A DNA stretch of 64,000 nt from Laetmonice hystrix (Eukaryota): positions 23,994,001 to 24,058,000 of the forward strand of contig OZ249448.1 of the NCBI GenBank assembly GCA_965235115.1, in the 5' to 3' direction. Positions 1 through 64,000 of this stretch are shown piece after piece (the first letter of the stretch is position 1; each line of letters starts with the position of its first letter). The notes under the pieces are model-generated. The model saw only the letters and a list, made by a program, of their open reading frames with translations. It did not search any database and was not told the origin of the DNA. The translations under genes and the position numbers were made by a program.

Positions 1-305
1 TTTAACATATTAATACAAAAGACTGGATATTAATTTGCTGAGAATGAAAGAAAATCTGGGCGCATTAGGATCAATATCTTTTATTAGGAGAAGGCCTGAG
101 GGGAGATTTGAACCTTACTGTCATTGCTTTCTACAAATGTTTGATAGCCTTTTAAAAAACATAGGGAAAAATGAAAGGTATCCTCGTTTCCAGCAGTATT
201 TCACTTTGAACTTAGTAAAACAGTACTGCAAGATAAAAAGACCACCAGAAAATGATAGCTAAGGGTACAGATTCACAGCAGTGACAAAAGTATATTTGAT
301 TGTAG

Positions 306-3300
306 CTGGTGGATGTGGAGATCCTTACATAATGACCCCCAACAGGAATGGAAATGATGGATCCCGGAGATCAGCATTCACAACATTAGAGGCATGTAAA
401 AGAGCTTGTCGCATTGACACAGCATGCATGGCTCTAGACTTTGATACGAGTATATCAGGCGGATGCTTTTTCTTCACGGATGCCAATTATGTACTGCAAT
501 CCACATACCAGGCTACCATTAACCATTACAAAAAGAAGCCAGAATGTGGAGGAGGTACCACAGGAGGTAAGCTGTAAAATTTCTTAGTGATGTTGACATT
601 AATTTTCCCTTTGTAAGGCTAAAAACGACAGTGCCTCTGAAAGAAGGGCTTGAATTAAAATGTGTTTTGATGATATTTACATCGGGACAGGGTAAAGTTT
701 CTATTAAAGAGTACACTTTACTAAATTTATACATGACAGAGAAAAAGTAATTTCTTCCCCTCAGACCTAATGTTATTTTTTAGGGGAATGGCAGATCTCA
801 CCAATTTAATTACTCAATTACTTTCTACCAATGGTTTGAGAGGACTTTTGAAACCATAGAAAAAATACAAGCAATCACCGTTTTCAACCCATAGGGCAGC
901 TGCATTTAACTTGCAACGTCATAACACAGTGCTGCAAGATAAAGTTAGCGCCACAGAAAACGATATCTAGACATATAATTTGTTTCTAGCTGGTGGATGT
1001 GGAGATCCATACATAATGACCCCGAACAGGAATGGAAATGATGGATCCCGGAGATCAGCATTCACAACATTAGAGGCATGTAAAAGAGCTTGTCGCATTG
1101 ACACAGCATGCATGGCTCTTGACTTTGATACGAGTATATCAGGTGGATGCTTTTTCTTCACGGATGCCAATTATGTACTCCAATCCACATACCAGGCTAC
1201 CATTAACCATTACAAAAAGAAGCCAGAATGTGGAGGAGGTAGCGGTACCACAGCAGGTGAGCTGTAAAGACTTTGTTGGCCTATGTTGACATTAAGCTTC
1301 TCTTCATTAGATGCCGCTGTGCCTATGAAAGCAGGACTTCGATTGAAACAATTGCTTTTCAAATATTTTTAACATATTCAACATATTAATACGAAAGACT
1401 GCATATTGCTTTGTTGAGAATGAAAGAAAGTCTGGGCGCATTATGACCAATATCTTTTATTAGGAGAAGGCCTGAGGGGAGATTTGAACCTTACTGTCAT
1501 TACTTTCTACCAATGTTTTGATAGCCATTTCAAAAAGATGGGGAAAAATGAAAGGTATCCTCGTTTTCAACTCATCAACCAGCAGTATTTCACTTGGAAC
1601 TGAGTAAAGCAGTACTGCAAGATAAAAAGACCACCAGAAAATGATAGCTAAGGGTACAGATTCACGGCAGTGACAAAAGTATATTGGATTGTAGCTGGTG
1701 GATGTGGAGATCCTTACATAATGACCCCGAACAGGAATGGAAATGGTGGATCCCAGAGATCAGCATTTACAACATTAGAGGCATGTAAAAGAGCTTGTCG
1801 CATTGACACAGCATGCATGGCTCTAGACTTTGATTCGAGTATATCAGGTGGATGCTTTTTCTTCACGGATGCCAATTATGTACTCCAATCCACATACCAG
1901 GCTACCATTAACCATTACAAAAAGAAGCCAGAATGTGGAGGGGGTACCACAGGAGGTAAGCTGTAAAATTTCTTAGTGAGGTTGACATTAATTTTTCCTT
2001 TGTAAGGCTAAAAATGACAGTGCCTCTGAAAGAAGGGCTTGAATTAAAATGTGTTTTGAGGATATTTACGTCGGAACAGGGTAAAGTTTCTATTAAAGAG
2101 TACACTTTACTAAATTTATACATGACAGAGAAAAAATATTTTTTCCCTGCAGACCTAATGTTATTTTTTAGGGGAAAGGGAGATCTCACCAATTTAATTA
2201 CTCAATTACTTTCTACCAATGGTTTGAGAGGACTTTTGAAACCATAGAAAAAATACAAGCAATCACCGTTTTCAACCCATAGGGCAGCAGCATTTAACTT
2301 GCAATGTCATGACACAGTGCTGCAAGATAAAGTTAGCGCCACAGAAAACGATATCTAGACATATTTGTTTCTAGCTGGTGGATGTGGAGATCCATACATA
2401 ATGACCCCCAACAGGAATGGAAATGATGGATCCCGGAGATCAGCATTCACAACATTAGAGGCATGTAAAAGAGCTTGTCGCATTGACACAGCATGCATGG
2501 CTCTAGACTTTGATACGAGTATATCAGGTGGATGCTTTTTCTTCACGGATGCCAATTATGTACTCCAATCCACATACCAGGCTACTATTAACCATTACAA
2601 AAAGAAGCCAGAATGTGGAGGAGGTAGCGGTACCACAGCAGGTGAGCTGTAAAGACTTTGTTGGCTTATGTTAACATTAAGCCTCCCTTCATTAGATACC
2701 ACTGTGCCTATGAAAGCAGGACTTCGATTGAAACAAATGCTTTTAAAATATTTTTAACATATTTAACATATTAATACAAAAGACTGGATATTGCTTTGCT
2801 GAGAATGAAAGAAAATCTGGGCGCATTAGGACCAATATCTTTTATTAGGAGAAGGCCTGAGGGGAGATTTGAACCTTACTGTCATTGCTTTCTACAAATG
2901 TTTTGATAGCCATTTCAAAAAGATAGGGGAAAATGAAAGGTATCCTCGTTTTCAACTCATCAGCCAACAGTATTTCACTTGGAACTTAGTAAAACAGTAC
3001 TGCAAGATAAAAATGACCACCAGAAAATAATAGCTAGGGGTACAGATTCCCAGCAGTGACAAAAGTATATTTGATTGTAGCTGGTGGATGTGGAGATCCT
3101 TACATAATGACCCCCAACAGGAATGGAAATGATGGATCTCGGAGATCAGCATTCACAACATTAGAGGCATGTAAAAGAGCTTGTCGCATTGACACAGCAT
3201 GCATGGCTCTAGACTTTGATACGAGTATATCAGGCGGATGCTTTTTCTTCACGGATGCCAATTATGTACTGCAATCCACATACCAGGCTACCATTAACCA

Positions 3301-6300
3301 TTACAAAAAGAAGCCAGAATGTGGAGGAGGTACCACAGGAGGTAAGCTGTAAAGACTGTGTTGGCTTTCCTAGTAAAGACTTTGCTTTGCTGAGAATGAA
3401 AGAAATGACTGATCACATTAAATTCAGTGTATGTTTTTACCAGAAGGAGGGAAGCGTTGACCTTTTACCATAAGTGCCATCATTAATTTTTACCAATGTT
3501 TTGAGAGTCATTTCGAAGACATAGGGAAAATGGAAGCTGTCTCCGTTTTCAACTCATAGGCTAGCTGTATTTCACTTGGAACTTCGTAAAGCCATATTGC
3601 AAGATAAAAACGACCACCATACAATGGAAGCTAGAGCTACAGATTCCCAGCAGTGACAAAAGTTTATTTGTTTTTAGCTGGTGGATGTGGAGATCCATAC
3701 ATAATGACCCCCAACAGGAATGGAAATGATGGATCCCGGAGATCAGCATTCACAACATTAGAGGCATGTAAAAGAGCTTGTCGCATTGACACAGCATGCA
3801 TGGCTCTAGACTTTGATACGAGTATATCAGGCGGATGCTTTTTCTTCACGGATGCCAATTATGTACTGCAATCCACATACCAGGCTACCATTAACCATTA
3901 CAAAAAGAAGCCAGAATGTGGAGGGGGTACCACAGGAGGTAAGCTGCAAAATTTCTTAGTGAGGTTGACATTAATTTTTCCTTTGTAAGGCTAAAAATGA
4001 CAGTGCCTCTGAAAGAAGGGCTTGAATTAAAATGTGTTTTGAGGATATTTACATCGGGACAGGGTAAAGTTTCTATTAAAGAGTACACTTTACTAAATTT
4101 ATACATGACAGAGTAAAAATATTTTTTTCCCTGCAGACCTAATGTTATTTTTTAGGGGAAGGGAGATCTCACCAATTTAATTACTCCATTACTTTCTACC
4201 AATGGTTTGAGAGGACTTTTGAAACCATAGAAAAAATACAAGCAATCACCGTTTTCAACCCATAGGGCAGCTGCATTTAACTTGCAACGTCATAACACAG
4301 TGCTGCAAGATAAAGTTAGCGCCACAGAAAACGATATCTAGACATATTTGTTTCTAGCTGGTGGATGTGGAGATCCATACATAATGACCCCCAACAGGAA
4401 TGGAAATGATGGATCCCGGAGATCAGCATTCACAACATTAGAGGCATGTAAAAGAGCTTGTCGCATTGACACAGCATGCATGGCTCTAGACTTTGATACA
4501 AGTATATCAGGTGGATGCTTTTTCTTCACGGATGCCAATTATGTACTCCAATCCACATACCAGGCTACCATTAACCATTACAAAAAGAAGCCAGAATGTG
4601 GAGGAGGTAGTGGGACCACAGCAGGTGAGCTGTAAAGACTTTGTTGGCTTATGTTGACATTAAGCTTCCCTTCATTAGATGCCCCTGTGCCTATGAAAGC
4701 AGGACTTCGATTGAAACAATTGCTTTTCAAATATTTTTAACATATTCAACATATTAATACGAAAGACTGCATATTGCTTTGCTGAGTATGAAAGAAAATC
4801 TGGGCGCATTAGGACCAATATCTTTTATTAGGAGAAGGCCTGAGGGGAGATTTGAACCTTACTGTCATTACTTTCTACCAATGTTTTGATAGCCATTTCA
4901 AAAAGATAGGGAAAAATGAAAGGTATCCTCGTTTTCAAGTCATCAGCCAACAGTATTTCACTTGGAACTTAGTAAAACAGTACTGCAAGATAAAAATGAC
5001 CACCAGAAAATAATAGCTAGGGGTACACATTCCCAGCAGTGACAAAAGTATATTTGATTGTAGCTGGTGGATGTGGAGATCCTTACATAATGACCCCCAA
5101 CAGGAATGGAAATGATGGATCCCGGAGATCAGCATTCACAACATTAGAGGCATGTAAAAGAGCTTGTCGCATCGACACAGCATGCATGGCTCTAGACTTT
5201 GATACGAGTATATCAGGTGGATGCTTTTTCTTCACGGATGCCAATTATGTACTGCAATCCACATACCAGGCTACCATTAACCATTACAAAAAGAAGCCAG
5301 AATGTGGAGGAGGTAGTGGGACCACAGCAGGTGAGCTGTAAAGACTTTGTTGGCTTATGTTGACATTAAGCTTCCCTTCATTAGATGCCCCTGTGCCTAT
5401 GAAAGCAGGACTTCCATTGAAACAATTGCTTTTCAAATATTTTTAACATGTTCAACATATTAATACGAAAGACTGCACATTGCGTTGCTGAGAATGAAAG
5501 AAAATCTGGGCGCATTAGGACCAATATCTTTTATTAGGAGAAGGCCTGAGGGGAGATTTGAACCTTACTGTCATTACTTTCTACCAATGTTTTGATAGCC
5601 ATTTCAAAAAAATAGCGAAAAATGAAAGGTATCCTCGTTTTCAACTCATCAGCCAACAGTATTTCACTTGGAACTTAGTAAAACAGTACTGCAAGATAAA
5701 AATGACCACCAGAAAATAATAGCTAGGGGTACAGATTCCCAGCAGTGACAAAAGTATATTTGATTGTAGCTGGTGGATGTGGAGATCCTTACATAATGAC
5801 CCCCAACAGGAATGGAAATGATGGATCCCGGAGATCAGCATTCACAACATTAGAGGCATGTAAAAGAGCTTGTCGCATCGACACAGCATGCATGGCTCTA
5901 GACTTTGATACGAGTATATCAGGTGGATGCTTTTTCTTCACGGATGCCAATTATGTACTGCAATCCACATACCAGGCTACCATTAACCATTACAAAAAGA
6001 AGCCAGAATGTGGAGGAGGTAGCGGTACCACAGCAGGTGAGCTGGAACGACTGTGTTGGCTTATTCCGATATTACTCTTCCCGTCATTGAAAACCACAAT
6101 ATCTATTAAATCAGGGCATGGATTGAAATAAGTACTTTTAGAATGTATTCAATGCAATCCAGTGTTGGCTTTCCTAGCAAAGACTTTGTTTTGCTGAAAA
6201 TGAAAGAAATGACTGATCACATTAAATTCAGTGGTTTTTTTTATTAGAAAGAGGGAAACATTTACCTTTTACCATAAGTGCCATCATTAATTTTTTACCA

Positions 6301-6749
6301 ATGTTTTGAGAGTCATTTCGAAAACATAGGGAAAATGGAAGCTGTCCCAGTTTTTAACTCATTGGCTAGCTGCATTTCACTTGGAACTTCGTAAAGCCAT
6401 ATTGCAAGATAAAAATGACCACCATACAATGATAGCTAGAGCTACACATTCCCAGCAGTGACAATAGTATATTTGTTTTTAGCTGGTGGATGTGGAGATC
6501 CATACATAATGACCCCAAACAGGAATGGAAATGGTGGATCCCGGAGATCAACATTCACAACATTAGAGGCATGTAAAAGAGCTTGTCGCATCGACACAGC
6601 ATGCATGGCTCTAGACTTTGATACGAGTATATCAGGTGGATGCTTTTTCTTCACGGATGCCAATTATGTACTGCAATCCACATACCAGGCTACCATTAAC
6701 CATTATAAAAAGAAGCCAGAATGTGGAGGGGGTAGCGGTACCACACCAG
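306..6749 (+). CDS. PAN/Apple-domain exon array, block I: 10 near-identical phase-1 exons
   Basis: Exons 306-566, 990-1256, 1695-1955, 2375-2641, 3081-3341, 3678-3938, 4358-4624, 5064-5330, 5770-6036, 6483-6749 (261 or 267 nt). Each has an AG acceptor and a gtaag/gtgag donor and encodes GGCGDPY...TLEACKRACRIDTACMALDFD...GGCFFF...NHYKKKPECGGG (6 Cys, C-x3-C-x5-C core typical of PAN/Apple). The ORF-track starts (MTKVY, MFLA) are intronic. Sequence 1-305 is a copy of the same intron, so the array continues upstream. Confidence 0.9.
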
Positions 6750-7135
6750 GTGAGTTTAAGTGTTCGCTCTTTACTCCTCATTTAGTGTGTTTATTCTTTA
6801 TATTTCATGTTTTACTAAAAATGACTCCAAGTTTATGTTGAGGCTCCAACATTACAGTTTTGTTAGCTAGAAAGAAAAAATAAGGAAATGGTGTCTTCAC
6901 AAGAGATGCCAGATTTAGTTCCAAGTTTCCATTTCTATTACCTGCTACGGCTCATTAGTGTTAACAGCTGCTTTTGAAAAGAATTTTGAAAACAGGAAAA
7001 AACTGGAACAATACCAATCTTCCACTGGTAGGTTAACTATATCTATGACATACAACTTAACAATAATGCAGGAGATTGCCCCAAAATGTTGGACATCAAT
7101 GATCCCAGTTGTGACAATAGTATATTATATTTTAG

Positions 7136-7387
7136 TTGGAGGATGTGCAGACCCGTACATAATGACTTCAAACAGAAATGCAAGGGATGGAATTCCAAAA
7201 CCAGCATTCAGAACATTAGTTGCATGCAAAAGTGCTTGCCGGACCGATGCAACATGCTTGGCACTCGACTTTGATACCAGCATATCAGCCGGATGTTATT
7301 TCTTCACAAATCCTAATTATCAACTTCAAACCATTTACCAGCCTAACATCAATCATTACAAAAAGAAGTCGGAATGTGGAGGTACAG
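7136..7387 (+). CDS. PAN/Apple-domain exon (variant)
   Basis: tttag acceptor and ACA G|gtgagc donor, 252 nt, phase 1-1. Encodes GGCADPYIMTSNRNARDGIPKPAFRTLVACKSACRTDATCLALDFD...SECGGT. Confidence 0.88.
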
Positions 7388-7620
7388 GTGAGCAAAACAT
7401 TTTGACGGGTTAACCAATCTTTGACCAGTATCTATTCTGTTGGTTACACACCTCACTACGTCTGAAGGTACTTGCAAGGAGCATTTTCAGTATTATCAAA
7501 CGTCTTGTACTGAGATGACATTTCAGATGACTGTATAAAAAGACTGCCTTTGTAAAGAGTTCTGTAATTTAGACAGACATTGAGGATTTCCAGCCGTGAC
7601 AAAGGTATGTTTCATTATAG

Positions 7621-7881
7621 CAGGAGGATGTGCAGACCCATACATAATGACACCCAACAGAAATGGAAATGGTGGAAACCGTCGACCTATATTCACAACA
7701 TTGGAAATGTGCAAAAGTGCATGCAAAACTGATAGTGGATGTTATGGTCTTGATTACGACACCAGAGCCAACACTGGGTGTTACTTCTTCACTAACTCCA
7801 ACTATAATATGGAAACAACTTACCAACCTACCATTAACCACTACAGAAAGAAAGCAGCGTGTGGGGGACCTGGTGGGACAG
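7621..7881 (+). CDS. PAN/Apple-domain exon (first copy of the NRRPIF type)
   Basis: ttatag acceptor and G|gtgagc donor, 261 nt. Encodes GGCADPYIMTPNRNGNGGNRRPIFTTLEMCKSACKTDSGCYGLDYD...AACGGPGGT. Confidence 0.88.
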
Positions 7882-8459
7882 GTGAGCTCATGAGAAATTC
7901 ATAATGAAGGACGTCAACGTTTATCATAATGAAGTTTTTATCTTTGAAAATATAACATCAGGCGGCAGCAGGCCCTGGGAGGCTCAGAAGTCATAAAGCT
8001 GTAACCAAACCTACTAATATCTGCATTGTCATATCAAAAGATTATTTTGTCGATAAGGTAAAATGAAGAATTGGCATTTAATTCTGAGTTTGGTGAGGTA
8101 ATTAGGAGGGGACATGGGTCGATGTAGTTGACCATGACAGATTAAAATATGCTGTCAAATACCACTGCTCTGCCTTACGACTGGACGGGGGATTACATAA
8201 AAGAGAAAGTTAAGGTCACAATTTCTTTGTTAGATTATTAGTTTACCTTAAGGAGCAGGCGTTTCAAAAGAGGGAAACACTTAGTATATGTTGTATGAAA
8301 GTTTATCTTAAAATGGCAGTAAACAAATGAAGAAGCATTGCATAAATGTATACACTGTGAAACTCTCCATACGATTGTCGGCCCAAGCAAAATAAGAAAT
8401 TCTAAGTCACGTATATGTTAAATTTCGTTGAAGACATATATCATTTTTCACTCTTATAG

Positions 8460-8711
8460 GATCATGCACAGACACATATGTTCCGTACAGTAAAACTAGC
8501 GGTAGCAATGGTGTCCTTCAAAGCGATATAGGAACAGATGCAGGATGCCGGCAAAGATGTTCAAGTAGAACATGTTATGGATATGAATTCAACGCCATTC
8601 GTAACGTCTGTCAACTTTACACTGTGGAGAACATTGTGATCAATAACTCAGGCGGGGCCCTTGGGGTAACACTGTACAAAAAGACCACAAATAATTGCAT
8701 CCCAAATTCAG
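8460..8711 (+). CDS. Divergent PAN/Apple exon inside the array (absent from the ORF track)
   Basis: ctcttatag acceptor at 8459 and TCA G|gttagt donor at 8712; 252 nt, open, phase 1-1. Encodes (G)SCTDTYVPYSKTSGSNGVLQSDIGTDAGCRQRCSSRTCYGYEFNAIRNVCQLYTVENIVINNSGGALGVTLYKKTTNNCIPNS, with all six PAN cysteines. Confidence 0.85.
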
Positions 8712-8931
8712 GTTAGTTCTGTCTTTATAATAGATAATTCTCAGAAACCTGACAATATATGCAATTATCTGCTTTTATTATCTCACTGTGCCTAAAATAG
8801 ACATTTCACCTTTATAGAGAATGTTCCTGCTGAAGTATTAATTTTAAAAGTTCCTGCATCACTTAAGATCATTAGAGTGAAGTGTGATCTATGACGTTTG
8901 ATATCATTTTGACTGAATCCTTCTACTGTAG

Positions 8932-11900
8932 AATGTGCAGATCCATACATCATGACTGCAAACAGAAATGGAAATGGTGGAAACCGTCGACCTATATTCA
9001 CAACATTGGAGATGTGCAAAAGTGCATGCAGAACTGATAGTGGATGTTATGGTCTTGATTACGACACCAGAGCCAACACTGGATGTTACTTCTTCACTAA
9101 CTCCAACTATAATATGGATACTACAAATCAACCGACCATTAACCACTACAGAAAGAAGGCAGCGTGTGGGGGACCTGGAGGTACAATTTTTACCCCTGGT
9201 CTGATCCACCAGATTTTGTCTCCACCTTATAAGCAGCCAAGCGTACAAGACTATACAGTTAGGGTAGTATATGGAAATGTAGTTGTGACTCAGGAGGGGG
9301 TGTTCGTGTGGGCCAAAGTAAGTTAAAAGCCATAGTTTAAAAGGAGTGTATTATATTCCCTTTCTTAACCTAATAAATTTAGATGAAAGAAACAAATTCA
9401 TGTATAAACTATTTTCTATGTATAGTTTTGATGATTCATTGCAGGCAGACATATATCTGTCTTATTTGCTTACTTATTATGGTATTAACTCCTATTTGTA
9501 GCTGGAGAATGTGCAGATCCATACATAATGACTGCCAACAGAAATGGAAATGGTGGAAACCGTCGACCTATATTCACAACATTGGAGATGTGCAAAAGTG
9601 CATGCAGAACTGATAGTGGATGTTATGGTATTGATTACGACACCAGGGTCAACACTGGGTGTTACTTCTTCACTAACTCCAACTATTATATGGAAACAAC
9701 TTACCAGCCTACCATTAACCACTACAGAAAGAAGGCGGCTTGTGGTGGACCTGGAGGTACACTCTTTTCTGTTCTGCTATGTCATTCTTTTGGAAAGAAT
9801 CAGCTCCAATATTTATTAAATTTGTTCGTGAAATAGGGGGAGGGATTATAGAGTTGAACCAAAGGAACTCTAAATGTCCCTCCAGGGGTTTACCTAGAGG
9901 GACATGGAAACATAGGTGCCACAGTCTTAAGTTACGGTATCTCAGGCCAAATTTATAAAGAATGACAATGGTTTCAATGTTTCTTTATAGCTGGAGAATG
10001 TGCAGACCCATACATAATGACTGCCAATAGAAATGGCAATGGTGGACTCCATCAGGCAGAACTCAGAACATTGGAGACGTGTAAAAGTGCATGCAGAGCT
10101 ATTAGTGGATGTTATGGTATTGATTACGACACCAGGGCCAACACTGGGTGTTACTTCTACTCTGACTCCAACTATAATATGGGAACAACCTACCAGGCTA
10201 CCATTAACCACTACAGAAAGAAGGCAGCATGTGGTGGACCTGGAGGTACACATTTCCCCTGATCAGATCTGACATTTTTTGTTTACATTGAACAAGCAGT
10301 CCGACTGGCAGGATTGTAACCAGTTACAGTAAAATATAAAAATATCACAGAAAACCAGGAGGGGTGGGGGGAATCAGGTGGGCAAAAGGAATTTGAAAAA
10401 CCACTGTAAAAAAATGGACCTGGGTTTCCTCTATCTATCCATAGAGATGAAAGGGGTTAATCCACGTTTAAACTACCCTACCATAAGTAGTTTTGACAAT
10501 TCATAATATGCGGACAGACTTGTCTTTATTTTGGGGATCTAACATAAAATACAAAGACTTATTTTGGTATCACTCTTCTTTATAGCTGGAGGATGTGCAG
10601 ATCCATACATAATGACTGCCAACAGAAATGGAAATGGTGGAACGCGGAGACCTATATTCACAACATTGGAGATGTGTAAAAGTGCATGCAAAAGTGATAG
10701 TGCATGTTATGGTCTTGATTACGACACAAGACCCAACACTGGGTGTTTTTTCTTCACTAACTCCAACTATTATATGGAAACAACTTACCAGGCTACAATT
10801 AACCACTACAGAAAGAAGGCAGCGTGTGGTGGAACCGGAGGTATGCTTTTCCCCGTTGTGCTCTGCCTATAATTCCTCTTCTTATTGTTCTTTCTTTCTT
10901 CTATAAAGTATAGCTTATCTGACTGGAAGGTTCATAAATAGAACGCCAGTGGCAAAGGAGATCAATGTGGTATCCGTTTACCTCTCTGTATAGCTGAACG
11001 AGATACAAGTTTCACCCATTAAAAGGTTCAGGATTTCATAGACGCCAAACAGAAACATACATGCTACAGCCTTCATTGATGCATCTAAGACGAAATGCAA
11101 AGATTAATTATAGCATCAACTCTTTTGTTTCTAGCTGGAGAATGTGCAGATCCATACATCATGACTGCAAACAGAAATGGAAATGGTGGAAACCGTCGAC
11201 CTATATTCACAACATTGGAGATGTGTAAAAGTGCATGCAAAAGTGATAGTGGATGTTATGGTCTTGATTACGACACCAGAGCCAACACTGGGTGTTACTT
11301 CTTCACTAACTCCAACTATAATATGGATACTGCAAATCAACCGACTATTAACCACTACAGAAAGAAGGCAGCGTGTGGGGGACCTGGAGGTACACACTTT
11401 TTTTCCTGGTCAGATCTTTTTTGTTTACATTGTACAAGCAATCCAACTGGCAGGTCTGTAACAAGTTGCAGCAGAGCTGCCTATTTGTCGCCATATGTCG
11501 CATTTTGGAGCGACAACAACGCAAATGTGATGAAAAAACAAAGTGCCAGATTGAATTAGGAACGCAGGACTATCTGTCGCATCATTGGTTTTGGAGATGC
11601 CCTAGTGATCCATGAAAGTCAAAGCACAGTAACGACGCATTTAATCTCTCGGGAGTAAGCGAAAGAGACAGAGAGTACCTTTTTGGGGTAAGGTTTGGCA
11701 GATTTGATTTTAATCCGAACAGATTATACTCGGACGGCTGTGTCCCAACATCTCTGCCACCTACTCTTACCCCCTTTCTTGCAAAATAGCTTTTATTATG
11801 CTGAGGTTGACAGTTTTGGTGCGCACATTTGGATGTGCTACACACTAAGCAGCCATAATTTTGGATAGCCCAGTACAGTAGAATATGAAAATATCACAGT

Positions 11901-13717
11901 GAACGGGGGAGGGGGGGGGGAGGGGGAATCAGGTAGGCAAAAGGAATTTGAAAAGCCACTTTAAAAAAAGATGGATCTGGTTTTCCTCTACCTTTCCATC
12001 GAGATGAAAGAGGTAAAAGTATGTTTAAGCTAGGTTTGGGTGATTCATAGACTGCAGACAGACGTGCCTTTAATTTTGGCTTTGGAAACTGGGTTTTCAC
12101 TTGTAGGTTTCCGTTATCCATTTCCGTTATCCCTTTCCAATTCGATTGTTTATACCTATTTTCTCATGCGAGCGTTTCCATGTACTTTTCATAGTCTGAT
12201 TATTCACGTGGAAATGCTACCATAGGAAATAGGCATAAACGATTGAACCGGGAACAGATAACAGAAATGAATAATGGAAACACATACATGGAACCGCGGG
12301 TTAACACAGAATATGAAGACTCATTATGGTATCAATTCTTCTTTATAGCTGGAGGATGTGCAGATCCGTACATCATGACTGCCAACAGAAATGGAAATGG
12401 TGGAAACCGTCGACCTATATTCACAACATTGGAGATGTGCAAAAGTGCATGCAAATCTGATAGTGGATGCTTTGGACTTGATTATGATACAAGACCCAAC
12501 ACTGGGTGTTTTTTCTTCACTAACTCCAACTATAATATGGAAACAACTTACCAGCCCACCATTAACCACTACAGAAAGAAGGCAGCGTGTGGTGGAACTG
12601 GAGGTACACTCTATCATTCTTTTGGGAGTAATCAGCTACAATATAAATAAAATGTGTGTGTGTGGGGGGGGGGGGATTACAGAGTTGAGCCAGAGGAACT
12701 CTAAATGCCAATGCAAAAAGGTATCTATATAATATCACATTATCTGTCTGTCTGCACATAGTAGATGAAAGAGCTAAAGTCATAGGAACATAGGTGCCAC
12801 AGTCTTAACTTGCGGCATCTCAGACCAAATTTATAAAGAATGACAATGGTTTCAATGTTTCTTTATAGCTGGGGAATGTGCAGACCCATACATAATGACT
12901 GCCAATAGAAATGGAAATGGTGGACTCCATCAGGCAGAAATCAGAACATTGGAGACGTGTAAAAGTGCATGCAGAGCTACTAGTGCATGTTATGGTATTG
13001 ATTACGACACCAGGGCCAACACTGGGTGTTACTTCTACACTAACTCCAACTATAATATGGCTACTACCTATCAACCGACCATTAACCACTACAGAAAGAA
13101 GGCAGCATGTGGCGGACCTGGAGGTACACATTTCCCCTGATCAGATCTGACATTTTTTGTTTACATTGAACAAGCAGTCCGACTGGCAGGATTGTAACCA
13201 CTTACAGTAAAATATAAAAATATCACAGAAAACCAGGAGGGATGGGGGGAATCAGGTGGGCAAAAGGAATTTGAAAAACCACTGTAAAAAATGGACCTGG
13301 TTTTCCTCTATCTATCCATAGAGATGAAAGAGGTAAATCCACGTCTAAACTACCCTACCATAAATAGTTTTGACAATTCATAATATGCGGACAGACTTGT
13401 CTTCATTATTGGGATCTAACATAAAATACAAAGACTTATTGTGGTATCACTCTTCTTTATAGCTGGAGGATGTGCAGATCCATACATAATGACTGCCAAC
13501 AGAAATGGAAATGGTGGAACGCGGAGACCTATATTCACAACATTGGAGATGTGTAAAAGTGCATGCAAAAGTGATAGTGCATGTTATGGTCTTGATTACG
13601 ACACAAGACCCAACACTGGGTGTTTTTTCTTCACTAACTCCAACTATTATATGGAAACAACTTACCAGGCTACCATTAACCACTACAGAAAGAAGGCAGC
13701 TTGTGGTGGAACTGGAA
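8932..13717 (+). CDS. PAN/Apple-domain exon array, block II: 8 exons
   Basis: Exons 8932-9180, 9502-9756, 9991-10245, 10586-10840, 11135-11389, 12349-12603, 12869-13123, 13463-13717 (249-255 nt, phase 1-1). Donors are gtacaa/gtacac/gtatgc, several weak. Same 6-Cys pattern as block I. Confidence 0.85.
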
Positions 13718-14015
13718 GTATGCTTTTCCCCGTTTTGCTCTGCCTTTAATTCCTCTTCTTATTGTTCTTTCTTTCTTCTATACAGTATAGCTTATCTGAC
13801 TGGAAGGTTCATAAATAGTTAGAACGCCAGTGGCAAAGGAGATCAATGTGGTATCCGTTTACCTCTCTGTATAGCTGAACGAGATACAAGTTTCACCCCT
13901 TTAAAGGTTCAGGATTTCATAGACGCCAAACAGAAATGTACATGCTACAGCCTTCATTGATGCATCTAAGACGAAATGCAAAGATTAATTATAGCATCAA
14001 CTCTTTTGTTTCTAG

Positions 14016-15689
14016 CTGGAGGATGTGCAGATCCATACATCATGACTGCAAACAGAAATGGAAATGGTGGAAACCGTCGACCTATATTCACAACATTGGA
14101 GATGTGTAAAAGTGCATGCAAAAGTGATAGTGGATGTTATGGTCTTGATTACGACACCAGAGCCAACACTGGGTGTTACTTCTTCACTAACTCCAATTAT
14201 AATATGGAAACAACTTACCAGCCTACCATTAACCACTACAGAAAGAAGGCAGCGTGTGGTGGACCTGGGGGGACAGGTGAGCCAAAGATTAAAAAAAAGT
14301 GGCAAAATTGATAGTGTGTGTCTTTGCCTGTGTATGGATGAAACAGGAAAATCTGTTTCGGTTATTTATTGATTGGGAATTTCAGAAAGGCCAAACTTAA
14401 AAACAGTTTCTACCAGTAAAGTCTTTATTTGTAGCATCAGCGGCCAAATACAAAGTATACTCATAGCATCAACCCTTTTGTTTCTAGGTGGACAATGTAC
14501 AGACCCATACATAATTACTACCAACAGGAATGGAAATGGTGGAAACCGTCGACCTATATTCACAACATTGGAGATGTGTAAAAGTGCATGCAAAAGTGAT
14601 AGTGCATGCGTTGGTTTTGATTACGATACCAAAGCCAACACTGGGTGTTACTTTTTCACTAACTTCAACTATAATATGGGAACAACCTACCAGGATACGA
14701 TTAACCACTACAGAAAGAAGGCAGCGTGTGGTGGACCTGGGGGGACAGGTGAGCCAAAGATAAAAAAAATGGCAAAAAAGATATTGTAGCTCTTTGCCTG
14801 GCTCTAGATGAAACATGAAAAATTGTTTTAGTTGTTTATTGATTGGGAAATTTCATAAAGGTCAGACAGAAAAACAGATGCTACCAATAAAGTCTTTATT
14901 TGTAGCATCAGGGGCCAAATACAAAGATTAATTATAGCATCAACTCTTTTGTTTTTAGCTGGTGAATGCACAGATCCGTACATAATGACACCCAACAGAA
15001 ATGGAAATGGTGGAAACCGTCGACCTATATTCACAACATTGGAAATGTGTAAAAGTGCATGCAGAACTGATAGTGCATGTTATGGTATTGATTACGACAC
15101 CAGGGCCAACACTGGGTGTTACTTCTTCACTAACTTCAACTATAATATGGGAACAACCTACCAGGATACGATTAACCACTACAGAAAGAAGGCAGCGTGT
15201 GGTGGACCTGGGGGGACAGGTGAGCCAAAGATAAAAAAATGGCAAAAAAGATATTGTAGCTCTTTGCCTGGCTCTAGATGAAACATGAAAAATTGTTTTA
15301 GTTGTTTATTGATTGGGAAATTTCATAAAGGTCAGACAGAAAAACAGATGCTACCAATAAAGTCTTTATTTGTAGCATCAGGGGCCAAATACAAAGATTA
15401 ATTATAGCATCAACTCTTTTGTTTCTAGCTGGAGAATGCACAGATCCATACATAATGACTGCCAACAGAAATGGAAATGGTGGAAACCGTCGACCTATAT
15501 TCACAACATTGGAAATGTGTAAAAGTGCATGCAGAACTGATAGTGCATGTTATGGTATTGATTACGACACCAGGGCCAACACTGGGTGTTACTTCTACAC
15601 TAACTCCAACTATAATATGGGAACAACTTACCAGGATACGATTAACCACTACAGAAAGAAGGCAGCGTGTGGTGGACCTGGGGGGACAG
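14016..15689 (+). CDS. PAN/Apple-domain exon array, block III: 4 exons at about 471-bp spacing
   Basis: Exons 14016-14276, 14488-14748, 14959-15219, 15429-15689 (261 nt each), with ag acceptors and ACA G|gtgagc donors. Confidence 0.88.
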
Positions 15690-16941
15690 GTGAGCCAGGG
15701 GAGCCCTTGTTCTCAGAACTATCCATCAGGGGGCACTGCATAAGTACTCAGCTGAAAAATTTAGTGGCATGCATGCACTGTTTGTGGTCTAACATGTCAT
15801 GTTAGGCAGTCCTACTTAGGATTTATGAGCCCTTTGATTATATGGAAATGTGGCCGAGGAACTTTTGCAGAAAAGTTGGAAATAAGGGAATTGAGCGTGG
15901 GTTGTTGGAAGATAGACGGGTCAGAAGACAGGCCCATACCTAAGCTAAATCATACAATCTCAATATGATTTCCACCAACCGAAGGACTGCATGCCGGGTA
16001 AAATCGTGTAGAGAGATGTTTATCTTTTGATCAACATGACATCTGATGGATTGATTTTAGGGTCAAGGGCAAGTTGTCTTTTAACATGTAGTGGAAGAAA
16101 CAGTATATCTGGAAATAGATAAATTATTAATCGGTTAAATGGCTTATCATCACTAGATAGACAAATTTCTTCTTCCGTCTTTGTTAGTGCAGGTAAAGTC
16201 GAGGAAATGATAATGCACGGGTTTTCTGTATATCGAGGAAATATGAGTGTTGATTGGTTTTTGTTTTTGGTATTTATTTTGTCATGAATATGTACATTTA
16301 TGTTCCATATAATTATTTCATTACATGCATGTCATTAATACTTGTTAAACCTGTTAATGTCTACGCCTTTTAATGGAGAGAGCCTCAGGGACTGAGAAAA
16401 TTTGTATACTGTGTATCCTAGAGCAAAGTGATGTCATTGTTGGAAATGTGTAACATTTGTACGATCTCTGTTAATTTCAGCCCGGGATGCAGCCTGTTAC
16501 AGTTTACATCCAACCACCTAGCTCCTGGATTGCAATATATGATATTGGGGTTTTTTTATTGTTGTGAAATAGCGATACTTCCTTTTTATTAACTTAAACT
16601 TTCAGCATAATGGTCTGCTAAATGACTTTTTAGAAATTGGTTACCAACAGCAACATGTGCCGTTTTCGCTGTTGTTCGGGTAAGGTATAAGTTTTCATAT
16701 ACGATATCTCATCGATAACGTCTGGAAATGTAGTTTGTCGCAAACTCATCCTAATATTAAAAACACATAATAGTCATTACTATGATTACTTCTCGGTGAT
16801 ATAGAGTTAGTATACAATTTTATTAGAAACAGAGCCAACCCTGTAGTGTTTTATACAAACTCTCAAACATAGCGTCGGCCAGAGACTTAATTTTTTGTTA
16901 TGCCATGATGTGTACTAAATCATCCAATTTTCACCAATCAG

Positions 16942-17205
16942 TTGGGTGCGTTGAGAGCTTCAACACGATCGAGAACCGGCATGCTTTTAATGGAATCCGG
17001 GTAGCGGCGGACACCTTCGAATTATGCCAGCAGCTCTGTCGAACGGGCACAGGTCCTCAGTTCTGCTACGCGCTCGACTTTAACACCATTGAAAGGGAAT
17101 GCTTCCATCACCGACAAGCGGACTTCATAGTTGACCCCAAGACAACTCCTGGGATTCGCCACTCCATCAAAGTTCTTTGCCCGTCGACGACAACCACGGC
17201 TCCTG
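16942..17205 (+). CDS. Divergent PAN/Apple exon
   Basis: atcag acceptor and CCT G|gtttgt donor, 264 nt. Encodes GCVESFNTIENRHAFNG...ELCQQLCRTGTGPQFCYALDFN...ECFHH...VLCPSTTTTAP. Confidence 0.82.
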
Positions 17206-17368
17206 GTTTGTGTCCTTTTATTCACTTCCTCCCCCCGTGTTAGTTCATTTTTCAGATGCAGTCAAGGACCCAAGGACACCACCCTGTCGCCAAAGTAGCA
17301 GCTGGCGTAGCTGCACGTTGAATACTGAACGCAGCTCACGCTTTGCTATTGTGTTGAATTTCCTACAG

Positions 17369-17626
17369 GTGAATGCCGAAGGAGGTACAATTGGAACCCC
17401 AATTATCATGTTAACGGTGGGCTTGAACAGTTTGTCACCATAACAAAACAAGAGGAGTGCCAATCGCGGTGTGATAACAGACCTCTGGGTCTTAAGTGTT
17501 ACGGATATGATTTCGATAGGATAAACCTGAAGTGTTACCTCTTCCATAATAGTGTACTTGGCACTATGGAACGCCTCAATGGTGTTGACCACTATCGCTT
17601 ACAAGCATGCGTCGCAAGACTGCAAG
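17369..17626 (+). CDS. Divergent PAN/Apple exon (absent from the ORF track)
   Basis: tcctacag acceptor and CAA G|gttaga donor, 258 nt. Encodes GECRRRYNWNPNYHVNGG...EECQSRCDNRPLGLKCYGYDFDRINLKCYLFH...GVDHYRLQACVARLQ. Confidence 0.85.
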
Positions 17627-17897
17627 GTTAGAGCCTGTGATCAGTAAACCTTTATTTTAAAATCCCTATAAGATCCGGGGGTTCTCTGCTATCCCTTCAA
17701 CCTTAGTCTCACTTATTACGAGGAGGACATAGAAGTATTAGCACGTAATTAAATAAATGCGCTCATGCCTTTTGAAATGTAGTTTTCCCTCGCATGAGCA
17801 GCCTAGTGATTCACATTACATATAAAGTGGAATATTGAATGTGAACGTTCTAGTACTGCTAACAAGAGTTTATCAGACCGTTATTGCCCTTTACCAG

Positions 17898-18133
17898 CAG
17901 GTGTATGTGGTGACACGTTTAGGCTTGTCGCCAATAGAAACGGTTTGAATGGTCAGGCCGTAAATGCCACCACGCCCAACGAATGCCATCAGTCGTGTGT
18001 AAAGGACAGCAGAAGATGTACTGGCTTTGACTGGATCCCTGAGGGCAACACAATGTCATGTTATTTGTTGTTCTCGAAGGAAACAAATCCGAGCAGCTCA
18101 CGCGTCGACCATTACGAAAGGGACTGCTCTTAA
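17898..18133 (+). CDS. PAN/Apple exon ending in a stop codon (terminal exon)
   Basis: NAGNAG acceptor (ccag cag; exon start 17898 or 17901). Encodes GVCGDTFRLVANRNGLNG...NECHQSCVKDSRRCTGFDW...SCYLLF...VDHYERDCS followed by TAA. No GT donor lies between the last Cys and the stop. Confidence 0.8.
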
Positions 18134-18647
18134 GCCGTTTTCTTAACACAAGCCTCTGCTCACCACCCTTATGTGACAGAATATGTTGACATTGAAAGTA
18201 CCAGTCCATCATGATGTATCTGCATCAAAGCATGGTTCACCAGGATTTTCAGCAGGTGCATGTGGGAAATTAGTAGCCCATTCCACCAATATATGCAGGG
18301 AACTGGTCAACCCATACCTGTCGACTTACTGTTGAAACCGTAGAGAAAGGGGAGTGGAAAAGGGGGTTGTTCAAACCTTGCCATGCGCGGGTTTATTTCT
18401 GTGTCGATGGCACAGAAATGGGTATGTATGGAGTGTGGAGAGACCGTGGTCAATGGGCGGATCTTTTATCTTGACCATTTTAAACCTGGAGACGTTTATG
18501 GTGTCTCACGGATAGTATATATTCAAGATGAAAAGACAGGATGTGAACAGATGTAAGGGGACCGTTGACATTTAAGCTGCTAGACGCGTATGTGAAAATG
18601 AATGTATTGAGAGAGAGCAAGATGTTGAGATTCCCGTCCAAGTTCAG

Positions 18648-18831
18648 ATAGTGTGTATTATAGACACGTGCGACCACACAGTGTGTATTATAGACAGGTG
18701 CGGCCACACAGTGTGTATTATAGACAGGTGCGACCACACAGTGTGTATTATAGACAGGTGCGGCCACACAGTGTGTATTATAGACAGGTGCGGCCACACA
18801 GTGTGTATTATAGACAGGTGCGACCACACAG
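18648..18831. repeat. 30-bp minisatellite, about 6 copies
   Basis: Tandem unit cacagtgtgtattatagacaggtgcggcca. It explains the repetitive ORFs at 18480-18884. Confidence 0.95.
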
Positions 18832-20598
18832 ACATACGATTGTCGCATTACCTAGTGGTTTATTTTAATAATAATACAAACTAAAGTTACTGATGTACAC
18901 CTTGTAGATTAAACTAAAGCTTTAAAATACAGGATGAATGTAACAACCATTAAATTAACTTTAGCTGGTGGTATCGCCGTATTAAGGTGTCTGCCTGCTT
19001 CTGCGTTCCAGCTATGTGGACGTAATATTACCAGATCAACCTGTCAGTCCGGCAGTTGGTCTGACATTGTTAACTAACTTAAAATCCGCAAGAGACCATA
19101 GAAATGGCTGGAGAATCGAGAATTATGGTGAGCCCAGCGTGAGTTTGGAAACCGTCGTTGTTCGCTGTCGGACTGTCCTGTCCCGCAGTCAGTGGCGTTG
19201 CTATAGAAACACTTTCAGTTGGGCTCCACCACATCCATACATGTCTTAGGGGCGGACCATTTGATACGGGGGGGCTGTGTTTTTTCATCATGAGAAAACT
19301 TTTTTTCCCCATTTCGACTATACCATATATTTTTTTTTACATAGGGAACCAACTATTTTTTTTATGTAGTTTGATGAACAAACTATTTTTTCCTGTATTT
19401 GGTGAACAGATAATTTTTTTTTCAGAAAAAAGCATAGATCGCTACCGTGTTAATAGAGTTGTTGAGAATATCAAAGTGGGTCCTCCTCATACTCCCCAAA
19501 CTTAGGTTAGGGATTCAGCCTAATTATTCAATTTTCTCGACAGTGGTATTCCAGACTTGACTATGAAACTGATCTACATAGTGGGATCGCAGTTTCTATA
19601 GCCCGTCGTTTTAACTTCTCCTAAGTTTCATAGGATATGAATTGTTTAGCGTCATTACAATTCGCGCTAAATTATTTCACCTGTGCAAATTACCGAAGTG
19701 TGTTATCTGGTAATGGGAAACATAGGAACACTGAATTTACAATTTATGATCTTTATTACGCTGGAAACTAGAAATAAAACCATTTGTAATAAATGTTGTG
19801 TCGTTGAAACCGATCCTTGTTTCAAGAGTTCATGAGAAAAGTTTACTTTTGGGGGATAACCCCAAAGGGGATATTGCCCAGTTTTTGAGCAACCCGATGA
19901 ATTATGGATTAGGATATTCTCGATTGGCCTGGTTCAACCAAAAATGGTTGTAAAAGAAGCAAGTTTGACGCCGATTAGACTGATAACGGATTAAGATGTC
20001 ATGGTCCAATGGACTCGAGCCATTCGGTTCAGACAGCGAGAGCAGTTGGCCTAGAGTTTGGTGTGACGTGATTGGTTGCATGGTGCAAGGACCGTTGATG
20101 TGATTGGTTGTCTTGGTGATGGATTACAATGGGACAGACGCGCCTTGTGGAGATGTTTTGGAATCTCATGAACTCGGTCAGTACAGTAGCATAGAGTAAT
20201 ATAGTTAGCCCTCCCCCCTCCCACCCCTTAGTCTATACAGTTCGATTTCTGTCGTATACTATGTTGACATAGTTTTTCTTCTGTAATTTGTTCTGCATTG
20301 AAGTCTTTTGCATGGCATTGCCCCCATTTTAAAAGAATTACACGTGTCACGTGACACATTGCCTGTCTAGCACTGGGCAATTGTATTTTGTCTTCATCGT
20401 GGCTAAGGTTAGGCCCACAGGATAGCGGATGAGTCTACATCTACAGTTTGGAAGGGCAGTGCCGAGAGGTGTTGGTAACATTGTTTTATGTATGGTTTCT
20501 GTTCTGAGCCCTTGGTCTGAACACTTGGTACTTTATTACTGCGGGCTGTATGCTGCTATAGTACCTCGTAGAACCCCTTCCTCCCGTCCCTCAATCAC

Positions 20599-21040
20599 CA
20601 GGGTTCGTAGCGGTCCTAGAAACCCTGGAAATCATGGCATTTGATAACCCATTTTCCATGAAAGTCATGGAAGTTTGCATCAGGTCATGGAAAGTCATGG
20701 AATTTGAAATTTGGGGGAAATCATTGCCTGTTTGGGAAAATGAAAAATAGGGACCCCAATTCTGGTTGCAGATTTGTTCATAAATAATTAATATAATGAC
20801 AAAGAATCTCAATGTCTTCTACCCTATCAGAGCCGTAGATAGAGAGCAAAGCGACCCCAAGTGAGTAGGGTGGGAACTACCCCCTTAGCGACTCTAGCGG
20901 TTATGCACTGCATAGCATCCACACTGGCTTATTCCCACCAAAACTTATAGCACAGCTAGTCCTGGAAAAAGATGACCAGGTCCTGGAAAAAGTCCTGGAA
21001 AGTCCTGGAGTTTTATTGTCATGAGAAGCTACGAACCCTG
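20599..21040. mobile_element. Non-autonomous DNA element (hAT-like MITE)
   Basis: 13-bp perfect terminal inverted repeats CAGGGTTCGTAGC...GCTACGAACCCTG, with subterminal short repeats (catggaaa, cctggaaa). No target-site duplication was found. Confidence 0.6.
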
Positions 21041-21423
21041 ACCGCTAGCGGGCCTTTTGTTGTAGGATGTCGTGTATTGTGTCAGCACTTGATACCCGTA
21101 AAATAACGAGTGACGTTTCCCCGACCTTCAGTCTGTTCTGACGATAGAGAACTCGCAATGGTAGAGCTGGCATACCACAGGCAATCTTTCGTCTCCCATC
21201 CTGACGACCCCATTCTATTCTAGCCATCTACCTTCGCTCTTCTCGGATTCCCCATCTGGTGTAGACATCGGTTTAGATGGTTCTGAATTCGTTTCTTGGT
21301 GCGAGTTTCCACAAAATCGACACACCCGCCTATGGCTTTAAAGTTAAATTTCTTTGTGCTGCTTACCAGATTGACTCAGTTTCCAAATTGCATCAGTTAG
21401 TGTATCATGCTTTATTTCTGCAG

Positions 21424-21441
21424 CGTCAAGTCCACAACCAG
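21424..21441 (+). CDS. 18-nt linker micro-exon (ASSPQP)
   Basis: tttatttctgcag|cgtcaagtccacaaccag|gtaggt; phase 1-1, open, Ser/Pro linker. Confidence 0.55.
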
Positions 21442-23075
21442 GTAGGTAATACATAGGTTGATATGATAGGATTTACCAGTTTCATGTAAGTGTATTCACA
21501 GACAATGAAGCGGGCCTGGACTAATCATCACTTTACTCCTAGGTAATAAGGATGGTATCGGCATCTTCTTTTGGTAATAAACGTAGCTGTACACAGATAT
21601 AAGTACCGCTAAGCATGTCGACTTTGTTCAAAACAGTTACACTTTGTGAAATGGAGAGTAGGGTTAAGTCTACAGTAGTGGGGTGTCTTGGAATGTCTTG
21701 TTGCTAATGGTAACGTGAACAAAAGGAAAGAGAGGAGATATTTATATATATCCTTGATGACCTGCTCAATCTGCTCGTCCGACTGGTAGATTGTTGGTGT
21801 TACGTTCAAGGAGTCATGTTCAGTCAGAAATCCGAACTTATATGTGACCAGAAAACATCTTCCAAGTTATTGCGGCAAATGTGCATTATTGATATTCTTT
21901 ATCCAAAACGTATTTCGGCAATATTTGGTTTATCGGTTAGGAACTCAGACATCCATCTCCTCATTTTTTGTCTGGCAAGCTCAGTATCAATCAAAAGTTT
22001 TATTATACAATTGTTACCGTAAGGGGGAGGGGGTTCCCTGTTCATGATTCGTAAACGGAACTTCGACCTACTACGTGTCATCTTGCGTTGAAAAGGTACC
22101 TTCCAGCATGGGCAATATGCATGTTTTTGATGGCAAATGTAGTTTTGAGTGTGATGGTCGATGCATTATGACAACAATGCCATACACATTAAGCATGTAT
22201 GAAGAACTTTGACTGTCATACGTGTTTTGAAGTTCCATAATACCATACAATTGGATTTTAAGGAACCTTGACTTCTTTGGCAACAAGAACAGCTAAGGAT
22301 TTCTAACAGTTGTTTTCCAGGATCAAGATATCTGTCAATGCGGAATTTATCGCCTTATAATGATATTGTCTGTTTTGCTTGTATAAACATCAGGAATGCC
22401 GTATTACTGGATTTTATTTTGTAATTCTATACACCAAAAATTGGGTCAAGTAGACCGTTTTCATTTGTATCGGTGGGTATGATTGTTTAAACTGTTGATC
22501 GTTGTCTTGGTAACATCCGACAACTTTGGGGCGGGGGGGGGGGGGTAAGGCATGTTGTAATAGGTGTGTAGATTTAAAAGGAGACGATCAAGATGGAATC
22601 AGAATTTAAGAATATACGATTAGCCCGTGCGTTTATTAATTTAGGACACGTTTCAGTTGTTCAGATTTTCTCGCTTACGGTTAAGTATACACAAAATCCT
22701 GGCGTTGTACTAGATTCGAGTGTTCATTTGTTTGATTCCTTAAAGGTAAAATATAGGAATGTGTAACCTTAAAGGCAAAATGTGAAGCGCCACCTAGTGA
22801 GTCGCGTTGGTACCACGGGGGAAATGTGAATATTCAAAGCGCCGCGTAGTGAGCTTTAACAGAAAAATGGTTGGCTTATTTATGCAGTCAACTACTTTGA
22901 TGTGGAAATCAGTAGTATTTTTTAAACCATGAGCCAAACTCTGTGCCAGAACCTGTCTACTCCAATGAATGCTATAGTTAAGACCCGTGGTTGACCTTAA
23001 AACACTAGAGACCTCAATATGGTAAAACCGTGAACGGCGGCCACATATTGACACTTGTCGGTTTGGTTTATGCAG

Positions 23076-23309
23076 CATGTCGGGACAACTACCGCCCGGT
23101 GAGGGACAAACTACGGCTAGGAGGTGTCGCCTACCCTCAGGGAGATCCATCCCCGGCTGCCTGCGAGAACGCCTGTAATGAAGTGAACGATTGCTACGGC
23201 TTCGACTACGACAGAGGGAGACGTGAATGTTTCCGCCATCTTGAGGCTTACGATGACTCGGAGCTACAGGACGGTTCCGGGGTGGATAACTATCGAAGGC
23301 TACGTGTCT
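23076..23309 (+). CDS. PAN/Apple exon
   Basis: tgcag acceptor and T|gtacgt donor, 234 nt. Encodes ACRDNY...AACENACNEVNDCYGFDYD...ECFRH...GVDNYRRLRV. The last Cys codon is split across the intron. Confidence 0.8.
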
Positions 23310-23578
23310 GTACGTGAACCAAACAATTTTTTTGAGAGGGGGGGGAGGAGGTATCCATGACAGCTATCGTAGAACTAGAGATATCCCTTGTGCTTACCTG
23401 TACCAGGGCTATACGGTACTCCATTATGATGGTAGTGCTGCCTGATTATAACTCTTTCGTTAAAGTGGAAGATAATGTTACTCGTTGGAAATGGTCTATA
23501 AATCATTAGTATATTATATAAAGTATATTATATAAAGTGTCTAAATTTGATTCCTGATTTGTTTCTATACTGTGACAG

Positions 23579-23599
23579 GTGACGTGTCAACACCATCAT
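23579..23599 (+). CDS. 21-nt micro-exon completing the terminal Cys of the preceding PAN domain (CDVSTPS)
   Basis: tgtgacag|gtgacgtgtcaacaccatcat|gtaagt; the upstream T plus GT gives TGT (Cys). Confidence 0.7.
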
Positions 23600-23805
23600 G
23601 TAAGTATACCCAACCATTCACTTACCGGCAAATGTACTTAGCATGCGAAGTTCTCATTATAAAACCTACTGCGTGTGCTGCAGTTCACCAAAAGAAATAG
23701 TTACCTTGAATAAGTTGTACTATTACAATTATAATGTTCATGGTGTAATAAATGAGGACTTTGTGGGCCAAGAAAATGCTTGACATATGTCTATGTGTGT
23801 TTCAG

Positions 23806-24033
23806 CCACGGGCTGCACAATATCGAAGGGCGCCGACGGTTTTTCTATTGGAGGGACGATCCGGGATACCATTAATACTGAGGCCGAGTGTGCCCGAAGT
23901 TGTCTGGCTGATGTCAACTGCATTGCCGTAGACTTCAACTATGCTGCACGTGGGTGCTACCACCACACGCAGGACGTAGTTCAAGATGTCCAGCCCAATT
24001 CCTGCTGTGCAAGATATGAGAAAACGTGCCCAG
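23806..24033 (+). CDS. PAN/Apple exon
   Basis: tttcag acceptor and CCA G|gtagac donor, 228 nt. Encodes TGCTISKGADGFSIGG...AECARSCLADVNCIAVDFN...GCYHH...SCCARYEKTCP. Confidence 0.82.
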
Positions 24034-24444
24034 GTAGACACTTGGTTTACATAACGTGAAACCCTGAAGTCTACCGGACCATGCAGATCGTGGTATATGA
24101 CATGTAGCAGGGACTAGGTGTCGGGAGAAGTCCAGTTGTAACGTCCTTCATTTGAAATATTCACGAGTTTTTTTTAGTAAGATACAGCTGAGTGTAAGTT
24201 TGGGGGAGGGGTCATAATTATCGGCAGGAATTAGGGACTACAGATTTAAACTCAGTACAGTTGACAAGTCATTGGGTACCTCGAGATATTGATGTTAGTA
24301 ATCCATACTGTAAGTAATCCATAGTTTTTAACGAAACTGTTTGGTATGTATACATGTCAGCCACCTTTACCAGAGCTGTTACTTATCTTTGCTGTACATA
24401 GTTAGCGGTACATAAAGGACTAAGACTGAAGAGTTTGTTTTCAG

Positions 24445-24666
24445 GGTGTGTCCCAAGATTCGTGAGACGAGAAGGGAGAAACGCGCAAGGCGGAGTGGAA
24501 CAGCCGGGTGTGGTCACCTTGGAAGGATGCAGAGCTTCCTGTATCAGTGCCGATTGTTTCATGTTTGACTACGATTCTGCCTTCAACGGTTGCTTCCTGC
24601 ACTCTCAGAACAGGACGTTGAACCCGGTGCAGGGTGTCGATAACTTTCTCTACATAACATGTAATG
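24445..24666 (+). CDS. PAN/Apple exon
   Basis: tttcag acceptor and AAT G|gtaggt donor, 222 nt. Encodes GCVPRFVRREGRNAQGG...EGCRASCISADCFMFDYD...GCFLH...GVDNFLYITCN. Confidence 0.82.
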
Positions 24667-24881
24667 GTAGGTTGAGATCCGAACTTTTCAGGTCAGTCGG
24701 GGTAATCTGGTTCAGACACATTTATTCCGATATGTTTATATAATTATAATTATACAATCTATAGTATGCTATGATATTGATATTAAATGAAGAGAACTTT
24801 TTCATAAAAAACTGGATTCTAATTGCCCAGAAAGATTTCTTAAAATTCTGAATGTTTATCAATGTTCGGTTTGTGTTGCAG

Positions 24882-24923
24882 TTAAGAAAACGACTCCAGG
24901 CAAGACAACAGTCCGAACGACGA
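24882..24923 (+). CDS. 42-nt Thr-rich linker exon (VKKTTPGKTTVRTT)
   Basis: gttgcag acceptor and A|gtgagt donor, phase 1-1. Confidence 0.7.
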
Positions 24924-24930
24924 GTGAGTT

Positions 24931-25520
24931 CTTTAGTGCAGAGTTTCCAGTGTGTCACTGTATTTAGTGCAGAGTTTACAGTGTGTCACTGTATTTAGTG
25001 CAGAGTTTACAGTGTGTCACTGTATTTAGTGCAGAGTTTCCAGTGTGTCACTGTATTTAGTACAGAGTTTCCAGTGTGTCACTGTATTTAGCGCAGAGTT
25101 TCCAGTGTGTCACTGTATTTAGTGCAGAGTTTCCAGTGTGTCACTATTTAGTGCAGAATTTCCAGTGTGTCACTGTATTTAGCGCAGAGTTTCCAGTGTG
25201 TCACTGTATTTAGTGCAGAGTTTCCAGTGTGTCACTATTTAGTGCAGAATTTCCAGTGTGTCACTGTATTTAGCGCAGAGTTTCCAGTATGTCACTGTAT
25301 TTAGTGCAGAGTTTACAGTGTGTTACTGTATTTAGTGCAGAGTTTCCAGTGTGTCACTGTATTTAGCGCAGAGTTTCCAGTGTGTTACTGTATTTAGTGC
25401 AGAGTTTACAGTGTGTCACTGTATTTAGTGCAGAGTTTACAGTGTGTCACTGTATTTAGTGCAGAGTTTACAGTGTGTCACTGTATTTAGTGCAGAGTTT
25501 CCAGTGTGTCACTGTATTAG
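24931..25520. repeat. 31-bp intronic minisatellite, about 19 copies
   Basis: Tandem unit tttagtgcagagtttccagtgtgtcactgta, starting just after the 24923 donor. Confidence 0.95.
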
Positions 25521-25734
25521 GTCTAAGCCCAGGAGCCTCGTCCGTTTGGGGCCAAGCGTGAATACGGCATAGATACTGAAATCGGATTCATATATTGACA
25601 ACTATGTATCGATTAAAAACGTCAACTCCTCAACGTTAAAACTAATTCCTAACCCGACACGTGACCAGAATCCAATATACCTTCCCATTGCAGTCCTTTT
25701 GACGTGTATTCACAGATAAACTGGTTTGTTACAG

Positions 25735-26004
25735 AATGTCCCAACAAGTTTGTAAAGAATGCCAACCAGCACGCTCTAGGCGGCAACGAGCAGTCCGACG
25801 TCAGGTCTCTGGATGAGTGTAAAGTTCTATGCGAGGAGAGGTCAAATTGCGTGGCCTTAGATTATGACAGGTCAGCACGTATGTGTTTCCATCACTTCAA
25901 CCCGCAGCTTCAGCTCCAATCAGCAATTGGGGTGGACCACTACAGACTGGAGAGATGTGACCTAGTGACAGCCATTCCAACAGTGACACCTTTCCCAGGC
26001 CAAG
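25735..26004 (+). CDS. PAN/Apple exon with Thr/Pro tail
   Basis: ttacag acceptor and CAA G|gtaaca donor, 270 nt. Encodes ECPNKF...DECKVLCEERSNCVALDYD...MCFHH...GVDHYRLERCDLVTAIPTVTPFPGQ. Confidence 0.85.
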
Positions 26005-26254
26005 GTAACATCAAATGCTACATGGTTGGATTTCTAGCATGCCCTTTTGAACAATATTATTTTGATTACTTCGTTTTCATACAATATATATATTTGGCAA
26101 TAATTGTTGATATGGATATATATATATTTTTCCTTGGTTTAATGTAACCATTGCTGATTTTTGTCTTCATTTATTTTTTATTAATAAACATGTATATTCT
26201 CGATTGTAAACATTGCTACTTTGTTACTGACCCAATGAACCTGACTTCTCGTAG

Positions 26255-27165
26255 CCTGTCGAATCGACATAACCATCTTCATCGATACAACCCCGGTGAG
26301 CCCCAATCTTCAGGGCCAGAATTACAACTTTGAAGTAAGAAGGATGCTAAACACGATCGTGGACGGCGTCACCCTCAATCCCAACTTTGTACGCATCGCA
26401 TTGGTGATATTTAACGACCAGGCCACTCCGTACGCTGTGTTTTCGGTGAGTGCAGCGACTTATACCGACTTGTGACTGGTATACCGACTTATGACTGGTA
26501 TACCGAGTGTTGTGACTGGTATACCAAGTGTTTTTATTTTAATTTTATGTTGATTTCTTGAAGTTCTTGATTTGCACAGATCGATGAACTTAATTGTTTG
26601 TGCATCAGATTGGCGTCATCATTAGTAAATTTGGTGTTGTAGTAGTAATGGAAGTGTAGTAGTATTGGAAACGTTTGTCTAGCGGTCATCTTGGACAACA
26701 GGTGTCATTTAATTTGTTCTGAGACCGTTTGATGTTATCTCCTGCAGTCTTATCCTTTGCCGAGCGACATAAAGCCGATCATCAACCAGATTGACTTCAC
26801 GGTTTCCGACCGGAGACCCCGTAACCTACCGGCCGCCTTCGGGTTGTGGTTCAGTCAGCTGCGACGACTAACTCCACAAGATGTTCGTTCTCTCATCTTG
26901 ATCATTACTCACGGGCCAACGGATGGCAACTTCCGTAATGACCTTCAGACCCAAGTCCAACAACTCAACAGATTACAGCGCCGGCCCAAGGTCACCATCG
27001 TCGGCATTGGTCAGTCGGGAAGTCAGGAGTGGCAGGGCCTGGCGACGCCTCCGCTCTCTGAAAACCTATTCATTGTGCCCTCGGTACCACGGCTTAATGA
27101 TGTGACTAGTCAGGCCCTGAGAGCCACCAGGTGTGATTCGTTCCGTGTGATCGCACGGCCGTCTG
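26255..27165 (+). CDS. VWA domain 1, split over two exons (26255-26445, 26748-27165); degenerate MIDAS
   Basis: Exon a encodes ACRIDITIFIDTTPVS...VRIALVIFND...VFS and ends at a phase-0 gtgagt donor. Exon b encodes SYPLPSD...LILIITHGP...VTIVGIG...LFIVPS...ATRCDSF and ends at a phase-1 gtgagt donor. The strand pattern matches VWA. Confidence 0.78.
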
Positions 27166-29322
27166 GTGAGTACCTCTACACTCATACTTAACACGCGCCC
27201 GCGAATCTCTTTCGATTTGATTATCGTTCATGTAAGGTCGCTACGCATGGCCATAATAATGGGATGCTCCTTTTGCATGCATGCCGAGTCATGAACTCAG
27301 AGTAATGCTCCTAGCTAATGAAAAACAAAAAGACATTGCGGCAATCAGATTTCAGAGTCATCCATTGTGATAGCTATTTGTTAAAATTATAAAAAAGAAC
27401 AATGTGACTATAGAAATCGGTTATTTTGAGCAAAGTGCTTCAGCTTTATGTTGGTTGTATATAATATGAAAAAAATCTGAATCCCAGTTATCATATTGTA
27501 TTGGGAATTTCCGAGTCACAAAATCCCCTCAACAAAAGCTACAATCAACAAAAACAACCTTTTTTTATAAATACAAAGACTTCTTCGGAATTTCTAATGA
27601 GCGTGGTATGATAGCTGGGTGAAGATGTAGTGTTAGAGCAAAGTGCAGTAGTTGTAGATTTAGTTATAGTTGTAGAAAATGAAGCTCTAGTGACTAAGTG
27701 GCACTATAGTAAGGTAAGCATGCTGTGTAGATAGTGGTATTAACAGACAAATGCAACTAACCCCACTCTAGTAACCTCAGAAACACAAACACCCAAATAC
27801 AAAGGCTCGGTTTTTTTGAACGTGGCACATTTCTGTTTGTTGACCCATGTTTGACGGTTTTCTTTGATGACGGCGGATCTGACCTTTTCTATGATTAAAA
27901 CCTCAACAGACAGTATCAGAGAAAAGGCAGTGGACTAGATCCGGTGTGCCCCCCCCCCCCCCCAGAGGGGACAAGAACAATCAAAACCATATTCAATAAT
28001 ACGTGTAGCCCTATCTGCATGTAGCTGTAACATTTTTCACCTACAGCCGAACTTATATTCATTTTGCATAAGTCAGTGTCGCCATACAGGCATGAGGTGA
28101 CTGAGTGGACACTAGACGACCTGGTTTCTGCACCGACAAACTCCATACCAGTGTGCTCCTGCGCTGGTCATCACGCAAACGCGGACCGGAATTGGAAATC
28201 AAAGTGTTTGAAATGTGTTAAGTGTGTAAATGGTGCGAATGGTAATGCTTTAGATGACCCATAATGGCTAGATCGGGTACCACAGTTGGCAAACGACTAA
28301 GGTTCTAGCTGAGTGATCATAAGAAAGACAGACAAGCTGATGCCTGATATAGATTCCAGTATCGTATATCACGTTAGAGTCTAAAGCGCGTCGTAAATAT
28401 TGACTTATTCGTGCATTCACCAAAATATGACAAGAAACTCTTCAGCGTGCAGGTACAACTTCTTTTTTACAACTCTTCTTAACTTCACGGTGCTTAGATA
28501 AAGCAGTGGGAGTGGGACTTTGGGAGAGGTAAGTACAGTGGTCTCTTTACTTCACAAAGGTCACAAAGGTCACTGCGCCAGACTGTGCTGCCAATACCAG
28601 GGCTAGTCTTTGTCAGGTGTCGGGCCACATCAATTTGGTAAACCAAATTATCCGATGGTGTTCCCTCTAAGAACGAGTACAAAGTCAATCTATCACCGGA
28701 GTCCTCATCACAAACCAGGAAGGAGGCGTGGCCTCAGTACGACCAATGTCAACAAAAGTTCTGTATTGAATGGAGAAATCGCGATAGGGTCAGTTGGACT
28801 TTTAACCCTAAATGGAGTGCCCGTTATAATGGGTGCCGTCCCATTGAGCCTGTTCACTCGATTGTCTAAGAGGCGCATATGTCTGGAACAACTTGTTGTG
28901 GAGAGGGGAGTTCTCGTAATATTAATCTACTAAATATACGAGTGTAGATCTAAGTAGGTATAAGTATCCTGCGAGGAATAGAGGAACAGAGGCTTTAAGA
29001 TGTTTTATTTTTGTTGGTTTGATGAGATCTGTGGGATTGACGACCAATGGCGTGTCGGAAATAGTTCTAGTTCTCTTACTGCGATGTGACCGTGTCTCTT
29101 ATTCTTGGGAAACACATTTGGTTGCATCATCTTGTGGTGAAATTCCTGCCATATTGTAAACATATTCTTACATTTAAGTCCTGCGTTCTCCTGCATGTCC
29201 GTAAGTTGTTGATGTGAGTTGCTACTAATCCAATCCTAACGGCTGAGCTAGACTTCACAGGTCAGAGTTAGGTATGGCGGTTTGTGACTGGCAGACAAAA
29301 GGGCTTGATTGCTCTGTTTCAG

Positions 29323-29955
29323 AATGTATTGCCGATATCACCATGGTGACAGATAATTATGGAGTCGTGTTGTCAAGTGTCACAACCTTCATCAAAGCCA
29401 TCATTGATAGGTTAAAGATTGGTTTCCTTAGCAACCGTATCGCTCTGGTGACCTCTGGCAGCATGCCAATGCGACGTTTTGACCTTGACGATTTCATGAC
29501 CAAGCCAAGCCTTAAGCGTGCAGTCGACGAACTTCAGTACGACTCCGGCCAGGTCAACATTCCAATGGCATTGCGACAGGCAAGAACAAATGTCTTTACT
29601 CCAGCAAATGGCGACAGAGCTTTGATAAAGGACGTGCTACTTTTAATCGCCGATGAAAAAATAGAGTCTGGCGTGGAACTGCTTTATGAAGAAATCACAA
29701 AGCTCAAGAATAGAGGTATTGCAATAGTGGGAGTCGGAGTCACAGACAAGGTCGATGACAATCAGATGAAGCTTATAGTCAGCAGCCCGGCAAGTCAAAA
29801 CTTTTTCAAGTTTTCTTCGTTTGCTGAACTCTCTAGTATTGTTGAAGACGTGTCAGCAAGCTTCTGTAGTGTCATACAGCCAATCGAAGAATCCCCTCCA
29901 TCGCCCACGCCAACCTCTACCTCAACCACCACCTTATCAACACCAAGCACTATAC
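29323..29955 (+). CDS. VWA domain 2 with Ser/Thr/Pro tail; degenerate MIDAS
   Basis: tttcag acceptor and ATA C|gtaagt donor, 633 nt. Contains CIADITMVTD, RIALVT, GDRALIKDVLLLIADE and GIAIVGVGV motifs. Confidence 0.88.
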
Positions 29956-30593
29956 GTAAGTATCATGAGGGCAAGTTACAAAATCCTAAAGAAAATATTA
30001 ATCTGATCATTGTGAATCAGCAAACATCATTCCTTGCGAGCAGTTTAACAACTTAGAGGACAGCTGGCTGTATATTTAGTAGACATGTTTGTAAGACTAG
30101 TTATTACATAATACGAGTAATGCCCTATTCGAGTGTATAAGATTCTGTTAAAGTGGACGAGGCGGCAAAAGTAGGGGCTAAAATGACTAACTAACCAAAT
30201 GGTCCATATAGCATAATTAAAGATCCACCAAACAACGAACGTTCGGTGTGGAATCGATGAAAGTGCCCTTCTTAACACCATCCATGGTCACACTGTCGTG
30301 TTCTTCTGCCGGTATGACGTCACAATTCTAGAAGCTCTCCTAGGTAGAAGTATGACGTCATCGCAGGAACCCTTGCCCAGCGACAAGCAAGTCTTGCTAG
30401 CACAGCGTAGTTGAAATCATTATTTTGATCAAAATGCATTGACATGGAAGGCCAGTAAAACTAACGTAAGGTCGATGTTGTAGGCCTAGCTCGGCTAGAT
30501 CAATAAAAGTGGATGTGTGTTGTCTGTTCGCTTTTAAGTCTGGCCTGCAGTATGGCATGCATGCTGACAGAAATGAGCATTATTTTCTTGCAG

Positions 30594-31035
30594 CCTGCAT
30601 GCTAGATTTCGCCTTTGTTGTGGATGATTCTGGCAGCATCTGAAAGAGCAATGTTGATGGTCAGTCCGACTACTGGAATACGATAAAGTTATTGATTATA
30701 GGCGTGATTTATTCTATAAATATCGGTGGGTGGAAAACTATAGGGTGGACGTTGTTAGGTTCAGCAATTAGGGCAAGCTTCAGTTTGACCTGAACGATTG
30801 CTGGAAGGCTGCACGGATGGAATGACAATACGGGAAACGGAAGGCCTGCATAATGAGGCAGAGAAAAATAAAAAGGCGCGCACAGTGATTATAGTGGTTG
30901 GAGTGACCCCGTGACCCCGCAAGTTTATGACGAGGATGTGAAACAGGTGGTGTGGTCGCCAACCTCTGACCACGTGCGAAAATCCTCTGACCTCTGGTCC
31001 ATCGCGGAACATCTCACCCAATGATCCTGCACAGA
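30594..31035 (+). pseudogene. Decayed VWA pseudo-exon
   Basis: ttcttgcag acceptor, then ACMLDFAFVVDDSGSI* (TGA), a frameshift into RVDVVRFSN*GKLQFDLND, a large deletion, and IIVVGVT...QVYDEDVKQVVWSPTSDHV. The last segment is colinear with the next VWA exon (TIIGVGVTSQIDDNQLKQIVTSPPSDHV). Confidence 0.8.
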
Positions 31036-31284
31036 ATTAGTAAGGTTGACAGATGCTAAGGTCTTGTCTTGTCCTGCTGTAGTGTGTTCGCTATTTCCTT
31101 CTTCTGGGGTCTACTAACGTGATTGACAGTATGGAATCAACATAGGCCTACTTAGATATTACGCTCCTCCACGGAACCTTTTCTACTAACGTCATCAGAT
31201 CCAGGACTAGAATGTAAGGAACACTACTGCCTGCTCAGTGATGTCTGTTACGACGAAATGTTTTTGCGTCTTTGTCTCTTTCAG

Positions 31285-31854
31285 CCTGCAACGTTGCTGA
31301 CGTTGTTATTTTGTTGGATGACTCTGGTAGCATTAACGACGGGGGTTCAGATAACTTCAACACTCTCAAGACCTTTGTGAACGCCATTCTGAATTCCTTC
31401 GTTATCGGTCAGCAGAAAGTGCAGATTGGCTTGGTGACATTCAGCAACAAAGCATTCGTCCAGTTCTATCTCCTCGATTACTCTGACAAGACCACGCTCT
31501 CCTTTGCTGTTGATAACGTTCACTATAACGGTGGCAACACCAACACCACTGGGGCGCTCCGAGTTGCCAGAACGCTGATGTTTACTGCATCCAAAGGAGA
31601 CCGTCCTTCCGCTGCTGACGTCATCGTACTGATAACTGACGGCAAGGCGACACGCGAGTTGAACGGCCTACTCGGGGAGTCCCAGAAAATCAAGAATCGA
31701 GGCATCACCATAATCGGGGTTGGCGTCACGAGCCAAATCGACGACAACCAGCTGAAGCAGATCGTGACCTCCCCACCTAGCGACCACGTAGTTCGTGCTG
31801 AAAACTTCGATCAACTCAGTGGCCTCGTCAGTGAAGTGAAAAGTAGTATTTGTC
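31285..31854 (+). CDS. VWA domain 3, intact MIDAS
   Basis: ctttcag acceptor; contains DDSGS...GGNTNT...ITDG. The 3' end is uncertain: either a weak phase-1 donor TGT C|gtgcag at 31855 or read-through to the stop at 31892. Confidence 0.85.
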
Positions 31855-33189
31855 GTGCAGTAGCATCCAAATCTAATAAGCCCATATTTTAAGTAATGAT
31901 ATTGATCAGTAGAATCTGAGCCTATGTCAAGGTTACACTCCTTTTAGTGATGAAGAAATATTGTTAGGGTCGTTAGAGATGTAATTGGTCAAACCCATCA
32001 GAATCTTGTCGGGCAGCAAATCCTCGTTCCCAATATGAGCTTCTTCGAACAGAGCAAGTATGGTCGAGGGACCTACACTAGAAGTTTGGGATATTGAATG
32101 AAGTATTGTTTCCTCGTTGGAGTACAATTCCTGGTGAAATGATTGCTATAATCGTGACATGCTTACCATAATAAACAAATACCTAGCAACAAAATGGCAA
32201 TGGTACAAAATGGAAATGTTTCAACAGTATGCGTGTGGTGAAGACTATTCCTTCACGATTACATCAGTTCGCGCGTGAATAAAAGCTCTACCAAAGATCA
32301 GAATGTGTATACGGTGGTCTTACATTTCACATCATTGCTAATTTGATTTCAGTCGGTTACACTTGAAAAATAGACGCGACCCAAAGTTCCTGAGTAGTAC
32401 CCTGACAGTCGAAAGCTACACAGACCATAATACCATGACAGTAAAAGTTGACTGTTGTTTCTGGTTATGTAGGCTAACCTAAAAATCTATCTTATAACGC
32501 TTTTTTAAATGGTCGTGTAGAAACTGCGCATTATATATTTATATACGTGTGAGCGTAGCTTTTGCATGACGCTATTGGTGACTCCCAATGTATTCGAAAG
32601 AATACGCATGCCGCAGTGGGGACTGCGGACTGCATGACAAGCTTTAACCAGGTTTTTGAAGACGCACTGCCAATTGGGAAGTGGTGTTTGTGGACGACTA
32701 GTGGATGTTCGTAGAAGGCGACTGACACCTGGCTTATGCAGCAAGAATCGAGAAGGTAGTAGGGAATCTTTATCGTCATCATTTTTCAGAACAGACGGAC
32801 TGTTGCATAGGATATTAACTTCCACATTTCATTTCACACAGTATGAACAAAATGTGTATTGTGCTTGTCATGGGTAGGGTTATTTAACATGGTGTTAGGG
32901 GAAACTACGTTGCTTGGTAACATTTTGCAGATGTATATTCAATGTAAATTATTTTATCATATATGCGCTGCCAGTTGTTCCTGTTCTCAGTCACGTGTGT
33001 TTTGTGTCATGCGCAGTTTGATAGCGATTACTCAAATTGTATGTTTGTTAGCTGCATAAAGCGGCTCATTTTGGCCTCTGCTGTAAATGGTTACTCGCTG
33101 TTTACATAGTACCAAATCCCATCAATAGATCACTCTGTGTAATGGTTGATTATCGTTAATAAGCATGCGTTATTTCGTTCGCCTTGTAG

Positions 33190-33809
33190 CAATACCGCCG
33201 CGACCCACCATAAGGCCACCTCCCGTCAATTGCATTGGGGACATTGTGTTTATTATGGACTCGTCTGGTAGCATCAACGATGCAACCCAGTTCGGAGTGG
33301 ACAATTGGAAGGTGATTCTTCAGTTCGCCAACATGCTGATCAGTAATCTAAACGTCGATCGTGACAAGACATGGATAGGCGTGGTCCGTTTCAGCAACAA
33401 GGCCGACGTGCCGTTTGACTTCAACAGGTACCGGGGTGACCGTAGGGCAATCCTGGACGCGGTCTTACGGATCCCGTATGACGGCGGTAACACCAACACA
33501 ACCGGTGGATTCCGGATTGCAAGAGAACAGGTGTTCAGCCGGCGCGGCGGTAACCGGCCCAACGTAGCCGACATCGCTATCGTCATCACGGACGGCAAGC
33601 CTACGGTCGACACCAACAGGCTGCCAGAGGAGGTGTTCCTGCTGAGGAGTCAACAAGTGGCCCTTATCGGAGTAGGCGTCGGGCCGTCGGTGGACAACGT
33701 GCTCCTGTCTAGTATTTCTGATCATCAGTTCCACGTGGACGAGTTCAACCAGCTGCGAGACTTGGTCCAGGAGATCATTGATAGATCGTGTGCAATAGTC
33801 AAACGATAA
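33190..33809 (+). CDS. VWA domain 4, intact MIDAS; terminal exon of the PAN-VWA gene
   Basis: ccttgtag phase-1 acceptor, Pro-rich linker IPPRPTIRPPP, then DSSGS...GGNTNT...ITDG, ending RSCAIVKR and TAA. Confidence 0.9.
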
Positions 33810-36132
33810 ACTTGTAACTATTTTCTAAGACGGTGGAATGACGTTCTAGCACTAGATTTTTGTTCATGAATTGAGCAAACGAAATGTTCCATATATCATC
33901 TTCAATGTGAATTATAAAGGGAACACTGTACATTGAGTTCATAAATGTATTCATCAGGATGACTATTATATATGTAGTGTGTGTGTGAATAAGTTGTGTA
34001 TTTAGGCTTACCCGTCAGAAATTGAACGATTACACTTTAGCGAGTGTACCTTTTAGAAAAGAGTTGCCAGTTATTGTTATTTATTTTTTTAATCATTCAG
34101 TAATTTAGTTGTTTTTTAAAACACCTGTACACAAACAGCATACGCACGCACATAATGGTCCAATCTTACCAAATTATTAGGTATGGTTAATAGGAGGTAG
34201 CTGAGCCAAAGCTATCGAACATTGGTATGATGTCTTATAGGATTGCCCGAGCTCCATATTTCTCTTGGAAACATGCGTCTTGCAAAAAAACCCACTTAAT
34301 ACCTGAGAACAAGTATTTCAGACAGAATAGCAGGAATCCTGGTTTGGTTAAGAAGAAAAAAATTAACGGTAGAGGTGGCTGAATGTCCAGTATTTGCAGG
34401 TATACAGGATGGAGGTAAATTACGGCTTTTCTCTCTGAACTTTTGTTTGTACAGTTTGTATGGACTTCGTGGACGTCTCGGGTGCTACCACCCTAGGGCC
34501 ATGACGACTACATGTAGTGTTAGTGTGGAGGTTTTTTTTATACCATAGCTGCAGAACCAGGCAAGACTGGACACTCCCGCCCCCAAACTCACCAAGCACC
34601 TTCGCCAAAGCCCCCCCCCCCCCCCCCCCCCAAAAAAAAGCCTTTTATCCCCTGAAGCATATTCAAGGTCAAACCAAAATGACGAGGGACTGAAATGTAT
34701 GGAAATGCCCTAAAAAACGTTTAGCATTTTTAATTAATACAATCCCTAAATCTATTTTTTTAAATCTTCTGACACTCCTGATTTTACCAAGCCGCACCAT
34801 CGGTGGATGTTCACCGTGCATTGTTAGAAGATTGCTTCTGTTGTCACACCAGAGGTAGTTCTGCCGTTTCGACGCAAACATAATTAGGAACATTGCTGCT
34901 GTTGGCGTTTAAACAGAGTGGAAAACTTGGCCAGCCTGTACTTCGCTGTATGCCATTTACATACGTCTTCATGAGAACACTTTATACATGGCCATAGGAA
35001 TCATTCACTAACCACCTATAATACTGAAAGCCTGGGAGAGGTTTATTTTAGTAACATAGGTGAATATGAATGTGTTTCAGTTTTTATGTACATTTATTAT
35101 TCTTCCAGGAAGTAAAGGGACCCCAGTATATGACTACATGATATTTAACTGTGCGGAAGGACCGTTTAGACATCAGTTATATATATTATATAGAGAAATA
35201 TCAAGATGATGTGGCGAACTAATCAAACAAGTTAATGGCACTAATAATTGGACACTAGAAGGACACCGACACAGCAAGATCGGTTGGTGCAGTGTTGGTT
35301 GCCACCTTCATACGTGTACGTAAGTTGAAATAAAGAATTCTAACGTTTTCGCAGACTTTACTTAGTTGTTATACACTCGGAGCGAGCTGGACTCGATGGA
35401 CAGGTGTTGTTGAATGGTTTTTCCTCCTACCTGCTGACTGTGGACTATCAAGTTTCGATCATACTGATCATGTAAGTATCGATCCCTCATACCTTAGGAA
35501 TTCTGAGTTATATTACCGACGACCGAAATTCCTGACGACGTTTATTTATCCGAAGTGTAAATATGCTTCTATGATTTTTTCCCCTATCTTTTTAAGACAC
35601 TGCATGGCTATTATCTTTTGTTTTTCAAAAAGTAAGTTGCTGGAATTTATCAGTTTACTTTTTATTTGTTTTAGTGCCCTTTGCCAGCTGATTGCTTGTA
35701 TTTCTGCATTCGGTTTTATTGCTCTGTGGCAATCGTGCGAAATGTTGGACAAGCAATGCAATTGAATTCTTTGACGGGGCGTCAAGTAGGAGGCATTCCA
35801 TTGCATTGCTCGAATGCATTGTTGCAATCAACTGCCAAACCAGGAAAAACAGTCTGAATTCAGTAGATGTTGCTATAGATTTAGAATGTTGATAGAAATC
35901 ACTTGGACATGGAATAGACTCTCTTAATTTCTAATCACTCGCACCATAATTAGAAAAATTCCAAATTTAGTTGGTGGCGGGCAAGACTCGTACAGAAAGA
36001 AGTCTGTATGTGTCTAGTCCTAATCGGGGTTATGTATCTTTAAGTGACAATTTTAATTGTCCAGGAGAAGATATATTTTGCGATTCCTTGTTTTTTTTAA
36101 ACCATGACAGACGGGTTTCTGTCTGATTTCAG

Positions 36133-37307
36133 ACGCGTCGAACAGAGTGGCATTCACAGCGACTGGGGTAACGCTGATGGAGGGGCCTGTGGCAAATGTG
36201 GTGCAGTTCGGCCAAGAGTTGGCCGACCTGGACGAACGATTCAGTCTTGCGTCCAGTAAGCTGGACGTCAACCAGCAATCTGTCTGCTACTTCAGCCTCA
36301 GCGCCGGGGCGGCCAACTTTACGAACGTACGTTTTTACCTTGACGTCACAGAGTCGTCGACATCCCGCCAGATCGCGGCCGCTGAGCGTCTCAGCAGCCG
36401 TCAAAACGCGCTGGACGTTGTAACGGCCGACACCCTGGAGAATCTATCTCCGAACGCCGCCGTCACGCCAAGACGAGAGTCTATACTGAATGGTGAACTG
36501 ACGTCACTCACTGCCTTCTGTCCAAGTGACGTCATGCATAAACCGACACTTCATTTCAAGAGGACCACAAGATCAAACAGACTATCCCAGGGGTATTTAC
36601 TGTGGGACGAGGACAACAGAAACCACGTCACGACTTCCGCACTTGATGCGTATTTCTTCACGTTCACCGCCCGGGTCGACACTGGGCGCTCATTGGTCGA
36701 CATTGAACTGAACCTTTGCGGTCAGACCTTCAGAATACGGCGTCTTCATTATATCTACGACGGAATGGACACCTTCACAACTTCGGCAATCGTCGAGTGT
36801 GACTTCCAAAAGAAAGATGCCTTCGTGAAGCCGAATCAACCCATAGCTGTACAGTCTGCTTCTTTGTTTGGCTTCCCTTACAGACCTGTACATAACTTGA
36901 AGGCGTACTGGACTTTGGTTCGGTCTGTGCCGACGGTCAGACGCAGCGAGCCGTTTTTCAGTTTTGACGACATGCCCGTCACGCATTCCCTAGTAACGCC
37001 TCTCTTTGATAGCTCGGGAGTGGTCGTTCAGGAAACCGGCTACTACTACGTCCACCTGTCGGCAGTCGTCGACCCCAGACGACCTACAGACTTCCGTGTA
37101 ATCCTCTACGACCAGTCAACATTCGTGGAGACGCCACTGTTCCGGGTTACCCGACTCTCCACCGTCCATGACGGAGCCGATTTCATTTCCCGGTCGGCGA
37201 TTGTCCGACTCGGAAAGGGCCAAGCGATTCGCGTCCGGAACTCGCAGACCGGACCCAGGTCGGCCATTGGCACGTCTATGAGTGGCATGATGTTATACGC
37301 CGTGTGA
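36133..37307 (+). CDS. Protein with three tandem C1q/TNF-like globular domains (main exon; upstream exon not identified)
   Basis: About 390 open codons after a phase-1 acceptor (atttcag at 36132). There are three repeats of a beta-rich unit: AFTA...CYFSLS...SLTAF; AYFFTFTA...ASLFGF; GYYYVHLS...SRSAIVRLGKGQAIRV...SMSGMMLY. The last matches the gC1q G-xY and F-x-G-x-L-L motifs. Confidence 0.72.
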
Positions 37308-38926
37308 AGCAATGGATGAGTGGCCCAGCAGCCCAGGAGGAATGGTGTACTCCGGCCAGTCTAACACATAGCCGATGGTGGAAGTGAAAGAGGAGGAAGA
37401 TGCGCTATAGAATTGCAAATGGATATGCCCAGTTCTTACAACACAACCCTGATCGGAGTGGGAACTTGTAAAGTTATAGATACATTTTTAAAAGGTATAA
37501 AGATTTTAAACACAGCTGTCCGAGGCTAGCAGTCAATGATAAAAGATTTCGATGGATTAATATACTAGTTAAGACGTTCAGAAATGTGTTCACCACAAAT
37601 GCAGCTGTGGCACATTTGTGGATTATAGGGAGTTGAAACATGAAAATAATCTAATCAAGTAAGAATCTGACAGGATTCTGTTGATCATCAAATTCACTCA
37701 GGTATCATCTGCTCTTTCAAAAGTACTTTAAAGTTAAATATACTTAAAAGTAAAGGTAAACTGGCAACACATTCTAAGTTCGACATTTTAAACACATCTG
37801 TGTGACGGGATCCTTAACCATAGAAGGCTGCCATTAATCACTCCATTTTGAGCAGGCAAAATTGAATTGAAAATGACGATCATCTTTTTCCCCGGGTTGT
37901 TAGGTTTTCTGCTATTAGTCTCGGGGGGGGGGGGGGTGGACTGTACCCATTTTAGGCTTGTAAGAAGAGTACCTAATCTGTGACATGTTGGCAGATATCT
38001 GGGTGGTCTTATTAGAGGGAGATAATTTTTCACTATAGTATCGGTACTTCCCCGTAATAATTATGAGAACCGTTCTCCAGGCCACTTTAATTTACTTCAT
38101 GATTGTTCTACTATATTTCTGTACCATAATATATTTATGACGCTAGCAAACGTTGTCCGGTGTATAATAGGAGAATGGAGGATAAGATTATTATTAAGTT
38201 CATTCCGATCTATATCCTATATCGAGACCACAGCAGCGCTACCCGTACAGGATGGTCATTTCATCTCAAAATAAAATAAACATCAATATTCAAACATCTG
38301 AAAACGACGCCTTATGGTTTTCTTTACCAGATGAAATATAATTTGTATTTAATTTTGTTTAGAATATAGAAAACTGGTACTTAACACTTGTAAAATTTTA
38401 TTTGGAGGGCCAAGCCGAATCTTTTGAGCATTTTGAAACCTATATTTGTACGCAGGAAGCCGTACGCAGGTGGTAAGTAAAACGATTCATCTCTAATTAT
38501 GAGCCGAAGGTTTTCCAAGGCGGAGTTCTGGGCAGAGCGCAAAAAGGACCTTCAGTGGTACGTATTCAGGTGGCTGGTTTAGTTATGCTCTTTTTCCACC
38601 CATTGAAACTCTGACCTATGCGCCATAATAAAGCTGTAATATCTTTGTATAAAATCCTCTTGTTCAAAGGCAGAATCGGTGGAGGTTCTCTCGAATATGC
38701 ACAATTGAGATCACCAAACTGTCGCCTTGATTCTGGCAGAGTACTTCACACTGTCTACACCAAGGCTAACACTGTCTACACGAAGCATGCGTCGTTACAA
38801 TCAGAGCTAGAGAGGTCGATAGCATTACAAGTAGCATTGATACACTTGTAGACTATATTATTAAGTATCTAATTGGACACATGGCCAATATTTATTATGT
38901 TGTTATTCTTCCTAACCCAAAAGTAG

Positions 38927-40107
38927 GGGACGCACTCGCTCTCTCGGCTGTAACTGGCCGAAACCTGAACCGGATGCAGACGCCAATCCGATTCGAAGAA
39001 ACCTTCAGCGACTTGGGGATGAGATACCGGCTGGCGACGGGCACGTTCGAACCTGGCCATCTGGGAGCGTTGTACTTCAGCGTCAGCATCGGCGTCCAGG
39101 CTCAAATGACGGCACGCGTTGACGTCATCCGTCTGGTGGACGGCGGTGAGCAGACGATCTTCCGGCTGGAACGCCTCAGTCAGGACCACCGTAACGTCGA
39201 CACAATCTCTAAGGATTTCATCTACGAAAACGACAACGCCAGGGCTGTGTTCTACGTGCGGGCAATGTCGCCCATCTACAGCAGTTCTCTGGTTGAGACA
39301 TCGTTGACGGTCTTCAGCCTCAACCTGCTGCCCCCGTCACGTACGATTACCCAAGTAAGCAATGCCCCAGTACGGCCTGGCCTCCTCACGTGGAGCGATG
39401 GCGTCAGTACGATCTTCCCAGAGAACGGTCTCTACCTCATGACGTTTGTGGCGTCTGCGGACACCAGGCGCGTGCTAAGCGTCAGGATCAGCGCGTGTGG
39501 ACGGGACTTCGTTATAGAACGACAACACCGTGATTACAGGAACGTCGACGCCTTTTCCTCTTCTGTCCTCGTCAACTGCAGCCGGCCCGGTAACCGGGCC
39601 AACACGGTCCGTGTGATTGTCAACCAAGGGTTCCTTACCAGTCAGCCACAGGTTCGGCCAGCCTTGCTCGGGTTCAGATATACTCCCAGGGCGCCCAGCA
39701 GGCAGGCGGCCTGGCACATCGGGACTGGGCAGAACGACCAGGTCCTTGCGGGTTTGGTGAGGTTCCCAGACCGCTTCATATCCCCGGTCAGGGCGCAGCT
39801 GGGTACTACCAGTGTCGTCATCCAGGTGCGCGGGTTCTATTACATGCACTTGACGGCGTTCGCCCTGCCACAGCGCCGGCTGGACCTGAGGGTCAGAATT
39901 ATGCGTAATGGTTTAATGCTGAACAATATCTGGGGGTTGTCACGGGCGTCGGTCGTACACACGGGACGGGACACGCTGTCCCGTTCCATCATACTACCAC
40001 TGGAGGCCGGGGACGCAGTCCAGGTGGAGCTGCTTCCATTCCCCACCAGGTATGGTGTGGGTCCTAACAGTCGCTTCCTCGGTATGTTGCTATATGAAAC
40101 CCCGTGA
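38927..40107 (+). CDS. Second protein with three tandem C1q-like domains (paralogue of 36133-37307)
   Basis: ORF 38881-40107, with a probable phase-1 acceptor at 38926. It has the same triple pattern: GALYFSVS...SLTVF; GLYLMTFVA...ALLGF; GFYYMHLT...SRSIILPLEAGDAVQV...RFLGMLLY. Confidence 0.75.
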
Positions 40108-41311
40108 AAAAGAAATCCGCGCAAAGTGGAATAATGACTTCGCTCTGTAAAGGAACTGCAAAGAATCAAGACTATAAGCATGCGAGAAAGATAAAGTATT
40201 TTGTGGTATTTACCTGTGGTGAGATTACAGTGTAATAATAGGTGAGCATGCCGAACGCGAGCTCTGTAACCGAGTAAAGAATGTGTTCATGTAAAATCGT
40301 CGATAAGGAAGGAAGGACATGGGAGTCGTATCAACTTTAGACAGCCTTAGGATCTAGCGCAAAACGTTGAAATGTACATATCAAAACATTGTTTTTTGTG
40401 TTACCAATAGTGATATTAGGAAGCTGTTAAATCCGTGGTTCCGAAAGCCCAGAAGTTAGGATGGAACATGAGACAGCCCAAATCGTTACTTTTGAAAGCT
40501 CCTTCCCCCTCCTCAGGTTCTCATGGAGGGTTTTTGTGGGTCATAGGCAATCGTGTGAGAACGCCCAGGTGGGAATATAAAGGAGCTGCTGTCCGCGGAA
40601 GGTCTTCCCAATTAGTAGCAGGAGGCAGCACTGATTTCTGTACAACGTCGTCGAGATATGCGAATTAAGCCAGAATCGTAAATAAATGTCAAATTTAGGA
40701 CCTGATTATATCTAAGATATTGACCAATTTGTATGCTGGCGAAAAGAATAGTCAGATAGGCTACTCGCAGGAATTATGGAAAATATAAATTATGAATGTC
40801 TCTGTGTTGAACTGGTGATCATGGACCTAATGGGCTACACTTAATGCAATCTATTTCAAAATGACACTTAGTAATTAATTTCAATCTTACCTACGGTAGA
40901 CCTATGGTCCTATATTTTAAAACAACTTATCTGATATAAATAGGTCGCCAGCATTATCTTAAAATATAGTATGTTATGTGAAAAGAAAGATCTTCAGTAC
41001 AAATGAAGTTCTATTTGAGCGAACGTATGGAATTGCTGGAGCGCATGATGTCTTGTAACAAATCACTGTGTACATTGTTGGTGCAGTAGACAGAAGAATA
41101 GTAAACACAACAGTGTAAACACCGCATGGTGTATCTAGACTTTCCATGAAAAAAGTATTTAATGAAAGACTTACTAATTTACACCATACGACTTTGTTTT
41201 ACTTTGATATAAAATAACGGAACTACCTTTCATATTCATGAGAAATATGTATTCACTCCCTGGAGAGTTATCAATGTACCAATGACAGTGAAATATATCT
41301 CGGAATACCCT

Positions 41312-41643
41312 CGGGTTATTACAGGGGTTGGGCACCATAATCCATTGTCCTTACCCCCGGGTTAGTAAGGGGTTGGTCACCATTGTCCTTACCCCCGGGG
41401 TTAGTACAGGGGTTGGTCACCATTGTCCTTACCCCCGGGTTTGGTCACCATTGTCCTTACCCTCGGGTTAGTACAGGGGTTGGTCACCATTGTCCTTACC
41501 CCCGGGTTTGGTCACCATTGTCCTTACCCTCGGGTTAGTACAGGGGTTGGTCACCATTGTCCTTACCCCCGGGTTAGTACAGGGGATGGTCACCATTGTC
41601 CTTACCCCGGGGTTAGTACAGGGGATGGTCACCATTGTCCTTA
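41312..41643. repeat. About 39-bp minisatellite with about 28-bp deletion variants
   Basis: Unit cccccgggttagtacaggggttggtcaccattgtcctta, about 9 copies. Confidence 0.9.
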
Positions 41644-42716
41644 GGGTTCATTGCATCTAGGCCCGGTACTTCGTTTCTTATCGCCCAAATATCAATGTCC
41701 CGCCATTAATTAAACGTAAACATAATATTACATAATATTACAGCCAGATCCTCTCTTTCCTCTTTTCTCATGCCCGTTCTTCCTGTCTTGTCACTAGAAA
41801 GGGCTAACCAGGTAAAACTCATGTTCAGAGGATGCCAAGATTCAGCATGGATTTAGTCCATGCCTCAACCGTGGCGACAATCGCATTATAGGATCTGTAG
41901 AAACCATTCGATCAATTATAATGTAATCCTATTATTCCATAACGTCTACCACTCAAAATCTAATATGAGCCCTATAGGGTGATTGTTTAGTCTGTGTCGG
42001 AAACAAAATATCTGGTTCCAAAGTAGTAGTTAAAAGGAACTTAAAGGGATTTTAGGTTGCGATTTAAGTGCATTTTGTACAGCATTCCAAGACCTTTTAA
42101 CGAGCAAACACCTGTTTGGTTAATCCGTTTGGAAAGGCCTTTCCCCTGAGAAAATCCATGAGGCCATGACTGTGAGTTCAGCATTCAACTTGCCCTCTTC
42201 ATGACCCGGGTCACACAAAACATCTTTAAAACGTTGTAAATACCCTTATGACGTTTGATACGGTTTAGTACACGTTATTTGCTAGCTGGGAGGTATACCA
42301 GTAGTGCTGAGATCGGCTAACATCGTCAGCTGTCCGGGATAGGATGCGGAGGTACGTCACCGTGAAGAGAATTCGTGGACATACAAAGTTTGATCAGCTT
42401 CTTTCTCTGATACCAAGTTTTAACGTGTCTGACTGAGGAGAGATCACAGCTACACTCTGAGACCAATCACCAAACGATTTTAGGTAGGAAATTAGGGTTA
42501 CTAGTCCCACTGAGTTTCCTGGTAACATGGCTGAGGTCTTCTTACTTCCGTACAGGGGAAATTGCACCTGTGCACCTGTCACTAAAATCGGAATCTGGCA
42601 ATTTCTTTCTAAATTGCTGGTATTTAATCTATTATATTCATAACAGGTGTTAGACAATAATGTTGCTATAATTCATGTTATAGTTGCCTTGACGACATCA
42701 AAAGAATCTGGTGCTC

Positions 42717-44263
42717 ATGTCGCCGTTGCAAAAGAGATTGGAGCGACATGTACGCCACCTGGAGGATACGAAACGAACGAGAGAGGCGCAGATGTTCCTC
42801 AGCCAGCGCCAATTCTTTCTGAAGAAGGTCTTTACACCAAACAACGAACTCAGGTGTGACATCTCAGATACCTATATTATTAGGTATCTGGTCTGCTCAT
42901 CCTAGATAGAATCGTAGTATATAGGGACTTTTCTCTGAGTTCACTTGATAAAGTCATGCATGGTGTTTGTTATTAAAGGTTTGTGATTCCGCCCCAAAAG
43001 CTACAAATCACAACCAAAGAGACTCGTGTACAGGGGAGCGCAGGACTACCCCCTAAATCGGCGGTCCGCCCGTCTGTGTCTAAGGTAAGGCATTTATACA
43101 CTGTAGGCAGCCTGTTCATGGTATACGGTCCTATAGGGCACACCTATTTTAAACAAGATAACTTAATTACTGGTCCCTTAACCACTTATTCAATTGGCTT
43201 CAAACAAAATATACTTCCCAATACTACAAGCGATGTTTGAGATAATCTGAATTCGGCGATGCAATTTCCATTCTTGATTTGTTTGGGTCTATAGATCCTG
43301 TTGTAGCCTTACGAATACCGCCTACCGGTGTCCCATCTAATGCTTATACCCCCTTGTTTGGTTCATCTCGGGCATTATTATATATAATACATACCCCCGG
43401 TCATTATAGCAGTTATGGGAGTAGTTATTAGATGTGACACCGGCTCCGCCCCGTTATTCCAATAATCGAAAGCAATGGTGGGAGGTAACATATGCTAATC
43501 GCTGTTGTTTGTTCAAAAGGACTCTCCACTACGGGAAATATTCTTCTTGGAAGCCGATACAGGTCCGCTTACTGCAAACCAGCTCAAGATACAACAGATG
43601 TCAAATCACACAAACCAAAGGAAAGTTTCGCAATCTCACAAATTGCCCTCTGTAGGTGTAAAACAGAATTTCAATAGGCCTAGGAGTATTCTGGGGCGTC
43701 CTACACCAAAAGTAGAATTCAAACCTGAACTTGGAAAGCAGGCTGCATCCGATATCGCGCATAGTAAAACCAAAGAGTGTACTACTACACTCTCTGGGAA
43801 AACTACGGGGATTAAGACAAATATTTTGGATCTCTCATCGATTTCAATAACGGACATTCGAGGAGATTCACTTTATGTGCGCTCCCCGCCTCTATCTGGC
43901 CATGTGGAAATGGGAGATGATGCCAGTCAGAACTCTGTCAGCCCGTCGATGTTGGATACAGACAGAGAGTACATGCCGCCTAACGGGGTTGGTCAAGTAC
44001 GAGCAAACCTGAGCTGGACCTCAGCAATACCACACCGACCCAAGGATGACGTCAGCGAACAACTCCTGCAGAAGATCATGCTGACTGTTTCCTCCAACAT
44101 CGTAGCCAAGGTACGAGAGCAGTATGATACCGGAACAGGTGCTTACACGAGGCACAAAACAAATCTACTGCGTCGGGAAAAACAGGTCAGCAGGACGCTA
44201 GATGCTGGAGACGCTCGATTTGAAAACTTGATGAAGTGTCTGAAGAGAGCCGGTGTGCCCTGA
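42717..44263 (+). CDS. Uncharacterised protein of about 328 aa, 3 coding exons (42717-42853, 42979-43084, 43520-44263)
   Basis: The splice phases are consistent (2, then 0), including an aag|gtaagg donor. It has a helical N-terminus (LQKRLERHVRHLEDTKRTREAQMFLSQRQFFLKKV), a long low-complexity middle and a helical C-terminus (DARFENLMKCL). No family was recognised. Confidence 0.6.
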
Positions 44264-44493
44264 AATATTGCAGTCATGAAATATTGCAGTAGTGCGTAAA
44301 AATGCGATATTATTTTATGGCTGCCGCACTTTCCCTGTCCTGATTGGTCAGTTCCATGTCACGTGATCACAGATAAAAACTAATATTGCACGGAAAAAGT
44401 AATGTTGACCAGTCGATATTACTTTTTCACTGCCAAAAAATAAAGGAAGCGAAGAAAGCCGCTAGCAAGGCCAACGCCGCCCGTGTCCCTAGC

Positions 44494-44573
44494 AGCGCTT
44501 CAAAGTGCACTGTCTGTCACACAGGTGGCGTATATACGCCACCTGTGTGACAGACAGTGCACTTTGAAGCGCT
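44494..44573. repeat. Perfect 80-bp palindrome
   Basis: agcgcttcaaagtgcactgtctgtcacacaggtggcgtat|atacgccacctgtgtgacagacagtgcactttgaagcgct, with no spacer. The flanks extend it imperfectly. Confidence 0.95.
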
Positions 44574-45231
44574 CTTAGGGGACGTACGGGGCACCAGAGT
44601 TTTAATGGAATATATACCAGTAGGACGGCGACATGTTTGAGTGTTTCAATTAAAAAATGTCAGGCCAATGTGACACTTCTAAAGAGTCTAATTTAGCGAT
44701 TTTCTCACGAGTAATTTGACCGGTACACATTATACCCCGACGCCGTGCCTGCGAGGAAGCAAGTTCGGCGCTGCAGCCGCCATGCAGGCTGCCGCCGCCA
44801 CGTGTGACGCCTAGGCGAATCAGCAGCCATGTCTGAACTCGCCGTTTCAGAAATCGAAGCTACTTGCCAGTTACCGGCCCATTTGACCATCTTTCCTAAC
44901 TTTCCCTTTGTTTCTTTGAAAGCAATGGAGAAGTTGATGTAACGATGAATATGAGGATGTTTTTATCTGCGGCAAAATCGGCGGAATAGAGGCAGAATAG
45001 AGCCTTGAAGAAATCGGGTGTTCTCTTTGGCCCCGGTGGCTTTTCAATGAGCGAACGTACGAGACCAATACTATGCAAAATTTCAGTAGCGAATTACAAT
45101 ACCAGATATACATACAAACATTGCAATAATGACGTAATATTAAGTAAACAGATGTATTTAGCGTTTTAAATCATTCCTTGGCCAGTACAAGTATATTTGT
45201 GCGCACTGAAGGTGCCATTATGGCTGGGATC

Positions 45232-45421
45232 CACTGAAGCGATTGACAAGCGAACTTCATGCGATCAGATCTAAATTTTTAGATTTTATCGCTTCTATCG
45301 CTGCAAGATCGCTTGCGAAGCAAACTTCAACAAATGGCGCAAGCAATCGGAGCGATAGAAGCGATAATATCTAAAAAATTTGATCTGATCGCATGAAGTT
45401 CGCTTGTCAATCGCTTCAGTG
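45232..45421. mobile_element. Fold-back MITE-like element
   Basis: The arms cactgaagcgattgacaagcgaacttcatgcgatcagatc and gatctgatcgcatgaagttcgcttgtcaatcgcttcagtg are exact reverse complements (40 bp) and pair imperfectly further inward. Confidence 0.75.
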
Positions 45422-45893
45422 CACTAAGCCGATTCCCCTTGCGACGGCCATGCGATTTTTGATTTAATGGTGAAATTTTATGCTGAAATTTTTCCTGGCT
45501 GGCCTTCCCTGTTTAAGGAAATGGGTTCCATCCTTTAATCTCAAAATAACAGTAAAATAAAAGGGTGATGTCAAAATCGCATGGGCGTCGCAAGGAAAAT
45601 CGGCTTAGTGGATAAGGCCCTTTTAAGCTTCAGCACTGAAAGGGTTAAACCCCGCGGTTTGATAACAAAATGATGACCCGATTGAAGAGACACCTGGCGG
45701 TGCAGCCGTGACCTTTGTGTTGTTATCAGTTGGCGTGGTAAGTCGTTATCAGTATGACCCACTAGGGTTCCACAATACCTGGTGGTGACTGTTCAGGTAG
45801 ATCAGGTCGAGAAACACGGCACTCTAGAGCGGCCAGACTTACACCTGGTTAATGTGAACGTGTGTATGGACATTTACACCGTCAACACTCAAA

Positions 45894-48185
45894 ATGTCGT
45901 CCAAGTTTGACTCGTCCAAGATGTCTGTGGCCTCGTCCAGGGCGATGGCTAACGTCATGGCCGGTAATATCGTAACTCGTCGGGAGGGCAAACGGTTTCT
46001 CTACGAAACAGGCTTTGCGGCTAACTTCGTGGCTCTGATATTCTTGTTTATTGCCTTCTGCTCGCCATATTGGATCATATCGTGGCCGCGAGTATATTCC
46101 GGGTTCAAGCGTATCGGACTTTGGGAAGCGTGTTTTGCGGGACTAATTCTGGAGACTGACATCTCGAACAAGGCGTACCATGGGTGCTGGTGGATCCTTG
46201 CCCCCGAGTTCTGGGAGATCAGAGGCTGGCTCATGCCAGGTAAGCTCACACCTCTGTCCTCTAAAATAAACGGCGTCATCTTTGCTGTAACGCACGGCGC
46301 CACAATGCCTTTACCATTGTTATAGGCCTAGGTCATTGCTTCTGACTTCGACTTGAAATATCAAGAAACTTACTATTTTCTAAAACTTTTAGGCCCTTCT
46401 TTTGAAAACATTTTTTATGTAGCCTCTTTTTATGCATGACATTATCGAAATAGGATCACTAACTTATTAAATGACAGTCTTTTGGAGACTCCCCTTGGAT
46501 TATTAGCTCAGTAAAATACGGCAACTAGAATTGATGCTGCCGTTTAATCTGTATCGTGGAGGTACATAAATTATGTCGATATAAAGCAAACATTATATTA
46601 CCTGATTATTGTGTAGGCTTACATAAGAATACACTTTTGTGTACATATCCACGTCAGGCTGGTTCATCTTCACCCAAGTGGCTGTGACGTGTTGTTTCGT
46701 GGCCGAGATTGTGAGTGTTGTGCTCCAGTTTCTGATTTGGCTGAAGACTGGGGGTGTTCAGAAGGACGGCAGGTACAAACGAAAGGACCCACTCTTGTGG
46801 CTACAGATCACCGTCTGGATCACTGTCATCACAGGTAACCCCCCCCCCCCCCCCCCCACTTCCCACCCCTCCCTTAGAGACACAAGTTTATAGGCCTAGA
46901 ATTCCATCTCACCCTGACAGTAGATCTACTCCGGCAGACGGCGTAGTATAGTACTATCAGTAATAATGCCGACCCTTTCCGATAGATGGCGTTAGCAATG
47001 CTGGTGTGCGTTTCTTATCCAATCGAAGTTTGTCGTAGCGTTAACGCCAATGCATTCAATGGGGATTTTAACGCACTACAGGATAACGATAGATGAGAAA
47101 CAAACAGGGGTGAAATGCGACAGTATTGAAGCCAGAATGGCACGTTTGCTCGTCCAGATTCGCTATTGTACAAGTAAATCGACACATAATGAGAGAGATC
47201 GTTGGTATATTTCTCTGCAGACACGACTAGTTTCCCGTTAGGGGTTAGATCATAATAACCAGAGAACGTCAAATCGGACGTTCTGTGCTATAACTGTGCC
47301 ATTTTGGGATGATGTTCTGTTTGCAGGTGTCTTGATGGCGACTTCAGTGTTAGTGTTCGCCATCTGTTTCTCCACGGACAAGCGATGGCTGCCCAATCCT
47401 TACTTTAACTACCTGTCCTGGTCGTTTGGTATGGCTGTCGTCTCCACCTTCTTCTCCTTCTTCGCCATGATTGCACACGTGAGTCTGCTAGACGAGGCCT
47501 ACAGTAGTAGGACAGTAGAGGCGTCCAATGCATGTCTCTACAGTTGTAAATCTAGGCTTCCCAGTGGTCGGTTACGGGATTATAACAAAGAAAACGCCTA
47601 AGAGAGAGAGTCGGTGATTTTTTTTCCATATGCACGGGCATCAGGCGTAACCCTGTTACTTTCAAAATTCCGAAAAGGCAAAAGATGTAGAGTGCTCGAC
47701 TGGGATTGAACGCCGGCCGTGGGATTAGTGTACCCATTGGCATAGCATAAGGTATCAAGGCCAATGCCCACTTGGCCACCGCCACTTGCATAAATAATGT
47801 AAACTTTGGTGATCGAGCAGGACAATGGACGCCCCTCCAACATCCCCACATCATCCGAAATTAAGCGGAATCCATGATTTCCTATAGAGCTATACATGAT
47901 TTCTACGGGACATTCTACTGTTAACATCATCCGGGCACTAGCTAATATTGTGTTTTTTTTTAATATACGGGCGTCAGGCGGAACCCAGTTCACTTCCTGT
48001 AGCCTGGTAGACCTCTATGTCCGGAAAGAGAGTGTTACACCGAGTCCGACCGAGTCGGTAATTCTATCGATTGTTTGTAGGTGACGTACCTGATGATCGT
48101 TCGCCAACAGATGACTGAGCCGCCAAGATCGGTCCCACTGTCTGGGACTCTGCCCCGGTCCAAGGACAGCGCGGTACACATGTGA
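45894..48185 (+). CDS. Claudin/PMP22-family tetraspan protein (invertebrate septate-junction claudin-like), 4 exons, 259 aa
   Basis: Exons 45894-46239, 46658-46834, 47327-47478, 48081-48185. It has the FCSPYW...GLWEAC...GC signature, four hydrophobic helices and the NYLSWSFGMAVV motif. Confidence 0.88.
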
Positions 48186-48645
48186 TCAGGGTATACAACA
48201 GCGCGGTGCACATGTGATCAGGGTATACAACAGCGCGGTGGACATGGGATCAGGGTATACAACAGCGCGGTGCACATGGGATCAGGGTATACAACAGCGC
48301 GGTGCACATGTGATCAGGGTATACAACAGCGCGGTGCACATGGGATCAGGGTATACAACAGCGCGGTGCACATGTGATCAGGGTATACAACAGCGCGGTG
48401 GACATGGGATCAGGGTATACAACAGCGCGGTGTACATGTGATCAGGGTATACAACAGCGCGGTGCACATGGGATCAGGGTATACAACAGCGCGGTGTACA
48501 TGTGATCAGGGTAAACAACAGCGCGGTACACATGTGATCAGGGTATACAACAGCGCGGTGCACATGTGATCAGGGTATACAACAGCGCGGTGCACATGTG
48601 ATCAGGGTATACAACAGCGCGGTACCCATGTGATCAGGGTATACA
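48167..48645. repeat. 32-bp minisatellite, about 15 copies, overlapping the claudin stop codon
   Basis: Unit cagcgcggtgcacatgtgatcagggtatacaa. Confidence 0.95.
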
Positions 48646-49506
48646 TACAACAGGAAGTCATCCTGAGGGGGGGGGGAACAACAACAACAAAAAGCTATCA
48701 CTGAGCACCGTGTTTGTGATGAGTTATCATATAATCATTGAATGACAGCCTTTCCCTGATCACGATAACATTAGATCGAGCAGCAACACCACTAGGCCTA
48801 TCTTTTATTATTCATGTAGCCGAGTATGTAGTTTTAATATATCAAAGTTGTATGAAATTTGCAGTACATAATCTTCTCCTATATAATATGCTTGCAATCA
48901 GCATTAAGGGACATTAAATTAACTACATCGTCTTTTGTATTACCTATGATTGATGAATAAAATGTACATTTTCTATCCTTGTATTGGTATCTAAATGGCG
49001 AGGCCAACCTACAAATTATGTTATCAGCATCTATAATTCTTATAGGTCTGGGAAAGTACGTTTTTCAATTTTTATTATTGAAGGCCATCTAAAATGGTTT
49101 TATATCTGCAATGTTCTGCCATGAAAACTATATCCAGTTATTAGTCTTATTCATTAGACTCAACGAAAAGCTAGGTATGACTGTGATCAGCCGAAAAGAT
49201 GAAATATTTGAAGAAATCCGCTGGTCTGATAGACGGAGGTCTGGTAGACGCTGGTCTACTAGGCCTCAATGCTGGTAATATGGTCTAGGTCCAATAATTT
49301 CTTTCCTATATTCCGGAGACGTCACTCTACTTCCGTCGCTAAATTCAGATTTTTAAAAGTCACATAATAATTGTTCTATCCGTCTCTGCATGCATGCACA
49401 CGTGTATTCGTAAACTCCACCCCACCGACCCCACCCAATCTTTGAAAATTCATTATTTTCACCATCGTGTAAATCGCTTTCGTACATGTGACGTCACGAT
49501 GGCTGA

Positions 49507-52500
49507 TCACGTGGCCGTGTCGGGGGAGAATGACGCCGGACGGATCATCATGACGGACTGTTTCAGGGAGTAGCTGTCTCCGCGCCAGTGGTTCCAGTTG
49601 ATACCCTGGTGGCCACGGTGGGTACCATTGAGATAGCGTCCGTTCAGGTTGGCACGGTAACAAGCGTTGTACCACCAACCTCCGCTGTACTTGTTGGAGC
49701 AGTCATCGTCGGGGTGAGCGTCGTTATCTTTGTCCTTGGTCGAAAACTTGTGTCCTCTGCTGTGAGCGAGAGCGTCTCCTGCAGGTGTCATGAATATTAT
49801 ATCAAGGACATCAGCTAACCTAGATCTAACTAATCATAAACTACCATTATCAGTATCAAGACGGTCTCAATTCTAGGATTGAATACACGACTAAAAACAG
49901 TTAAACAATTATATTAAAGCTCACCAGCAGTTCCTGTATATGATCCAATATCTAAACTAAAGTGTGTGAATTCAGACGACACGGCAAAGTTACTGTAGGT
50001 GGCCATTCGGCTGTTTCCGTCCAGGTCCGCTAGGTAGACATGTAGGTCCATGACGTGGCTGTGAGTCAGTAGGTAGAGTGCCCTGTTACCCAGCCAATAC
50101 TCTCCTTCCGCCGACCCGAACCCCTCGGCATACTCCAACCAGTTGCGGAAGAAGTCCACCTCGCCATTGAGACGCCGCTGAATAACCTATTGTCAAACGT
50201 CATAATCAGTCGTTATAGTCCTATAGTAGCACCGAGACTGGGTGGGGATGTTAACAAACACCCTGCTTATCGGATGCGCCCGGACAGAGAGGCCTACTTT
50301 TTTGCCGAATCTGAGCTTTGCGCAAAATTAATCAATCTCCTCTTAACTGGGTCTTCCTCGAAAAATATATAGGCTAGCTTCATTTGTATCACTGTTGGCA
50401 GCCTATGGCCTACAGAAGTAGGAATTTGTAGAAGGAAAATGTAAAGTATTGTTTACAACCACCTACTAGATCTATATACAATCACGGTGACCCCTACCGC
50501 TACCCCCCACCCTCCCGATCAGACGTTAAAGTTTGATTTAAAGTTATATTCGGCAGCCATTCATTTAAAACGTAGTCTGACTCACTGTCCATCCTCCTCC
50601 TCTTGTCTCCATGTCGCAATAAACCCTGAGCGGTGCGCCCCCTAGCGGCGAGATGGTGAACACGCCTGATGTCGTCTGCCCAGACTTTCGAATGGCGGCA
50701 CAGTCGTGCAGTCTGTGCCTGTTCACTGGGGCCAATTAGTGATGTCCGTTTTAGAATAACGAATGTCAGTGATTGCGTGTAATAGTACACCCAGAATGTC
50801 ACTCTTGTGACATTTAAAACACATTTTAAATTCAAATATAAATTCATATATAGGCCTAGGCCTATGATAAAAAGGATAAGAGGTAGAGTGATTTCGTCCT
50901 GAAGTGGAGTGATTCGAAGGAGAGTGGTTTGAAACTAGAACGGATGCTGACCTGAACCAAGGATGAAATCACTCTCAAGTGTTCTGAACCTTGGACTAGA
51001 GCACTCTATATAGTGTTCTGGTCCTAGGATGATATAGAGTGACAATTCGAGTAGTGACTTGATCCTGCTATACACAGCAGGTTTAGGCCAAAAAAAGAGA
51101 GTTTCGTTTCTTGTCCTTTCATATAAAAAAAATTGGTGCGGTGACGCGGGTTTTTTTTTCATCTTTCTTTTTTTTGGGGGGGGGGGTGCAGCTAGACAAC
51201 GGCCGATTCTTCGAATGCAATTGCTGTTGGGTACATAAATCTTGAAGAAAAGACTAATGCAATGATGTTCAATGTTTTCAATGTTCAATGTGTAAAACTC
51301 ACATAAAATCAGCAAGACTAACAGAAAAACGACAACGCCAAAGAACCGTTGCAACGTTCTGTCCCAGCACTACACTGCCCACCATATGAAGCAGTCGGAT
51401 TTGAAAAAAAAAGACTTGACGCGGGGGTTTTTAGGTGACGCGCGCGGGGACAAGAAACGGATCTTTTTTTTTTTTTTGCCTTATGATTGGATGGAGATAC
51501 AAGACAGTATAGGCCTACTACATTTTACCTTTTCTTCCATCGTTATTGAGAAGTGAAGAAATGTTGTCGGTTTTTTCATGACTCATCCCGGTTGAGAGAC
51601 GCCGTTTGGACGTCCCACGTCTACTCATGCCGTCGTGGTAGGCCACAACCTCTCGTAGGTCTTGTAACAGTGCCAGGTGATTCTATCAAAGACGGGTCAT
51701 GCCAGTTTAATAATATTTGTTCTGTGAGTAGTGTAGCGTTTTACCTCCCACGCTTCCTGTACACTTCTCAGTATATGGTAACAATAAGCCTATAATTACT
51801 GGACCGGGACGTAGATCTACATTTTGGTGTGCACGGATTGCATGCCTGTCTATTTGTCACTAATTGTCAGACTTCCAGTGAAGCTGTAGGCCTATTTGGG
51901 GTAGAAAGCGCACATGTATAGACTATTATGCTCCTTCCGCACCAGCTGTATTGTACATACTTTTAGGCCACGTCTGATAAAAATCGGTAAACATCCACCT
52001 TTTTTCTCAGCTAGATCAGATAAATGTCTACGTATAGGTTCCTTCTCATCATAGGCCTAATTACGTCTATGCATACTCCAGGGCCCGGTTTTTAGTTCGT
52101 CATTTTACCAATCTTAAGACTGGAAATTTAAGACTGACTTGTGTTATGGTCTCTCATTGGCTGACTTGATTTGAAGGACCAATCAGAAGCTCTGAAACAA
52201 TAGTTCAATCTTAAGATTTTAATCTTAAGACTCGGCTTGCAAACTAAAAACCAGGGCCTGGGCCGTGCATTCTAGTGGAGAGAACGGACACTGTCACAGG
52301 ACGCCCTGTACCCTAGCTCTTTCATCCGAAGAAAAAAAAACGTGAAAAGGAGTTGATTTCTTTTTACAATGATACACAAGGGGCATCCTGATTAAACTAA
52401 GGACTGTCACCTGGTTGTCCTGCCTCGTAGTCAGTGTCTGCATGTAGCTGTCCACCTCCCTAGATAAACCATGCCGGAGTTCCTGTCGTACCGTCTCTTT

Positions 52501-52614
52501 GATGTCTTCCAGCTTATTGTTCTCGATCGTTCCTACATGTAGTTGCTGGTCGGCAGTTTTCACCCGGGCCAGTTCGGATCCCAAAACGTACAGCAGCAGA
52601 ACTATGGCGCGCAT
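49507..52614 (-). CDS. Secreted fibrinogen-related domain protein (signal peptide, helical region, FBG domain)
   Basis: Exons (-): 52614-52411, 51682-51529, 50725-50586, 50186-49925, 49778-49507. Motifs are DC...SGVFTI...VYCDM...GGGWTVIQRR, FFRNW...GFG...EYWLGN, FSTKDKDND...C...GGWWYNAC and GINW..W.G..YSLK. Confidence 0.92.
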
Positions 52615-53013
52615 GGTTCTGGTTCTTTAGAAGCGAGTCTCAATTGACGATCTTTTTATCTGCGCAGATGGTCAGAACGCTGATCGTATCTGTAATCGTA
52701 TCTAGGATCTGATGATGTCGAGTCAAGCGTTCCTCTACATGTGCATTGTATTGGCAGTGCATACACCATTCTATAGGCTATGTCCGGGATGTTGACTTCC
52801 GCTCTGGTTCGGATAGGTCAGAGGTCAGTGATAGCACTATGGGTCATCAGTAGGCCTATAGGCCTAATTATGCTGATACACACTGGGCAATAAGTTCATT
52901 CTATTATGTAGGCTATAGATATAGGATATTCAACTTCAAGGCCTATTATTATGACTCTTCCCATAGATCTATGGGTCAAAATATTGATGCAGAAACTATG
53001 ATCATACATTAGA

Positions 53014-53171
53014 TNNNNNNNNNNNNNNNNNNNNNNNNNNNNNNNNNNNNNNNNNNNNNNNNNNNNNNNNNNNNNNNNNNNNNNNNNNNNNNNNNNNNNN
53101 NNNNNNNNNNNNNNNNNNNNNNNNNNNNNNNNNNNNNNNNNNNNNNNNNNNNNNNNNNNNNNNNNNNNNNN
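53014..53171. other. Assembly gap
   Basis: Run of N. Confidence 1.
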
Positions 53172-53861
53172 TCACAACCAGGATTCCCCACCATCCACAT
53201 TCATGACTGTATGCGATGTTATGTGTCGCTGCATGGACGGAGTAGGCCTAATCTATAGACACTCCCACGTCCACGCAAAGCCAAAATCTACCCCCACCCC
53301 ATGGCACTTTCACCCCAACCCTCCTTCCCCACCCCATCTATACCCCCGGTGCACCCCTGACCCATAAATTTGTTCGTCACTCCCGCGGTACTCGCATTTC
53401 CACGAATGTAGCACTGACGTCACCGCCACCGTGCAGTTTCTATAGATTTCTATGTATAGGCCTAGATCTAGGCCTAAACAACTTCGGTACCGATGGTTCT
53501 TTGGTAGGCCCACGTAGGCTGGTCTATGGTAAAAAAAAAAACCTAAGCCTATTATAGCTATAGGCCTAGGTGCCTACCGCATATTTTCAGGGGAACACTT
53601 TTGGACACTTTACAGATAGGCCCTACTGAAAGATTTAAAGGCCCTACGGTTTTTATTAGATCTAGGCCTACTAGGCCTACTAGGCCTATAGGCCTAGGCC
53701 TATTTTGAATGAAGGCCCTACCTAGCTCGGTGGGCAGGGGGTAGCACCCCGCCCACCCGTGCCTATTTTTACGAGCAGGCACCTGATAAGGGTGTCCTTC
53801 TGAGCCTCCCCGACATGCACAACGAGTTGTGCGCTGCCATCTGGCGTAAGAACTAGAACTA

Positions 53862-54138
53862 TAGAGTGAGTCAAAAAACACTAGACACTTTTTAAAAGGT
53901 CCATTGTTTTATTGTGTACCAATATATACAATATATTTTTGCTTGTACCTACTTAGGCTATGCAGCAATTCTTCCTGCACCTTTTGGTACCAGTCATGCT
54001 TGATTGGTTTTCATTCAGAGGAAGAGTTGTAAGGCCCCCCCCCCCCCCCTACAAGCAAAAATATATTGTATATATTGGTACACAATAAAACAATGGACCT
54101 TTTCAAAAGTGTCTAGTTTTTTTTTTACTCACCCTGTA
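53862..54138. mobile_element. Tc1/mariner-like MITE
   Basis: Long inverted arms (ctagacactttttaaaaggtccattgttttattgtgtaccaatatatacaatatattttt and its reverse complement at about 54058-54117). The right end reads ...ACTCACCCTG|TA, a typical mariner-type terminus with TA. Confidence 0.65.
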
Positions 54139-54193
54139 TAGGCCTATATTCGCCTCCCTTGCACCAAAGAACGGGCTTGCACAGGACTATGTT

Positions 54194-54287
54194 TAGCCTG
54201 GTTCCCGTGCCCGCCGCTCCGCTCCTTGGCGCTGATGGTCGACAATCAGCGCCAAGGGGCGGAGCGGCGGGCACGGGAACCAGGCTA
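54194..54287. mobile_element. 94-bp palindromic MITE just upstream of NTMT1
   Basis: Near-perfect hairpin tagcctggttcccgtgcccgccgctccgc...gcggagcggcgggcacgggaaccaggcta, flanked by gactatgtt and gtctatgtt (8/9 match, candidate target-site duplication). Confidence 0.75.
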
Positions 54288-54394
54288 GTCTATGTTTTAC
54301 CATTTTCACAATCAAAGTAAGCTTCGCCGGGCGCGTCGATATATATAGTGGTCATAGAAATGCACCAGTAAGAGCATCTTGTTTATGCAGGATT

Positions 54395-55352
54395 ATGGCA
54401 GAGTCCGAGTTTTACGGTAAAGCCAAGACCTACTGGCAGAATGTGTCGCCGACGGTGGATGGCATGCTTGGCGGGTTCGCTCATATCTCCAGCACCGATA
54501 TCGGTGGTTCCAACAAGTTCCTGAGGCCATTCATTCGGGTACGACTTCTTACTGCTAGTGCTACCCCTCATATCTTGGGGTAGCACTAGCACTGAGCTAT
54601 CTTGGGGTAGTGTTAGATATATAGCCTAAGTTACTAAGACTAAGTTATAAATTTAAAAAGGAGGGAAAAATACTCAAATACTAACACTAGTCTAACACTA
54701 ACAGGCCCAAGCAATTAGCAGCCAGAAATCGATGCTCAAATTGTATCCAAATCTTTGGAAAAAAGGTTGATAATAAGAAGAGTAGAAATATTGAATGTGG
54801 GACTAATATAAAGCTACAATTGTTTTGATATTTTAACAGGGTCCACAAGCAACAACTGGAACACACCGTGCTTTGGATTGTGGAGCTGGGATCGGCCGAA
54901 TCACCAAACTTTTGCTCACCCCACTTTTTGAGGAAGTAGACATGGTAGAGCTGAGCCAGGAATTCCTGGATAAAGCCCCAGTATACCTTGGTGATAGGGC
55001 ATCCAAGGTTCGTCGTCGCATCTGTTGCGGCTTGCAGGAGTTTGTTCCAGATCCAGGCTACTATGATGTCATTTGGTGCCAGTGGGTCCTTGGCCATCTC
55101 ACAGATGAGGACTTCATAGCATTCTTTAAATCCTGTCAGAAAGGACTGGCGAATAACGGCCTTATTGTTGTCAAAGAAAACGTTTGTGCACCAGAAAAAA
55201 AAGACTTTGATGACAAAGACAGTAGCTACACACGGTCAAAATCAGCCCTGTTGAAGTTGTTTGAAAGAGCGGGACTGCAGTTGTTACGGCAAGAAAAGCA
55301 AAAAAACTTCCCAAAGGAGTTATATGAAGTGTGGATGTTTGCATTGAAGTGA
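54395..55352 (+). CDS. NTMT1: N-terminal Xaa-Pro-Lys protein methyltransferase 1 (NTMT1/METTL11A family), 2 exons, 218 aa
   Basis: Exons 54395-54538 and 54840-55352. Motifs are YW..V.PTVDGMLGGF, ALDCGAGIGRIT, YDVIWCQWVLGHLTD, GLIVVKEN, D..DSSYTRS and FPKELYEVWMFAL. Confidence 0.95.
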
Positions 55353-55604
55353 TCGTGTTTCATAATAATTAAATACATGTAGATATAGTCCCAGAGCTGT
55401 CAGAGCATATTGAAACCTGCACGGAGTACATCTTAAACATCTTGTATTGTATAATGCTGTGTACACTGTGTTTGAATTTACACATCGTGATAAATGTGGA
55501 TTATAATCAGAGTGCACGACTGTATGAAGCAACAGCTGTCATGACTCATAATCTCTTCAATCTGTCAAAGCAGTATTGCATAAATTTTCCCTTACTATTT
55601 GAAC

Positions 55605-56873
55605 TAACTGATCAGCATTGTAGGGTAAGCAAGACAGCTAACAGATCAGCATTGTATGGTAAGGGAGACAGCTAACTGATCAGCATTGTAAGGTAAGTGA
55701 GACAGCTAACTGATCAGCATTGTAGGGCCAGTAAGGGAGAGAGCTATCTGATCAGCATTGTAAGGTAAGCGAGACAGCTAACTGATGAGCATTGTAGGGT
55801 AAGCGAGACAGCTAACTGATCAGCATTGTAGGGCCGGTAAGCGAGACAGCTAACTGATCAGCATTGTAGGGTAAGCGAGACAGCTAACTGATCAGCATTG
55901 TAGGGCCGGTAAGCAAGACAGCTAACTGATCAGCATTGTAGGGCCGGTAAGCGAGACAGCTAACTGATCAGCATTGTAGGGTAAGCGAGACAGCTAACTG
56001 ATCGGCATTGTAGGGCCGGTAAGGGAGACAGCTAACTGATCAGCATTGTAGGGTAAGCGAGACAGCTAACTGATCAGCATTGTAGGGCCGGTAAGCAAGA
56101 CAGCTAACTGATCAGCATTGTAGGGCCGGTAAGCGAGACAGCTAACTGATCAGCATTGTAGGGTAAGCGAGACAGCTAACTGATCGGCATTGTAGGGCCG
56201 GTAAGGGAGACAGCTAACTGATCAGCATTGTAGGGCCGGTAAGCGAGACAGCTAACTGATCAGCATTGTAGGGCCGGTAAGCGAGACAGCTAACAGATCA
56301 GCATTGTAGGGCCGGTAAGCGAGACAGCTAACTGATCAGCATTGTAGGGCCGGTAAGCGAGACAGCTAACAGATCAGCATTGTATGGTAAGGGAGACAGC
56401 TAACTGATCAGCATTGTAGGGTAAGCAAGACAGCTAACTGATCAGCATTGTAGGGCCGGTAAGCAAGACAGCTAACTGATCAGCATTGTAGGGCCGGTAA
56501 GCGAGACAGCTAACTGATCAGCATTGTAGGGTAAGCGAGACAGCTAACTGATCGGCATTGTAGGGCCGGTAAGCGAGACAGCTAACTGATCAGCATTGTA
56601 GGGCCGGTAAGCGAGACAGCTAACTGATCAGCATTGTATGGTAAGGAGACAGCTAACTGATCAGCATTGTAAGGTAAGCGAGACAGCTAACTGATCAGCA
56701 TTGTAGGGCCGGTAAGCGAGACAGCTAACTGATCAGCATTGTAGGGCCGGTAAGCAAGACAGCTAACTGATCAGCATTGTAGGGTAAGCAAGACAGCTAA
56801 CTGATCAGCATTGTAGGGCCGGTAAGGGAGACAGCTAACTGATCAGCATTGTAGGGCCGGTAAGCGAGACAGC
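55605..56873. repeat. 34/38-bp minisatellite, about 35 copies
   Basis: Units cagctaactgatcagcattgtagggtaagcgaga (34 bp) and cagctaactgatcagcattgtagggccggtaagcgaga (38 bp), interspersed. Confidence 0.95.
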
Positions 56874-57287
56874 GATCAATCGTACCAGGTTAAAGTGACA
56901 CATTACATTGTCAAGTATAGTGCCTACATACCATTTACAAACATAGAGACTGCATATATTGCGTTTGTACCATATATTGTTCTCAAAGTTCAAATTTGAT
57001 CTCAATAGTGAAAGTGAGCACAGCTCCATGCCTTGAGAGGGGGTGATCTAGATGATCTATACTGGGGGATAGCCCACTCCCTCCCCCCTTCCGACACCAC
57101 TGCAATAGATCTGAAACCATGATTGCATTTCTGTCGTGCATCCAAATGTGGAGAATGTCGATTTTGCTTGAGAAATTCGTTTCCTGGAAGTGTTTATCAT
57201 AGAAATAGAAATAAATCTCTACACACCAACTTTTCTAGTGGGAGTTTTTGCTGATAATTACGGAAGCCATCAGTTAAACTAGATGAA

Positions 57288-57344
57288 TGGCGCATGAATA
57301 CGGCACTGACTCTATCTTTGGTGTCGTGCCGTATTCATGCGCCA
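57288..57344. repeat. Short hairpin with a 19-bp perfect stem
   Basis: tggcgcatgaatacggcac ... gtgccgtattcatgcgcca, with a loop of about 19 nt; probably a transposon remnant. Confidence 0.8.
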
Positions 57345-59865
57345 GGCTTTATCACGGTGAAGGAGCCTTATCCTCTTACTTGAATGATTTCTAATGTGAG
57401 AAAACGAGTAAACAATAGTTAACAACAAATAAGCGTTTATTAACTTTTACCTATACACTGTTGTATTCTGTCCGCTGGGCCACGGGACGGGGCGGTTTGT
57501 TAAAGTGGACACCCTCCCCCTCCCATTTTTTCTACACGGTGCTCACAAAATGGTACCAAGCTGAGAGAGGCCTGCTGTTGGAACAGCCTAGGCTTAAATT
57601 AAAAAAGAAATATTCGTTAAATAAGCTACTCGGTGAAATCCCCTACGCACGTTGGCCATTCCTGAAACGCTTACATATGTACCGTACATGCGCGTTGGCC
57701 ATTCCTGTAACGTTTATATACGTACATATGTATATGTACGGTACGTATATCAACGAGACCCTGTGTGTTGAAGCGCGGCCCCCTAGCGGCAGAATTGCCT
57801 GTCTCTTCTCGAAGTGCCTATTTTTAGACGGGGTTTAGTGTCCTCACTGATGCATGAAGCCGACAGACAGTAGTGTGAACTCTGGACAGGTGTGCAGGAC
57901 GTCACCGGAGTCCTAACATATAGCAAGGTTTGGCCGACATCGGCGACTTCTGGTGTACAGGTGAGGTGAAATCCTGCTACATCCTGCTACACTTTCATCA
58001 CTTTGATCGCGCATCCTAGAAATAGAAAAATGTAATCAGTATATTCTCTCTACACGCTGGTATCGGAGTGCAGAGGTCGTAAATGGCTGAACCACATAAC
58101 ACTGGTGGTGGTATATATCTCTGCTGGTCACGATGACGACGCCTAAATTTACTCTGCATTCTTGACATTCCATACTAACAGAAATAACATGGATGCTAAA
58201 TAATTAATATTTATAAGTCAATATATTTTGTAATATATGAACATGATTGTGTTATGACAAACATATCGACAGTGAATGTGGTATGTCATGAGGTATAGGC
58301 CTATATCAAACGCGATATGTGCAGGGCCGTCGGCCGTCGGAAGCAGGCTGCAGGGCGTAGAACTCCAGCCCCCCCCCCCCAACCAACACTTTTCGCCAAA
58401 AAAAGGGATTATTGGAGATTTTTGCCCCGGATTGACGATGTCACTCAAATTTTCTGACGTCCCTCAAATGTCTGCATTATATACGCCAACCTTTCCTTCA
58501 GATAGTTTACAATATATCCTTCAATGCTTCAGCTCGACAATAAGTTACACAAACCATGCCGTTAGCAAGAATTGTCTATAGATTTTGAACATACTGACTG
58601 ACTCACAGCTCACATATATTCTGTACTTTTCATTTCGGGATGGGTGGGTTTTGATTTGGTATTATTCCATCGGGCCATTAGTGTTTATAGGTCAAGCTTG
58701 ATTTTATTACAGCATGGTGTCTCTGTGATGTCGACCATGGAGACACTGTAAGCCCCTCCGGGCCTGGTGTGTGCGTGTCTGACTCATGGCATGCCGAGTA
58801 TATGCATCAGCATAGCGGCCGGGCCTAATTATTAAAGTTGCCTGGTATTGAACAGAGCCAGGCACGGCACACAAAGCGACAAATGGCGCACGGAAATCCT
58901 TCACTGTGTACGGACAGGTTGGATGAGGTGCTACGTGGCAGTTGATTTAAAATCATGTATAGGGCAGGGCCTATTGATGTTGAGTTACGGGTTCAGTATT
59001 TCGTTAATACATTCCATATAGTGTTTAGACTCAGGCCTAAAAGGAAAAATCGATATAAAAGTTTTTATTGCAATGCATTTTTCACCCTCTCGTATGTCCA
59101 TCCCCAAAAGCAGCATTGCATAAATCCCCATTTTTTTAGACAAACAAGATCATATATTATATAGACCAGATGAACAACAATCATTTACCACATGTATCTA
59201 ACATTAGGCTCCCAATGTTGAGCAGAATATAACTAGACCGAATAAATACACATCGAAGCGTGTGTTTATGCGAATAGATACACATGGAAGCGTGTGTGCA
59301 TGCGTGAATCCTGTGTCTATAATGTTAATGAACTTAGCCGCAGGTCACGCATGTTTCCCGCTGCAGTTCCCCCTTTTTAAATTTTGTTGTTTTGATTTTT
59401 TTTACTCATTAAAACTAACTCGATCCCAAATACGATGTAGGCCTATACTTTCCACTGCGGTTGAAACTATTGTGTCAATGACAGAAGAAACCTAACCACC
59501 AATTTCGGCTGAACTATTTCCAATACCGTTAAAGCTGTTTTGCTGCAGATCATTTGGAGGAAAAATGTAACTGTCGACTCTATAACCTTTTCTGTTGAAA
59601 CGAATGATCTTTCCAAATTCTTCAATTTTGCTTATGGCGATAGTTGCACAACAAATGTTGAAATGTATAAAAAGTAAATAATATAATAATTATTATAAAC
59701 GTTTTGAAATATTCTTGTTTTTTATTGACCGGCCTAACAAAAGTGTTTTATAAAACATATTGCAGTTAAATATCAACGCTTGTTGGAACAAGTAAAGGTT
59801 CACAGGGGAAGTTAAGTTCAATTGGCAGTCCCCTACTCTTGGCTCCGATACAGAGAGCTGGTATT

Positions 59866-62800
59866 ATGGCTGTGTCACGACCGCTGCTTGTCTGGGCGAC
59901 GGTCCTTGCCAGTACCCTATTTACAGGTGAGTATATGATATCTCAGCTGTACAGGCGGAGCGGTTTTTTGTGGATAGCTGCCAGTATAGGCTACATGTTG
60001 GGGAGGTTTGCCTGTCTACCATATGTAACTTACAACAAAACACCAGACCCCTTAAGTACAATATGGAAATGCATATAGTCACAAATAAATCGTTCTTATG
60101 GAAACCCATCTACATGTACATGTATTTAAGTTACTATTTACTAAACACTAAGAAGGACAACAGGCATAGTTAACCAATTCATTCAGGTATAACATGACAA
60201 AAATATATTTAAAAAACCGTCAATTTACTGCAACGAGAATTATGAATCACCCTGTACTTCAGTTTTAAACCAGGCATGATCAAAACAAGACGCCCGTCGG
60301 AATGCTAATTCTTTGTCTTATTCTTTCAGTCGTGTTTGGTCAGGAAACAACAGCTTGTTCTCCTCCCAGGCGAGTTGATGATCTCGGCGCCTGTTTGTCT
60401 GGTATCCGCCAGGGGGCGACAAATATGTCTCTCTTCTGGTTTGGTAGCGGGTACCAGGCTAGGTGTCCGCCACAGCGGATGTTCACGATCGACTGCTTCA
60501 ACAATCTGAAGGGCATTCACAGTTTGGCGTCGCTGGTTTTTGGGAACGATACTGATCTGTCAAAAATTAACAGATATATTGAAGTGAATTTTACTTCCCC
60601 TGCAGGTACGTGTTGTTGTTGTGTGTTACTTTAGATAGAAACTCAGCTTGATTTAGTTTATTCTTCTAAAATGGGGCCACACCGAAACTGAAATTATAAT
60701 CTCGTGTAGGATTCCCATTTAGGTGGAGGGGGCTTCTAGGGGGTCAGAATTAAGAAATTATTAGAGGTATACATAGTAATATGCCTCAGTGAAGATAGGA
60801 ATGCCAGGAAGATATGTGCTAGCACGAGCTGATACAGGCCTATATAGGCCTATATAGGCCTATAGATCCAGGCATAGGAACGGTCGTCGGCCTCAGCATG
60901 GTCCTATAAAGTTTAAACAAAAACAGTTAAAGTGTATGATAAACTGCTCTGCCTGTTGTATTGTAGGGACATATGAAGCGTGTGATTTCAACTACAAGCA
61001 GGAGTCGGCCAAGATGTTCTCCATTGATCCCCTGTCGGCGACCGCCTACAGGCCGTGGGGCCTGCGCATGGCGCCCTCTATCAGGTGGATGAGTAACGAC
61101 AAGGAGTACTTTACCCTGTTCGTAGTGGATGTGCCCAACCGTTTCATCCATGGCGTTTTCGTCAACATTCCCGGTAGCGATATGTCAAACGCTGAGGTAT
61201 ACAGTGGTCTATAAAGAAATAGTAGGCCAGTATTAATACCATACATACTGTACAAGACTTGAGCTAACTTTACCATGATTAAAACCAACTGCACGACGAA
61301 TGACGTACCAGTCGACAGTCGCTCATGACCTCCGAGGTAAATTCTCAAGGATAACGCATTTGGCTGGAATCTAAGTTAAGGTATTTTGTTCTACAGGTTT
61401 TAAAGCCATACCATGGGCCAAGGAATTCACGGAATATACACAACCCGTATGCATTCGTGCTCTACCAGCAAGGAGAACCTTTCAATACATCACCGAGATA
61501 TCTTGAATTGATTCGAACCAGGCAGATTTTCTCAATCCCGGCCTTCGCCAGAGAACATAACCTTCGAGGTATCTGAAACATTTGTTAGCTCCCGTGACCC
61601 CACATGTGTGGTAACGATAGTATTTGGCAACATTCCAATGATTCGAAGAAACTTGTTAGCCATGTAAAGTTAAAGAAAAAATTGAAAATTGAGTTTTATA
61701 GCAATAACAAGATTTTTGCTCTCTCGAACTCCGAATAATTTGATTATGTTGTGCAGGGCCTGTGGGTCTGAGCTGGATGTTGGCGGCAGACGACGCCTAT
61801 GCCATCGGCCTACAGCGTCAGGCGGGCATCATCAACAACTGTGCGTCGTTAGTTAGCGAAGGTACGTTACTTAGGAACCGTAGTTCTCTACTTGCAATGG
61901 TAGCGTGTTTTAGTTTTTGAGGCGGTTCCGGGATAGTGCAATGCGGAGGGGCGTGTTTGGGGCGTGTTGAAAATTATTTTTGCAAATACAAGTCTCCTGT
62001 TTGATGATACCTTTGCATTGTATAGTTACATATGACGAGGTTGAATTATTCATCATATATGATTTTCCTATTAAAGCTTACAGTGCCCACAAGAAACGAC
62101 CTTTCCTAGAGAGAAACCCCAACCTTAGCGTTTTCATCCGACTTCGCTTCAGCACCGACCAATTAGACATGCCTTGTGGCAATGAGTGGAAGTGCTTCCG
62201 GTAGGTCGTAGGGATCGACCTACATATGGCAGGAATCATATTGCATGCTCATCTCGAGACCCCTACTGGGCCACACAAAAATCTCATAGTGGCACGCTTG
62301 GCTGACTAACGATCTGCACAAAGAATTATTATTAAACATTTGTATAGGCCTTTAGAGGAGCCCCTTCCCCCTCTCAATTAATTCCTATTTTGTTTTAAAC
62401 CTGTGTCTCTATACATTCTGTGCTGACAGCAATGATTCCTTCTATGCGGACCCGATCGGGAATGTCATCTATGCCCCGGGCAAGACCCGTACTGGAGCCC
62501 GAATAGACATCACACTGTCCATGAACAAACTCTTCCCAAACAACACGGTCGACTTCGCAGGTACGTGGGGCATCTAACGCCTTCAAGTATTAGCCTATAA
62601 GTATAGGCCTACCGTCTTGATACTTTCCGAGTTTTTGTTTAAGATCTAAGTAAAGGGGGGAACTCCCCGGGTTGTAGCCACTGATTGGGTCGATCCAATT
62701 AACCTTTGACCTCTGTTTGACTTTCAGGTCAGATCTACACCATGTTGGCGGTCGATCCGGATATCCCGATGGGTCGAAGTGCCGGAAACAACGAGCGCCC

Positions 62801-63672
62801 CCTGGTGCATTGGCTGGTTACTAACATGCCTGCTGACGGCGGGAAACTCGGAATGGGCGAGGTTATTCACCCCTACTGGGGGCCAGGGCCCCCGGACCCC
62901 CCGCCCCATACCTATTACTTCTTGTTGTACGAACAAATGGGGGAGCTTCAGATAGAAAACACCGATCAATTCACAGAAGGATGTTCCGGTCGTTTAGCGG
63001 GAAGGTGAGTTAAGAAGGCTCTTTTCCTTTAAAAAAAGGAGCAAAGGACCAAGGTATTACAGGCCTGAAAATCTAGGACGTAAACGTAGCCCTTCTTTGA
63101 AGAAATCAGGGGTGCATTGCGAAAAAAATTAGACCTTTTTATGAGACTTGATATTATTCAAAATCCAGGAATCAAAACTACGGAAGCGTAAATCGTAATT
63201 TTAAATGATCTGAGAAGATCTACTTGCTCCAGCCCCGCACCCAACAGCCTTACCAGCCCTGTAGGTTTAACGACTAGTAGGCCTACTAATATAACTTTCA
63301 TCTATTGACTATTGCAGATGTAAATTTGATGTCAACATGTTTGCGAGGACGTATAACTTGACGCTCGTTGGGGCTTCGTGGATTCTTGCTCAGAATGACC
63401 GCGACGACTTTCTGAAGTGCCGAGGTATGAGCACGCCACCACCAAGTACGAACAAAGGCAAATGTGCAACCATCACAGAAACAACACAACCTCCAGAGCC
63501 GACAGAACCAACGGATCATACAGATCCTGTAGGTGGCGCCCCTGTCGTCCACGCACTGAGGCGCACCCTGGCGGTGTCGCTGGTCTTACTCTTCATCATC
63601 CACAGTCACGACCTGTTCATACTACTCACTGTGTGCAGAAAGCGATCAGGAGTGACAATCTACTTAGTCTAA
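59866..63672 (+). CDS. Secreted or membrane-anchored protein with two tandem PEBP domains, 9 exons, 576 aa
   Basis: Exons 59866-59926, 60330-60605, 60967-61196, 61397-61568, 61757-61861, 62077-62200, 62430-62560, 62728-63004, 63318-63672 join in frame. It has a signal peptide (MAVSRPLLVWATVLASTLFTVVFG). Domain 1 reads YFTLFVVD...HGVFVNIPG...PYHGP...YAFVLYQQ. Domain 2 reads YTMLAVDPDIP...HWLVTNMP...YWGPGPP..PHTYYFLLYEQ. A Pro/Thr stalk and hydrophobic tail follow. Confidence 0.85.
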
Positions 63673-64000
63673 TCACACTATAAGATCTACTCAAAATGCA
63701 AGCCACAATTATACTGCAGGCGTCGGCAACGACTGCGAAATGGTATAACGTTTCAGTTCGAGCGCCCACTGTCAAACAGTTTCATGGCAAGCCGCCATGA
63801 GACACTCTGACCTGGATCTGGCCATAGACGTCTATATAGGCCTACTCCTCGGTTAATGTGATTGTCGACTCGCAGACAGGATTTCCGGCCTAGCCCTGTT
63901 TCACATCATTATGTCTTGTGCATTCATTTTTATTGAGACAGAATACTACAATATCTCACTTACTGCCTTCATGTAGTAGGCCTATAGGCCTACGGAAGTG

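Follow-up and report, generated by a model that had tools for sequence, protein, structure and literature searches.

PAN/apple modules are domains of about 80 amino acids with six conserved cysteines that pair C1-C6, C2-C5 and C3-C4. Factor XI and prekallikrein (four apple domains), Toxoplasma MIC4 (six) and Eimeria MIC5 (11) use PAN domains in tandem for extracellular, multivalent binding of proteins or glycans, and PAN domains are combined with ZP domains in Drosophila NompA and C. elegans LET-653. Collagen VI alpha3 and mussel PTMP1 carry VWA domains in tandem, with MIDAS motifs, and organize collagenous matrices. LAPP, an annelid secreted protein from the saliva of a blood-feeding leech, has a single PAN domain that binds collagen (PMC7191736).

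The relatives found to join long PAN arrays to VWA domains are uncharacterised. Helobdella robusta T1FVV8 (HELRODRAFT_194269, "VWFA domain-containing protein") contains at least 27 PAN domains, a VWA domain and three C1q domains, and P0030, an uninterrupted ORF on a sequencing-run contig, contains a signal peptide, eight PAN domains, a VWA domain and three C1q domains. P0001, a related uninterrupted ORF in public contigs, is grouped with these two. Public data also contain multi-PAN proteins of up to about 54 repeats (P0003, a multi-PAN protein, is 5,928 aa long); other multi-PAN relatives carry SUEL-lectin and F5/8C domains, and some carry collagen-binding fn2 domains.

Here, we analyze a locus in a 64,000-nt stretch of the Laetmonice hystrix genome (contig OZ249448.1, positions 23,994,001 to 24,058,000; hereafter the window). 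Like the Helobdella gene, it has a long array of PAN exons with phase-1 boundaries (each about 90 aa in T1FVV8) followed by VWA. The initial annotation had recognised no characterised animal protein with this many PAN domains ahead of VWAs. T1FVV8 and P0030, with their long PAN arrays followed by VWA and three C1q domains, are precedents for the architecture. The statement of the initial annotation on characterised proteins is upheld, as the PAN-VWA relatives are all uncharacterised and our literature search found no characterised PAN+VWA(+C1q) protein in annelids, molluscs or adhesive secretions. Characterised multi-PAN proteins have far fewer repeats than the window locus and none places PAN before VWA; the window locus, unlike them, has no protease or ZP domain. 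The best named matches of its PAN profile are annelid proteins, and identity to T1FVV8-type proteins is 25-45% per domain. In the T1FVV8 type, a single VWA domain is followed within the ORF by a Thr-rich linker and three C1q domains; the window contains four VWA domains plus a decayed one, and its C1q ORFs come after a conserved stop. The locus therefore probably adds a member to an annelid-rich family that is itself uncharacterised, and does not represent a new protein type. It provides an exon-level record of this giant multi-Apple extracellular family, which among named sequences is best represented in annelids.

An array of single-domain PAN exons

A tblastn search of the whole window with ten PAN exon translations returned exactly 32 PAN-like segments, all on the + strand within 308-26003 (exon span 306-26004), and none on the - strand or in the other 38 kb. 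The same method found no additional decayed PAN exons in the long introns. The tblastn count and the acceptors, which are all phase 1, confirm the 32 single-domain PAN exons with phase-1 boundaries of the initial annotation. All but exon 28, which is treated below, are as follows.

306-6749, + strand: ten near-identical "type A" PAN exons, introns of 336-446 nt
306-566, 990-1256, 1695-1955, 2375-2641, 3081-3341, + strand: type A exons 1-5
3678-3938, 4358-4624, 5064-5330, 5770-6036, 6483-6749, + strand: type A exons 6-10
7136-7387, + strand: transitional PAN exon, 69% identity to type A
7621-15689, + strand: thirteen "type B" PAN exons
7621-7881, 8932-9180, 9502-9756, 9991-10245, 10586-10840, + strand: type B exons 1-5
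11135-11389, 12349-12603, 12869-13123, 13463-13717, + strand: type B exons 6-9
14016-14276, 14488-14748, 14959-15219, 15429-15689, + strand: type B exons 10-13
8460-8711, + strand: divergent PAN exon inside the type B array, phase 1-1, donor CAG/GTTAGT (slash, splice site)
16942-17205 and 17369-17626, + strand: divergent PAN exons 26 and 27, both phase 1-1
23076-23309, 23806-24033, 24406-24666, 25669-26004, + strand: four divergent PAN exons 29-32, all phase 1-1

The 24 canonical units span 78 aa from first to last cysteine. Their exons begin at a pyrimidine tract plus tag/CTGGTGGA, end at one of the in-phase donors GAG/GTAAGC, CAG/GTGAGC or GAG/GTACAC, and measure 249-267 nt, each divisible by 3. 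Because these lengths are multiples of 3, both boundaries are phase 1. The divergent exons are likewise phase 1-1, and every exon retained in the 36-exon model described below is divisible by 3 nt. Spliced PAN-PAN junctions read GGGTTGAGGCGD and GSGTTAAGGCGD, and the short Gly/Thr linker quoted for adjacent array domains is present at such junctions. Type A linkers come in two variants, GGGTTG and GGGSGTTAG, which alternate in part of the array. Since several exons have more than one in-phase donor or acceptor, linker lengths are uncertain. In the region of PAN exons 29-32, an intron contains 19 copies of a 31-bp tandem repeat (24932-25518).

All 25 distinct PAN units matched Pfam PAN_1 (PF00024) at E<=0.01, the best at 5.1e-7; single PAN exons scored 17-29 bits against a gathering cut-off of 21.4, some of them falling just under it when taken alone. 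Five cysteine columns are invariant across the 25 units, and a C-terminal cysteine is also present, imperfectly aligned. In an AlphaFold model of a PAN unit (pLDDT 89.8), the fold is that of a PAN domain: the top 50 PDB fold matches were almost all PAN/apple domains or close kin (TM 0.6-0.72), including the HGF N domain, the plasminogen PAN domain, LAPP (1i8n), SML-2 and factor XI. By sequence, too, the PAN profile matched LAPP best among PDB entries (E 5.6e-4; fold TM 0.72/0.67), although LAPP is a single domain, as compared to at least 32 predicted domains in series in the window. The assignment of the units to the PAN/Apple class is therefore well supported by both the 25 of 25 profile matches and the modelled fold.

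Recent growth of the array under purifying selection

Bases 1-1967 of the window match bases 1377-3353 at 95% identity, which places base 1 inside a repeat unit, and the PAN array very probably extends upstream of the window. Block duplications that span introns are about 95% identical in the type A region. In the type B region, a three-unit block at 9903-11394 matches 12781-14275, and a 470-bp tandem array is found at 13974-15697. Array repeats are 95-99% identical, and the copy number thus hinges on assembly quality. The array expanded recently through tandem duplication, in blocks that contained between one and three units. The duplicated unit is a single-domain exon, phase 1 at both ends, plus its own intron; with such a unit, any change in copy number preserves the reading frame.

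Paralogous exons gave a dN/dS of 0.067 at a dS of 0.078 for type A and of 0.24 at a dS of 0.29 for type B, and duplicate blocks contained 0 indels in exons as compared to 12 nt of indels in introns. The paralogue dN/dS of 0.07-0.24 indicates purifying selection on the exons. The locus offers a clean example of exon shuffling, in which symmetric phase-1 exons were amplified recently and kept by purifying selection.

VWA domains and where the coding sequence ends

Four VWA domains follow the PAN array, together with the remains of a fifth.

26255-26445 and 26748-27165, + strand: VWA1, two exons with a phase-0 intron between them, MIDAS degenerate
29323-29955, + strand: VWA2, 94 bits, degenerate MIDAS, donor TAC/GTAAGT in phase 1
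about 30590-31020, + strand: pseudo-exon of a decayed fifth VWA, located in the VWA2-VWA3 intron
31285-31854, + strand: VWA3, 144 bits, intact MIDAS (DDSGS ... T ... TDG)
33190-33809, + strand: VWA4, 123 bits, intact MIDAS, ends IIDRSCAIVKR plus TAA (33807-33809)

These agree with the four VWA domains claimed to follow the array: VWA2-4 score 94-144 bits against Pfam VWA (PF00092), and for VWA1, whose halves cover profile positions 1-53 and 72-173, the scores are 20.8 and 22.0 bits, both slightly under the 23.8 cut-off. A complete MIDAS motif is present only in VWA3 (DDSGS, TDG) and VWA4 (DSSGS, TDG) and is absent from VWA1 (DTTPV) and VWA2 (TDNYG), which, having lost the motif, are more likely structural or metal-independent as judged from their sequences. 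The C-terminus of VWA2 is a Thr/Ser/Pro-rich, mucin-like linker, and the donor of VWA3 is in phase 1 directly after its terminal cysteine. In the decayed copy DDSGS is still legible, and the frame is interrupted at least three times, by a stop and two frameshifts. The closest solved structures to VWA3 are collagen VI alpha3 (E 8e-81, a score summed over two aligned chain stretches), PTMP1 (PDB 4cn8, E 5.7e-37) and integrin I domains. Unlike in collagen VI, matrilin or PTMP1, the VWA block of the window follows a PAN array, and Pfam searches, which covered the exons of the model, both C1q ORFs and a selection of downstream ORFs, found no collagen triple helix, coiled coil, EGF or other collagen VI/matrilin module; the resemblance to these proteins is confined to the VWA domains.

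Spliced together, the 36 exons encode 3,500 aa uninterrupted by stops; the last residues are SCAIVKR, followed by TAA 33807-33809. This reproduces both the length of about 3,500 aa that had been predicted upon omission of the stop-containing exon and the span of 306-33809, which runs from the first acceptor to the last base of the TAA. In a relative with 63% overall identity, the VWA4 tail IIDRSCAIVKR and the stop position are identical. This conservation of the stop and an 11-residue tail marks VWA4 as a true coding end. This relative also has three VWA-matching ORFs upstream, a weak VWA fragment and, downstream, two triple-C1q ORFs on the same strand, with the order and spacing VWA...C1qx3, C1qx3 conserved.

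Exon 28 and the number of genes

One PAN exon could not be spliced into the long model.

17898-18133, + strand: PAN exon 28, good acceptor, intact six-Cys domain, PAN_1 27 bits
18134-23075, no strand: gap after exon 28, 4.9 kb, the largest in the locus, which may be intergenic

Exon 28 has no in-phase donor, and its TAA (18131-18133) lies one residue past the last cysteine. It could be a skipped or poison exon, or it could form the real 3' coding end of a gene or isoform that contains only PAN domains. Its strong acceptor, its intact domain, the missing donor and the stop directly after the domain fit a real terminal exon better than a skipped one. In the long model, the intron from the donor of exon 27 to exon 29 is 5,449 nt, much larger than any other, and a 30-bp minisatellite is found within the gap at 18650-18831. 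The claim that all exons are joined into one protein is thus tentative: the 36 exons splice open, but exon 28 brings a stop without a donor, followed by the 4.9-kb gap. Scans for poly(A) signals after three candidate stops were uninformative against a background of about 1 signal per kb, and in protein searches for transcripts, the triple-C1q and VWA4 exons matched nothing but ORF calls made on a genomic contig of one relative.

The most likely long product has at least 31 PAN and four VWA domains, measures 3,500 aa in the window and ends at the conserved stop at 33807. Such a protein would form upon skipping of exon 28, an exon that resembles the last one of a shorter product made of PAN domains alone. 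A serious, though less likely, alternative is that two adjacent genes are present instead of one. The first would be a PAN-only gene of 28 or more domains, which contributes 2,415 aa within the window and terminates at TAA 18131, and the second a PAN+VWA gene with its own promoter and signal-peptide exon within 18134-23075, encoding four PAN and four VWA domains in about 1,085 aa. Consistent with this, the stop of exon 28, which lacks an in-phase donor, follows its last cysteine by one residue, much as the PAN-only relatives P0004 and P0014 terminate at the last cysteine of a PAN domain and P0064, which also has one VWA domain, terminates two residues past such a cysteine. No other gap in the locus is as large as the one that follows exon 28, the phase-1 acceptor of exon 29 is what a signal-peptide exon would require, and shorter secreted PAN+VWA proteins are known (e.g., P0071, which has a signal peptide, and P0037). 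However, no convincing signal-peptide first exon (ATG, signal peptide and phase-1 donor) was detected in 18134-23075, where candidates occurred at chance density, and relatives hold long PAN arrays and VWA within one ORF. The Helobdella case also shows how readily public annotation splits one such array into "genes": the T1FVV8 array runs upstream past the annotated start, and the annotated model begins within a PAN domain.

Triple-C1q ORFs downstream of VWA4

Two further exons lie on the same strand downstream of the VWA4 stop, starting 2.3 and 5.1 kb from it in compatible phase.

36133-37307, + strand: triple C1q-like exon 1, phase-1 acceptor tttcag/AC, TGA stop
38927-40107, + strand: triple C1q-like exon 2, Pfam C1q 38 bits, phase-1 acceptor

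The two are 27% identical, and neither has an in-frame start with a signal peptide. The first had no Pfam C1q match above thresholds, and the word-based search detected no sequence similarity to named proteins. The AlphaFold model of the first (pTM 0.86) is a single-chain, pseudo-trimeric gC1q head that aligns over its full length with single-chain trimers engineered from C1q, Cbln1 and adiponectin (TM 0.79/0.77 for the engineered gC1q 5hkj). Stand-alone secreted proteins of this kind have been described, such as HcC1qDC6, a triple-C1q protein of 444 aa (PMC5519582), and the secreted multi-C1q ("smultiC1q") proteins of bivalves, whose genes are typically tandem duplicates (PMC6835236). Like the window ORFs, smultiC1q proteins contain three gC1q domains, in about 400-445 aa (PMC5519582, PMC6835236). 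Unlike them, the window ORFs have only candidate signal-peptide exons, and the first falls below Pfam C1q thresholds. These candidates (ATG, hydrophobic stretch and phase-1 donor), at 35571-35631 and 37873-37942, came from scans of 33809-36131 and 37307-38927, in which such exons appeared at about the chance rate.

Continuation of the gene, or of some isoforms, into a triple-C1q exon to give PAN(n)-VWA-C1qx3 was favoured at first, on account of the phase-1 acceptor and the PAN-VWA-C1qx3 homologues, and was later downgraded because of the relative's identical VWA4 tail and stop, the generic nature of the C1q similarity and the stand-alone triple-C1q proteins in the literature. We now regard it as rather unlikely. 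Three alternative 3' ends would then exist (the stop-bearing VWA4, C1q exon 1 and C1q exon 2). Both C1q exons have phase-1 acceptors suited to this, with good pyrimidine tracts, and lack an in-frame signal-peptide start. PAN-VWA-C1qx3 or PAN-C1qx3 is found in three independent proteins, the Thr-rich linker and strong phase-1 donor of VWA2 resemble the pre-C1q linker of P0030 and P0002, and the relative keeps the order and spacing of these ORFs. Against such continuation, the VWA4 stop and the 11 residues before it are perfectly conserved at 63% overall identity, and the sole in-phase donor within VWA4 (T/GTGCAA at 33789) is weak and disrupts the last Cys codon. The C1q modules of the window resemble the C-terminal parts of P0001 and P0002 in no more than a generic way (E 1e-3 to 1e-4) and gave no match to P0030; an earlier HMM link of the C1q modules to relatives was circular, as C-terminal tails were part of the model. 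Each triple-C1q exon also has a candidate signal-peptide exon upstream, and stand-alone secreted triple-C1q proteins form a known class. The triple-C1q ORFs are probably separate neighbouring genes and possibly alternative 3' exons.

It is distinctly improbable that the locus is a single transcription unit of combinatorial phase-1 exons, with a variable PAN array and alternative 3' ends consisting of the exon 28 PAN-only stop, VWA3-VWA4 or, after the VWA2 linker, either C1q head. If so, one gene would give rise to a set of giant adhesins or recognition molecules that differ in their "heads", which would account for the PAN-VWA-C1qx3 fusion in a single ORF of annelid relatives, and joined C1q heads would link adhesion modules to a complement-type recognition head.

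Possible functions

On balance we lean towards a genuine, selectively maintained locus that encodes one or two giant secreted multi-PAN/Apple proteins acting as multivalent cross-linkers in a matrix, in adhesion or in recognition. The earlier reading of a multivalent extracellular binding protein is reasonable, with the PAN and VWA identities upheld; from these domains we infer function, as well as secretion, exon joining, ligands and tissue, while the N-terminus and any signal peptide lie outside the window. Each PAN unit would weakly bind a glycan or collagen-like ligand, as suggested by the resemblance of the units to collagen-binding LAPP, the heparin-binding HGF N domain and galactose-binding MIC4/SML-2, and dozens in series would generate high avidity, so that the secreted protein would act as a multivalent cross-linker. 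By analogy with collagen VI, integrin I domains and mussel byssal PTMP1, VWA3 and VWA4 would bind acidic ligand residues via a metal ion, drive assembly, or both. If the product is a cuticle, tube, mucus or glue component, it would be a candidate multivalent cross-linker for biomaterials.

The same structure could instead serve in innate immunity, as a humoral pattern-recognition or agglutinating protein, which we consider unlikely. The neighbours of the locus belong to lectin-type immune families (the two triple-C1q ORFs and a fibrinogen-related gene), the PAN domains of MIC4 and SML-2 are galactose lectins, other multi-PAN relatives carry the SUEL-lectin and F5/8C domains noted above, and recent expansion of a tandem array is typical of immune families. 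However, selection on the exons is purifying and not diversifying (dN/dS 0.07-0.24), ten units are almost identical, the VWA domains are nearest to the matrix proteins collagen VI and PTMP1, and the fn2 domains of some relatives are collagen-binding. A dead or artefactual array, made of unexpressed pseudo-exons or inflated in copy number by misassembly, is highly improbable. While one VWA domain is decayed, one PAN exon cannot be spliced and repeats of 95-99% identity are difficult to assemble, all 36 exons of the model have open frames and retain their Cys patterns and splice sites, dN/dS lies well under 1 and exons contain zero indels. Array copies differ by 1-6% and hence are not identical assembly duplicates, and the diverged relative keeps the VWA/C1q ORF order, the VWA4 tail and the stop exactly.

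As to the surroundings, an NTMT1 exon in the window shares at most 75% identity with ENA sequences, and a tree puts the window outside Mollusca, next to no named sequence. A fibrinogen-related gene is also among the neighbours of the locus.

The PAN exon array and its VWA domains

The window is eukaryotic in character, with approximately 40% G+C and short introns. Using ten PAN exon translations as tblastn queries, 32 PAN-like segments were found at 308-26003, all on the + strand, and none in the remainder of the 64-kb window. The first and last cysteines are separated by 78 aa in 24 of these 32 units, which are arranged as follows.

306-6749, + strand: ten nearly identical type A PAN units
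7136, + strand: one transitional PAN unit
7621-15689, + strand: thirteen type B PAN units
8460, + strand: one odd divergent PAN unit within the type B array
Starts at 16942, 17369, 17898, 23076, 23806, 24406 and 25669, + strand: seven divergent PAN units

All canonical units possess an acceptor made up of a pyrimidine tract and tag/CTGGTGGA (slashes mark splice sites), together with an in-phase donor reading GAG/GTAAGC, CAG/GTGAGC or GAG/GTACAC. Canonical exons are 249-267 nt long and each length is a multiple of three, so both boundaries are in phase 1, as the initial annotation had reported. The short Gly/Thr linkers it described are likewise present at the spliced PAN-PAN junctions, which read GGGTTGAGGC or GSGTTAAGGC.

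The four VWA domains that had been proposed are indeed found 3' of the PAN exons. VWA1 is interrupted by a phase-0 intron, and VWA2, VWA3 and VWA4 each occupy one exon. When spliced, 36 exons total 10,502 nt and encode 3,500 aa with no internal stops, a product of ∼382 kDa with 196 cysteines that ends in SCAIVKR and a stop codon at 33807-33809; the extent (306-33809), PAN count and approximate length originally assigned to the locus were therefore correct. The metal-binding MIDAS motif is complete in VWA3 and VWA4 and incomplete in VWA1 and VWA2. A decayed fifth VWA domain lies on the + strand at approximately 30590-31020, within the VWA2-VWA3 intron; its DDSGS motif is still legible, and a stop and two or more frameshifts disrupt its frame. 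The relative that carries P0275 (see below) has an intact 182-aa VWA ORF at a similar offset.

Domain identity, selection and growth of the array

Pfam PAN_1 was matched by all 25 distinct PAN units at E ≤ 0.01, with individual exons scoring close to the Pfam gathering score, and the six-cysteine apple pattern is visible in the unit alignment. An AlphaFold model of one unit, for which paralogous units served as the alignment input, has a pLDDT of 89.8. Its fold matches in the PDB are nearly all PAN/apple domains, including the HGF N domain, plasminogen, leech antiplatelet protein, SML-2 and factor XI. The PAN/Apple assignment, made at first by eye, is thus upheld by both profile and fold.

Among paralogous exons, type A units have a dN/dS of 0.067 at a dS of 0.078, and type B units one of 0.24 at a dS of 0.29; selection keeps the array open. 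Duplicate blocks (for example 1-1967 versus 1377-3353, and 9903-11394 versus 12781-14275) are 94-99% identical with their introns included. Mismatches within them are similarly frequent in exons (2.9%) and introns (3.3%), whereas indels are absent from exons and amount to 12 nt in introns. The array has therefore grown recently through block duplications, each block comprising one to three units; a 470-bp tandem array at 13974-15697 is a further example. Because base 1 falls within a PAN unit, the array very probably runs on upstream of the window, as had been anticipated.

In nearly all type B exons a second + frame is also open (LPTEMEMVETVDLYSQHW..., window 7572-15712), as is the opposite strand for ∼95-120 aa, and these extra frames recur unit by unit. 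Neither the second-frame nor the - strand ORFs of these exons had a family match, and they look more like compositional by-products than overlapping genes. Two minisatellites lie in introns of the locus or in the gap after exon 28, one of 30 bp repeated 6 times (18650-18831) and one of 31 bp repeated 19 times (24932-25518).

One protein or two

The acceptor of PAN exon 28 (17898-18130) is good and its domain is intact, with a PAN_1 score of 27 bits that is among the best. The exon has no in-phase GT donor, and a TAA stop follows one residue past its last cysteine. A gap of 4.9 kb lies 3' of the exon. The intron modelled between exons 27 and 29 is 5,449 nt long, as compared to 163-2,157 nt elsewhere. 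One possibility is that exon 28 is skipped to yield the single 3,500-aa protein; the exon is symmetric, so skipping would preserve the frame. Alternatively, a PAN-only gene or isoform (2,415 aa in the window) may genuinely terminate in exon 28, with four PAN and four VWA domains forming a second product. Similar endings are found in PAN-only relatives recovered by protein searches, P0004 and P0014, which stop at the last cysteine of a PAN domain, and in another relative, P0064, which stops two residues past it. A scan of the gap after exon 28 for a first exon encoding a signal peptide returned candidates at chance level only. All exons may be joined in one protein.

The 3' end and the triple-C1q ORFs

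Two ORFs that each contain three C1q-like domains lie 3' of VWA4. Neither has an in-frame start bearing a signal peptide.

36133-37307, + strand: triple-C1q ORF 1, ∼400 aa, phase-1 acceptor
38927-40107, + strand: triple-C1q ORF 2, ∼400 aa, phase-1 acceptor

The predicted structure of ORF 1 (pTM 0.86) superposes over its full length on an engineered single-chain trimer of the C1q globular head (5hkj, TM 0.79/0.77), and also on engineered single-chain trimers of Cbln1 and adiponectin (TM about 0.8). On the basis of this full-length superposition, ORF 1 is predicted to be a natural three-in-one C1q head, or single-chain pseudo-trimer.

Continuation of the gene into the C1q exons as its main form was first suspected because relatives found with the PAN profile bear C1q modules C-terminally, and was then opposed by three results. 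P0275, a relative's VWA4 ORF with 63% identity, shares its final eleven residues (IIDRSCAIVKR) and its stop site with the window. The window C1q modules showed only generic similarity to the C-termini of the relatives P0001 and P0002 (E 1e-3 to 1e-4), and direct comparison gave no match to a third relative, P0030. Finally, stand-alone secreted triple-C1q proteins are an established class whose genes are often in tandem (PMC5519582, PMC6835236). The relative that carries P0275, on a 460-kb contig (ENA analysis ERZ26222911), preserves the whole order on one strand and at similar spacing: three ORFs that hit VWA, preceded by a weaker VWA fragment, are followed by two triple-C1q ORFs. Accordingly, 33807 is taken as a real stop and the C1q ORFs as probable separate genes. 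The C1q ORFs may instead be spliced on as alternative 3' exons. VWA2 ends in a Thr-rich linker and a strong phase-1 donor, and splicing from there would recreate the annelid architecture.

An unstudied family with annelid members

Among 1.84 billion representative proteins, a PAN-unit profile found 3,538 matches; many of these are multi-PAN giants, in which as many as 54 stretches were matched. The largest count belongs to P0003 (ENA, 5,928 aa), a single called ORF on a 689,925-nt contig. The best named matches are annelid, comprising six Helobdella robusta "Apple domain-containing" proteins and one from Dimorphilus; one Octopus and one dinoflagellate protein were also matched. Helobdella T1FVV8 ("VWFA domain-containing protein") combines ∼21 PAN domains, a VWA domain and a C-terminal C1q triplet of the same kind as the window ORFs. 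P0030 has a signal peptide, 8 PAN domains, VWA and a C1q triplet, and P0001 has 17 PAN domains and a C1q triplet. Other multi-PAN relatives bear fn2, SUEL-lectin or F5/8C domains.

The Helobdella gene shares the design of the window locus, with a single PAN domain per ∼90-aa exon and phase-1 boundaries. It also has a Thr-rich linker exon, and its C1q triplet is mostly within one exon. The annotated start methionine of T1FVV8 sits within a PAN domain and is preceded by six or more further PAN domains (positions 1-3156 of L002, the KB097650.1 stretch upstream of HELRODRAFT_194269), some of this sequence being annotated as a gene of its own (676 aa). The public model is therefore truncated and covers part of a larger array. 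A literature search found no paper describing a protein of PAN-array plus VWA architecture. The early impression that no such protein had been characterized therefore holds for the literature, but uncharacterized annelid precedents such as T1FVV8 exist. The locus is a new member of an existing, unstudied family, in which it stands out for its unusually long PAN array and four VWA domains.

Inferred function and neighbouring genes

The best solved relative of the PAN profile is the collagen-binding leech antiplatelet protein (PMC7191736), followed by the heparin-binding HGF N domain and galactose-binding MIC4. For VWA3, the closest matches are collagen VI alpha3, PTMP1 from the mussel byssal matrix and integrin I domains. 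Most likely, the protein is secreted and acts as a highly multivalent cross-linker of extracellular material rich in collagen or glycans, which could be cuticle, tube, mucus or basement matrix; this is in keeping with the adhesive, matrix or recognition function initially put forward. The main functional rival is an immune agglutinin. It is prompted by the nearby C1q ORFs and fibrinogen-related gene, through which lectin-type immune gene families are well represented around the locus. Genes beyond the C1q ORFs are listed below.

45858-46322 and 47242-47598, + strand: claudin/PMP22-like four-pass membrane protein, two exons (Claudin_2, E ∼1e-5)
49510-50186, - strand: fibrinogen-related (FReD) gene, two exons matching Fibrinogen_C (92-94 bits)
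54236-55349, + strand: NTMT1 (N-terminal Xaa-Pro-Lys methyltransferase), two exons
62721-63005, + strand: phosphatidylethanolamine-binding protein exon (PBP, 46 bits)

An ORF at 60858-61211, which has no family match, may be part of the same gene as the PBP exon. For NTMT1, identity to database proteins does not exceed 75%, and its tree places the window sequence outside Mollusca, beside ENA sequences. A run of 157 N at 53015-53171 represents an assembly gap or masked stretch.

Follow-up and report, generated by a model that had tools for sequence, protein, structure and literature searches.

The window analysed here, a 64,000-nucleotide stretch of Laetmonice hystrix DNA, contains much of an exon array that lies in a locus with ~60 PAN exons on one strand, where PAN exons are followed on the + strand by four VWA and then by C1q-like domains. 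From position 306 to 15689, repeat finding, tblastn and splice-site mapping agreed on exactly 25 exons of 249-267 nt each, all with lengths divisible by three and all of reading phase 1-1 (25/25), as a sequence-only reading had described. In every array exon the first two bases, which follow an AG, finish a codon, and the last base, in front of a GT, begins a new one; each exon encodes one complete six-cysteine PAN/Apple domain together with its own short Gly/Thr linker. Spliced together, the 25 window exons ran open over 2,162 codons with a stop count of 0, in line with the earlier claim that no copy carries a stop or frameshift. The array had been taken to begin at 306. It is truncated by the window start: 12 further copies lie just upstream (L008:2124-9890), and the full array comprises 37 exons, 9,642 nt and 3,214 amino acids. 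Unique exons flank it at L008:1721-1970 and 16942-17238.

Array exons and the surrounding locus

Block I occupies the first ten window exons, all on the + strand like the rest of the array: 306-566 (261 nt), 990-1256 (267 nt, with a linker longer by two codons), 1695-1955 (261 nt), 2375-2641 (267 nt), 3081-3341 (261 nt), 3678-3938 (261 nt), 4358-4624 (267 nt), 5064-5330 (267 nt), 5770-6036 (267 nt) and, as the last of the block, 6483-6749 (267 nt). Eight of these ten copies (306, 990, 2375, 3081, 3678, 4358, 5064 and 5770) share an identical consensus core, which confirmed the count made from the sequence alone; 1695-1955 differs from the consensus core by three amino acids, and 6483-6749 shows two amino-acid differences. 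In the full array the core is identical in 13 of the 21 block-I copies, and these 21 adjacent domains are 94-100% identical.

A transitional exon at 7136-7387 (252 nt, ~70% identity to block I) is followed by the first exon of block-II type at 7621-7881 (261 nt), which has the strong donor CAG/GTGAGC. The next exon, 8460-8711 (252 nt, phase 1-1), encodes a divergent six-cysteine PAN domain that is ~26% identical to the other array exons; it is a different PAN domain embedded among them and not a copy. AG and GT sites lie at homologous places across the array exons, save the acceptor of the copy at 8926, where the homologous AG is missing and the next AG, 6 nt downstream, gives the exon 8932-9180 (249 nt, donor GAG/GTACAA) with the frame kept. 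Block II continues with seven exons of 255 nt: 9502-9756 (weak donor GAG/GTACAC), 9991-10245 (an LHQAEL-loop variant with weak donor GTACAC), 10586-10840 (donor GAG/GTATGC), 11135-11389 (weak donor GTACAC, followed by a 959-nt intron), 12349-12603, 12869-13123 and 13463-13717. Block III consists of four exons of 261 nt, starting with 14016-14276, which has a strong donor, and continuing through 14488-14748 and 14959-15219 to 15429-15689, the last of both block and array. Blocks II and III together hold 12 distinct cores among 13 copies. TRF detected a 470-bp period (92%), and repeat finding returned families of 23-24 copies.

Downstream of the array, three divergent PAN exons lie at 16942-18130 on the + strand (~16942-17238, 17369-17626 and 17898-18130), the third of which has no donor and contains an in-frame stop, TAA, at 18128-18130. 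Four divergent phase 1-1 PAN exons follow at 23076-26004 (~23076-23309, 23806-24033, 24445-24666 and 25735-26004), then four VWA coding stretches at 26757-33806 (26757-27188, 29274-30053, 31272-31889 and 33165-33806, with VWA scores of 21.5, 94, 144 and 124 bits) and C1q-like C-terminal coding stretches at 36147-40104, all on the + strand. Within the last group, 38881-40104 matches Pfam C1q and 36147-37304 resembles the tails of T1FVV8 (P0004) and of the metagenome-contig protein P0001. Array, VWA and C1q parts are co-linear, but the stop-bearing PAN exon lies between the array and the VWA/C1q part, and a single chain is putative; no convincing second signal peptide was found in 18131-23075. 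The layout would be that of a giant gene with a candidate signal peptide, ~16 diverse PAN exons ahead of the array and, behind it, further PAN exons and then VWA and C1q-like domains, whose product is probably secreted.

The array exon type is absent elsewhere in the genome (36 matches in a whole-genome search, none with stops), and the genome search found no processed, intron-less array copy. Decayed exons had been reported elsewhere in the locus. Neither nhmmer over 104 kb nor the whole-genome search found decayed copies of the array type. The one PAN exon with a stop, 17898-18130, is of the divergent kind and could simply be terminal.

The array exons encode PAN/Apple domains. Six cysteines (C3, C30, C34, C40, C53 and C80) do not vary within the array, and in a 73-sequence family alignment each is either invariant or conserved to at least 90%; their spacing is that of PAN/Apple domains, C1-C6, C2-C5 and C3-C4. 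C1 and C6 are both lost from the array's first exon, which lies upstream of the window; the PAN family is described as having four to six cysteines, and a four-cysteine core is also recognised (PMC9249922). Pfam PAN_1 scored 22.6 bits for block I (306-566; cutoff 21.4), 20.2 for block II, just below the cutoff, 20.7 for the divergent exon 8460-8711 and 22-30 for sister exons of the same locus. A PDB sequence search with the narrow alignment A1 gave no match, and the deeper family profile A2 matched plasma kallikrein (1e-6), the HGF N domain, factor XI, leech LAPP and MIC4. An AlphaFold model from A2 reached a pLDDT of 89.1 (a shallow alignment gave a poor model, pLDDT 59), and the predicted model has the central helix on an antiparallel sheet that marks the PAN fold. 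In a Foldseek comparison with the PDB, the top 45 matches were all PAN/Apple or related (TM 0.53-0.68, ~0.66 for the best; probability 0.95-1.0, with E-values only 6e-3 or weaker), including HGF N, plasminogen, FXI A4, LAPP, SML-2, S-locus receptor kinase and MANEC.

Duplication, exchange and selection among the copies

Introns of one type are 93-100% identical, and some units are 99-100% identical with introns included. The interleaving of distinct variants in blocks II and III, to which the sequence-only reading had drawn attention, was seen, and is explained by a 4-exon segmental duplication together with the 470-bp tandem repeat. The duplicated unit pairs are 9502/12349, with 9502-9756 opening the unit, 9991/12869, 10586/13463 and 11135/14016. 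Between 12869-13123 and its paralogue there are seven amino-acid differences, with flanking introns 97% identical, and 13463-13717 differs from its paralogue by two synonymous changes; 14016-14276 is also unit 1 of the 470-bp tandem. The array would have grown through successive rounds of unequal crossing-over that involved units of one, two and four exons.

Exon dS is ~0.10 across intron types that differ by ~0.29, and 0.07 where introns differ by 0.047. The exons are about three times more alike than the introns, which indicates that they are homogenised by gene conversion, and conversion centred on exons would keep the array homogeneous. Mosaic units with b-b, c-b and a-c intron combinations are present; 5064-5330, with type-b introns on both sides, is one of them. 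Introns 34 and 35 are 100% identical, yet in the exons next to them 6-18 of 234 sites differ. Such divergence of exons beyond that of introns in parts of blocks II and III could reflect diversification rather than conversion. Judged from its sequence, the array is genuine, a series of nearly identical exons that was amplified recently, and its copy number is probably polymorphic between individuals.

Purifying selection on the copies had been proposed earlier, and the dN/dS comparison upheld it. Pairwise dN/dS was 0.08 in block I, 0.23 in blocks II and III and 0.16 between blocks; for distinct variants, omega was 0.16 (block I) and 0.31 (the joint set of blocks II+III). The ratio of synonymous to nonsynonymous distinct variants was 20:11 in block I (p 3e-7) and 39:45 in blocks II+III (p 5e-8), and no nonsense variant was observed where ~5.7 would be expected under neutrality. 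Exon lengths shift only in steps of three, whereas introns of the same type differ in length by 1-25 nt, in one case by 110. The clear signal in these counts is of purifying selection that would keep every copy translatable.

Splice sites and mode of use

Blocks I and III have strong splice sites (GAG/GTAAGC, CAG/GTGAGC) and short introns of 209-446 nt, a combination that favours neighbour-to-neighbour splicing (intron definition). Eight block-II exons carry non-consensus donors (GAG/GTACAC, GTACAA, GTATGC), in which the ancestral GTGAGC is lost and the donor site now lies 6 nt upstream; regulated cassette exons typically have weak splice sites. At many acceptors two AGs stand in tandem (AG...AG) with a 6-nt spacing, and both 6-nt shifts, that of the acceptor and that of the donor, preserve the frame. 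The weak shifted donors of block II leave room for some exon skipping.

The introns were searched for docking/selector elements, as the sequence-only reading had advised, using k-mers, reverse-complement words, ungapped pairing scores compared with those of shuffled sequences, and RNAduplex energies compared with those of dinucleotide shuffles. No complementarity above controls emerged. Shared k-mers revealed no intron element common to all blocks apart from the acceptor tract, and no complementary word of at least 12 nt was common to more than two introns (reverse-complement words, controlled by reversed and by complemented sequences). Within the intron that precedes the first array exon, a 30-nt stretch rich in G and U (L008:2010-2039) can form wobble-rich duplexes of 12-16 bp with sites in each of the three intron types of block I. 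Its duplex score of 33 lies at the edge of the controls (shuffle maximum 27-33), its RNAduplex energies are unexceptional (2-12 of 40 shuffles were as good), and no equivalent site was found for blocks II and III.

The interpretation towards which we lean is that of a 37-exon tandem PAN array in a giant secreted protein, mostly constitutive and acting as an avidity module. All or nearly all 37 copies would be spliced sequentially, and the product would be a bead-on-a-string of ~3,200 residues with 21 near-identical modules and then 15 related ones. Such a long module string would multiply binding sites (avidity) and extend reach, as in the SRCR domains of human DMBT1 and the KIV-2 units of apolipoprotein(a). 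Constitutive inclusion with an avidity function is most likely. For block I, avidity over diversity had been favoured from the start, and its homogenisation toward a single peptide, seen in the proportion of identical cores, fits the addition of further modules of one kind better than diversification.

Regulated or stochastic skipping of cassettes, which would produce isoforms differing in PAN number and mix in the manner of titin or nebulin and not by a one-of-N choice, is conceivable and rather unlikely. Phase 1-1 throughout makes skipping frame-neutral and invisible to NMD, and the symmetry had been noted earlier as letting any subset splice in frame. It is, however, common to all PAN exons of the locus, including all 16 upstream and the downstream ones, and is therefore the usual signature of domain-exon duplication, not cassette evidence or a special adaptation. 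The weak shifted donors of the eight block-II exons and the many tandem acceptors speak for skipping, as do the variety of blocks II and III, where 12 of 13 cores are distinct and omega is above that of block I, and the near-identical block-I splice sites, which could pair out of order. Against it stand the short introns and strong sites of blocks I and III, the failure of our intron comparison to find a regulatory element conserved across blocks, and purifying selection on every copy, weak-donor ones included, which argues that each copy is included often enough to matter. A bolder form of the idea, which we regard as improbable, is that cells or tissues differ in which of the 37 symmetric PAN exons they include, chiefly among the 12 distinct block II/III variants with weak donors. 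If true, one gene would give rise to many secreted recognition proteins of differing valency and specificity, and the locus would serve annelid innate immunity or adhesion as a source of diversity, with a Dscam-like outcome reached by another mechanism.

It is very unlikely that the array is a recently amplified, unused stretch, made of silent pseudo-exons or of collapsed or expanded assembly and intact only by youth. The search of public runs matched only runs of unstated kind, none of them recorded as RNA; their contigs on 7101-13100 cross introns and show no splice joints, so that they are genomic DNA. Units 99-100% identical through their introns would be too young to decay. The DNA contigs also break inside the repeated exons, which leaves the copy number without independent support. 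The same contigs, however, come from independent DNA and match the unique intron segments of 7101-13100 at 99-100%. The strong synonymous excess over nonsynonymous change, present even inside block I, the absence of frameshifts though same-type introns differ by indels, and acceptor and donor shifts that are both in frame all point away from an unused stretch. Blocks I and II, moreover, diverged long ago (dS ~1.8) and both are still intact, which argues against this reading.

Dscam-like diversity, in which docking/selector pairing would expose one or few exons per transcript and create cell-specific PAN repertoires, has the tandem layout and one weak lead (L008:2010-2039) in its favour and is scarcely credible, since the candidate duplexes fall within the shuffle range and are confined to block I, only the acceptor tract is common across blocks, choice among identical block-I cores brings no diversity, an exon comprises an entire domain and its linker rather than an alternative version of one segment, and the frame sets no penalty on double inclusion.

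Relatives and comparison with known systems

An exhaustive profile search found no close multi-domain protein among 1.84 billion representatives, yielding only distant multi-PAN proteins and two single-exon ORFs from one related genome, and a homologue word-index search with one exon gave no match. The related genome holds a similar array with a different higher-order period. The metagenome contig L012/P0001 encodes 16 PAN and C1q-like domains in one uninterrupted ORF; considered as a relative's transcript, it was set aside as a distant relative with no poly(A) tail, and is not splicing evidence. By architecture, the closest named relative is the leech protein T1FVV8 of Helobdella robusta (XP_009029559.1, 'VWFA domain-containing protein'), which has ~17 PAN domains, some of them near-identical internal repeats, followed by VWA, a Thr-rich linker and C1q-like domains. 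It differs in having far fewer PAN domains, and these are distant from the array type (~108 bits across 17 stretches).

The locus offers a clean and extreme case of extracellular protein growth by amplification of phase 1-1 domain exons. Its 37 copies fall into three age classes with selection measurable in each and with homogenisation that appears confined to exons, and the two 6-nt splice-site shifts, both of which keep the frame, illustrate how a copy outlives the loss of one of its splice sites. A run of 21 adjacent domains that are 94-100% identical is unusual among multidomain proteins, and the array is therefore a test case, in a non-model spiralian, for avidity, the folding of identical neighbours and copy-number variation. 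It would represent a new mechanism only if transcripts showed programmed exon choice.

Among known systems, titin and nebulin also have long series of symmetric single-module exons, whose differential inclusion tunes protein length; both are muscle-specific intracellular proteins with documented splicing. Dscam1 likewise carries long tandem runs of duplicated exons of similar length in one gene, and its exon 4, 6 and 9 clusters are mutually exclusive, with choice controlled by conserved docking/selector RNA elements (PMC6071210). The PAN exons, in contrast, are self-contained and many are identical; we found neither docking/selector elements beside each exon nor alternative versions of one segment, and the sequence gives no sign of Dscam-like splicing.

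The array has the properties of a tandem domain-exon array: head-to-tail units of exon and intron, identity that extends through the introns, and one complete in-frame domain under selection in each unit. DMBT1 has up to ~14 SRCR domains. Also known as salivary agglutinin (gp340), it resembles the present case as a secreted glycoprotein with tandem, near-identical, cysteine-rich single-domain exons, in which repeat number governs binding and the array evolves by unequal crossing-over (PMC9038570). Its domain is SRCR, whereas here it is PAN, with 37 exons in the array and ~60 in the locus, and the copy-number polymorphism and bacterial ligands demonstrated for DMBT1 are at the level of inference for the PAN array. 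The KIV-2 region of apolipoprotein(a) (LPA) is similar in its dozens of near-identical in-frame units, introns included, in one chain of disulfide modules whose neighbouring domains are nearly 100% identical. The LPA unit spans two exons and 5.6 kb, whereas the PAN units measure 0.47-1.4 kb and give each domain a single exon; three diverged blocks stand side by side in the PAN array where LPA represents a single young primate expansion. On present evidence, the locus is most likely a known kind of system, an amplified domain-exon array of the DMBT1/LPA type.

Extent and coding structure of the array

Repeat finding showed that the window's first 16 kb is taken up by a direct-repeat array, in which a 260-300 nt unit recurs in 23-24 in-register copies at a spacing of 470-713 nt; three wider gaps occur where a long intron or divergent exon intervenes, and a 470-bp tandem occupies 13974-15697. 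Sequence reading and translation revealed in each copy a single open frame between a pyrimidine tract with AG and a GT. With two copies as queries, tblastn recovered 24 close copies and a divergent 25th at 8460-8711. Mapping of acceptors and donors placed 25 exons at 306-15689, exactly the span claimed by the sequence-only reading, and its structural description also held: all 25 exons are phase 1-1 (two codon-completing bases at the start, one codon base at the end), every length (249-267 nt) is divisible by three, and joining the exons in order yields a stop-free frame of 2,162 codons. The same core peptide is encoded by 8 of the 10 copies of block I, the first of three exon classes, that lie within the window. 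Examination of 70 kb beyond the window start showed that the window edge truncates the array, and 12 further copies were found at L008:2124-9890 in the upstream DNA. In total the array has 37 exons, whose 9,642 nt form 3,214 stop-free codons.

The array exon type is confined to this locus. A whole-genome search gave 36 matches, none with stops, and the next-best matches were the 2,040-bp-spaced exons of a PAN array 23 Mb upstream. An nhmmer scan of 104 kb recovered the 36 copies and some weak matches, of which nearly all fell inside intact PAN exons of other types in the locus. Decayed exons had been reported elsewhere in the locus; neither search found one of the array type.

Each exon encodes one PAN/Apple domain and a short Gly/Thr linker. 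Block I scored just above the Pfam PAN_1 cutoff (22.6 against 21.4 bits) and block II just under it (20.2 bits), and sister exons of the locus clearly exceeded it. A 73-sequence family profile matched the apple domains of plasma kallikrein and factor XI, the HGF N domain, leech anti-platelet protein and apicomplexan MIC4. An AlphaFold model built from the 73-sequence alignment reached a pLDDT of 89, and its best Foldseek matches in the PDB were all PAN/Apple domains (TM ~0.66). The six cysteines are invariant save in the first array exon (L008:2124-2369), a four-cysteine variant, 15 nt shorter, that lacks the first and last PAN cysteines, which are expected bonding partners.

Pairwise dN/dS was 0.08 within block I, 0.23 within block II and 0.23 within block III, and 0.16 between I and II at a dS of ~1.8. 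Because copies share ancestry, each distinct variant was also counted once. Block I gave 20 synonymous and 11 nonsynonymous variants (omega 0.16, p 3e-7), and blocks II and III together gave 39 and 45 (omega 0.31, p 5e-8). No nonsense variant was seen, against ~5.7 expected under neutrality. Exon lengths changed only by multiples of three; length differences among same-type introns were 1-25 nt, with one type-c intron deviating by 110 nt. The suggestion of purifying selection on every copy is thus upheld for the array as a whole by dN/dS and variant counts, but for young copies the power is too low copy by copy. These results indicate that the array is real, well delimited, coding and under selection.

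Homogenisation and expansion

Block I contains 21 copies, and its introns fall into three types (a, b and c), 93-100% identical within a type and ~70% between types. The dS of exon cores was ~0.10 across different flanking intron types, compared with ~0.29 between those intron types themselves. Beside same-type introns (0.047), exon dS was 0.07, which indicates no special synonymous constraint on the exons. The exons have been homogenised across unit types via conversion or within-exon crossing-over. Units of mosaic composition, which combine b-b, c-b or a-c introns, are consistent with homogenisation.

Within block II, a segment of 4 exons has been duplicated (9502-11389 and 12349-14276), with introns 27/31 and 28/32 being 97-98% identical, and block III is a four-unit 470-bp tandem. 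The interleaved variants noted earlier in these blocks are present, and this duplication and tandem account for them. Introns 34 and 35 (14749-14958 and 15220-15428) are 100% identical, while 6-18 of the 234 core sites vary between the adjacent exons; exon divergence here exceeds intron divergence, opposite to block I. The pattern reflects either diversification or patchy conversion by other copies.

In a related genome (ENA ERZ26222911, 459,865-bp contig), tandem PAN ORFs of 80-135 residues, including P0009 and P0011, are ~50-55% identical to the array, but their higher-order period, ~5 kb, is different. This species is therefore not alone in having the array type, and the different period indicates that such arrays expand independently across lineages.

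The surrounding gene and its splicing

With a copy-derived profile, ~60 PAN exons were located between a point 33.5 kb upstream of the window and position 25958. All lie on the + strand, and none was found farther upstream within the 70 kb searched. Phase-1 acceptors and donors also flank every one of the 16 PAN exons before the array as well as those after it, so phase 1-1 symmetry is general to the PAN exons of this gene. Four VWA domains and C1q-like domains follow downstream on the same strand. PAN, VWA and C1q-like domains also come in this order in the leech protein Helobdella robusta T1FVV8, among the best named relatives; this and an Owenia match support an annelid-like source. Minisatellites (30-39 nt periods, 6-35 copies) were observed in locus introns and the downstream region (18650-18831, 24932-25518, 41342-41643, 48166-48645 and 55604-56873), and a run of 157 N, a gap or masked sequence, at 53015-53171.

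About 5 kb before the first PAN exon lies a good candidate for a signal-peptide first exon (L011:1254-1347, upstream DNA). It has an ATG, a basic n-region, a 13-residue hydrophobic core, an A-x-A-like cleavage motif and a phase-1 CCA/GTAAGT donor, and is suggestive only, since the heuristic yields ~0.24 such candidates per kb. A divergent PAN exon at 17898-18130 has an in-frame TAA (18128-18130) directly after its last cysteine and lacks a phase-1 donor; farther downstream, ATTAAA motifs occur at 18908 and 18949. Between this exon and the next PAN exon at 23076, the heuristic found no convincing second signal-peptide exon. This exon may truly terminate the array's gene, serve as an alternative terminal exon, or be dead and skipped.

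Contigs from three sequencing runs of one sample spanned introns continuously without splice joints, identifying the runs as DNA. In all three, a form of the 959-nt intron 29 lacking 75 nt (11527-11601) was observed, plus several loose ends, and depth at 12101-12300 was ~10 times that of the neighbours. This suggests that the array's one long intron carries an indel polymorphism and a dispersed repeat. No protein resembling the spliced product of the array was found in a 1.84-billion representative library.

Combinatorial splicing was supported by none of the sequence features examined. Skipping of individual array exons as cassettes is the less likely reading but keeps an appreciable probability: any skip would be frame-neutral, and block-II donors are weak and shifted. 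The ancestral strong donor CAG/GTGAGC, retained in exon 7621 and block III, has been destroyed in 8 block-II exons, whose sole in-frame donor is a GT 6 nt upstream (GAG/GTACAC, GTACAA or GTATGC). Similarly, the copy homologous to 8926 lacks its AG, and an AG 6 nt downstream preserves the frame (exon 8932-9180).

Dscam-like systems are defined by complementarity between a docking site and selector sequences (PMC6071210), and a search for such pairs in the introns, proposed in the sequence-only reading, gave no signal standing clear of controls. Introns of different blocks shared no sequence but the acceptor tract, and no inverted-repeat system was seen. No complementary word of at least 12 nt from candidate flanking or long introns occurred in more than two array introns, and recurrences of shorter words equalled those of reverse and complement controls. 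The best lead was a 30-mer rich in G/U, located ~8 kb upstream of the window in the intron that precedes the first array exon (L008:2010-2039). This 30-mer pairs with all three block-I intron types in 12-16 bp helices with ~4 wobble pairs each, at sites 19, 100 or 148 nt upstream of acceptors. Its pairing scores lay at the top edge of the shuffled range and its RNAduplex energies were unremarkable; the pairing is probably chance aided by G/U promiscuity. Dscam-like exon choice is very unlikely, given these searches and the identical cores of 13 of 21 block-I copies, among which selection gives no diversity.

Likely function and known systems

PAN/Apple domains bind proteins or carbohydrates, as in factor XI, LAPP and MIC4 (PMC7191736). 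The predicted product would be a very long secreted PAN chain of 21 nearly identical, 15 related and ~23 diverse modules. Multiplication of one module could provide avidity binding of a repetitive ligand, such as matrix, mucus or a microbial surface. If the locus is one gene, the VWA and C1q-like domains would come after the PAN modules and could oligomerise the chain. A metagenome contig (JGI 3300036474, 6,934 bp) holds an uninterrupted 1,969-residue ORF that combines 16 diverse PAN domains with a Pro/Thr-rich linker and a pair of C1q-like domains; the contig may derive from a transcript of a distant member of the same PAN-C1q family.

The nearest functional analogues are DMBT1/salivary agglutinin, in which polymorphic SRCR repeat number changes bacterial binding (PMC9038570), and the KIV-2 array of LPA, the apolipoprotein(a) gene (PMC11462820). 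The array is an extreme case of an already known class, domain-exon arrays amplified within giant extracellular proteins.
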